In this document: one piece after another, positions 1 to 64,000 of the stretch
How the letters are laid out: every line of letters begins with the position of its first letter
Position numbering within the stretch: position 1 is the stretch's first letter
From: Eledone cirrhosa
Taxonomy: Eukaryota
NCBI GenBank assembly: GCA_964016885.1
Contig: OZ024752.1
Location: 29,016,001 to 29,080,000 of the forward strand
Direction: 5' to 3'
Length of the DNA stretch: 64,000 bases
Translations under genes and position numbers: made by a program
Notes under the pieces: model-generated
Seen by the model: only the letters and a program-made list of their open reading frames with translations
Databases searched by the model: none
Told to the model about the DNA's origin: nothing

Positions 1-1439
1 ATCCACCGCCTTTCTTCCCCAAACTCCAGTATGCAAAATTAATAAAAATTAATTGCACTACTTTTCTTGCATTTTATCCCGTCTTGTATTGATTTATTAA
101 ATTCTTATAACGATGCCGTTATAATATAAGACAAATAAAAGTATCAGTAATTGATAAGATTAAATTCCTTCCTGTTCTACAAATTTGTGATTTAAAGAGT
201 CAAGTATCGATTTAATTGACTGTATAATAATCGTTTTCCTTGTACTGTACCAAAAATATAGTATATTAATTATTTCAGGAGTATTTAATTTTGTTTTGGA
301 TCCTTTTCGATTTTGTTTTAAAGATCTAATTATTTATCATAAGAAAACGTCCCAACAAAAACGCACGCGGAAAAGATTTTACAAAACAGTATTGAAGAAA
401 TTGTAATTGAGTCTAATTCAGACAGAATCGATATTTTGTTTTCCTTCTCTATTAATAACTTCTATATACAAATAGAATTCAAACTTTTTTTTTAATATAC
501 AACTTTATCTAAATTTAAATTAGTAATAAAAAAATTTCCACAAGAAATTTAACAACTTTGCACATTGATGAGTAAAAAATGTTCTGAAGGCCAAAGATGT
601 GCGAGTTAAAGTATCGAGAACAATAAAAAATACTAATCAGAAAGTGATCCGATTATTTACTTGATTTTAACATTCACTGATTATTAAAAAAAAAAAACAG
701 CCAGGAATCGTAATACTTTTTCGGCGAGTTTATTTTACTTTCCAAAATAAAAGCTGCCCTTTGTTATAGAATTTCATTGATTTTTTAGTTTTCCTGATTA
801 CATTAGCAATAATTTCTTCCAAGATGTTTTATAAACCCTTAATTACTTCCTTTTTTTAGTTTATGCTACACCAGCAATTTTGAAAAAGAAACGGTAAATA
901 TTACAAGAGGAATTATAAAATTTATATAACAAAAGTATAAAGCTAAAAATGAAGATATTTACTTGGAAAAACGATGAATGTCACATATATTTTCGCTTCG
1001 GATAGATTCCTAAGAATTGTACTTACAATGGTTTTATAAATCTCGTATTCAGTATTCGATTAAAAGATCCACGCTTGAACATCCACAAAGATGACTTGCG
1101 ACTCCTCATAGCTTCTCATTTTCGTATCGTTCAATGATGAGAGTTTATTAACAATAAAGTTTTTATTTCATCAAAATTTTATTAACATTGCTGAAAAATA
1201 TGCGTATACAAAAAATTATATTAGATAAATTCCATCATTAAAATTTCAACTCTGCATTTAGAAAACTCAAATTTTTTAAATTAATCCTCCGCCTAGTAGT
1301 GTAGTTCATATACTTTACAAAATTTTAGGGATGTGTTAAGGTTAAAAATATTTTTAATTCGAATACTTAGTTTGGCGTATAATTTATTATTGATAGAAGT
1401 AATCATAAGTATTTTACTTTGCTTTGTTTTTCGAAAAAG

Positions 1440-1704
1440 AATAACAGTTTCATAACGATGACGTAGCCACGCGGAGTAATATTTCATTTTTTCCATATCA
1501 CAGTATCCGCGCCTGGTGTTTAAGGTGCGGTACTATCGTTTTAGCGAGCACTATATTAAATCGAGTAGGATACTTAAGAACCCCTCTTAAACTAACATAT
1601 TTCCTCATTTATTTCTAAAATCAAACTAAAACCTACGATCTTTCTCCTTCCTCTGAAAACTTTTATTTACATTTTTTATCAAAAATACTCAAATATCTTA
1701 CACA
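1440..1704 (+). promoter_or_regulatory. Putative promoter/5'UTR of DDX5/17 gene
   Basis: Local CpG enrichment, TGACGTA (CRE/ATF-like) ~1458, TATA-like TATATTAAA ~1552, pyrimidine-rich initiator-like stretch ~1580-1610 upstream of ATG 1705. Confidence 0.45.
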
Positions 1705-15797
<14,093 letters not shown>

Positions 15798-15940
15798 ATT
15801 AAGCATTTTCTCACTTAGTTATTATTGTTGTACATAGATGCTCCAATATATAATTCATTTCCATTTTCACGCTGCATGTGATGTCTTTGTGCTTTTTATC
15901 TATCATTAACCAAAACAATGAACAAAAAAAAAAAAAAGAA

Positions 15941-15985
15941 ATTAAAGGATTATTTAATATCTTCGTTTTGTGTTTTTCTTATTTT
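15941..15985 (+). terminator. Candidate polyadenylation signal of DDX5/17
   Basis: ATTAAA at 15941 followed by GT/T-rich downstream element. Confidence 0.4.
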
Positions 15986-17128
15986 ACAGATATATATCTT
16001 TATTAGTTAAAACTGAAAAACAATGTTCGGTAGCAATCCAATAGGAACAGTAAAGATAATATAAACATTTAAATTAAGACCTGTTTTTAGATATTTTCTG
16101 CTGAATCATTACAGGATGTTCAGTTAAATTGGTATGGTGAGCACTTTTTGTGTCCATTTGTTGAATTTAGAAATATTGGGGTTTGAATATTGTCATTAGC
16201 TATTTGAAGCTATTTGAATCAACAGGATGGCATCTATAGAAGAAAAATTTTAAGGATGGTCATTTAAAAAGGATATATATATGGTTGATATAAAAAGATG
16301 AAGGCTGTGATTCACATTTGGCAAGTTAAACATTCTAAACGTTTCAAGATGTTTTATTGCAGACTAAATGGGGGGGCTTTTTTAAAGTTGTTACAAATGA
16401 GCTTTTCTTGCGTTAAATTCATTGGGAATATTTTAGCATTTACATTACTCTGTTTACTATAGTTTCACTGTAAACATCGAATCTACGAGATTTTGAGAAT
16501 AACAAAGTATGAGCAGTCGGTTTAAATGCTAAAGTTGATTACTATTAAACATTAAGAATTTGTCTAAAAGTAGATCTACCAATTTTTTTTTTGGTATAAA
16601 TTCTGGTTTAGAACTGAAAATTTAACTGACCTACATGGTATATGTATATTGGCAAACTTTTGATGCTTGGGAGATGAAAATTGTCTGATTTTGTTTTCAT
16701 GTATAAAAAGTTGCTTTACAAAACCTGCTGTAATTCATATTTTAGATATTCTAGTTCTAAGTGTTTCTATAATAGTAAACAAGCTTTAAATCTAGCTAGC
16801 AATGAATGAATGGTTTCAATCTAAATATTGTTCATTTTAGAATGTCAAATGGTATTTTAGTATATATGGAACATATCCACTCCATAGATTTCCAAGTTTA
16901 TAATTCCATTTGACAAGTTAAAAGATATTACATTGAAATAAACACTAGATTAGATAGCTGAAGAAAAAGAATATTAGTTGGTTCAATCCGATAGATATTG
17001 ACTTTTTATTTAAAATAGTTAAATATTGCTTTCTTATGTTTTAACATTTGCATTTTCATGGTGGCATATGTTAGATTAGTTGGAACCCTTTTAGTCACCA
17101 CTTAAGCATGCAGATTGAGGGCAAAAAT

Positions 17129-17838
17129 TACATACATACATACATACATACATATGGTGGCTGCCAACTCGTTTTCGAGTACGGCCACTATATATCCATG
17201 TAGGAGAACCCCTACCGATGCGCTGAACGAGTGGCTTTTTAGTCCAGCCAGCGACTTGAAAACTCTGGTACAAACACTACACTTGTGACAATTATTGACA
17301 CATAGTGCTGGGCCCAAGGTGTCGTGTGAGATCACTACTCGACCTGCATACCCTTCCACAAATATTACATGTCGTCGTCTGATGAACACTTATAGCTCCA
17401 CAGGTGCCTGCTTCCCTGTTTTTGTGCACTCAGGTGACTTTAGACCTGCCTTGCTCAGACAAACCCTATTACAGGTCTCACAAGTCAGGTCAGTGCCTTC
17501 AGGAAGGCCAGCATGGATTCCTTTCCGGACATATCATTTTAGTGTCGCGTGCCTTCTTGTTTCCTCAAATAGACTAGCCACTGCTTTCCTCCAATGCGGT
17601 CAGTCGCTAGCGCGTGCTCACAAGGGATGTTACTTTTCTTGAGCAGTCCTTAAAACGCATCTTGGGTTTGCTCACGTTCCTTTTTCCCATTTGGAGCTCG
17701 CCATATAGCGGCTGCTTCGGCATTCGCTTGTCATTCATCCTTACAAGATGGCTTGTCCAGCGCAACTGATGTTTCAAAATCAAGGACTCGACACTATCAC
17801 AGCCACTTCTGTCCAGAACCTTGACATCACTGACAAAC
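17129..17838 (-). mobile_element. RTE-clade LINE 3' fragment with C2H2 finger and (TATG)n tail
   Basis: QLRWTSHLVRMNDKRMPKQPLYGELQ on minus strand; HKCSVCTRVFKSLAGLKSH; similar to 35651-36446. Confidence 0.8.
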
Positions 17839-19334
17839 AGAATTAGTTATGTTGAAAATTTAGAAGCTTATTGCTTCACTGGACTACAAATCTGAGCAGT
17901 AATAAGTTTATTCACTTATTACTTATTTTTTTATCGGCCTTGAATGGATGATAGGCAAAGTTGACCTGTGATTTGAGCTGAAATGACTGCCAATTCACCA
18001 CCTATTTCTCGCATCGTTGACTTAAATGTGTGAGCCCACTCAATATTGTGGTTTACTAAAATTTATCACCTAGCTGATCTCTATCATCATCATTTAACGT
18101 GTATCTTCCACGCTACCATGGGTTTAGACGGGAACCAAAACTAGTGTGGCCGAACTTTGTTCCCCCTAGACTGTTGATAGGAAGTGAACAGCACTTGTGT
18201 ATTTCCATCTGCTAATCCTGTAGTTTTCTTGCAGATATGCAAACATAATGCACCAAATTACATCATCAGTCCTGTATATATGGTACAAAACTAATCATTC
18301 ACTGTAAATATGAAATCTTGTGATGAGGGTGACCATTTCCAAATCTCTAAAGAGAAAGATAGTCTTTGTCAAGGTTTTGAGGATTGATCTTTTTATAAAT
18401 GTCAGGGCTTTTATTAGCAAAAAGCTATGATTTTTGTCTGGTGGCTGACCTCTTGTGGTTAAACAACATATATTTTTCATTTAATTCTAGGGCGGTGCCC
18501 CAGCATGGCCTCAGCCGGATGGCTGAAACAGGTAAAAGAGATACGAAGATGAAAGAACACAATGAATTCACTTTGCATTCTCTGAATTTTATTGAAGTAT
18601 TTTTGTGGGAGAATTTGCCTTTCTCGCACTTCGAATTGGGCTATAATATATAATTTATTTTTCAACTGACAGCAAAATAGCTTGAGCATATGACAAACAA
18701 GCTGCTTTAAAAAATCGCCGAAAATCAAACTGATACTAGCAGCTGCTTAACAGTTAACTTTGAAATATCACTCACTGCGACATGTTCCCCTGCTCAACCT
18801 TGAGGCTTTCGCCATAAATCCGGGCAGCGCGCCACCTGTAACGCGGAGAACAGAAATACACCTAAATATCGGGACCTGACCAACTGCTTTCTTTTCATGT
18901 CAGTCGGTGTCTTCAATCCCAGAATACTGTTTTCCTCCGTAAATTTCGGGAAGAGTGTATCCTGCCTTCAGAAAAGAGGTAAAGTGGCTGGTTTTGTTAG
19001 ATGTTTTCCGTGGCAATACCTTCGCCATTTCCCCTGCGTGGCACATATGACATACTGCCTAAACTGGGGTGGCCTACCACTACCTCTTTTGCTATCTCTT
19101 TTTTTTTCAATTGTATTATTTTGTTTTCATTTCTATAACTATATATTTATAGAAATGAATCGATGGTTGTGTGATCAGTTAGGGTATGTCGCCAATATAT
19201 TTATTGCATTACAGTACGCACAAAAATAAAAATGAAAACGACCTGCTTAAAGTTCCGCCGTCTAGTGACCGACCAGTCTACCGGGCACTGCTGGTCACAG
19301 CATGTCGTGCTGTTTTAGCCATAAGATAACGCCA

Positions 19335-19485
19335 TCCCACTTGCTGGTACTCATTTATACAGCTGAGTAAACTGGAGCAATGTGAAATCGTGTCTTGCTC
19401 AAGGAAACAACACATCACCCGGTCCAAGAATTGAACTCAACTTTTCGATTGCAAGCCCAATGCTCTAACCACTAAGCCATGCGCC
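19335..19485 (-). mobile_element. tRNA-derived CORE-type SINE (family B), 5' part
   Basis: Reverse complement of head/core at 46583-46710. Confidence 0.8.
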
Positions 19486-20364
19486 TTCAGATATATACAG
19501 TACTATATATGAAAAATTCGGGACCCGGCGGCTGGGTTTCAACAGCTAGATCCGAACTAAAACTTTTACAATATATATCTATATAGAAATGAAAGAGGAA
19601 TTAATGTGAGCAAGAAGCCAACAGTAATTCATACATATAAGTGACTATTACGTCAAGATGGAAAATATTTAACGTAAGATATGGGAAAATAATTCAATAT
19701 CAAAAAAAAGTCAAGACAGAAATTTTATCCACAGATTTTGTGTAATCCAGGGGAAAAAAAACCAAGTCTTAACTCAGAATAAAATCAAGGGTAAATACTT
19801 ATCCTTCAATTTGGAAAAATCTACAAATGCTCTATATAGTCTTAAAAAAGACTTTCACGAAACTTTTCAGTGGGGTTAGTCACGGTTGGAGACGATCAGT
19901 AGAGCTCAACACGATAACTAAGATCACAGCTAAAATATGCCAAAAGGGAATTTAAAACAGGCTAGTTACACCTCTTGTGGAAATAAGATAATAAACACAC
20001 ATGGAGAACAGGGCTAGTGACGTCAGAATGAGACGAATGACTTTACAAGAAACAGCAGTCAAAACATTCCGAAAAAAACTCAACTAAATGTATGCAGTTC
20101 AGCATAAAGCAATATTATCGCGGTTTTTTTTTTAAAACCAATAATAGTCACAAATGATTTTAAGCACTCTAGGAAAAATTCCGAGTATAAAGAGAGATTA
20201 TTTATGTCCTGTAACTTCTGAGGGAGTCGTAGGGGCACCATATTGACATACTGCATTTCTAAATCTGGCAGAGCACATCTCTCCTGGTCTGAATACAGCA
20301 GATTTCCTTCAGTGAATAAGTTTGAGAGAATGAAAGTGAGAAGGGGATATAGAGGAATAATTGA

Positions 20365-20475
20365 TTCCAGTACTTGACTGGTACTTTTTTTTTTATCGAC
20401 CCCTTATGGATAAAAGGCAAAGTTGAACTCAGAGAACCGAAACAAATACCGCAAAGTATTCTATTCAATGTTCTA
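20365..20475 (-). mobile_element. tRNA-derived SINE (family A), diverged
   Basis: ctggtact...ttatcgacccc...ggataaaaggcaaagttgaactcag core shared with 31572-31762. Confidence 0.7.
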
Positions 20476-20579
20476 AAGTTAGCATATTTGATCTTCATGA
20501 TAATGTCATAGATTTTATATTCACTGCCGAGTCGTTTTATATTCCTAAAAACTTGTTCGTGAACTAAGGTTCCATTGTA

Positions 20580-20876
20580 CAGGTTCACAATCTTTTATCC
20601 AAAATTCTGAAAACCGAACATTTTTTTCAGGGTGTCTTTTGCACAACAAAGCTCGCGTTTGGCACCAAAACCACCCACAATCAACCTGTGTCTCAGTACT
20701 CCTACCAGTCAAACGCACGCCACCTTCTGCTCACGGCGGAAATGTTTAATTTTTGCGGCCACGAGCCGAGCAATTTACCACTGAGCTACACTGTCCCCTG
20801 TAATATTTTATCTAAAAACCTTCCATTCCGAAATGTGTCTGGTCCCAAGGTTTTCAGATAAGAGATTGTGAACCTG
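20580..20876. mobile_element. Tc1/mariner (pogo/Tigger-like) MITE
   Basis: TIRs CAGGTTCACAATC...GATTGTGAACCTG, TA target duplication; second copy at 43255-43629. Confidence 0.85.
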
Positions 20877-21275
20877 TATAATCCACAAACATGACTTTGT
20901 TAAAATCTTATCCCAGGGGTTATGATATAATTGATATGGAATGTAGATTCGATATAATATGAAATAGTTTCGCTCGACTGATTCAGTCAGTAGTCAAATT
21001 CTCTGAACAAGTGTTTTAACTGAGTATATGACGAAACTTCAGTTAAAAGTACTACGCTAGTAAGTTACATAATTTATTTCACGCTACATAACTCAACTGA
21101 ATGTTAAGTCAATCATTATACGCTAAATGTGGTTGTGTGTGTGTGTATATATACACACACACATATATATTTAAGCAAAAGGGATATTCAATTTGTTGGT
21201 AATTCAACAAATATAAATGTTTATAACTGATTCAAAGCACTTCTGGTTATGTCAATATTTATAAAACAAACTTAG

Positions 21276-21336
21276 TATTTTATCTGATGAGTGCGTACCG
21301 AAGTTTTGGTACCCTTGAAATATATATAATAGAATA
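21276..21336 (+). ncRNA. Type I hammerhead ribozyme motif
   Basis: tattttat-CTGATGA-stem II-GAAA-tatata-TA-atagaata; 8-bp stem I, palindromic stem III. Confidence 0.8.
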
Positions 21337-21577
21337 AATATGGTTTTATAAATATAGTTTCCATTTATTTAATATCATTGTATATATATAACAATAAGTA
21401 GGATCGAAGTCACTGTTGCAGCATATGTACAATCGTTTTAATATCTAACACATACACACATAACTCTTTAAAATTTACACTCAAGGCTTGTTTAACTTAT
21501 ATAACCAACTGGTTTTATGTTACACAATGCAAAAGAATTATCAGTCATTATACGCAAGATGTGTTTGTGTGTGCATA

Positions 21578-24005
21578 TCTATTATATAAATGTGAAATGG
21601 GCGAAAATTGTCTGATACAGGCAAAAGGGTAGTACCAATGCTCTGATTGTCATGAAAATGTACACCTTAATAGGTGCCGAGGAAGCGACAGGTCTACTTG
21701 GGGTCCTCTAAATTGAAAAATGTGGTCTCCCCAAAAACGGTCTTTTTCTATCGATTTTACCTCTCTATAGTTTCTTAGCTTTACTCTCTCCGTCGCTCTT
21801 TCCTCTCTTTATGATAGATCATTTTCCCCTCTCTATAATTTAACTGCTTTACTCTCTCTGTCGCTCTTCACTCCCTATATGACAACACTGCAGAGAGAGA
21901 TACAAATTAAAGTGTTAGATATTCAGAAAAGGACCATCACACTTTAGTTAACTTTCAGTAACGTGTTATATAACTTTGATCTGTCGTCGCTCACATAGCA
22001 CACATACATACACACGATACTTATATAAGCTGAGCGTCGCGTGATGTGTGTGTGTATGTATCCTTCACACCTCCCTATACTATTTAACCTAAAATACTTT
22101 TATATCCATCTCTTAGTGAAGCATTTTCAACTCATTATACGTAAACAATGACATTAATTTTTCAACTTTTCGATGGCCACATTTGTTCCAGTTACAGGGA
22201 CGCGTGCGTGAAGCGCGGGCTACTCGAGGATGATGCCCACCTGAACGTGGCGTTGACAGAGGCTGCTGAATGTAAGATGCCTCGAGAAATGAGACGTGCT
22301 ATTGTTCTGCGGCATAGGTGAGCCCCTTAAGCTTTGGGAAACGCATAAAGGCAACATGTCAGAGGACATCCTCCGTAGACTACAAGCAGAAGATCCAGCG
22401 GCTGGCTTTGCTTTCAACGACGCGGTGTTCAATGAGGCCCTCATCGACATGGACAACCATCTTAAAGCTCTTGGTGCATCTGATTTCGGTTTGCCACAAC
22501 CTCGAAACACTCACAGTGCTTTAGATGTGGAGTTCATACGTGAGTTAAATTACAACATCGACGATATGACACATCAGGTAGCTCAGGACGAACCCAGACT
22601 TTTGCATGACCAGAGACGGGCATATGACAGAATTCTCTCCAGTGTCAATTCAAATGAGGGACGGCTATTTTTCCTGGATGTTCCTGGCGGAACAGGAAAA
22701 ACTTTTCTCATCAACCTTTTGCTTGCGAAGCTACGAAAAGACAAGCGGATTGCTTTAGCGGTCGCCTCCAGTGGTATTGCGGCGACACTGTTACATGGCG
22801 GTTGTACGGCACACTCCGCATTCAAATTGCCTTTGGACATTGCAAAGAAGGAGAATCCTACATGTAGAATAGATCGTGGCGACCCTAAAGCACATCTTTC
22901 TGAGTGCTGCCTGATCATATGGGTTGAGGTTACCATGAGTAACAAGGCGGCCTTTGAGGCTCTGGATCGAACTCTCAAGGACTTGTGAGAGAGGAGAGTA
23001 AGAAACAGAGAGGCAAAGTGAACGCTGTGTTGGATACACTATGTATATGTGTCAGTGTAGAGACGTGTGTGTGTGTGTGATGTGTGTGGAAATAAGAGGG
23101 GAAGGAAAGCAATAACTATTAACATGTGTGCGTGTGTATGTACGTGCGCGTATGTTTGTGTGTGTGCATGCGTGCAGCGTTCCACAGAAAGTAAAAACTA
23201 TCAACATGTGTGAGCGTGTGTGTAAGTGTACGGGTGCGTGTGTAAGTTTGTGTGCGTCGCTTCTGATTGCCGTGGTAATACAACCTCATCATATGCTGAT
23301 TCTGGCAAAAAGGTTGGATCCTATGGCTGGCCAGGGCTAGAGTAATATTGAAAAACGATTCTATTTTCAAAGTAGAAGGATCCGCTATTTGGAGTTCAAA
23401 CCAGGCCACCTCCCCGAGTTGAACTCTAGGCAATATTGACTGTCTATTACTCAGTGGCTAAGAGACTGGAAATTACTGAATAAATTTTTGTGTCATATAA
23501 TTTGTTGTTTTATTATTATAGCTGACCACTTATAGATAAGCATGTTATCCATATCCATATTAATTTGGCATTTGTATAAACCATTTCAAGTAAATAGGGA
23601 CCTTTTTACATTGACGGACATCTTTTATATTAATTATCTATATCTATATCTACATATAATATAAAAGATTGGAACTTCCATCATCCTTTTGAGAAACGTA
23701 GAACAACCACGTCTCTGCAATGATACACGTTTTACAGCCAGGCAGAAGATGAACCATCTCCTAGAGGTCACTATTCTAGGGGGGGGGGGGGGGAGCACCT
23801 AGAATTGTTCATATACTATGCACAAACGGTACGACGAAGAATCTGGTATATCTGGAAGATTTTTTTTACTGTTTTTTTGTATCACACAGACACCACGGAC
23901 TCGCCTCATACTGTAACCAGTCAAACATCCAATACAGTCATTTTCTCTTTTACCTGTCTTCTCTTATCATCTGTTTACCCGGGCGAAGCTGGGTACGTCA
24001 GCTAG
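21578..24005 (+). mobile_element. Helitron (deleted; possibly two nested elements, second 5' end ~23649)
   Basis: A|TCTATTATATAAA 5' end, Pif1 helicase fragment, 3' GC hairpin plus CTAG|T at 23978-24006. Confidence 0.75.
22196..22988 (+). pseudogene. Helitron RepHel Pif1-like helicase fragment
   Basis: FFLDVPGGTGKTFL, VASSGIAATLL, TAHSAFKLP motifs; truncated and frameshifted. Confidence 0.9.
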
Positions 24006-24309
24006 TTATAACAATATTCAATTTGAATATTGAATGATAAAATCTATAACATGAAATATTCGTACAATAAGTTGGTGACTCTTCGAGCCACGTAAATACA
24101 AGTATAACAGAATACGATAATATAATTTGTATTGTATCTGAAAGATACAATATGACAGACAGAAATGGTGAATGTAAAATGCAAACAGTGTGAACTTATT
24201 ATGTGTGCGTGTGTGCGTATTAGTATATTTTCTTGTCTTAGAAGTAGTAGGATTCAATCAGCCAGGCGGGAATGACATGTGAGAAATTAGTGGACAGACT
24301 GGTTTTTCG

Positions 24310-25460
24310 TGAAGGGATCGTCGGTAAATACTTCCTGTCTCTGCTTCTGCCATGACGTGCTTGGACTGTTTGACGTTATTGGGGTGCAGTTTGTGCCCAA
24401 GGAGTGGCGGCTCCACCACAAGTTTGAAGGCTGTCTCCTCCACAATGGAAACAAGTTCAGGACACTGCCCCTAGCTCATTCAGTCTGCCTGAAGAAAGAT
24501 TACTACAGTGTGAAAGTGCTCTTGGAAGCTCTGCAATACAACCAATACAATTGGGAAATCATTGGAGACTTCAAGATGGTGGCTTTCCTGATTGGACTCC
24601 AAGGAGGCTTTATCAAATTCCAATGCTTGCTCTGCCTTTGGGACAGCAGAGCCACCTCTGATCACTACAAAAGAAAGAACTGGGAGCAGCGAACAGAATT
24701 TGTAGTTGGGACCCGGTATGTCATGTGGGAGTCACTGGTTGATTCCAGGATTGTGCTCATGCCGCCACTGCACATTAAGTTGGGGTTGATGAAGCAGTTT
24801 GTGAAGGCTCTCAACCAAGAATCAGCCGCTTTTAAGTTCTTGAGTTCTTGAGTTCTTCTCCAAGTTATCTGACGCCAAAATCAAAGGTGAAATTTTTGTT
24901 GGACCTCAGATAAAGAAGGTGTTTGAGTCTACTGAGTTCTCCAATAAGCTCAATAGGATTGAGAGAACAGCATAGAACTGTTTCAAGGCAGTTGTTAAGG
25001 GATTCCTGGGCAACTACAGAGCTGAAAACTACCAGAAACTGGTACAGGATCTGATAAAGGGGCTTTTGGCACCATGGGATGCAGGATGTCGCTTAAACTC
25101 CATATGCTGGACGCTCACCTTGAAAAATTCAAGGACAATATGGGCGCCTACTCAGAAGAACAACGCGAACGATTCCACCAAGATGTGAAAGAGATAGAGC
25201 GGAGGTACCAGGGCCACTACAATGAAAACATGATGGGGGATTATATCTGGGGGCTAGTGCGGGAATGCGATCGCAAATCGAGGAAATCCAGTCATTTCTG
25301 ACGTGTATAAGTTGCTTTTATAAGTGTTATTTGTTTTTACTTGTTTGCTTTTAATAAGCTTGTGTAATAAAATAAATATATACTCTGTTGATTTAATTAT
25401 ATGAAATTTAAAAAAAAATGTGTTTTATCAAACTCCGGACCACAAATCCAAACTTCTGAT
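24310..25460 (+). mobile_element. Chapaev3 (CMC superfamily) transposase fragment
   Basis: LQGGFIKFQCLLCLWDSR, PPLHIKLGLMKQFVKAL, GPQIK, KLHMLDAH, SEEQRERFHQD; stops/frameshifts. Confidence 0.8.
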
Positions 25461-25487
25461 TAAATAATAGTGTTTTTTTTTAAAATA

Positions 25488-26428
25488 ATAATTGTTTCTA
25501 CTATTGGCACAAGGCCAGCAATTATCCAGTGCATTACTGGTACTTTTAAAAATAATTGTTTCTACTATTGGCACAAGGCCAGAAAATTACCCAGTACATT
25601 ACTGGTACTTTATTTTATCGACCCCGTAAGGATGAAAGGCAAAGTTAACCTCGGCGGGATTTGAACTCAGAATGGCAAGGGCCGTAACTCTATGCGTCAA
25701 AGCATGGCGTCCGAACCTCTACCGATACTGCCAACCCACCGGTACTTTTAAAAATAATAATGGGATATAACAAACCAGGAAATAACACGTAGAACCGGAT
25801 TCAAAAAATATGTTACACGGTGTAACCTACCAACCGCGTGATGTGGTAGATTACATAACATAAAACTAGTTATATAAACGCTAGACTTTAAACTTCGCAT
25901 ACACAATTGAAAAGACTTGTCATAGAATTAAAATATTGATTTCTAATTTAGGCAAAAGGCCAACAATGTTTTTTTTTGGTGTGTGTAGTACACACTGTGT
26001 ACGTGGGGGGAGGGAGGGAAATCTGATTATATCTACCCTAATACTTGACTGGTATTTTATTTTATGGGCCCCGGAAGGATGAAAGGCAAAGTTAACCTTG
26101 GCGAGATTTAAACTCAGAACAAATACAATTACATTTGGCAGAATCGGTAGATCGTCAGACACCATGCTCTGCAGCATAGAGTTATGGCCCTTTATGTTCT
26201 GAGTTCAAATCCTGCAAAGGTTAGCTTTGCCTTCCATCCTTACGGGGTCGATCGATAAAATAAAGTACCAGTAATGCACTGGGGTAATTGCTGGCTTTGT
26301 GCCCAAAGTAGAAACAATTATTATCCGAGGTTAACTTGCCTTTCATCCTTACGGGGTCGATGAAATAAAGCACCAGTAATGCACTGAGGTAATTGCTGGC
26401 CTTGTGTCAAAAGTAGAAACAATTATTA
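25488..26428. mobile_element. Cluster of family A tRNA-SINEs (two minus-strand copies, one plus-strand copy with duplicated core/tail)
   Basis: Head TGGCAG..TCGG / GAGTTCAAATCC boxes, core gcctttcatccttacggggtcgataaaataaagtaccag, tail ccttgtgcc..aagtagaaacaattatt. Confidence 0.85.
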
Positions 26429-26749
26429 TCCGACGGTCGACCAATTCTGTCAATCCATCATACATTACTCAGTCTATCTATTAAAAAAACGGGATGTCAT
26501 GGCTGTAACGTCTTTGATCATAAGTTTGGTCCTCAGTCAAAGCTTACCTGGGGTTCAACGACAACGTCCCAGAGAAAAATATACAACTGTTTCATTTATC
26601 CTTAAAATCTTGCGTTTTATGACTAGACAGTATATAGGAGTCGATTGACAAGATCACAGACCTCATTTGCTTACCAAGTGGAGTGAAACTCGTCAAATCG
26701 GACCAAGAAAACAATGTTTCTATTGGTCTTTCCATGGCACTTGGCACTT

Positions 26750-27010
26750 CGGTAAGGCCGGATGATGGCGATGCTAAGGCGCTGAAACAACCAAGCACTC
26801 TCACAAACACAACTTGGTAAGGTCGGATGATAGCGAGGCTAAGGCGCTGAAACAACCAAGCACTATCACAAGCATCATTTGACGCCTCGGTAAGGCAAGC
26901 CTCTAACGATAACAAGAACTTCGCTGTCAGCGGCCAAGCTCCACCAAAGGTCTCGAACGCCATACCACTCACGTCCTTTTCTCTAGAAGTAGCGTGAAGG
27001 ATTACATTCA
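26750..27010 (-). mobile_element. C-terminal RLE fragment of CRE-like non-LTR element with ~66 bp tandem duplication
   Basis: AFETFGGAW...AWLFQRLSLAIIR, the typical C-terminus of CRE-clade ORFs. Confidence 0.7.
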
Positions 27011-27872
27011 CGGTAATATTAACTTTATTTTAGGAGTTATTAATAACAATATTTATCTGAACAACTAGAACCAAACTCTTGAGATGAGGTATTAACTTTT
27101 ATTACAGGTGTGAACCCTCCGCCAGGTGGAGTGGTTGTTCAAGCGCGTCTCCCTCCGGGACAATGTATTTTCCATCCTGTCGGCTGAGACGAAGAGACGG
27201 CGTGTAAGATAGTTGGAGGTGGAGGATACTCGTTCGGACGTCACACATATACATAGGTACATATAAAGATGGCATTCTTTGAACAAGAACTGAAATAGTT
27301 CAATAGGCTGGAAGCACTATTACTGTTATAAAATGATTTCTTTATTGGCCACATATGGCTCACATTAAGAAAACATTAAAGACGGCACAGGACTTTTCTG
27401 TAAAAAAAAAAAAAATTATGACAGAGACAAGACTATTAAACTAAGAAAGAGCACTTTAAAATATGTGGTTGGTTGAGAGGATCTGATTGCAAGGTGTGTG
27501 CGCACAATCTAGTTTTTCGTAATATAAATAATTGTTTCTATCGTAAACTTTGTTTGATATTTCTGCCCTGGTTATTTCAGCCAACAAAGGAAACAAAATG
27601 AGTTTGATGATTATAGTGTATACAGATATATAGCATTTGGTGAACCGTGACTATCGATTACCTACCTACGCGATTGTCTTGTTAAAATTATCACTAGCAA
27701 CAGCAGCAGCTGTAGTTATACTATTTTAGTTTATTACTGTCATAGTAGAAGAAGCCAAAAGTTCGGTGAGTACGCATTTTCAACTCAAATCTCTTTATTG
27801 GCGTTTATTTATAATTTTACTGACTGATATTCATTCACGCAAACTTCCTCTCATCTAATATAATATAATATA

Positions 27873-27903
<31 letters not shown>

Positions 27904-28375
27904 AACACACACACATATATATATATATAAAGACACTTGTGAGCAAGATGTGTAAACAACATATACTTCAAATAATAATTGTTTCTACTTTAGGCACAAG
28001 GCCAGCAATTACTGGTACTTCAAATAATAATACTTCAAATAATAATACAACACACTCGTTTGGTTTGGATTAGTTTTCGCTTCTGTATATTTTGTATCCC
28101 TATAGTTAACTTAGCTGGCCATCAATATTTATCATCGATTAGCCTAAGATATAAATATATGTATATAGTCTATCAAATTTCTTTTATATATATATATATA
28201 TATATATATCTATATATATATATATATATGTGTGTGTGTTTATCCCGAGTACAATCGGGGGAAACCACAGTAAGGTACTCAATACATAGCAGAGTATAAA
28301 TATTTAATATAGAAATGGCATATTATATATATATATATATATATATATACGCAAACTTTCTCTCATTCCCACTCT

Positions 28376-28446
<71 letters not shown>

Positions 28447-28829
28447 CTCTTATATAATATATATATATATATATATTCACTCTTATATAATATATATATT
28501 ATATAAGAGTGGAAATGAGAGAAAGTTTGCGTGTATGTATACATACACACACAAATGTGAAATGTCAAATATGTGATTTTTTGAATAAAAAAAAGTACTA
28601 TAGGGAATTTTGTTTTCATCTAGAGTACATATTTTTCTTTGAAATATGTGCTTTGTATATATACAATATATTGTATATTCTCTTGGATATATGGATTTTT
28701 CTCTCTCTATATATATACATATATTTTTACTTTTGAATTATTCAGTAATGTAATCACTCTGTAATTGTAAACATCTTGTATCACTATCATTCAGGTTTTG
28801 ATTTTACTGACGTCTTGCCCATGTGTTTT

Positions 28830-31252
28830 TTTTTTTTTTACACAAACTCACAAACTCACAATTTCGGTTTTTACTGCGAACTATTACGCAAACTCACAGC
28901 CTTAGATTAGATTTTGTATTTCTAGCGTTTTTATTTTCCTTCTCTTTGCACGTTCAGTGCTCTTTCTCTCCCACTGTATTTACCTGTTTCTCGCAGACCA
29001 TACTCCTCTTCACGCATTCATAATCTTCTCACCCCTTCTCCACTTTCTAACCCTCCCCTTGCTCACCCCTTACTTCGTCCTCGCGCACAGCCCACCTAGG
29101 TATTCGTTCAACCCGACGGTGGCCCGATGTTTTGACCGAACTATCACCGGCGATTGCCAATTGCTAAAGTTGCCACCACTTTAACCCAGTCCACTTTAGG
29201 TGGCGGTGGCATGCGTCGAACGACCAAGAGACCTGCTTGGTGGAACGACTATGTGACAAACGGTCAGCCTTCGACCTCTTATTCTCCACCAACTGCGGCA
29301 TGCACGAGAGGAGCTAACTTTCCCCCACCTACCCTTCTTCCTCTTCACGGCAGATTCCGAACGAATCCAACCCAGCCAACCACACTACAACTGTTAGCTC
29401 ACCACCCAACCTCCGCTTTAGTCCCACCGTTAGAACCACTGCTGTTTCCTTTACTGACTCACTCCCTCCACCGAATTTCAACGCTGGCCCTCTACTGCCG
29501 GCTGCTGCCAGCCCACCACCTGATTGCGCTCTCTGTGCCTGCACTAGCCGGTACTTAAAGACAATTAAATGTCACCTATGCCACGCATGCTACCACAGAA
29601 GCTGTGTCGGCATCACCAAAGCTCAAGCCAAAAGGCTTCAACACTGGACCTGTAATCGGTGCCACTTCAGCTCCGACGTATTCCGTGAGGATGCCCCACA
29701 CTTTGATGACCAACTCTCTACCGACAACTTTGCCACAACCCCCCAGGGCTTCTCCAAATCAAAGCTCGTTAACCGGATCTCTAAGGGAGCTCGGAATAGC
29801 TTTGCATGTACCCTCTCTAATTTACTGAAAAAAGTTTGCTCGTCCAACAATAGGTCTGAATGGCAGAAATTGTTTTTGTTTCTCCTCATCTCTCTTCACG
29901 TGCACAATGGGAACTCGGGTTCCCTCACGTCCTCTCTCAAGCAGCAGTTCCAGCTGTTTGAGTCCACCCCAACCACGTCTTATCTCAGTTCGACACCGAG
30001 CTCGGTGTCCACCAACAGACAACCCGTAGATCTCAAGCGAGCGGTCAATGCCAAATTCAACGAATTTGACATTAAAGGGGCTGTCCGTCTCCTCTCTTCT
30101 CTATTTTCCCTTGCTCCGTGTAACTCTGATTCTCTTGAGTGTCTGAAAGAGAAGCACCCATTGGCACCCCCCAGATGATCAGCTACACTGGCCTGAACCA
30201 CCAGAATACATGAGACCGGTTTACACCACCGATATCATCAGAAAGGCGATTTCATCCTTCCCCGCTGGGTCAGGCGCGGGAATTGACAGCCTTCGTCCTC
30301 AACACCTCAAGGATGGTATCTCCTTATTGGCCGGTGACGCCGGACTCGAGCTCCTGGAGAGTCTGACTCAGTTTGTGAATCAGTTTTCTTCAGTGAACGT
30401 TCTCCCGTTCATTCGCCCACTGTTCTTCGGTGCGAAGCTATTTGGTCTCACCAAGCCAAACGGGGACCTGCGCCCCATGGCTGCACTTCTCGCCGTCTCA
30501 CTGCAAAGGCATGTTTGTTGTTGGTCTCCGACTCACTGGCGGAGGAATTTTCCCCCATCCAGCTAGGGGTGGGTACCAGGTTGGGATGTGAGGCTGCTGT
30601 CCACGCTGCCAGAGCATTTGCCAACTTGCCCTCCTCATCCCCCAAGGTCATCCTCAAACTTGACCTCAGGAATGCCTTCAACTTCGTCAGCCGCGCCATC
30701 GTCCTCGGCTCAGTAAGAGAGAGGGGCCCGCACTGTTTGCACTGGGCATTGATGACATCACCAAGATGGGGGCTGAGTTGGACCTCAATGTCTGGTACCT
30801 CAGACGAAGTCAGAGAGCTTGGACAGCATAAGTTCGAAGGCCACCTTCGACTCCCTCTTCGTCCAGTCAGATCAGTTTGCAAGGTGCCGCTTACTATCTG
30901 CCAGCGTCAAATACTCAGGCGATTGGGTCGATGCCCTACCTGTGGCCAACGTTGGTGGCCTACTCACCTGGACGAACTTCGTGTCCCCATCGCCCTCAGA
31001 GTGGGAGCCGGCGTCTGCATGGGCTTGAGGTGCCGATGCGGCAAACTCCTCGACTCTACAGGCCTCCATGGTCTTGCCGCCTGAATGCCGGCCGCTTCGC
31101 ACGTCACACGGAGCTAAACCTCATTCTGAAGAGAGCTTTGGCCTGGGAGAATATCCCCTCAGTTTTGGAACCATCTGGGTTGTCCAGAAGTGACGGCAAA
31201 AGACCTGACGGTCTTACCCTGTGCCCCTGGTTGAGAGGCAGGTTATGTGCAT
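28830..31252 (+). mobile_element. CRE-like non-LTR retrotransposon (PHD, RT, restriction-like endonuclease), internally deleted
   Basis: PHD C4HC3 at 29522-29662; SFPAGSGAGIDSLRPQHLK, QLGVG...GCEAAVHAAR, LKLDLRNAFN; RHTELN...[21 protein letters not shown]. Confidence 0.8.
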
Positions 31253-31254
31253 AA

Positions 31255-31450
31255 CACTCCCTGAAACATAAGTAATACACATGTAAAGTTTGAAAAAAAT
31301 CGGTTGGGTACTTCTCGAGTTTTAGGGATTCAAACTCACGCACACACAGACATCCTCAGTTTTATATATATAGATATTTATCTATTTATCAGTTTTATAT
31401 ATATAGATATTTATCTATTTATCAGTTTTATATGTATAGATATTTATCTA
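31255..31450. mobile_element. Helentron/DINE-like non-autonomous end with tandem terminal repeats
   Basis: aaatcggttgggtacttctcgag...cacacacagaca...ttttatatatatagat repeated three times. Confidence 0.45.
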
Positions 31451-31571
31451 TACATATATATATATATTTTTGTTGTATAGATATTTATCTATACAACAAA
31501 AATACAGTGTTATTGCGATAATGTTATCATTGTGATAATGTTATCATTGTGATAATATTATCATTGCAATA

Positions 31572-31762
31572 ATAATTGTTTCTACTTTTGGCACAAGGCC
31601 AGCAATTACCCATTACATTACTGGTACTTTATTTTATCGACCCCCGTAAGGATGAAAGGCAAAGTTAACCTCGGCGGGATTTGAACTCAGTCCGTAAAGG
31701 GATGTAACTGTGCTGCAAAGCATGGCGTTATACTCTCTACCAATACTGCCAATCCACCACCC
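31572..31762 (-). mobile_element. Family A tRNA-SINE, near full length
   Basis: Reverse complement reads GGTGGATTGGCAGTATTGG...GAGTTCAAATCCCGCC plus core and tail. Confidence 0.88.
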
Positions 31763-32439
31763 TCAATAATAATATCAAATAATGATACACCACAAATCAA
31801 ACAAAGGTGAGATTTGTTTATCCGTCATGTACGGAAGCAATACTTAAAGGGATGATATCTCTCTCTCTCTCTCTTTGACCCCCCCCCCCCAAAAAAAAAG
31901 ATGCCTTGATACTTCATATAGCTTGTATTGAGGGACAATATCTTTATCAGTTGTCTACTGGATATATCTGTTAGACATGCAGTGACTAACAACAGAATGT
32001 TTTAAGTCTGCGTGTCTGACATTCATGCGTAGCTTGTGAATAAAAAATTCAAGGGGTATCGCTGGCCGTGGTTATCCCTCCCAAACATCTTTTGTAATGT
32101 ATCGTCTTATTGGCTAATTTCATCGTCTTATTGGCTAATCAACCAACGAGAGTAATTGTTGCTCATTTGCGCATTTTTCAGGTCTAGTCAATAATCTTCG
32201 GCAACTGCCTATATTATAAAGAACTTGTTTTAACGGTTTGTAATTCATTCATTCATTCATTTGCTTATATATATATGTATATATATATATTGTTATACTT
32301 TGGGAGGGTCATGTTGCCAATAAGAAACACACGCACCAGTTGCTTTCACTTCAATTTATTATAATAAATTTATAATAAATTTATAAATTTATAAATTTCT
32401 GGTTGGTTGGTTCCACAACCAGATAGTTGTTTATATATT

Positions 32440-32482
32440 GTCATAGTTCTTTCGTCACACACTCTGTGACCTCTTCAGTGAC
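32440..32482 (-). ncRNA. Minimal hammerhead ribozyme motif (left arm)
   Basis: Reverse complement of 32703-32745. Confidence 0.6.
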
Positions 32483-32702
32483 TGGGGATTCCTTTCTTTG
32501 TTTCAACACACAACACACACACACACACAGAACAAACAACCAACCAGTAACATGTAAATAAACAAATAAATAAATGAACATAAACACACACAGACACCCG
32601 GATGTGGCGCATGCGCAGACTGAGCACACAACACACACACAGAAACAAAATGGCGTAGGACAGAACAAAGGAGAGGCACAGAAACAAAGAAAGGAATCCC
32701 CA

Positions 32703-32745
32703 GTCACTGAAGAGGTCACAGAGTGTGTGACGAAAGAACTATGAC
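32703..32745 (+). ncRNA. Minimal type I hammerhead ribozyme motif (right arm)
   Basis: gtca-CTGAAGA-G-gtcaca/tgtgac-GAAA-gaac-TA-tgac. Confidence 0.65.
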
Positions 32746-33474
32746 AATATATAAACAACTATCTGGTTGTGGAACCAACCAACCAACCAGAAATTTATAA
32801 ATTTATAAATTTATTATAAATTTATTATAATAAATTGAAGTGAAAGCAACTGGTGCGTGTGTTTCTTATTGGCAACATGACCCTCCCAAAGTATAACAAT
32901 ATCAGTTTCAACACACGATTTCAGATAAAGAATCTTGCTAAACAAATTCAGAAACGATATATATATATATAAATATAGCGGTATATATATATATATATAA
33001 ATATAGCGGTTTTAAATTCTGCATCGTTTATGTCTGGTTGTGTTTCATTTTCTCTTTTTCATTTTCTCTTTTTTTCTCTCTATATAACGGCTATTTTCTC
33101 TCTTAACTACATACATCTCTCTTTACATTAATACTAGAGCTAAATAATTAAATAAATAAATAAATAAATGTATCAACCGATACTCAACTTCCTAGTTTCT
33201 CTATCTATCTCTATCTATCTCTTTCTTTTTTCCTCTCTCTATATATATATTTCTCTCTGTTTCTTTACATGAAGTTCTTCTCTTTATCTATCTTTCTATA
33301 TCTCTCTATTTAGTCACATGCATTTCTTCTTTTTCTTCGTTTCTCTTTCTTTCTCTCTTTATCTCTTTCTTTTTACAACTGTCCACAATATTTTTTACTG
33401 CCAAATCAACCTCCCAAATGCAAGGTGATTGAAAGGTATGTCCTATCTATTTATTTATAAGACTGTTTATATTG

Positions 33475-33540
33475 TATTTTGTCTGAAGAAGGCATAACAT
33501 ATTGTTAATGTGATATCCCTGAAATATATATAACGAAATA
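33475..33540 (+). ncRNA. Type I hammerhead ribozyme motif
   Basis: tattttgt-CTGAAGA-stem II-GAAA-tatata-TA-acgaaata; compensatory stem I change versus the 21276 copy. Confidence 0.82.
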
Positions 33541-33670
33541 AATATGGTTTTATAAATATAGTTTCCATTTATTTAATATCATAAATATACTCCAAATACT
33601 TGTTGAGTGCTTTTATATCAGTTATAAATATTTACTCGTTGTTAACCCAACAATTTAAATATAACTTTCC

Positions 33671-33726
<56 letters not shown>

Positions 33727-33810
33727 GTATATGTATATGTATATATATATGTGTATATGTATATGTATATGTATATATATGTGTATGTATATGTATATAT
33801 ATGTGCCCTA

Positions 33811-35648
33811 GATAGGAGTAACTATAGAGGCATTAAATTAATCGACCAGGTCATGAAGGTCACGGAAAAAGTAATAGCGCAACTAATCAGAGAGAGAATT
33901 GACCTAGATGAAATGCAGTTCGGGTTTGTGTCAGGCAAAAGTACCACAGACGCTCTTTTCATAGTACGACAACTACAGGAGAAGTACCTAGCTAAAGGTA
34001 AACCCCTCTACTTAGCTTTTGTCGACTTGGAGAAAGCCTTCGACAGAGTCCCCCGCTCCATTATCTGGTGGGCTCTTAGAAAACTAGGCGTTGACGAATG
34101 GCTTGTGAGGGCTATACAAGCCATGTATAAAGAAACAGTCAGCAAAGTTAGAATTAACAACGAATATAGTGAAGAGTTTAGCGTAAAAGTTGGCGTCCAT
34201 CAGGGCTCTGTTCTCAGCCCCCTACTATTTATTATTGCCCTTCAGGCTATAACAGAGGAGTTCAAGACAGGCTGCCCATGGGAACTCCTATACGCAGACG
34301 ACCTGACACTCATAGCGGAATCAATGGCCGAGCTAGAGAAGAAATTCCAAACATGGAAGCACGGCCTAGAGTCAAAAGGACTTAAAATTAACCTGGCTAA
34401 GACCAAAGTACTAGTTTGTAGGAAAGAAAACAAGGCGGCGGTCCCTTCTGGGAAATGGTCGTGCTCGGTGTGTAGAAACTCGGTGTGTAGAAACTCCATT
34501 TTATGTCCTAAATGCAAAGTATGGGTGCATAAAAGATGTAGTGGGATCACAGGTAAGCTAACTAAGAACATAGATTTTACATGTGGCCGGTGTTCTGGTG
34601 CAATAAGTAGCAGCAAGTGCCCACAAAATACTAGCTCTTTCAATTGCGCAGAGGGTTCTATAGAAATAGTGGACAGCTTCCGTTACCTGGGCGATAAAAT
34701 CAGCAGTGGGGGAGGGTGCTCTGAGAGTACTGTAGCTAGAGTCAGAACTGGTTGGAAAAAGTTCAGAGAGCTTATACCACTATTAGCTGCTAAAGGGTTC
34801 TCCCTAAAAATGAAAGGCAGGTTGTACGATGCCTGCATACGAACAGCAATGCTGCATGGCAGTGAGACCTGGGCATTGTGTGCAGAGGATATACGCAGAC
34901 TAGAGAGGAACGAAGCTTGCATGCTCCGCTGGATGTGTAACAGTAATATACGTGAACGGCAAAGCATAAACGAACTAAGGAAAAAATTAGAGATAAGAGG
35001 GATCAGATGTTGTTTACTCGAGAGAAGGCTACGTTGGTATGGACACGTGATGCGCATGAAAGTCGATAGCTGTATAACAAAGTGCAGGGCAATAAAGATA
35101 GACGGTAGTCACGGAATAGGCAGACCTAGAAAAACCTGGGACGAGCTGATAAACTCCGACATCACACACTTACACCTCTCCAAGACAATGTCACTGGACC
35201 GAGACCTTTGGCGGTACTCAGTAACAGAGAAGACCCGCCTTACCTAAATATATAGTAAAACCTACTCCAGCCAGTAGGCATCTCTAACAAAATACACCCC
35301 GTCCCACCACCCCCACCCCCACCCCATCCACACCACCCCGTTCTATGTAAAGTTATGTTGGTGCCGCGCCATCGAGGCTGAAACAAATGAGATCGTGTAG
35401 GTGTCACGACAAAAAAACACACAGTCCACGCTGTAATGTGGCCATGTAGGCAACACGGTAAAAAACCTCCCAGACCCACACTGTAAATGTGGTTGGTGTT
35501 AGGAAGGGCATCCAACTGTAGAAAACCTGCCAGACAGTCCTATGCGAGCAAGACAATCACTCTTGCCTCAAGTGGGACTACCCCCGTCCAAACCCATGCA
35601 AGCGTGGAACACGGACGTTAAACGTTGATGATGATGATGATGATGATG
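33811..35648 (+). mobile_element. RTE-clade LINE, 5'-truncated, with intact RT-PHD-C-terminal ORF (to 35247), 3'UTR and (GAT)n tail
   Basis: NYRGIKL, QFGF, FVDLEKAFDRV, GVHQGSVLSPLLF, LYADD, YLG, RLRWYGHV; tail ggacgttaaacgttgatgatgat. Confidence 0.93.
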
Positions 35649-35650
35649 TG

Positions 35651-36446
35651 TATAAGGTAAAGGTGTACAAGGCATGTGTGCTCTCTTGTCTTCTTTATGC
35701 CTGCGAGACCTGGGTCACATATTGACACCACCTTAAGCAATTGGAGTGTTTCCATCAGATGTGTCTCAGACGGATCCATGGCGTTCACTGGAGGGACAAC
35801 ATCAGTGATGTCGAGATTTTGGAAAGCTCTATGTGTGACAGTATAGAAGCTCTTGTGCTTAAGCAACGACTCCGTTGGAGTGGTCACCTTGCCAGGATGA
35901 AGGATTCTAGAATACCAAAACAACTCTTTTATGGAGAGTTGGTTAAAGGAAAACGACCGCCACATAAACCAAAAAAGAGGCATAAGGATTCCTTGAAAGC
36001 CTCTTTGAAAGACGCTAACATCTCTGCTGATACATGGGATAATATTGCTGCTGATCGTAATAAATGGAGAAAGACTGTATATGAGGGAAAAGTTGCCTTT
36101 GAGGCATCTCGAATTGCATACGAGAAAGTAAAGCGGGATGGTGCTGACATGCAGCGTCTGTGCGAGACTCTGCCTAAGCAAAGCTGGACTCGAAAGTCAT
36201 CTTCGCAGTCATAAAGTAAGACCAGTGGTTGACTACCAGGCTGCTGTTGGAGATGCTACTCATCATGCTTGCCAAACATGTGGTAAAGAATGTAAATCAG
36301 CAGGAGGGCTCAAACGACATGCAAAAGTACATGAACTCCAACCGCAGCCGGCTATTCCCAGTGAATGTTTTGGTTGCCGACTCTGTGCAAGACATTTTAG
36401 ATCATTGGCTGGGCTAAAAAGGCACATTCGATCGCAGCGCTGTTAG
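35651..36446 (+). mobile_element. RTE (BovB-like) LINE 3' fragment ending in three C2H2 zinc fingers
   Basis: FHQMCLRRI, RLRWSGHLARMKDSRIPKQLFYGEL; CxxC...HxxxH x3 at 36138-36446. Confidence 0.85.
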
Positions 36447-36805
36447 TTGCTATCGTGTGTGTGTGTGTCTATAGATATGTTTATGTGTGTGCGTGTATGT
36501 GTATATATATATGTATATGTTTATTATTATTGTTGTTGTTATTATTATTGTTGTTATTATTATTATTATTGTTATTAATGTATATGTGTGTGTGTATATA
36601 TGTGTGTGTATATGTGTATATGTATGTGTGTATATATATATGCAAGCGTCGAACATGGACGTTAAACGATGATGATGATATATATATATATTTATTTATT
36701 TTTTTTATTTTTTATTTATTTATTTATTAATTTATTTTTTTTATCCTCGTGCAATGGCCATACTTGATAACGAGGGGGCAGCCATCATATGTGTATATAT
36801 ATGTG

Positions 36806-36895
<90 letters not shown>

Positions 36896-36904
36896 ATATA
36901 TAAG

Positions 36905-38290
36905 AACAAAAGATGGTTAAAAGAGTTCCATGTATTTTATTATGCGCATTTCAAAAACAAATATCATCATGCAATAATATTTGTGTTTTCATCAGATAAA
37001 ACAGGAGGACATGATATGAAGGCTAAAAAACACTTGTGGATAGTTCAGTTTTAAATCAACATATGAAAAGTAGTTTTAGATTGATGTGTGATGTTGGGAA
37101 AAATATTTTATTTTGAGGGGGGTGGGGGGTGGAAAGGATGAAAAAGAGGAGGAGATGAGAGTAAAAAGTGGAGAGGGAGGAGTATAATGAGGAAGGATGA
37201 GATAGGAGGAGAGATGGGTGATAGAGAGAGAGAGATAGCTTTTATAACTGAGAAAAATATATTGTTTTACATAGAGAGGTTGAAAAACCGTTGGAAGATA
37301 ATGTATAAATTAAAAGAATTTGAAAATTAACGAAGAGAAAGATAATGTAAAGTTAAGGTTTGTATATTGAAGGGTTTAATAATATGTGCGATGAAAAGAA
37401 AATGTTAATATGTATTAAGAATAATATTTAAGGGTTTAATAATATGTGCGATGGAAAGAAAATGTTGATATGTATTATTAAAAAGAACAACAAGTAATTT
37501 AAGTAAGGATATATTGTGAGATGAGCATGAATAAGTTAGATGAAAGGGAGAAAAAAATAATGAATTGAGGATGAATAATCTAACGTCAAGAATATGTTTA
37601 TGTTTACGAAGGATTTTTACAAGGTGATATAGAGTAAGAATGTATTGTATTATGTAATAATTGTTTCTATGTTAGGCAACAGTGAGAAAAGGTACAGATT
37701 AGAGGTTAGACATTAAAAGAAAAAGACAAGAAAGTGAAGTGATAAATAGGAGTGATATAGAATGAGTAACAAGTATTATATAATGTATAATAAATAACTT
37801 TGAAATAAGGTAGAAAGATGGGTATATTTTTAAAGAAGTATATATATATATATGTGCCTTTGAGAAAAAGATTCTAAATTGATAAAGTTTTGGATATTAG
37901 CTGTATACTTTGTGGAATGTTTTGTGGAATTTATGCAAGCAGATAGAAAACAAGTCAGTGCGTCTATTTATTATAGAATCTAAATTAGATATAATGGTAA
38001 ATTTTTCATTTAGACGGAGATTGCAAATCTTGGATAGAGAACTGTTCAAGTATGGAGACGCAGAAGAAACCTTCTTCCAAAATATGCTATATTTAATATT
38101 TTTGTCTTTCAAGGACCATATGAGTTCTGAGAGAGCCGTGTTGGTTCTTTTAAGTTTGTATTTAAAAGACGAATGATGGTTATAAAGACGAGCTTTAAAG
38201 GAGGTGGAAGTGGAGCCAAAATAGGTGAAGGAATTGGTGTCAGTTATAACTTTACATTTATAAATTAAGTTTTTATCAAGACAATGGTAC
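36905..38290 (-). mobile_element. Penelope-like element 3' part: GIY-YIG endonuclease, pyrimidine-rich 3'UTR, terminal hammerhead
   Basis: ORF 37897-38292 LIYKC...YFGSTSTSFKARLYNH...ICNLRLNEKFTII. Confidence 0.82.
36933..37003 (-). ncRNA. Type I hammerhead ribozyme motif
   Basis: tgttttat-CTGATGA-aaac-acaaatat...atatttgt-tttt-GAAA-tgcgca-TA-ataaaata; stem III ATGCGCAT is a perfect palindrome. Confidence 0.85.
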
Positions 38291-38329
38291 ATGTATATAT
38301 ATATATATATGTATATATATATGTATAAG

Positions 38330-38537
38330 AATATGGAAGTTGAAGGACCCCATAGCCAGTGACAAATTTAAAAGCTTATTACTTGATGCCTTTGACAATA
38401 AGAAAGACGTGCAATATAGAGGAACAGTGGCAATTCTTGAAAGTGAACCTGCTGAAAGCAACGTATGAAATCTGTGGCTGGAGCAGACCTATTGGCATGA
38501 GGAGAATAACTTGGTGGTGGAACAGTAAGGTGGAAGA
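38330..38537 (+). mobile_element. RTE ORF fragment (endonuclease-RT linker)
   Basis: IEEQWQFLKVNLLKATYEICGWSR...TWWWNSKVEE. Confidence 0.7.
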
Positions 38538-40575
38538 GACCTCTTCAGTGACTGGGGATTCTTTTCTTCGTTTTGTGCCTCTCCTTTGTTCTGTCCTACG
38601 CCATCTTGTTTTTGTGTGTGTTGTGTGCTTAGTTTGCGCATGTGTTACATCCGGGTGTCTGTGTGTGTTTTTATTTGTTTATTTATTTGTTTATTTACAT
38701 GTTACTGGTTGGTTGTTTGTTCTATGTGTGTGTGTTTTCATTTTGTCCTTAATTGTAAGTTGTGATGTTGCTATTCCATTCATGTTTTCTATTTCATTTT
38801 GTCCTTAATTGTAAGTTGTCATGTTGCTATTCCATTCATGTTTTCTATTTAATTTTGGAGTTCATTTATGTTTACTGCCTCTGTGATTTGTCTAAACATT
38901 GCGTCTTTTCAGTGTGTAGATTCTATTTTTATTTCTATGTTCTCTAATTTGCCCTTATGTTCTATTTTAGCATGTTGGTAGAGTACAGATGATTCTTTAC
39001 TATCTTGAAGGTCTCGCCAGTGTTCATTTATCCGTTCCCCTACACTACGAGCTGTCTCACCTATGTACACTATATTCTTATCTTTACATTGTCCTTCAGT
39101 ACATCTTATGCTATATATTACATTTCTAGTTTTTACAGTTAATATGGAGGCTTAGTTTACAGATTATGCATTTCTTATCTATACAGGGAGGTCTTTGAAA
39201 AGGGTATGTATTACTAATAAGTGTTTTTATGGCGGTACCTGGTCTTTCTACTATCTTAATATTAAGTTTAAGTTTATCTAGGGCCCTTCTAAATTTGTAA
39301 GCTAATTCACCTCTAGGGGTTGTATTGATGAACATTACACTCTGGTATTTATTGCTATCATACCATGAGTTTATTCTATTAACCTTATTCCTAGTTCTTT
39401 CTATTCTATTCCCAAATTTGCTCCTATACAAGGAGCAGGTCCCATTTGTACCATTATTTACCATTTTTTCCCATTTGGTTCTGGCTCCTCTATATACTCT
39501 GATTTTATCTCTTTGATTGTAACCAGAGAACTGCATACGGTGGATGAAGTGTTGTATGTGTCTCTCTAGTTCTTTGGGGTTGCACATGCGGGACACGTTT
39601 CTCATCACCTGTACCAAATCCGCAATCAGTATGTTGATATTGGTGTGATCCGAAACAGCTGAGTTTCAGTGGATCAGATATTTAGAAGTCATGGGTTTGG
39701 CATAATGGAAATGGAGGATTTGTTTTTTGTTATTAATGGTATCTAACCATAGCTCTGTGTCTAGTACAGATAATTAATGGTTGGGGTGTTTGCTTGGGTA
39801 GTCTATAGTAACTCTAATATTCTGGTGGATGGAGTTAGCTATTTGCTGGATGCTTTCCATGGTGTTTTTCTCTAATTCCTGACTGTTCTCTAGTGGGGGT
39901 GTTTTTACTACGATGTTTATATCATCAACGTAGCGGGAGTACATTATCAGGGTTAAGAGGTTGCTATCTTCTAATTGTTCTTTAAGTTTAAGTTTAATTT
40001 CCCACCATACCATGAATAGGTTAGCTATGTCACCTGCAATGTTAACACCAATGGTTGCTCCCTCCTCTTAGGCATATGTTTTTTCATTAAATTTGAACAT
40101 ATGTTCCTTAAGGGTTAGTTTTATACTGGCCCCCACCGCATGTGCAATCATTTTCTTTAGTTCATTGTGGTTTTCGGGGCTCCATATGGCTCTGGTCCAC
40201 CCGTTCCATCTTTCTGTGTGGGTTTTCTTGGCCATTGAGGTAATGGTAGGCGGTCTGCCTCTTGCTGGTCTTGTAGGGCACAGGTTGCTAAGGTCATACG
40301 TATCTAGATAATCATTACTATAGGTAACTTTAAGTAGGAGTCCCAGCTCACTGGTATCAATCCCACGGAATTCAACGTTGCTCTCACTGATCATTTCTAA
40401 GCATTTCTCCACAGCAAAATCCACATCAATGGATGGATATAGGAGCACAACATCCATACTACCTATTATACAGTCTGTCAGGTCCCTAGATCAGTTATTT
40501 TCGCTGATTCTGCTGAGGAGGTCCTCCGTGCTGTCACATATATCTGGGGACATTTCAATGATGGGGCGTATGATA
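38538..40575 (-). mobile_element. Penelope-like element (RT plus GIY-YIG, degenerate) with 3' repeat broken inside its hammerhead
   Basis: SMDVVLLYPSI, SRYVDDI, VLDTELW, HFHYAKPM, VIYSIRC...YIGETARSVGERINEH; 3' end matches 32505-32717. Confidence 0.9.
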
Positions 40576-41040
40576 ATGTGGCCGTGTAGGTAACGTGGTA
40601 AAAAGTTCCCAGTCCACACTGTAAATGTGGTTGGTGTTAGGAAGGGCATCCAACCATAGAAAACCTGCCAGATAGTTCTATATGAGCAAGACACGGTCAC
40701 CCGACCAACCTTGCCTCAAATTGGGGCAACTCCGTCTAACCCATGCCAGCGTGGAAGATGGACGCTAAACGATGATGATGATGATATATATATATATATA
40801 GTAATAATAATAAATGTGAAGACTAAAATCCAAAGAGGGCTCGATAAGGATAAATATATATCAAATATATATATAAATGTGATTGGTGTTAGGAAGGGCA
40901 TCCAGCTGTAGAAAACCTGCCAGATAGTCCTCTACGATCGAGACACGGTCACCCGACCCATCTTGCCTCAAGTGGGACAATTCCCGTCTAACCCATGCTA
41001 GCGTGGAAGATAGACGTTAAACGATGATGATGATGATGAT
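40575..41040 (+). mobile_element. Two tandem RTE-tail/SINE-B 3' fragments with (GAT)n tails
   Basis: ggtgttaggaagggcatcc...gaaaacctgccaga...ggacg(c/t)taaacgatgatgat twice. Confidence 0.85.
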
Positions 41041-41056
41041 ATGTATGTATATATAT

Positions 41057-41087
<31 letters not shown>

Positions 41088-41308
41088 TATGTATGTATAT
41101 GTATGTATATATATAATATATATATATATAATATATATGTATGTATCTTAACTATAATATGTATAATAATATATATATATTTAATGCATGGAGTTGTTTC
41201 TCTGACAGCCGGGGCCGGCCATTGAAGAAACCACACCACGCATTCAGCTGGCCCTCTGTATCATGAAAAGAAAATCTTTATTGGCGAAATTATTGGATTT
41301 TTCCCAAT

Positions 41309-41536
41309 TTAACCCTCTAGCATTTCAACCAGCTATATCCGGTCAGAATTTTCTCACCTCTTTCTGTTGAAACCGGACATAACTGGTGACTCATACTGAT
41401 GTTAAGGTATTGTTCCCAAAATAGATAATATCAAAATCTCATAGATTCAATATTATGTTAGATATTATGTGAAATAAAGCCTTTACCACTAAAATACAAT
41501 AATATTTATAGAGTAATGTAAATGCTAAAAGGTTAA
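41309..41536. mobile_element. piggyBac-derived MITE (~220 bp)
   Basis: TTAA-CCCT.TAGCATTT...AAATGCTAAAAGG-TTAA. Confidence 0.85.
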
Positions 41537-41558
41537 AGGTTTCTTAGGAACTTTCAAT

Positions 41559-41647
41559 GTTTATTTTAGGTTTTGCCGTCTGAAGAGCTCAGGCTATCTT
41601 AACTGATAGTCCTCAGTGAAATATGTATTACGGAGTTTTAAATAAAC
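41559..41647 (+). ncRNA. Type I hammerhead ribozyme motif with extended stem I
   Basis: ccgt-CTGAAGA(41580)-gct-c-agg-ctatc/gatag-t-cct-c-agt-GAAA-tatgta-TT-acgg; distal gtttattt/aaataaac. Confidence 0.75.
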
Positions 41648-41917
41648 CCGAATCAACTGAATATGGCCTCCCGATCTTTTATTGATATATAATGCTCCAT
41701 CTTGTACCATTTATACAGGTCGTTGAGTGCTTCTTTTTATCTGCTTCACAACCGACAGACCATAATGTGGTCCACCCATCTCTGTTCGGTTAACCCCATA
41801 CTCTAATATATATATATATTATGTTAAGTATTTCCGTAGAAAAGGAAAGGAAAGAAGAGTGCTCTATGTATAGTACAAAACTATTTAATTACATGATAAA
41901 CAACACAATATAATTAT

Positions 41918-41985
41918 ACCATTATCAAAGGTTTCAGGAGACTAGACTATCCTTACAGAAACGTCCAGCTCGTTCATCAGATGAT
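41918..41985 (-). ncRNA. Type I hammerhead ribozyme motif (stem III imperfect)
   Basis: atcat-CTGATGA-acgag-ctggac...gtctag-tctcct-GAAA-cctttga-TA-atggt. Confidence 0.65.
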
Positions 41986-42447
41986 GAAAATATATTATCA
42001 TCATCATTTTGTTTGTTGTTGTGCTCATAATTGTTTTGGCATTAATACACTGGTTGGATGCCCGTCCTAACACCAGCACCACTTTAAAGCATGGACTGGG
42101 TGCTTTTATTTGTGCCACCAGCACTAGAGAGGTTGTCTTACTAAACTCAGGAGCCCTCTCCAGCCCATAGTTTGGCACAGTTTTTAATAGCTGAATGCTA
42201 CTACCATTACCTCCATTTTACAACATGGACCAGGTGCCTTTATTCGTGCCACCAGCACTAGGGAAGTTGTCTTACTGGACTTAGGGGACTGCTCCACCCC
42301 GCACCAATTTATTTGGAGTGGTAGCTCTCCTAGACTTGTTGTCTACACTATGGCTTACAGAGCCTCCATCCGCCCCGTATATATATATATATATATATAT
42401 ATATACGATATATTAACAAATGGAAACTATATTTATAAAACCATATT

Positions 42448-42512
42448 TATTTCATTATACATATTTCAAGGACACCAAGTTAAATTATGGTGTGCTTTCA
42501 TCAGATAAAATA
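42448..42512 (-). ncRNA. Type I hammerhead ribozyme motif (left arm)
   Basis: Reverse complement of 42656-42720. Confidence 0.8.
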
Positions 42513-42655
42513 TAATATAGAGCAGTTTTATAAATAAATATTGACATACCATTAAAGAATGCGACCATTTCTGTTGGAAGCTGCCGGATATGTACAGAAA
42601 TGGTCGCATTCTTTAAGGGTATGTCAATATTTATTTATAAAACTGCTCTATATTA

Positions 42656-42720
42656 TATTTTATCTGATGAAAGCACACCATAATTTAACTTGGTGTCCTT
42701 GAAATATGTATAATGAAATA
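42656..42720 (+). ncRNA. Type I hammerhead ribozyme motif (right arm)
   Basis: tattttat-CTGATGA-aag-c-acacca/tggtgt-c-ctt-GAAA-tatgta-TA-atgaaata. Confidence 0.85.
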
Positions 42721-42794
42721 AATATGGTTTTATAAATATAGTTTCCATTTGTTAATATATCGTATTTTTACTCCAATAATTTGTTGAGTGCTTT

Positions 42795-43147
<353 letters not shown>

Positions 43148-43254
43148 GAAAACTAAAAGTCATGGAACGACTCATCAGAAGGAAACTGATCACTTTTCTA
43201 AAGGAAAATGGTCTCCTAACTGACACCCAGCATGGCTGTTTGTATATGTACATA

Positions 43255-43629
43255 CAGGTTCATAATCTCTTATCTGAAAACCTTACGACCAGACACTTTT
43301 CGGAATGGAAGATTTTTAGAGTATATTTTAAAGTTTTTTAGATAAAACATTACAGGGGGGGGGGGCATGGTGGCTCAGTGGTAGAGTGCTCAGCTTTTTC
43401 GACATTTTCACAGTCTTCAAAGTAAAATAAAAAAAATCAACAAAATTTCCATGAGCTGCAGAGATGACGTGCGCCTGACTGATAGGAGTATTGAGACACA
43501 ACTGTGTGACCTGGGTTGACTGAGTCGTTTCGGGTCGTGTTTGGTGTCAAACATGAGCTTCAGTGTGCAGACGACATCCTGGAAAAAATGTTCAGTTTTC
43601 AGAATTTCGGATAAAAGATTGCGAACCTG
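43255..43629. mobile_element. Tc1/mariner MITE (same family as 20580-20876, opposite orientation)
   Basis: TA-CAGGTTCATAATC...GATTGCGAACCTG-TA. Confidence 0.85.
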
Positions 43630-43689
43630 TATGTGTATATATATAGAGAGTTAGGATTTCGATTAGAATTAGTATAATTACTGTGAACA

Positions 43690-44810
43690 GTCATGTGGTT
43701 ACAGTCAACCTTGCTGGGTGTGTATGGTTCATATGATAGTGAGTTATTTTGGATAATAATCCTTCATCAAACTATATCATTCTGTATTATTCTTGGCTTG
43801 GCAAATCCATTACCCGTCAAAGTATGTGTATAGTTGTTTCCATGTATCCAGGTCACTCCAATGGTTTAGAGTAGGTACCACCTCCCTAATATAATGTGCC
43901 TCTGCTATTCTTAAGTAAACCGTATCTCTTCAAATATTTGTAAACCGTAGCTCTGCAAATATTTTTGTGCTTATTTTTCTTCCACATATTCCTTTGTATT
44001 GAAACTCTACATTCAGAGGCTTTGCTTTTTGAAAATGTTCAGATATTCTATTATATAGTTGGTGTTTCGTGGAATTGATGCAGTTGGCTCTGCACATGCA
44101 GTTTAGCTCAAACACTACATGGTCTTTCAGGCATATTGGTTTTGTATTGTTGTTATTAATTCCTGTAGAAGTGTATTCTCTAACAGGTCATCTCCAAAAG
44201 CAACAATCTTCTTCGATGCTCTGCATGAGGTGTTGTCTCAATGCCTTTCCACACTTTGTTACTTGCACTGGAAGGCCTGTTCTTCTGATACAGTTTCTCA
44301 GACGATTTTCTGTCTGTTCTCATTGCTATGGCAGATCAATGTAGACCCAGGTTTTATCTTTGTTCTCTCGTTACTTTCTCTGCTTCTCTTTCTTCTTGTT
44401 AGTGTTGTTGTGTCTTTCATTGTTGTTGTTGGTCTAAGAGTGGTTGTAGTTATTATTACGATTAAGGGTGGTGGTTTATGTTGGCTTGTGACTGTGACTG
44501 TGTTGGTGTTTGTGTTCTCTTATACACTCAACAACATTTCTTACAAAGTGTTGTTCATAGCCTCTCTTTAACAGCAGTTTCTGAAAGTTATTTAGGACAG
44601 ATCTTGCTTGGGTGACCTTGTCACATCTGTCCGTGCATCGTATGAGTTTGTTCATGGCCACATGGTGTTTTAGGCTTTGCAGATATGCTGAGTCTGGATG
44701 AAGTAAGACATCTCTCTTGGCTTCTTTCTCATAGAAGCTGATGTTAGCCTTTCCTGAAGCTAGGGATAGGGTAAAGTCAAGCAGACTTAGGGAACCATTG
44801 GTTCTTGGGT
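43690..44810 (-). mobile_element. Penelope-like element fragment (RT thumb plus GIY-YIG)
   Basis: GSLSLLDFTL...ISFYEKEAKRDVLLHPDS...LLKRGY; FELNCMCRANCINSTKHQLYNRISEH. Confidence 0.75.
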
Positions 44811-44834
44811 ATATATATATATACATACATATAT

Positions 44835-45055
44835 CATCATCATCATCATTTTACGTCCGCTTTTCCCTGCTTGCAAGGGTGGGACGGGAACTGATTCTGG
44901 CTTGATTTCTACAGCTGGATACCCTTCCTAACACCAACCTCATTTACAGTGAGTGCTGGATGCTTTTTTTACCGTGGCACCTCCACGACCACTTTGCAGT
45001 GGAATGATAGGGACCCCAGTCCTATCATCTCATTTCTACAGCTGAGTAAACTGGA
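44835..45055 (-). mobile_element. SINE family B 3' part
   Basis: Reverse complement of 46690-46965. Confidence 0.85.
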
Positions 45056-45100
45056 GATTTACACCAGCCCAGCTTGGTGTAAATCCTTGAAAGGTTTATT

Positions 45101-45158
45101 ATACTATGATCATTTCAATGACCGGGTTCCATATGAATCCGGTAATATCATCAGGTAT
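45101..45158 (-). ncRNA. Type I hammerhead ribozyme motif
   Basis: atac-CTGATGA-tatt-accgg...ccggt-catt-GAAA-tgatca-TA-gtat; stem III ATGATCAT palindrome; first stem II pair is a mismatch. Confidence 0.7.
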
Positions 45159-45812
45159 TCGAAATATAACAAAGGAACATAGCAGATAAAATCCATGGAT
45201 CCGAAAATCAAAGACAAAGAGGACGACTAACCAACTAGCTGCTTTCACCTCGGTCAGTTGCCCTCAAGTGATGGCTACTCGGTCTACTAATGACCATATG
45301 GCGAGGGGGCGAAGGCTTATAATGTACTACCACCTCTCCGTCAAAGAGAAAAAAAGAAAAAAGAAAGAAAGAAGAAAAGTTAGCGTAAGGGTCACACTAC
45401 AGTCAGGCTAGAAATTGCCGCGAAAAATGTTATTCCAAAGAACCTATATCTTAACAGAGGCATATATAGTAGGCGTCTGAATGGTATAATGTGTGAACAG
45501 AAAATTGGAACGTTAAACTTATGTTTAGAGTTATAGGATGAAATTAAATTAAAAATTAAAAATTAAAAAATTAAAAAAAATTATTAAAAATTAAAGATTT
45601 GGGTTGCGAGATTTATTTAAGGAAATTACAGAGAGGGTCTTATATGAAAAAGTTTAAGTGTATTATAGGGAATCTCGATAAGTTATCAGGGTGGGATATA
45701 GAGTAAAGATTAAAGCCTTCGATTGTAAATCCCAGCCAGCACCTCCTAACCACGTGTCAGCCAGTTTCGAGTGGTATCGTCTAGCGAAAGAAATGGAAAT
45801 TAATTTTTTTGA

Positions 45813-46563
45813 GTAGACTGAAAGGTAGACTGTATGATGTGTGTATACGAACAGCTATGTTGCATGGTAGTGAGACCTGGGCACTGTGTGCAGAAGACTT
45901 GTGTAGATTAGAAAGAAATGATGCTTGCATGCTCTGATGGATGTGTAATAGTAATATATGCAAACGGCAAAGCATAAACGAATTGAGAGACTAAGCATAA
46001 GAGGAATCAAATGGTGTGTGCAGGAGAGGAGATTCGTTGGTTTGGGCATGTGATGCGTATGAAGGATGACAGCTGCATAAAAAGGTGCAGAGCACTAAAA
46101 GTCGATGGAAGCCTTGGAGTGGGGAGACCCCAAAAGACCTAGGATGAGGTGATAGAAGCTGATCTTGCCCAGTTGCACCTCTCAAAGGCGATGACACAGG
46201 ACCAAGAACTCTGGTGTTACGCAGTAATACAGAAGACCCAACTTCCCATGAGTACAAGCTGAAGCTGAAGCAGCTAGACAGTATGCCCCCACTGTAAAGT
46301 GGTCGTGCAGGTGTCACGACAAAAAAGCACCCAGTCCACACTGTAAAGTGGTTGTGTAGGCGCCATGGTAAAAAGCACCCAGTACTCACTTTAAATGAGG
46401 TTGGTGTTAGGAAGGGCATCCTGCTGTAGTAATCAAGCCAAAATCAGTTCTGCATGAGCAAGACATGGTTACCTGACCTGACATTGCCCACAACAGGACA
46501 ACCTGTCTAACCCATGCTAGCGTGGAAGAATGGACGTAAAACAGTGATGATTATGATCATGAT
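45813..46563 (+). mobile_element. RTE LINE 3' fragment plus UTR/tail
   Basis: Homologous to 34810-35648. Confidence 0.88.
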
Positions 46564-46582
46564 ATCTATGTACAATATATGT

Positions 46583-46965
46583 ATGGCTTAGTGGTTAGAG
46601 CATTGGCCTTGCAATCGAAAGGTTGTGAGTTCAATTCTCAGACCGGGTGATGTGTTGTTTCCTTGAGCAAGACACTTTATTTCACATTGCTCCAGTTTAC
46701 TCAGCTGTAGAAATGAGATGATAGGGACTGGGGTCCCTATCATTCCACTGCAAAGTGGACGTGTAGGTGCCACAGCAAAAAAGCACCCAGCCCACACTGT
46801 AAAGTGGACGTGTAGGCGCCATTGAAAAAAAGCACCCCTCATTCACTGTAAATAAGGTTGGTGTTAGGAAGGGCATCCAGCTGTAGAAATCAAGGCAGAA
46901 TCAGTTCCCGTCCAACCTTGCAAGCAGGGAAAAGCGGATGTAAAAATGATGATGATGATGATGAT
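46583..46965 (+). mobile_element. Full-length tRNA-derived CORE-type SINE (family B) with RTE-derived tail
   Basis: A box TGGCTTAGTGG, B box GAGTTCAATTC, core ccttgagcaagacacttt, 3' part shared with RTE 3'UTR, (GAT)n tail. Confidence 0.88.
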
Positions 46966-47015
<50 letters not shown>

Positions 47016-47217
47016 CTGTGGTATGAAAAATCTTTTCTCTCTGGAATTTATGTGGGATTTGTGGAATTAGATCACTAGCTGCATTTGTCAACTTATGATC
47101 AAATTTGTCATTGTGATAAACTGGCAAGTGAATCTTGCATTGGACTAACAGATAGGAAGAGAGCAGAGATGGGGTTAAGGTTGTGTACATGAGGATGCAT
47201 CGAAATTAGATAGGAAG

Positions 47218-47348
47218 TAGATAAAAAGGTTTTTCTAAGGAATTAATTTTAAAAAAGATTATATAGAGATAAATAAATAAAATAATTTAATTATTCATTT
47301 ATCATTTTACGTCCGCTTTTCCCTGATGCAAAATGATGATGATGATGA

Positions 47349-47385
<37 letters not shown>

Positions 47386-47542
47386 GATTTACCAGGCTTG
47401 CATGGGTTAGATGAACTGTCACATTGACCACAGACCATGTCATACTCATATGAATGATAAATGAATAATTAAATTATTTTATTTATTTATCTCTATATAA
47501 TCTTTTTTTAAAATTAATTCCTTAGAAAAACCTTTTTATCTA
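47218..47542. repeat. Inverted repeat, ~89-bp arms (47218-47306 / 47453-47542)
   Basis: Arms are reverse complements; spacer has SINE-tail scraps and (TA)n. Confidence 0.88.
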
Positions 47543-47581
47543 TTTATATATATATATTTTATCTATTTATATATATATATA

Positions 47582-48200
47582 TAACAGAGGAGTTTAAGAC
47601 TGGTTGTCCATGGGAACTTCTCTATGCTGACGATCTGGTTCTTATAGCAGAATCAGTAGAGGAGCTAGAGAATAAATTCTGGCTATGGAAACAGCAGTTG
47701 GAAGCAAGAGGACTGAGAGTCAACCTAGCTAAGACAAAAGTGCTGATGAGTAGAAAAGAGGACAAAACTCTTATTCCGTCAGGGAAATTGTCATGTTCGA
47801 TATGCAGAAAAGGAACTGGCATAAATTCTATAAAATGCACACAATGCAGATCCTGGGTACACAAGAGATGTAGCGGGATAGCAGGCAAACTAACATGTAG
47901 GGAGAAATACGTATGCAGTAGATGTACAGGGAAATTAGACAGTAGAAGTCGCATTGATAGACACATTTAGAAGTTGTGGATAGCTTCCGGTACCTAGGAG
48001 ATCAGATTAGCATGGGAGGAGGGTGTTCCGAGGCCATAGTATCTAGAATAAGGATGGGTTGGAAGAAGTTTAGGGAGCTGCTTCCTCTGTTGACGAAGAA
48101 GGGTTTCTCCCTGCGTACGAAAGGCCGGTTGTATGATGCCTGTGTTAGGCATCATACAACTCATGCAAGCATGGAAAAACAGACATAAAAACGATGATGT
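47582..48200 (+). mobile_element. RTE LINE fragment (YADD, PHD, YLG)
   Basis: GCPWELLYADDL, CSICRKG...CTQCRSWVHKRCSG...CSRC. Confidence 0.88.
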
Positions 48201-48531
48201 GGAAGTAGTACCCATTAATGGGTCTTACCTGAGCTTTATAGAGGGTCAGAAGTTGTTAGGAGCTGGAGTATTTTCTGACTTTGAAGGGAAGAGCCAGTCT
48301 TTTACATGCAGTCCCTGCTATGTTTAGAGTGTGCATAAGTCACGAAAGAACCTCAGTGATAGTAAGACCTAGCATCATTTGGAGCAAACATAACAGCTCC
48401 AACTGTGCGCTTTTGGAAATTAACCCCTTGAGTTAAAACCAACTCTGGTCCTATGAAATAAAACCACCCATTTTAAAGGGTTCTTATTTAAATTAAAATC
48501 TTCCAACATAATTTTATATAAGAACCTTACA

Positions 48532-48736
48532 TTAACCCTTTAGCATTTACATTACTCTATATATACTATTGTATTTTCATGGTAAACATTTTACTTCACA
48601 TAACCATCTCACATAATATTGATTCTATGAGATTTTGAGAACAATACTGTATGAGTGGCCGGTTGCAGCTGGTTTAAACAGAACTAGCTGAGAGAATTCT
48701 GGTTGGATATGGCCAGTTTAAATGCTAAAGGGTTAA
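48532..48736. mobile_element. piggyBac-derived MITE
   Basis: TTAACCCTTTAGCATTTA...AAATGCTAAAGGGTTAA. Confidence 0.88.
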
Positions 48737-49356
48737 GTTACTATCTTAGTAATGAAATAACTAATAATTTTGCTAAATCTCTCAAGCTTCTTCATTAATT
48801 AATTGAAATAGTGTATTTCATTAGAAATATGGTCATGAAAGGTATAAGATGATAAGGTGTGGTGATGTTTTCTTTACATGAGTAGTGCTTGTGTTATTTT
48901 GTTGTTGACAAAATCAAGATTAGCATGAGGTCAGGCTCTGTTCCTTTAGTCAGTGTAGATTTGGTGTGAGGTGTGTAAGTTGTATGAGGAGGACATTTGG
49001 GTGGGGAAGGTTAGGGAAGGATGAAGGGTGGTATCATCTGTATATGAATGGGTATTGTTGGATGGGATGGCAAGTAAGTCATTTAATGTAAAGAAGGAAG
49101 AGAGTGAGTGTTAGAACCTAACCCCAGGGTATACTCTGTGTGTGTGAGTAAAAAGTAAACAGAAATAACAAAGCAATTAACAGTACAATGAAGAAATATA
49201 TTAGTTTAATGCTTGAAAAAGGAAAAGAGTCTTAACGTTTTGGACACTAGTCCTTCTTGAGAGGATGAAATAGAGTAAGAAGAGGAAGGAACAGGAAAAA
49301 ATGAGAAAAAAAACACACGTGCATTTTGGGGATGTGTGTGTGTGTGTGTGTAAGTA

Positions 49357-49881
49357 CAGTGTACCTCCGGCATTCGCGGTTCTGGTTATTTGCAGAATTT
49401 TTCATAGAACCTTACCCTCTGCCCTCTGGGTTCCGACTGAAAAGAACAGTGCCAGTTTTCAACATTATCATCATAAAGGGCGGTGGATTGGCAGTATCGG
49501 TAGAGGGTCAGACACCATGCTTTGCAGCATAGAGTTATGGCCCTTTACGTTTTGGGTTCAGATCCTGCCGAGGTTAACTTTGCTTTTTATCCTTACGAGT
49601 TCAATAAAATAAAATACCATAGAGTTAATTATTTGTGGAAACTACCGCATATTCGCAGAATCATAAATATCTTCCACAATTTTTTTATGGCTTTTTTCGT
49701 GGCAATAGATATTTTTTTCCTATCTTTTTAACGCTAAATTATTGATAACAATATAGTGTGTTTGCTGGCCTATATTTTATGTTATATTTTGATGTTTATG
49801 AACCACGTCCAATATTCGTGATTTTTAACTCTTCGCAGGTACTCTAGGGACGTAACCCCCGCGAATACCTGGGGACAACTG
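49357..49881. mobile_element. Tigger-like MITE containing a family A SINE (49478-49620)
   Basis: TA-CAGTGTACCTCCGGCATTCGCGG...CCGCGAATACCTGGGGACAACTG-TA. Confidence 0.75.
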
Positions 49882-50257
49882 TATATGGAAAAAATTAGAA
49901 AAATTAATAAGCAGAGTGAAAAAGGGAGACAGTTAAGAATACCTCTGCTTGGATTATCGTATACTTTATCTGTTTATTCATCGTAGATTTTATCGGTATG
50001 TTGGTTTGCCAGCACCTAAGAAGTTGTCTCATTTCCATGAACACTAGAGAGTTTCAATTCCATGTTGTTTGTTATTTCATTGTTGCCCGTACAACTTTCT
50101 GGGATATGGAAGAAACTTCTTTCCAGAAATAACTTCTGGAAAGAAGAGGAAATGTGTGACATCTGAATGAGTATCCTTCACCTCCAACTAACTTACCCTC
50201 TGCTTCTGGGTTCCGACCGAAAAGAACAGTGCCTGTTTTCAACATTATTATCATAAA

Positions 50258-50435
50258 GGGCAGTGGATTGGCAGTATCGGTAGAGCGTCAGACACCATGC
50301 TTTGCAGCATAGAGTTATGGCCCTTTACGCTCTGAGTTCAAATCATGCCGAGGTTAGCTTTGCCTTTTATCCTTATGGGATCAATAAAATAAAGTACCAG
50401 TAATGCGCTGGAGTAATTGCTGGCCTTGTGCCAAA
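50258..50435 (+). mobile_element. Family A tRNA-SINE
   Basis: GGCAGTGGATTGGCAGTATCGG...GAGTTCAAATC, core and tail. Confidence 0.88.
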
Positions 50436-50559
50436 TCACTATGGCTTCAACTGTCACCAATAGTAACTGTACATATGTGTAGTAGCATTGTTTATAGATT
50501 TTATGGCTCTTTGATAATGATGGATGTTTAGAATGATATATGGCTGAAATAAGATAATC

Positions 50560-51015
50560 AATGGTAGTCGGGTAATGGTAATAATGATTATGGTAAGATG
50601 ATGGTGGTGGTGGTGATAATGATGAAGGAAGTGGTCATGATGATGATAATGATGATAGCGTTGATCATGGTGATCATAGTGTAGGTGTTCATGATGATAG
50701 CGGCAGCAGTCATGATAGCAGTAGTGGTGGAGGTGCCGGTAGTAGTGTGGGTGATAGTAGTGGTGGGGGTGGTGGTGATAGTTGAATAGTTAATGGTGGC
50801 TATAGTGGTTGTAGTAATGCAGGCAGTGATGGTGGTGATAGTAGGGGTGATGACAATGGTGGTTGTTGTAGTAATGGTGGTGGTGGTGATAATAGTTGTC
50901 GTAATGATGGTAGTGGGGGTGGTGATAGTAGTGGGTGTAGTTAGTGGTGGTGGTTGTGATAGTAGTGGTGATAGAGGTGGTGGCAATGGCGATTGTTGTA
51001 GAAATGGTGGTGACA
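50560..51015. repeat. Degenerate (GGT/GTA/GAT)n trinucleotide repeat
   Basis: Direct reading; explains the poly-T/poly-V ORFs. Confidence 0.9.
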
Positions 51016-51073
51016 ATCCATAGATGGGGAAAAGGAAAAAGGAAAACAGTGCTCAGTCAGGAAGAGAGCAGAA

Positions 51074-51232
51074 ATATATTATTTATTTATGTTCATACAT
51101 GGAGCAAAGCACCACTTAAGGTTTCAAGGCCCAATTTTGACCACACCTCCAGAATATAAGTGTGATTAAAAGTGAGCCTTGAAACCTTGGGTAGCACTTT
51201 TGTTCCATGTATGAACATAAATAAATAATATA
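51074..51232. repeat. Diverged palindrome (~73-bp arms) containing hammerhead 3' halves
   Basis: Arms 51074-51146 / 51160-51232; gcctt-GAAA-ccttggg-TA at 51176-51193. Confidence 0.75.
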
Positions 51233-51384
51233 ATATATATATATATATAAAATTGCAAGTCTGAAGAACTATTAGATAAAATATATACCGTATTTCCTCT
51301 CCTAATACATATAAATCAACCACATAAAAAAATCATTTAAACGAGGCTATAAGTTTAAAATGTAATTATAAAGAAATAATAGAC

Positions 51385-52820
51385 AAATGAACTATCGTCC
51401 AATCAGTCTTACTAGCTGCATTGCCAAACTGATGGAATCCTGTGTCAGAGAAACACTTTGGAACTTCTGGAAGTCTCACAGTCTTATCCGGCCCTCGCAA
51501 TTTGGATTTATCCCTAACTCCAGCTGCTGTGATCAACTTATCGAGTTTCTTGAAGACATCACCTGGATCACTGATGGCGGCTCATGGGTGGATGCTGTTT
51601 ACCTTGACTTTGCTAAAGCTTTCAATTCCGTGCCACACAAAAGACTTATGGCAAAACTCTCTGCAATGGGTGTGAAGGATCATCTTTTTAACTGATTGAA
51701 GTCCTTCATTCTCAGTCGAAGAGAGGTAGTCATGGTTCTAGGACAGGATTCCTCACCATATGAGATGTCATCTGGTGTACCACAGGGATATGTTCTTGGC
51801 CCCCTTTTGTTTGTGGCATAGATGCCAACTTAAAGAATGCCACAGTACTGAAATATGCAGATGACATCAAGCTGTACCTTGAGATAAAAAGGACAGATCC
51901 TAAACACTATAGATCTTGCCTGCAATCTGACCTGGACACAATGCAACAATGGATCACAGACTGGCAACTCAAGCTAGCTGTGGACAAGTGCACCACCATG
52001 CATTTTGGGAGTAAAAACCCAGCGTCCACATACTCCCTCCACAACACTAATATCAAGAAGTCTTCTTGTGAACGTGACCTGGGGATTACGGTCAGCAGCG
52101 ATTTGCGTTGGACGAAGCACGTCTCTAAAATTGTCAAGAAGACCGAGGGTGTCATAGCATCACTCAGCAAGACCTTTGTCAGCCGCTCTCCAGCTATCTA
52201 TTTAAAGCTGTACATAGCTATGGTGCGGCCACACTTAGAATTTGCATCACCAGTCTGGAACCCCTATCTTGCTCAGAACATTGACCGCCTGGAAACTGTT
52301 CAGAGACGTGCAACCAAGCGAATACCCTCCATCAGGCATCTACCATACTCTGAACGCCTTACTTCCCTGGGCATGGATACATTGAAGCTCCGACGTCTGG
52401 CAACTGACTTGGTAAACACCCACAAAATTATTAACCATCTTGCCAACAACAACCCTGAGTACCTTTTTGATTTCCATGTGTCTAACACACGTGGGCATGC
52501 CCAGAAAGTCAGAAAACAGCACAGTTCCCATGACTTTCGGAAACATTTTTTCACGCTCAGAGTTGCTGAAGCATGGAACAAACTACTTGCAACAGTTGTT
52601 AGCTGTCAAGACACTGCATCCTTTAAAACCTCCATGCTTCCTGAGATTCGCCGACACTACACCTAATATTCCCCCTCCATACACATACACACATGTATAT
52701 CATGACTCATACACTATTCACTTCCTTGACATTTGTATATTATTCTATGTATTATACATGCACCTTTGATGAGTTGTAGTGCACCTGAGCACTTTACACA
52801 ATAATTTCATTATTATTATT
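51385..52820 (+). mobile_element. CR1-clade LINE 3' half with (TTA)n tail
   Basis: NYRPISLTS, QFGF, YLDFAKAFNSVPH, SGVPQG, KYADD, ERDLGI, VRPHLEFASPVWNP, TRGH, FFTLRVAEAWNKL. Confidence 0.93.
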
Positions 52821-53407
52821 ACTATCTTCTGCGATGTACAGCCATATGACATTAATCTAGTTATTTCCTTTAGCCTGTAGAAATTGACTAGACAAATAAT
52901 TAACTACACAGAGTTAGGTACAAAATAGAAGTTTGAAGAAAAAATGCACATAAACTTTACCAAAATTCCTCCAGTCCCGACCACCGGCGGTTTCGTTCCA
53001 CTTTTTGGATATACATGATCTTGGATCTATCTACGAGCTCTGATTAATGATTATTTGCTTAATTACTTCTTCATTGAACCACACTGTGAAAGGTTGCCAA
53101 AGTCATATATGTATCTGTGACTATGTCTAATTATATATATATATACCCCTTTGAATTTAATATATATATATCATCATCATCATCATTTAACGTCCATCTT
53201 CCACGCTAGCATGGGTTAGACGGGTATATATATATATATCAACTATAAATTGATTGACATATATATATATCTAAAATATGAGACAATCACAGGGAATAAT
53301 TTGTAAAAGTGTGTAAGCACACATAGCTAGGTAGGTAAGCAATTAAAGTTTAACTAGAACTTTAAAAATAGATACCTTATAAATTGATTAATTAATTTAT
53401 GATAACA

Positions 53408-53660
53408 TTGAGCAAGACACTTTATTTCACATTGCTACAGTTTACTCAGCTGTAGAAATGAGATGGTAGGGACTGGGGTCCATATCATTCCACTGCAAAG
53501 TGGTCGTGGAGGTGCCACGGCAAAAAAGCACCTAGCACTCACTGTAAATGAGGTTGGTGTTAGGAAGGGCATCCAGCTGTAGAAATCAAGCCAGAATCAG
53601 TTCCCGTCCCACCCTTGCAAGCAGCAAAAAAGCGGACGTAAAATGAAATGATGAAAAGAT
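53408..53660 (+). mobile_element. SINE family B, 5'-truncated
   Basis: Matches 46663-46950. Confidence 0.85.
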
Positions 53661-55898
53661 GATATGTGTATTCAATCCTCCAATTCTGCCAACATTTTCA
53701 CTCACACTCCTATACACACACCTCCACATTCACCACCCGCCTTCCACTGACCAGTTAAATTTCTATGACTAAATTCCTATTTTCTATGGCTACACCCACT
53801 ACTACCCTTTATTACTTTCTCCTTCCAACCCCTCCCGCTGCGACCACCACCCTGCCCATCTTATCAATATTACCCCTTCTCAAGTAAATCCTTCTGCCCC
53901 ACCCCCAAGTCTTCCTTATTTATACTCTCTGCCATGACCTGCCCCAGTGATAAACAGAGAGTAACAAAACTCACTTTTTAGCCTTAATATAAATGAATAT
54001 TAAAATTCTACTCCTTTCTCTCAGAGGTCAACTACATACGGGTATATATATATTTTAAAGGTCTCCAATTTACCACATGGTATTCTGCCTGGTTGGAATG
54101 TGGTAAATATAACAAAGTATTGGAGATATTCACACAACATCAGAGATGAGCTTACATATTGAAGCATATCTGAGGATCTTTTGATTCCAGAGTCAGGTTC
54201 GATCAATAATAGATCGTTCCTCGAGCTGATCGACAGTGAAGCATATGTAATATGTTATTAAATGTTATCACCTGGTCTGAGAATTAAACTCACAACCTTT
54301 CGATTGCAAGGCCAATGCTCTAACCACTAAGCCATGTGCCTCCAATTATATGCTTACACATACATCTAAAGCCACATATACAGATGCTATATGTAAATAG
54401 ATATACACACACAATCACAACTACATTTATAAAGGATATTCAAGGAATTACATAAATAAAGGTATTTGAAATGTTATAAAAAATATAAAAGTTTTTAAAG
54501 GTGTGTATATACACATATGAGATCCATGCGCGCATGTAAACCTAAACATAAATATACATACATACACATACACACACAAATACACATGCACACACACACA
54601 TGTGTGTATATATTTATATATTTATGTTTAGGTTCTTGTGGTTTCTGTTTAGCCCATGGTCAGCTCTGATTGGGCAGACCTAGGACCAAAAGTACTGCAG
54701 TAGAGATCATTCCATTTTCCCCCAATCTGCATTATCCTCATATCTCATTTTCCAAGACAGTGGGGGTATTATTTGAGAGGGATTTAGCTACTATTTCTAG
54801 CAAGTCAAGTGACCATTTAAAGGATCCCTCATTGGCCTCATTGAAATAGGTTTCATCTAATACTGATTGATAGTTTCATTAAAGTAGGATCACTTTGCTT
54901 TCACATCCTCCATTTTTTTCATTTCTTTCCCAATTTCTTTTCATTTTCAGCACAAAGCTGCTAACCCCTAATCTATCTTGAAGGGTTTATTCCTCATCAG
55001 AGTATGACAGGCTCTTCACAACTATCTGCCTGTCTTTTTTCCTAGTTAAAATAAAATAACTGGCTTTCTGAAGTTTGCAACACAGAGTTTCAGACACCTT
55101 GATCTTTCTTCATTCTTGTAGCATAGCTCCATAGTCTCCATGTATTCTCAGGTCTTGAATAATCGCTCCCCGTCCCCTATTAAATATTACTAGTCTATCT
55201 CTGGCAAAATTTTATTTTAAGTGGGAGCATTCGTGTGACAATTAATTTTCTTTAGACATTAAAAAACATTAGATATGACAAAATAAAAAAAAAAAACATT
55301 ACTCGAAATCACATACGTTAGGAAATAAATAGGATATGTTGGGGTCTCAATATGTAAACTAAACAACTAATTTTTTTTTTTTTTTATATCAAAGGAGACA
55401 ACCTAGTAATATTACTGATTCTCCTCCTCCCCGCTTATTCCATCTCTCCTTATTATTTTATTACTAAGATAGTAAGGTTCTTATACAAAATTATGTTGGA
55501 AGATTTTAATTTAAATTGGAGACCTTTAAAATAGGTGACTTTATTTGATAGAACCAGAGCCAGTTGTGGTTGGGTTGGGTTGGTAACCACAGGGTTAAGC
55601 TAAAAGTGAGAAAGTACCACTGTTTCAGACTGATATGGTCGTAAGTAGACATATGTACTCAGGTAAGCTTACAGAATATATGTTAAATGGAATGACTTTT
55701 GGAAACGAAACAGGTGGATATATTGAATTGATTTTATTAGCTGAATAGAGAAAGCTGATGTCAGTGAGAATTCTATTAAAAAATTAGAAAGAAATACTTT
55801 TGAATATTGTCTTCATTGTTAAGAATTTTCTGTTTGTATATATTATATTTTGACTTAAAGTGAAAAATAACATATGCCTGATATTTATTTACTGCAGA

Positions 55899-56126
55899 TT
55901 AACCTTTTAGCATTTACATTACTCTATATTTACTATTATATTTCCACGATAAAGGTTCTACCTGACATAATTATCTCACATAATATTAAATCTATGAGAT
56001 TTTGATAATATTTATTTTGAGAACTATACTCTAACATCAGTATGAGTGGTCAGTTATGGCCAGTTTGAACAGAAAGAAGTGAGAAGATTCTGGCCGAATA
56101 TGGCCAGTTTAAATGCTAAGGGTTAA
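55899..56126. mobile_element. piggyBac-derived MITE
   Basis: TTAA-flanked, same family as 48532. Confidence 0.85.
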
Positions 56127-56174
56127 AGCAACTTTGATATGAAACTTCAAATTGCATAAAAAAGAAAGGTCTCA

Positions 56175-56575
56175 TCATCATTATCATTTAATGTCCCTTT
56201 TTCCATGCTAGCATGGGTTAGACGAGTTGTCTTGTGAAAAATGCCAGGTCAGGTGAACATGTTTTGTTCATACAGAACTGATTTTGGCTTGGTTTCTACA
56301 GTTGGATGCCCTTCTTAACGCCAATCACATTTACAGTGAGTACTGGGTGCTTTTTGTCGTGACACCTACACGACCACTTAACAGTGTGGGCTGGGTGCTT
56401 TTTGTTGTGATGCCTACACAATCACTTTACAATGTGAGCCAGGTGCTTTTTGTTGTGATACCTACACGACCACTTTACAGTGTGGGCTGGGTGCTTTTTG
56501 TCATGACACCTACACAACCACTTTACAGTGTGGGCTGGGTGCTTTTTGTCATGACACCTACACAATCACTTTACA
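56175..56575 (-). mobile_element. RTE-tail/SINE fragment with five-copy 48-bp minisatellite (56333-56572)
   Basis: Units start at 56333, 56381, 56429, 56477, 56525. Confidence 0.88.
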
Positions 56576-56586
56576 GGCTGTATGTA

Positions 56587-56815
56587 TTAACCTTTTAGCA
56601 TTTACATTACTCTATATATACTATTCTATTTTTGTGGTAAAGGCTTTATCTTACATAATTATCTCACGTAAAATCGAATCTACAAGATTTTGATGTTATT
56701 TATTTTGAAAACAATACCTTAGTGTCAATATGAGCGGCCAGTTATGGCTGGTTTGAACAGAAAGAGGTGAGAGAATTCCTGCCGGATATGGCTGGTTTAA
56801 ATGCTAAAGGGTTAA
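56587..56815. mobile_element. piggyBac-derived MITE
   Basis: TTAA-flanked, same family. Confidence 0.85.
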
Positions 56816-57382
56816 TATTCATCAGATAAATAAAATTTGACCAAACCAATCTTTTTTTTTTATATAAAACCACCTGAAACTGTTCATTGTTATCTGATAA
56901 AATGCTGTTATAATTTTATGTAAATACGGCTTTGATAAATGGTTTGACCACATGTGTGTATGTGATTGTCCTCCTTACATATGACATGTGTGTATATATA
57001 TGTGTGATTGTCTTCCTTACATACCACACGTGTGTATGTGTATATGTCCTCCGTTCATACCATGTGTGTCTATGTGTTCAGGTTAGGTTTAGAATTAAAC
57101 AACCTGGAAACAAAAAAAAAATATATATATATATATAGTTATATTTGTAGTTATATTTGGGGAAGTTCGTGTTATTATATAATTGCCAGAAATATATAAA
57201 ACACACTCACTGTATACAAAAGATTATACTTAATGATTTTGATGTTTTTGTAACTGTGTTAAAATTGTTTCTTAAAAATACTGTTTGTTTCAAATTTCTT
57301 TTTTTTTTAAATTAAACATTTTTTTTATTTACATAGTGTATGACTTGAAAAAGTGAAGAGTACTGTACTGAAGCTTACCAAT

Positions 57383-57665
57383 ATGTCAAATCTGTATAAC
57401 ATTATACTAATATCATGGAAGAACTGGACTATAGTTAAGAGAAGATATATATTATCCTTAACTGAAATTTTTTTGCCATGTATTTTCATGGCAATACTTG
57501 TGACAATTCGGAAATTTGTTAATTCAGAGAACTATGCGCATATTTCAACATGGCCGAAATGTAACATTGAAAGGCAAATTCCGTTTGTTGCTTTTACACC
57601 CAATAATTCTTTTGAAAATGAAATCATGGATTGGTTGTACCAAACACAGGGTATAAACTCTAAAG
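57383..57665 (+). CDS. First coding exon of an ABCA-subfamily lipid transporter (ABCA3-like); gene continues beyond what can be traced
   Basis: MSNLYNIILISWKNWTIVKRRYILSLTEIFLPCIFMAILVTIR matches the ABCA N-terminal WKN...R...E..P-TM1 signature; acceptor at 57335-36, donor G|GTAAGT at 57666. Confidence 0.82.
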
Positions 57666-57699
57666 GTAAGTCTTTTTCTTTTCTTCTTCACCTATTTAT

Positions 57700-58230
57700 T
57701 CATGAGAGGGATGTAGAGGCAGGGATTATTGAAACACTCATTCCAGCGGGTCCTGCCAGAAGCAACCATTTCTAACTGGTCTGGCTGGATCCCCAAGCAA
57801 GACCAGCCAAGGTCATTTATGTTATCCAATCATCTTTCTTGGTGTCTACTCTTGGGTCTCTTGTCGGTTGGTTTTGCCCGTAAAATCTGTCCAGTAATTT
57901 TTTCCTGAGACATTCTAACCGTAAAATCTATCCAGCGATTCTTTTCTGAGACATTCTAACCACATGCCCATAGTATTGGAGCTGTGGTCTCTGAATTTGG
58001 AGAAGTAGCGGCTCTACCTGGAGTGACTCTCTGATCTCCGAGCTATGCACTCTAACATTACTCCAAAGACCCTTCAGAGGAACCCCATATGTATTCGTGA
58101 TCATATTCTTTCGGTCATTACCCAAGATTCATGACCATAGGTACGGGTTGACATGAATACCAAGTTGAAGATAGCGGATTAGGCTTTTACACCTATCTCC
58201 GTTCTTCTGATTACCGAATGCTAAAGGTAG
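57700..58230 (-). mobile_element. RTE LINE 3' fragment in ABCA intron
   Basis: IRESLQVEPLLLQIQRPQLQYYGHVVRMSQKRI. Confidence 0.72.
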
Positions 58231-58382
58231 GTGAACATTTAAAATTAATCATGATATTTTAAAAACATAACTGAAAAAAGTTAAAATATAAAAATAGTGC
58301 AAGAGAGAAAATGCTAGTGAAAGAGGAAAATAGCAGAGTGGGCAGCAGTAACAAAAGTAACAAAAAAGCAGTCATCTATTTA

Positions 58383-58728
58383 TCTATATATTACTAAAAG
58401 CCTGTGATTGCTTGCTTGCTTTCTTGTCTGTAATGTAATACAGCCAAAAGGGTGCATAATGGGAAAATACTTTGAAAATCTGAGCATGGGTTCCCGAGAT
58501 ATGGAGTTTTTCTGGGTACCTTCATAAACAAAGAGAGAGAAAGATAGAGAGGAAGAAATAGTGGTTGTGACAGAGTAGATTGAAAGAGAGACATAGAGAG
58601 AGGGAGAGGAGACAGAAGGAGGATGGAAGAGAGAGAGATAGAGCTGGTGTTGTTGTTGTGTATATATATATGTGAGTGTGTGTATATATATATATGTTTA
58701 TGACCAGTGTATATAGATCACATACACC

Positions 58729-58766
<38 letters not shown>

Positions 58767-58936
58767 CATACACATACATATATATATATATGTATCCAAA
58801 CACACACATAATATATATATTTCACATTATACATGTCTGTGTATATTTTAATTATTTAGAAATTAATTTTAAGTGAACATGATTTTAAAAAAATATTTTG
58901 AAGTGAATGTGACCCAACGGGTCACAGGTGGTCCAG
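58383..58936 (+). mobile_element. Non-autonomous Helitron-like element
   Basis: 5' TCTATATATTACTAAAA; 3' hairpin gtgaccc-aac-gggtcac then CCAG|T (CTAG-like). Confidence 0.5.
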
Positions 58937-59291
58937 TTCAAGTTATAGAGGAAAAATTCCTATAGTTATTTGATAATAAAATATATTGAATCTAATTTCC
59001 AGATATTTTGAAATAATCAATAATTTGCAATTATAATAAATGTATGAGAAAAAAAGAATTCTTTTACAGAAACAAAAGGAAAAAACTACTGATTATCTTT
59101 AAAAGTGCAGAAAAAATATATATTTATAAACAGTTCTGATAATGAAAATTTTCAAACTGGTGAACTATTTATGCTTTCTGTAAGATTATGTTAAAATCTA
59201 ACCACAGTTAAGAATAATTAAAAGTATAAATGTATGTATTGACCCATAATACCCAATGGAATCATTTTATATGTCACAATATTCAGAAATA

Positions 59292-59620
59292 CAGTGGAAC
59301 CTCAGTTCACAAACTTAATTCGTTCCTGAAGGTCATTCTTCACTCGAAATGTTCGTAAACTGAAACTATTTTCCCCATACGAAACGTTGAGAGAAAAATA
59401 CAGTGAGAGAGAGAGACTGTGCGTGAAAGACAGATAAATATCACCATAGTAACTAACTATTCAGCAAGTGAATTTCACACCAATATTCCCAGTTTGTCGC
59501 CAACTATTGTGTTCATTACTGGAAATACCATTCATGAATTGATATGTTTTATGTTCAGAAAAATTGTTTGTGAACTGATTTGTTTGTGATGCGAGACATT
59601 CGTGAATCATGGTTCCACTG
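59292..59620. mobile_element. Tc1/mariner (Tigger-like) MITE
   Basis: TA-CAGTGGAACC...GGTTCCACTG-TA. Confidence 0.85.
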
Positions 59621-60091
59621 TATTAACATGAAAATACCTGTTCTTGAATTACTTTAATTATAATAGTGTGATGATTCGTTCAAGAAAACACTGATCTTAG
59701 TTGAAGGTTATTGAAAAATAGATTTTCTTTATAAATATATTCCAATCTGATTGTATCTTATCTTTGTTTTTTTTTTGTATTATTGTATTTTCCTGTCCTA
59801 AAACAGATCAGATACTCAATTATTTACAAAACACACAACTATCGATCCAGGTTTTTCATGCACCATTAATTCCTACCTAGCAACATACATAAAGCATAAA
59901 GTGATCTCAATTGTTAGAATTGATCACTCATATTCATATTCGATACCAACTCCTACTTACCTTCTCTTTCTCTCTCTCTCCTATCATGTCATGTCTCTAT
60001 TGGTATCATTTCACATTGCTCATGCCCCTCTACTCTACTTGAGTAACCAATTTCTTTGTTTCACTCTCACTCCTATCATTTTTTTTTCTCT

Positions 60092-60318
60092 TTAACCCTT
60101 TAACATTTACATTGCACTATATACACTATTATATTTTCACAGTAAAGACTTTACCTCACATAATTATCTCTTATAATATCGAATGTATGAGATTAAAAAA
60201 AATTGTTTTGAGAACAATACCATAACATCAGTATGAGTGGCCAGTTACAGCTGGTTTGAACAGAAAGAGGTGAGAGAATTCTGGCTGGATATGGCTGATT
60301 TAAATGCTAAAGGGTTAA
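60092..60318. mobile_element. piggyBac-derived MITE
   Basis: TTAA-flanked, same family. Confidence 0.85.
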
Positions 60319-60816
60319 ACTCTTGGATATTACACTCTAATGCTTATCTCCACATGAAGTGGAGAGGTTTTTTTAACCTTACAGTGGTCAAAACAAACCT
60401 CTCTAGTGTTAATGCCACAATGAAATACATTCAGTACACTGTATAAAGTGATTGACAATTGAATGGTGACAACATAAGGTAGAGACAACTCTTTAGTCTT
60501 GGCAAAGAATTGATAACCTTTCTAGTGCTGGTGCCACTATATTTTATATTCTCCCAGTACACCCTCTAAAGTGGTTGATAATTGAATAGGGACAATATAA
60601 AGTAGAGTGAGTTCTTTAGTCTTGTCGAGGACATAATAACCTCAAATACTAGTGCCACAATAAAATGTACTCAGTACATTGCGTTAAATGGTTGGTGCTA
60701 GGAAGGAGATCCAGTTGTAGAAACGATGGCAAACATATGGGTGTGATAGGGTTCCTAACCCATCTAGGAGGGCTATACTTTCAAAGCTCATGCCAGTATG
60801 GACATTGAAGGTAAAA

Positions 60817-60850
<34 letters not shown>

Positions 60851-61143
60851 TTAAGTCGTTTGGAAGCCTCGGCAATGCAAATGGGTAAATCTCCGGGTAA
60901 CAAGATCCGGTGGTGGAGAGAGAGATGTAAGTTGGTGTACGTTGAGATGCGTGGCGTGTATAAGACGTGTAGAGGAATGAAGGAAAGAGCGTAAAGGATA
61001 AAAATAAAAATAACAACACGAGAGGGAGTTACCTTGGGAGAGATTTAATTGTCCCTATATATTTCTGATATATTACTGGTGGGGGAAAGGCTGTCTGTCG
61101 GAAAGGTGCGAAACGTGTCCTCCGCTGTTCGTTGTTTTGAATA

Positions 61144-61186
<43 letters not shown>

Positions 61187-61188
<2 letters not shown>

Positions 61189-63035
61189 TCATCATCATCA
61201 TCGTTTAATGTCCATTTTTCATGCTAGCATGGGTTAGATGGGTTGTTCCATTAGAGACAAGTTGGGTCAGGTGACCATGTCTTGCTCATATAGAACTATT
61301 TCTTGCTAGGTGTCTATGCCATTCCTAATGCCAACCACATTTACAGTGTGTACTGGGTGTTTTTTGTTGTGGCACTTACACGACCACTTTACAATGTGGA
61401 CTGGATGCTTTTTTTTGTATTGACATCAACATAACTTTACAGTCTAAGGGTGGTGTGGACAGAAGTGGGTGTGTGTGTGTTGGGGCATGTGAGGTGTATA
61501 GAAGGGGGTATAGTGGTTATGAGATGCCTACAAGATATATGTTTGAGTCCGCGCGCATGGGAAGGCGTGTCTTCTGTATTAGTCCATCATACCATAGATC
61601 TCGGTCCTGTGTCATTGTCTTTCAGAAGTGTTATTGCGCAAGGTCAACTTTTATCACCTCATCCCAGACATTCCTGGGTCTTCCTACTCCATACTTCCAT
61701 CAACTTTGATTGCTCTGCGCCTTTTTATACAGTTGTCATCCTTCATATTCATCATATTACCATACCAATGTAATCTCCTCTCTAGCATACTGCATCTGAT
61801 CCCTCTTATGCCTAATTTCTCTCTCAGTTCATTTACACTTTGCTGTTTATGTATTACACATCTATTGGAGCATGCATGCTTCATTTCTTTCTAATCTTCA
61901 CAGGTCCTCTGCACGCAGTGCCAAGGTCTCACTACCATGTACATTGTTGTTTGTATACATTCATTGTACAATCTGTCTTCATTTTAAGGGAAAAACCTTT
62001 TGTAGCTAACAGTGGTAATAGCTCCCTGAACTTTCTCCCTCCCGTTCTTGCTCTGGCTACTGTACTTTTGGAACACCTTCCTCCACTGCTGATTTCGTCA
62101 CCCAGATAACGGAAACTGTCGACTATTTCTATAGAACTGTCTGGGTATTTGAAAGAGCTAGTATCCTGTGGGCACTTGCTACTTACTGCATCTGTGCATC
62201 GGTTGCATATAAAACTGCATCCTTTGATAGCCTGCCTGTGATCCCACTACATCTTTTATGTACCCATAGCTTGCATTTGGGACATAGAATGGAATTTCTA
62301 CCTACTCCTTTCCTGCACACTGAGCAAGGTCATTTCCCAGAAGGAATCTGGGCCATTTTCCTTTCTACATACTAGGACTTTAGTCTGACACTTTAAGATC
62401 TTTTGGTTCTAGGCCATGCTTCTAGGTTTGGAATATTTTCTCTAGTTCAGCCACAGATTCAGCTATGAGAGTTAGATCATCTGCATAAAGAGGTTCCCAT
62501 GGGCAGCCAGTAATAAACTCTGCTGTTATAACCTGTAGGGCAATAATAAACAAGAGAGGGCTAAGGGCGGAGCCCTGATGAACACCTACCTGTACGCTAA
62601 ATTCTTCACTATAGCCATTGTTAATTCTAACCTTGCTGACTGTTCCTCTATACATGGCTTGTACAGCTTTCAGAAGTCACTCATCTACTCCTATTTTCTA
62701 AGAGCCCACCAGATAATGGAGCGGGGGACTCTGTCAAAGGCTTTCTCTAAGCCAACAAAAGCTAAGTAGAGGGGTTTACTTTTAGCTAGGTACTTCTGCA
62801 GTTGCCTCACAGAGAAGAGAGCATGTGGTACTTTAACCTGGCACAAATCTAAACTGCATTTCATCAAGGTTAATTCGGTCCCTGATCAGCTGTGTGATAA
62901 CTCTTTCTATAACCTTTATGACCTGGTCAACCAGCTTAGTGCCTCTATACTTTTCTCTGTCTAGAGTATCTTCTCTACCCTTGTAGCAGTTGATGATGCT
63001 GCTGCTACACCCGTCATTTGGTATGACCCCATTTT
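61187..63035 (-). mobile_element. RTE LINE (same family as 33811-35648), degenerate, with tail
   Basis: GVHQGSALSPLLF, GCPWEPLYADD, RLHWYG; (CAT)n at 61187. Confidence 0.9.
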
Positions 63036-63771
63036 GTATTAATTGTTATAATTATATTAAAAGTTAAATAGAGATAAGAATTTTTATTTATCAAAGGAAA
63101 CAGCCCATGATATTTGGAGCATTATTGCAAACGATACTTCGGTCAGATAAGATACCAAAGAATAAATCAAGAATTTTGTGGTTAATAGCCAAGTACCTCC
63201 AAACATCACAAATGACATGGATTGAAAAATGTAATTTTCCTGCAATGGGTGATGTTTAGAATTTGTGATTTTATATTAAGTTGCTATTTTTACTCTGCCT
63301 TACTGTATATTAATACTAGTATCATGATGCCATGATTTTAGATCAATAATGTATGTTTAGTGTTATCAGTCATGTCATAGCAAGTATTTTCCCCCCTACT
63401 TACATCATGGGATTTCGAAGTTAGTCTTAGGGTCAATTAAAATAACATTGCTTTTATTGTTGCTATTTTTAATTAAATTTGATCAAAGATGATATATGTA
63501 ATTAGCTGGCTTAACTTGTACCTCTTATCTTTAATGATAATGTTTCGCTTATTAGTAATTAGTGAGAGTCTAGGCTTTTATACTAACAAAAATAATTACG
63601 ACTTCAATGAGATAGAATTATGAAAAGAACAAATGGCAATAAAAAGAAAAAAAAAAATGAAGAATCCATTTATTTTTAGGCTTTATCTCCAAAGGGAGCC
63701 TTTCGTTAAGAGTCATTATGAGGAACAGCCAAATAAAATAGAGGATTAGCAATTTTAATTATCTCTCTAAC

Positions 63772-64000
63772 ATTACCTGGAATGTTTTGATTAGAAATAT
63801 CCACTTTTTCCATCCCGTTCTGACTCTGGCTACTGTACTTTCAAAGCACCCTCCACCACTGCTGATTTTGTCACCCAGGTAATGGAAAGTGTCCCCTATT
63901 TCTATAGAACCATCTGGGCAATAGAAGGAGCTAGTATCCTGTGGGCGCTTGCTGCTTATTGCACCTGAGCATCGGCCACATATAAAATCTATGTTCTTAG
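63772..64000 (-). mobile_element. RTE LINE fragment running off the window end
   Basis: Reverse complement matches 34560-34790. Confidence 0.85.

What the first reader, a model, noticed from the sequence alone, without database searches (positions are those of the whole stretch)
21276..45158. Dense family of type I hammerhead ribozymes with a conserved pyrimidine mismatch in an otherwise hypervariable stem II
Seen: ten motifs with intact CUGANGA/GAAA/UH cores at 21276(+), 32440(-), 32703(+), 33475(+), 36933(-), 41559(+), 41918(-), 42448(-), 42656(+), 45101(-). Stem II sequences are unrelated between copies yet pair. The fourth position of stem II is a Y.Y mismatch in the AT-rich group: C.C at 21276, 33475, 41559 and 42656/42448, C.U at 36933, U.C at 45101. 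The 41918 copy has C.C at position 2. Established: Penelope-like elements carry short type I hammerheads. Inference: the conserved mismatch is a structural or tertiary-contact feature of a lineage-specific hammerhead subtype that I do not recognise as described.
Basis: partly seen in the sequence, partly recalled or inferred. Interest (0 to 1): 0.82.

Follow-up and report, generated by a model that had tools for sequence, protein, structure and literature searches.

The report
Octopus retrotransposon hammerheads with fixed mismatch
Ten hammerhead-shaped RNA motifs lie at the tail ends of broken Penelope-like jumping genes in an octopus-like genome, and most share an unpaired pyrimidine pair at one fixed spot of an otherwise fast-changing stem, likely a shape mark that helps the element's own protein switch on a predicted self-cutting RNA of a known kind.

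Summary
All ten type I hammerhead motifs are real (9 pass a strict filter against 0.07 in shuffles). They are 8 distinct sequences, the 3' ends of truncated Penelope-like elements (PLEs) of two clades in an octopod genome, not one family. One (two copies) is the published minimal PLE hammerhead. Seven have a long helix II starting R.U or U.U; six of these, in four families, have a pyrimidine-pyrimidine mismatch at pair 4 and a self-complementary 8-mer in helix III (dimer type). Neighbouring pairs covary, even flipping polarity, so the mismatch is probably selected; reads of one family show no listed variant there. One copy lies 900 nt behind a Hydra-clade endonuclease remnant; 7 of 8 copies end near (TA)n. 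The mismatch is absent from 16 long-stem hammerheads of other animals and from 26 published Hydra rows; the published descriptor and Rfam miss these motifs. PLE hammerheads, long variable helix II and dimer cleavage are published; the scan noted ordinary PLE hammerheads in other genomes. No conserved RNA partner was found, so a tertiary contact is unsupported; a protein-read landmark or attenuating hinge is inferred. Cleavage untested. Verdict: new variant of a known kind.

The parts
21276..21336 (+). Type I hammerhead motif, family A; helix II 21291-21316, C21294.C21313 at pair 4, predicted cut after A21328
33475..33540 (+). Type I hammerhead motif, family A; helix II 33490-33520, C33493.C33517 at pair 4, predicted cut after A33532; preceded by about 400 nt of pyrimidine-rich sequence and followed by the family tail
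42656..42720 (+). Type I hammerhead motif, family A; helix II 42671-42700, C42674.C42697 at pair 4, predicted cut after A42712
42448..42512 (-). Inverted duplicate of the 42656 motif (arms 42398-42574 and 42594-42770, 98% complementary)
42766..42793 (+). About 30-nt tail present on one arm only of the inverted pair, followed by (TA)n; related tail after 33475
   Evidence: tail concept from PMC8557442
42634..42736 (+). Extended helix I of family A: 10-bp distal stem 42634-42643 with 42727-42736, beyond a variable internal loop; conserved in all three family A sequences, no listed read variant in either strand
36933..37003 (-). Type I hammerhead motif; helix II 36988-36953, C36985.U36956 at pair 4, predicted cut after 36941; ends 46 nt from (TA)n
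37004..37896 (-). Pyrimidine-rich stretch (58-81% C+T per 100 nt) between the endonuclease remnant and the 36933 motif, read as the element's 3' untranslated region (inferred)
37897..38286 (-). C-terminal GIY-YIG endonuclease remnant of a Hydra-clade PLE (49% identity over 118 aa to P0253, E 4e-26; profile A1 E 3e-30)
41576..41633 (+). Type I hammerhead motif; helix II 41587-41617, C41590.C41614 at pair 4, predicted cut after 41629
45101..45158 (-). Type I hammerhead motif; helix II 45147-45117, U.U at pair 1, U45144.C45120 at pair 4, predicted cut after 45105
41918..41985 (-). Type I hammerhead motif, exception: C.C at pair 2, A-U at pair 4, C.A at 15.2-16.2, no palindrome; probably decayed or another subtype
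32703..32745 (+). Classic minimal PLE hammerhead (extra base after A9, then 5-6 unbroken pairs, C11.1); no pair-4 mismatch
32440..32482 (-). Inverted duplicate of the 32703 motif (arms 32287-32504 and 32681-32902)
38538..38552 (-). Truncated eleventh motif of the 32703 family (core and 4 bases of helix II left); its upstream 200 nt are 91.5% identical to the 32703 flank
38867..40646 (-). Broken RT-endonuclease ORF of a second PLE clade (CX4CXXC linker; 64% identity over 510 aa to an Octopus vulgaris protein), upstream of the truncated motif

Best explanation
These motifs are the 3'-end hammerheads of truncated Penelope-like retrotransposons in an octopod genome, and six of the eight distinct ones form a subtype, likely of the Hydra clade, that is predicted to cut only as a dimer and whose fixed pyrimidine-pyrimidine mismatch at pair 4 of helix II is likely a selected shape landmark read by the element's own protein to help the ribozyme fold. 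Steps: (1) shown: conserved core, three helices, PLE context. (2) Inferred from sequence and known PLE hammerheads: two copies in one tandem transcript pair their self-complementary 8-mers to make one long shared helix III and cut after the UH. (3) Shown by comparison: helix II is a long stable hairpin whose sequence turns over, but three weak pairs plus a Y.Y plus a purine-pyrimidine pair are kept next to the core. (4) Inferred: the narrowed, openable Y.Y spot at a fixed distance from the core is bound by the element-encoded RT-endonuclease, which closes the marginal core-proximal pairs; cutting would thus be tied to the element's own ribonucleoprotein. The copies in this window are 5'-truncated and mostly on opposite strands, so they are likely inert relics.
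For: Motifs 9 vs 0.07 in shuffles. PLE context: Hydra-type endonuclease remnant 900 nt upstream of 36995; inverted truncated arms and a one-sided tail; 7 of 8 long-helix-II copies end within 200 nt of (TA)>=5 against 22% of random local places, the Hydra target; U11.1 in 18 of 26 published Hydra rows (by eye). Dimer: 6 of 6 subtype sequences have a self-complementary 8-mer with four different centres; duplex -2.2 to -10.5 against +4.7 kcal/mol for the monomer hairpin. Selection on pair 4: mismatch in the same column in 4 of 4 families (permutation P 0.006; 0.04 with 41980 as a fifth family), always Y.Y, while pairs 2, 3, 6, 7 flip polarity between families. Reads on family A (28,124 reads of X21, 5,489 contig pieces of X1): variants listed at pairs 1, 2, 5, 6, none at 42673, 42674, 42697, 42698. 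Pair 5 is purine-pyrimidine in 6 of 6. The mismatch costs 3.3-6.7 kcal/mol and lowers P(pair 3) from 0.92-1.0 to 0.21-0.92. A PLE hammerhead that cuts only with its element's protein is published (PMC11167929).
Against: No cleavage, binding or expression data. Only four families from one window; they share ancestry, so the permutation P is not a test on independent events. Transitions turn C.C into C.U or U.C, so staying Y.Y is partly expected from mutation bias. In one search, 23 of 63 variant rows were hidden, among them one C>G, one C>A and one C>T site that I cannot place; reads were selected at >=80% likeness; the 10,077-read subfamily starts at one restriction site that includes the 5' C, so it is not an unbiased count. 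41980 breaks the rule. U11.1 is not absolute (T>C at 42700 in 4,110 of 20,068 reads of one direction). Related Hydra hammerheads do without the mismatch (0 of 16 long-stem ones), so it is not needed in the clade. Only 1 of the 5 long-helix-II families is tied to a Hydra ORF, across a gap (900 nt) longer than the roughly 90-220 nt in L108, L110, L111, L113, L117. No other species confirmed the subtype (X4: 5 short pieces; X15: none).
Confidence: 0.45

Rival explanations
1. Attenuating hinge: the mismatch only uncouples three weak core-proximal pairs from a strong distal hairpin so that the ribozyme is slow and cuts only once helix I and the dimer helix III have formed; no partner reads its shape.
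For: Computed loss of 3.3-6.7 kcal/mol and marginal pairs 1-3; first pair is A-U, G.U or U.U, never G-C; PLE hammerheads are slow in vitro (PMC4209133).
Against: Any mismatch at pairs 3-5 should then do, yet 4 of 4 families have Y.Y at pair 4 with fixed polarity at pair 5; in 33483, 41580 and 42664 pairs 2-3 still form with P 0.82-0.95.
Confidence: 0.25
2. RNA tertiary contact: the Y.Y spot docks on an internal loop of the extended helix I, replacing the loop 1-loop 2 contact of canonical type I hammerheads.
For: All subtype copies can extend helix I beyond a mismatch or 5'-strand bulge; in canonical metazoan motifs the helix II contact begins after 4 bp (PMC4209133), one pair further out than here; family A keeps a 10-bp distal helix I.
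Against: The first helix I interruption lies after 8 bp in family A and 36995 but after 4 bp in 41580 and 45154, and the family A loop varies in letters and length in reads (42644-42655): no conserved partner.
Confidence: 0.15
3. Neutral inheritance: one ancestral mismatch was carried along by descent and kept as Y.Y by transition bias; it has no role.
For: Three of six sequences are one family; C.C, C.U, U.C are one transition apart; 41980 lacks it; other Hydra hammerheads lack it.
Against: One transversion would pair position 4, whereas neighbouring pairs underwent double transversions and the flanks of 41580 and 45154 no longer align with family A; reads show covariation on both sides of pair 4 but none listed at it.
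Confidence: 0.15

Closest known systems
[quoted passage not shown] 2021, PMC8557442, File S2, 26 rows incl. Hydra-1_oBim of Octopus bimaculoides)
   Same: Type I, 3' of a C-terminal GIY-YIG ORF, (TA)n targets, mostly no extra base after A9, frequent U11.1 or U10.1.U11.1 (18 of 26 rows end helix II in U, by eye), helix III longer than in minimal motifs.
   Different: None of the 26 rows has an internal Y.Y at pair 4 (by eye; one row has a 3-bp stem closed by a U-rich loop); their helix II is 3-8 unbroken pairs and helix III mostly starts A-C; here helix II spans 26-38 nt and helix III is an AU(N4)AU palindrome.
[quoted passage not shown]
   Same: Location, long helix II, palindromic helix III implying dimers, inverted nearby copies, extreme within-genome variability. 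The 32703/32440 pair fits their consensus (extra base, G10.1-C11.1 reading possible).
   Different: The seven others lack the extra base and the G10.1-C11.1 pair and exceed the published descriptor (loop 2 at most 10 nt, last core strand at most 9 nt). 1 of their 56 aligned motifs (Clonorchis family 2) shows U.U at pair 4 and one shows C.A there (by eye), not remarked as conserved.
Protein-assisted hammerhead of the Anolis Poseidon element PAc (PMC11167929)
   Same: PLE-borne hammerhead that may need the element's protein; model for the proposed mechanism.
   Different: Other clade; no helix II landmark reported in the passages read; its cleavage was dispensable for insertion in vitro.
Canonical type I hammerheads of non-LTR retrozymes (PMC7229834; Schistosoma type, Rfam hammerhead families)
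   Same: Core, type I topology, dimer-prone helix III, extended helix I.
   Different: No tandem 150-450-nt monomers here, no 4-bp helix II with conserved hexaloop, no Rfam hammerhead match.

Membership tests
Type I hammerhead ribozyme | Core CUGANGA, GAAA, UH with helix I open and helices II, III closed | tested here: met
   10 of 10 cores intact; 9 of 10 pass all helix filters
Type I hammerhead ribozyme | Self-cleavage after H17 | not testable with these tools
   no assay; no RNA raw reads listed
Type I hammerhead ribozyme | Score on Rfam hammerhead covariance models | tested here: not met
   no hammerhead family among 49 matches at E<=1 for the window or 26 matches at E<=10 for 41500-42790; models are built on short helix II, so this lowers 'member of an Rfam family', not 'hammerhead'
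Minimal PLE hammerhead (Cervera 2014) | Lies at the 3' repeat of a PLE | tested here: met
   36995 behind an endonuclease remnant; 32703 family tied by the 38538 remnant to an RT-EN ORF; inverted arms and tail
Minimal PLE hammerhead (Cervera 2014) | Extra base between A9 and 10.1, and G10.1-C11.1 | tested here: not met
   met by 1 of 8 distinct sequences (32707); the other 7 have no extra base and U11.1
Minimal PLE hammerhead (Cervera 2014) | Palindromic helix III / loop 3 | tested here: met
   6 of 7 long-helix-II sequences fully self-complementary over 8 nt (two with G.U); 41980 not; 32707 partly
Hydra-clade PLE | C-terminal GIY-YIG closest to Hydra proteins, with CxxC and CxH in place of CCHH | tested here: met
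   remnant hits the Hydra-type set (E 4e-26) and none of 152 other PLE-type proteins; CxH present, second C of CxxC changed; holds for the 36995 element only
Hydra-clade PLE | RWK and DKT motifs, CxCX5C-like linker | tested here: inconclusive
   region absent from the window; present in the relatives (96, 119, 116 of 120 proteins)
Hydra-clade PLE | Insertion into (TA)n | tested here: met
   7 of 8 long-helix-II copies within 200 nt of (TA)>=5 vs 22% local random; Naiads and others also use (TA)n, so not exclusive
Hydra-clade PLE | ORF linkage for family A, 41580, 41980, 45154 | tested here: inconclusive
   no ORF remnant left upstream; assigned by resemblance only (36995 vs family A 69% over 143 nt)
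Naiad PLE 'half-core' motifs | Motif present in published cephalopod Naiad 3' ends | tested here: not met
   no match of six subtype motifs in a 3' end across the supplement; the three octopus Naiad 3' ends read in part 24 lack it
Non-LTR retrozyme | Head-to-tail tandem monomers each with a hammerhead | tested here: not met
   only inverted pairs and solo copies in the window

The most novel reading that the evidence does not exclude
Octopod Hydra-clade retrotransposons carry an unrecognised, genome-wide hammerhead subtype, invisible to Rfam and to the published descriptors, in which a sequence-independent Y.Y landmark three pairs from the core is the docking site by which the element's reverse transcriptase-endonuclease switches on its own dimeric ribozyme: a natural protein-gated hammerhead with hundreds of covarying natural variants to map the switch.
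Probability: 0.25. Interest if true: 0.7.

Novelty: new variant of a known kind. Interest (0 to 1): 0.45.

Why it matters
Why Penelope-like elements keep hammerheads that barely cut in vitro is open; one is known to need the element's protein, but no RNA feature has been tied to that. A mismatch that survives while the whole stem around it is rewritten gives a one-base handle to test whether helix II is a protein site, a brake or a docking face. It also shows that standard searches undercount hammerheads in cephalopod genomes, where PLEs fill about 7% of the DNA (6.83% in Octopus vulgaris, PMC13282606 supplement). If the mismatch is neutral, this is only another PLE hammerhead family.

Tried and rejected
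No whole genome is held for the window, so the genome-wide count and covariation test could not be run. Rfam: no hammerhead match; microRNA hits are (TA)n artefacts. Pattern scans for the subtype: 33 of 33 viral and 69 of 69 metagenome matches lack paired helices and are chance. Hydra profile in viral contigs: 3 weak loci, no hammerhead. Subtype pattern in five animal-contaminated MAGs: 66 matches, none seen by eye with the subtype anatomy; 30 loci of these were also put through the strict scan. Idea that these long-spacer motifs are the 'missing' Naiad hammerheads: rejected. Retrozyme reading: rejected, no tandem monomers. No RNA holder listed; the possible RNA run X15 gave no piece, which proves nothing. 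Pfam did not name the PLE remnants. Protection from A-to-I editing was considered and set aside: it would not fix the mismatch at one position (reasoning only). Luense, Weinberg and Breaker (PMC5785218, on dimer-cleaving PLE hammerhead variants) is not held, so its consensus figures were not seen; it, the Terminon paper of Arkhipova et al. 2017 (recalled, not read), Dfam/Repbase and the Zenodo library of PMC13282606 may bear on the novelty claim. Figures of all papers were seen only as legends or machine-read text. No covariance model was built, as six sequences in four families would be over-fitted.


Full report
Observation. A relaxed scan adds none. Two pairs are inverted duplicates, leaving eight distinct sequences. 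Since the scan was blind to the mismatch, the group is not cherry-picked: 7 of 8 distinct motifs have a long helix II with U11.1 and no extra base after A9, and 6 of these 7 have the pair-4 mismatch. In pairs 1-7 of those six, only 2 of the other 36 cells are mismatches (both U.U). Rfam has no hammerhead match.

Host and context. The window is AT-rich eukaryotic DNA; the nearest named relative of one of its retroelement proteins is from Octopus vulgaris (60% identity), so the host is read as an octopod. The motifs lie between a DEAD-box helicase exon and an ABC-transporter-like exon (named by eye), in a nest of transposon remnants. Two PLE clades are present. The 32707/32478 pair is tied, through a truncated third copy at 38538-38552 with a 91.5% identical flank, to a broken RT-endonuclease ORF at 38867-40646 with a CX4CXXC linker; it has the extra base and unbroken helix of the published minimal PLE hammerhead. 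The 36995 motif lies 900 nt behind a C-terminal GIY-YIG remnant that matches a set of 120 proteins bearing the RWK, DK[TS] and CxC-linker marks (96, 119 and 116 of 120) and none of 152 other PLE-type proteins; these are the marks of the Hydra clade (PMC8557442 section 11). The intervening DNA is pyrimidine-rich throughout, like the DNA before 33483. Seven of eight long-helix-II copies end within 200 nt of a (TA)>=5 run, against 22% of random local places; the 42504/42664 pair shows the inverted truncated arm and one-sided tail described for PLEs. The other long-helix-II families have lost their ORF, so their Hydra label is by resemblance.

Not one family. 21284, 33483 and 42664 (family A) share 50-52 of 55 bases from GAAA onward but only 11-13 of 20-21 aligned columns in distal helix II, 5-8 of 10 in proximal helix II and 20-25 of 31-35 in the 5' flank. 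So helix II is not more variable than the 5' flank; it is the 3' end that is held. 36995 is distantly like family A (69% over 143 nt); 41580 and 45154 show no flank similarity. That gives four families with the mismatch and one (41980) without.

Is the mismatch selected? Across the four families pairs 2, 3, 6 and 7 include polarity flips (for example G-C, A-U and U-A at pair 3), each needing two transversions, while one transversion would pair position 4. A permutation of mismatch positions gives P 0.006 for four families and 0.04 with 41980; the families are related, so this is descriptive. Reads laid on family A (28,124 reads of a same-species reduced-representation run, 5,489 contig pieces of a same-species run) list changes at pair 1 (42700), pair 2 (42672 A>G with 42699 T>C), pair 5 (42675 A>G in 1,622 of 3,032 reads), pair 6 (42676 C>T with 42695 G>A), helix I (42715 G>A, wobble to Watson-Crick) and the helix III palindrome (42708 G>A), and none at 42673, 42674, 42697, 42698 or the core. 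Loose ends show two abundant subfamilies (5,376 and 10,077 reads) that, read by eye with the majority letters, both keep C.C at pair 4. Against this: 23 of 63 variant rows were hidden, including one C>G, one C>A and one C>T site; reads had to be 80% like the reference; the larger subfamily starts at one restriction site that contains the 5' C; and transitions alone keep Y.Y as Y.Y. Another species' contigs gave only 5 short pieces. I put selection at about 85%.

Is it clade-wide or known? Eighteen contigs of animal DNA inside bacterial MAGs carry Hydra-type ORFs. In these and 82 further loci from the same five assemblies a strict scan finds 26 distinct hammerheads; 0 of the 16 with room for six or more pairs have Y.Y at pair 4. 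One further motif that this filter missed (L108) has a 2x2 U.U loop at pairs 5-6, so internal pyrimidine mismatches do occur elsewhere in the clade. The 26 published Hydra rows, one from Octopus bimaculoides, show none (supplement table read whole, by eye). Of 56 aligned PLE motifs in Cervera and De la Pena, one has U.U and one C.A at pair 4 (by eye); their descriptor caps loop 2 at 10 nt and the last core strand at 9 nt, so it cannot return this subtype, which also biases those tables against it. Of that paper I read parts 1-2 of 4 of the text and the whole supplement text: it reports long helix II, palindromic helix III, dimer cleavage, low activity and extreme within-genome variability. Passages only were read of PMC8557442 (plus section 11 and supplement parts 1, 2, 24), PMC3088659 (U10.1.U11.1 known), PMC6765202, PMC7229834, PMC11167929, PMC6155905 and PMC13282606 (no mention of ribozymes), and part 1 of 5 of bioRxiv 10.64898/2026.07.22.740005. 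Searches gave no paper on a conserved helix II pyrimidine mismatch or on octopus hammerheads; most subscription papers, and PMC5785218, are outside the library.

How it most likely works. Helix III as a monomer is unstable (+4.7 kcal/mol) while its 8-mer is self-complementary in 6 of 6 subtype sequences with four different centres (duplex -2.2 to -10.5), so cutting is predicted to need two copies in one tandem transcript, as for other PLE hammerheads. Helix II is a strong distal hairpin joined to the core by three weak pairs and the Y.Y; pairing position 4 in silico would gain 3.3-6.7 kcal/mol and fix pair 3. The fixed position, the restriction to Y.Y and the fixed purine-pyrimidine polarity of pair 5 point to shape rather than mere weakness. 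An RNA partner is not evident: helix I can extend, but its first interruption sits after 8 bp in two families and after 4 bp in two, and the family A loop varies in letters and length. Since one PLE hammerhead cuts only in the presence of its element's protein, I commit to a landmark read by the element's protein (0.45), ahead of a plain brake (0.25), an RNA tertiary contact (0.15) and neutrality (0.15). The identity as PLE-borne hammerhead motifs is about 0.95; every functional step is inferred.

Verdict. New variant of a known kind; interest 0.45.

Noticed in passing
window 38538-38552 (-): Truncated eleventh hammerhead of the 32703 family, cut four bases into helix II by another insertion; it links that family to the RT-endonuclease ORF at 38867-40646.
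   Followed up: yes
window 43735-43775 (-): Decayed minimal-hammerhead-like stretch (two core changes) behind weak PLE fragments at 43864-44739; seen by eye, not returned by the relaxed scan.
   Followed up: partly
window 41576-41633 and 42656-42720 (+): Two different families on the same strand, 1.1 kb apart, carry the same helix III 8-mer and could in principle form a mixed double hammerhead in a read-through transcript.
   Followed up: no
window 42701-42755 (+) and family A: The 55 nt from GAAA onward are 91-95% identical among family A copies while everything 5' is 50-80% identical: the 3' end (helix I 3' strand and start of the tail) is strongly held or swapped between subfamilies.
   Followed up: partly
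window 41806-41822: The 3' ends of the 41580(+) and 41980(-) elements converge on one (TA)n run.
   Followed up: no
L106-L123; G001-G005: Eighteen contigs in bacterial genome bins carry animal Hydra-clade retrotransposon ORFs and hammerheads, that is host DNA in the bins; one motif in G001 equals the published Acropora Hydra-2 hammerhead.
   Followed up: partly
L108:4267-4320 (+): Hydra-type hammerhead with U.U at pair 1 and a 2x2 U.U internal loop at pairs 5-6 of a long helix II, in both terminal repeats.
   Followed up: no
window 33802-35247 (+), 47518-47970 (+), 29318-31254 (+): RTE-like reverse transcriptase remnants with an inserted PHD-like finger, and a separate remnant with an N-terminal PHD finger; also a PIF1 helicase fragment at 22293-22988.
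   Followed up: no

Follow-up and report, generated by a model that had tools for sequence, protein, structure and literature searches.

The insertions left by Penelope-like elements (PLEs), a kind of retrotransposon, have a recognisable shape. In the typical layout, an inverted, 5'-truncated copy is found at the 5' end and a tail of 30–40 bp is present at one end only (PMC8557442), with the head-to-head arrangement being the most frequent and palindromes occurring at its junctions (PMC3846280). In the hammerhead ribozymes of metazoan PLEs, helix II is long and helix III is palindromic and works as a dimer, and in Schistosoma mansoni pairs of hammerheads on opposite strands lie 100–700 bp apart (PMC4209133). 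A PLE from the anole has been studied in vitro, where it nicks and extends both strands, uses uncleaved RNA and starts reverse transcription at two adjacent internal positions which define the tail, a dimer having been predicted (PMC11167929). Non-LTR retrozymes, on the other hand, occur as head-to-tail tandem repeats giving circular RNA (PMC7229834; bioRxiv 10.64898/2026.07.22.740005).

The insert described here is located near position 42 kb of a 64-kb window, the window being the whole stretch of DNA analysed; copies and elements are named by their approximate position in it. The insert is likely to be a single, heavily 5'-truncated insertion of an endonuclease-positive (EN+) PLE, in which two hammerhead-bearing pseudo-LTR copies lie head to head in (TA)n. 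Its identity as a PLE insertion is considered very probable, while the two-start priming route proposed for it below has about an even chance of being correct. It looks like a one-off integration product, as opposed to a replicating hairpin family or a retrozyme, and this octopus-type insert is most likely one more case of a PLE shape already described in other animals. A hammerhead-bearing pseudo-LTR, a head-to-head 5'-truncated copy, a 28-nt tail at one end and a (TA)14/(TA)6 microsatellite target have all been found, and the PLE origin put forward in an earlier note on this DNA is supported by the layout, the hammerhead design and the GIY-YIG and RT neighbours in the window. With Penelope/Poseidon, with Neptune and with Nematis the insert has in common the inverted, truncated 5' copy, the one-end tail, the microsatellite target and the junction palindrome (PMC8557442, PMC3846280). 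It differs from the published inserts in having no ORF between the repeats and a tail of 28 nt as against 30–40 (PMC8557442, PMC3846280), as well as in another 3' end, the third, some 60 nt beyond the tail and a TSD which is not readable within (TA)n.

Layout of the insert and its hammerhead ribozymes

The inverted repeat has been confirmed, with two arms of 172 nt each (42403–42574 and 42594–42765) and a loop of 19 nt between them (42575–42593). The earlier note had described a perfect 172-bp hairpin; the lengths of arm and loop stand and the perfection does not, as the arms are complementary at 171 of the 172 positions, the single mismatched pair being 42551/42617. The arms have a GC content of 24%, and the hairpin has an MFE of −271.1 kcal/mol (z = −40), with none of 100 shuffles equally stable. 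Two 5'-truncated pseudo-LTR pieces compose this structure. The left copy, on the minus strand, is 191 nt long (42403–42593) and combines the 172-nt arm with the 19-nt loop, has no tail and terminates at an inner 3' end. The right copy, on the plus strand, extends over 42594–42793 and combines its 172-nt arm with a native 28-nt tail (42766–42793, plus strand), found at this end only. The head-to-head junction lies at about 42593/42594, within a 6-nt palindrome, and the spacer (42575–42593, minus strand) equals the 19-nt offset between the two 5' truncation points. On the left, the presumed (TA)n target is represented by a (TA)14 run (42378–42405, no strand), the last 3 nt of which also belong to the arm end, and on the right by (TA)6 followed by a compound microsatellite (42794–43135, no strand). 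Both ends had been said to point outward into TA repeats, which holds for the left arm, directly continued by (TA)14, and needs correcting for the right arm, where the 28-nt tail precedes (TA)6. Since this tail matches 33590–33618 of the 33-kb family copy, it belongs to the element, and the insert extends over approximately 42403–42793. Two further claims have held: that of inverted 3'-terminal repeats in a (TA)n target, as seen in the arms and in (TA)14/(TA)6, and that of missing coding sequence, no ORF of at least 120 aa having been detected in the arms once the frames driven by the microsatellite, with starts at 42742 and 42780, are set aside. The outer flanks of the two arms differ and no flank is duplicated. 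Judged by the internal features of the assembled sequence, the hairpin is real.

The surroundings support the cephalopod host which had been considered and indicate that it is octopus-like. The 3' exons of DDX5 occupy 13668–15797, with the stop at 15797, and the 3' exon at 15 kb shows 87% identity to Octopus bimaculoides DDX5. On the other side, 57344–57775 is likely the first coding exon of an ABCA-type transporter, an assignment made by eye with no match in Pfam. The DDX5 and ABCA-type frames flank a repeat-rich stretch of 41 kb which contains the insert, and the insertion site is probably intergenic.

Hammerheads were sought with our own type I descriptor, scanned over the 64-kb window and 100 shuffles. 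Seven matches occur in the window, compared with a shuffle mean of 0.03 (maximum 1): two in the arms of the 42-kb insert, two in those of another hairpin at 32 kb, and one each at 33483, 41580 and 36995. An additional hammerhead at 21284, in a copy of the 42-kb family located by BLAST, was missed by the descriptor on account of a U.U at helix II pair 2. The cores in the 42-kb insert lie at 42664 (plus strand) and 42504 (minus strand). On the right (42656–42720, plus strand), the type I hammerhead was recognised by descriptor, folding and pair table, with an 8-bp helix I formed by 42656–42663 and 42713–42720, the core CUGAUGA at 42664–42670, a long helix II at 42671–42700 with a C.C mismatch at pair 4, GAAA at 42701–42704, a self-complementary 8-mer at 42704–42711 for helix III and a predicted cut after 42712 (AUA). 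The left-copy hammerhead occupies 42448–42512 on the minus strand (core 42504–42498; predicted cut after 42456). Read from the letters, the type I core CUGANGA...GAAA...UH can be recognised together with helices I and II. The earlier note had placed a hammerhead in each arm; the motif is indeed found on both strands, and because one motif in an inverted repeat necessarily appears in both arms, the two ribozymes constitute one observation and not two independent ones. Searches with Rfam gave no match at the gathering score in the whole 64-kb window, and at E<=10 the segment 42350–42850 returned 36 weak matches, microRNA-like or unrelated, with no hammerhead among them.

A pair table was assembled from five copies of the same design, at 42, 33, 21, 41 and 37 kb. 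Pairing is present in 37 of 40 cells for helix I and, when pair 4 is omitted, in 29 of 30 for helix II, counts which are partly circular, four of the five copies having been found through a descriptor that demands some pairing. The descriptor required neither a palindromic 8-mer nor a mismatch at pair 4; the 8-mer of helix III is nevertheless self-complementary in all five copies, in three different sequences, and pair 4 of helix II is C.C or C.U in all five, paired in none. The helices II bearing this mismatch are located at 42671–42700, 33490–33520, 21291–21316, 41587–41617 and 36988–36953. Several hammerhead pairs show compensatory changes on both sides among the five window copies, and a constant mismatch amid varying pairs may be the mark of a tertiary or protein contact. 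Single-arm folding (MFE, 42620–42745) additionally shows an AT-rich stem extending helix I, and in this model the pseudo-LTR would fold as one long rod around the ribozyme.

When compared to the metazoan PLE hammerheads, the type I form, the long helix II and the dimer-suited palindromic helix III are shared (PMC4209133). Helix I is longer here, with 8 bp, or about 15 including a bulge, and the 8-nt palindrome of helix III and the C.C or C.U at helix II pair 4 in five of five copies are also distinct from the hammerheads described in the accessible part of that paper (PMC4209133). In the literature searched, no report of the octopus family or of the pair-4 mismatch was encountered, a result which does not extend to Repbase, supplements and subscription papers, any of which could contain both; neither was found in the accessible part of bioRxiv 10.1101/2020.01.19.911685.

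Related copies and PLE remnants in the window

Two further members of the 42-kb family occur in the 64-kb window. The first (33429–33674, plus strand; 81% over 193 nt) consists of a single arm, which continues for about 60 nt after the tail before reaching, in (TA)n, a third 3' end. The second (21146–21397; 76%) is again head to head, with a hammerhead-bearing arm at 21245–21380 (plus strand) and an inverted piece at 21241–21170 (minus strand). The arm with the hammerhead stops close to the inner 3' point at which the left arm of the 42-kb insert also stops, and the inverted piece covers the outermost part only, so that the two arms have no overlap. Twin priming on a single RNA would be expected to give such a shape.

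A second near-perfect head-to-head pair, belonging to another PLE family, has been detected at 32287–32957. Its arms of 218 nt (32287–32504 and 32681–32902) differ only by a 4-nt indel, are separated by a spacer of 176 nt and each contain a hammerhead; an extension of about 54 nt is present on the right arm only, and (TA)n lies on either side. All three head-to-head inserts in the window have one arm which ends further in than the other, and their arms overlap by 172 nt, by 218 nt and not at all. The extension of the 32-kb right arm opens a short reading frame at 32877, the peptide of which resembles the N-terminus of P0005, a likeness suggestive at most, given that 4 of 500 shuffles equalled it and the same score was reached at an unrelated place in P0004.

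The 32-kb repeat recurs at 38538–38735 (91.5%), directly after a broken frame with RT and GIY-YIG. The two together make up a broken PLE on the minus strand (38538–40646), in which the RT and GIY-YIG frame occupies 40646–38912 and the 32-kb family's pseudo-LTR comes after it. The RT at 39–40 kb shows 60–64% identity to an Octopus vulgaris protein, and GIY-YIG was recognised by Pfam with an E of 3.3e-5. The 3' end of yet another PLE is found on the same strand at 36915–38280, where a C-terminal GIY-YIG-like frame (38280–37900) is followed by about 900 nt of UTR and by the hammerhead at 36995, of the same design as in the 42-kb insert, before the element ends in (TA)n. The frame at 37.9 kb is grouped by Atlas with GIY-YIG clusters (score 0.93), in which the family is present on 42–55% of members. 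It has 3105 relatives at E<=0.001, among them P0152, in which PLE-type RT motifs are followed by a GIY-YIG-like domain, both recognised by eye and without confirmation from Pfam. For the 37.9-kb frame itself, Pfam did not report GIY-YIG and a word search gave no match, and a weak GIY-YIG was obtained by Pfam in one of ten relatives. On the whole, the minus strand of 36900–40650 holds a nest of two broken PLEs split by other repeats, one of which cuts a hammerhead at 38538.

The 42-kb family could be tied to no coding region of its own, its link to coding PLEs being through the hammerhead design and a 20-nt match (E 0.003). No ORF was found upstream of the three copies in the window, and an alignment of the DNA upstream of the 33-kb copy with the 37-kb element's UTR scored 28, no better than shuffles (up to 35). 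A separate, solo hammerhead-bearing end is located 800 nt from the 42-kb hairpin, at 41560–41830 (hammerhead at 41580); a 10-nt motif in it (41721–41730) recurs in the tail of the 42-kb family, and its end is close to a short (TA) run. In addition, a short minus-strand frame at 44476–44850, with a tblastn E of 0.39 to P0004, weakly resembles the thumb region of PLEs and is possibly another old PLE piece.

Origin of the head-to-head arrangement

The route proposed for the 42-kb insert starts with the GIY-YIG enzyme of the element, which would nick both strands of (TA)n. Uncleaved RNA of the element would then serve as the template, each nick priming reverse transcription at one of two close starts; the tail-less copy would come from the inner start and the tailed one from the outer. 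Both cDNAs would stop early, 19 nt apart, and their 3' ends would be joined, in which case the hairpin would be a by-product and its loop a mere offset between two cDNA stops. Both copies run through the cut site, from which we infer that the template RNA was uncleaved, and the varying overlaps of the three inserts (from none to 218 nt), together with their uneven arm ends, suit two primings and agree with the pair of RT starts, the nicking of both strands, the predicted dimer and the use of uncleaved RNA reported for the anole PLE (PMC11167929). A comparable process is known from L1, where twin-priming inversions arise as two primings from both target strands yield an inverted piece. The 21-kb copy has the shape of such an inversion; enzyme and target are different, and the 172-nt overlap of the arms in the 42-kb insert would need displacement synthesis or two RNAs. 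In the anole PLE, the RT starts have no homology to the target (PMC11167929), whereas three ends here share 3–5 nt with (TA)n.

The most serious alternative, which we regard as possible and clearly behind two-start priming, accepts the same PLE insertion and derives the inversion from self-priming, the strand folding back and being copied, with the tail trimmed from one arm at resolution. Self-priming has been proposed for head-to-head PLE junctions with palindromes (PMC3846280), and a 6-nt palindrome is indeed found at this junction. The arms also look as if one had been copied from the other, being identical at 171 of 172 positions and having in common a minority allele at 42522, which makes up about 28% or less of the summed depth in public run X1; two primings on one RNA would lead to the same shared allele. 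Against self-priming, the loop belongs to the tail-less arm, which makes the copy longer than its template unless trimming is added, and copying by fold-back cannot yield the non-overlapping inverted parts of the 21-kb insert. The single difference between the arms (0.6%, 95% range 0.015–3.2%) gives weak support to a recent origin unless the arms have been homogenised, and to that extent only does the earlier note's description of the insert as young stand.

Further evidence comes from public runs, three of the 24 listed, in which contigs were aligned to 42170–42593 (4502 in X1, 642 in X4 and 14 in X5); these runs are possibly from another species and their short contigs break in repeats. Summed depth on the arm reached up to 3.3 million in X1, compared with 6–22 in the eight single contigs listed, which points to a very large 42-kb family in that run, summed depth not being a copy number. 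Depth continues from the left arm through the loop (39,931 at 42575–42589), and two diverged X1 contigs among those listed span the arm to 42582 and 42591. As depth and contigs both run from arm into loop, the loop is the left copy's own native sequence, upstream of its arm. The base of the right arm accounts, at 42551, for 402063 of 402839 in summed depth (99.8%, run X1), so that the family carries the right-arm base and the mismatch is a private change of the left arm. The pieces of left-flank contigs listed show 8–14 differences per 100–125 nt, being about 90% alike, and the TA run was passed over in the alignment; the 42-kb locus itself is seen in none of the aligned public contigs. The conserved family motif gave no matches in metagenome contigs and none in viral contigs.

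It is improbable that the insert represents the non-autonomous, PLE- or retrozyme-like unit which the earlier note had inferred, in the form of a fold-back element mobilised as a hairpin. Near-identical arms, the non-coding nature and a very abundant family would fit such an element, and non-autonomous PLE derivatives are known (PMC8557442; bioRxiv 10.64898/2026.07.22.740005). However, a search for other copies with the same fold-back junction found it in none of the seven joints listed for X1 and in none listed for X4 or X5, which counts moderately against the idea given short contigs of uncertain species. Two strand switches do occur in X1, at 42472/42518 (depth 5.8) and 42478/42568 (depth 18.7); they sit elsewhere, have low depth and are read as other private inversions, and the inversion of the 21-kb copy has yet another position. 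In the window, the hairpin has no counterpart in either of the other two copies, neither of which has the same arms and junction, and tandem repeats are absent; in other copies of the family, loop and left arm are collinear, and the full hairpin abolishes the predicted ribozyme fold. Identity with a non-LTR retrozyme was rejected, given that no head-to-tail tandem unit is present and the ribozymes lie on opposite strands. The 42-kb copies resemble non-LTR retrozymes in being short, non-coding, AT-rich, of high copy number and equipped with a type I hammerhead, and are unlike them in the head-to-head order and opposite-strand ribozymes (PMC7229834).

An assembly or library chimera produced by a fold-back read is equally improbable. 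A near-perfect palindrome next to long microsatellites, at a locus found in no public contig, is where one might be suspected, but the point at which the inversion stops is precisely a 3' end also used by the 21-kb copy, the outer flanks are different, there is a one-base difference between the arms, the layout recurs in a second family in the window with a 176-nt spacer, and it is a published one. In the least probable origin, to which we give very little credence, the inversion would be unrelated to retrotransposition, host DNA repair or replication slippage at the AT-rich (TA)n site having made an inverted duplicate of an old single insertion. The AT-rich arms (24% GC) adjoin (TA)n, and AT-rich and (TA)n DNA is prone to breakage, but the duplication comprises element sequence only and no flank, and it ends at a 3' end which the element itself defines.

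Predicted RNA and wider significance

On the reading of the insert as a one-off PLE integration product, its RNA is predicted to be inert as a ribozyme. Helices I and II have predicted pair probabilities of 0.59 and 0.99 in a single arm and of 0.0 in the full hairpin, in agreement with the earlier suggestion that long dsRNA could block self-cleavage. As the two copies are joined by their 5' ends, transcription from either side would reach the antisense arm before the sense arm, and a read-through RNA would not be expected to cleave; the palindromic helix III, needing a second sense copy, would be a further bar. If read through, the insert would give a 172-bp dsRNA, a potential substrate for ADAR or Dicer.

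Penelope inverted repeats yield siRNA in Drosophila (PMC3681739) and Penelope is heavily edited in a lizard (PMC5625713). The octopus ranks among the highest in its share of long, near-perfect dsRNA and of hyper-editing, its proportion of loci that form long dsRNA being exceptionally high, and was omitted from the repeat-level analysis (PMC5625713). By analogy, A-to-I editing or siRNA production from the insert is a reasonable idea, and as both have been documented for Penelope elsewhere, it would not be new in kind here (PMC3681739, PMC5625713). A>G and T>C differences in the public runs were considered as a sign of editing and rejected, as they are differences between genomic copies and the runs are of unknown kind.

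A wider reading, in which the head-to-head PLE ends of octopus would form a genome-wide self-folding class, generated by two-start priming in (TA)n and serving as a main source of the near-perfect long dsRNA that underlies hyper-editing, in the manner of the frog Harbinger palindromes, is regarded as unlikely. Its basis consists of three inserts, two near-perfect and one non-overlapping, in one window which was selected for one of them. If true, the varying overlaps would record in vivo how the PLE dimer primes both target strands. Taken alone, the 42-kb insert adds little, being one more PLE insertion of a described shape, and its value is as data. The three inserts with their different overlaps allow a test, made on sequence alone, between two-start priming and self-priming, a question unsettled in the PLE papers, and a census of such hairpins could test whether PLE ends supply the dsRNA of octopus.

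Other repeats have also been noted in the window. Older inverted repeats, with 70–84% identity, occur at 28336–28545, 47215–47545, 51075–51232 and 26034–26286, none of them matched by the hammerhead descriptor. A PIF1 helicase fragment (Helitron-like), two non-LTR-type RT fragments and a PHD-bearing frame are distributed over 22293–22988, 33646–35247, 51764–52666 and 29318–31254, with the PHD-bearing frame followed by pieces resembling another non-LTR element. Just to the left of the 42-kb insert, 42067–42300 contains two direct copies of 100 nt (78%) of another abundant repeat, tandem joints of which occur in public contig run X1.
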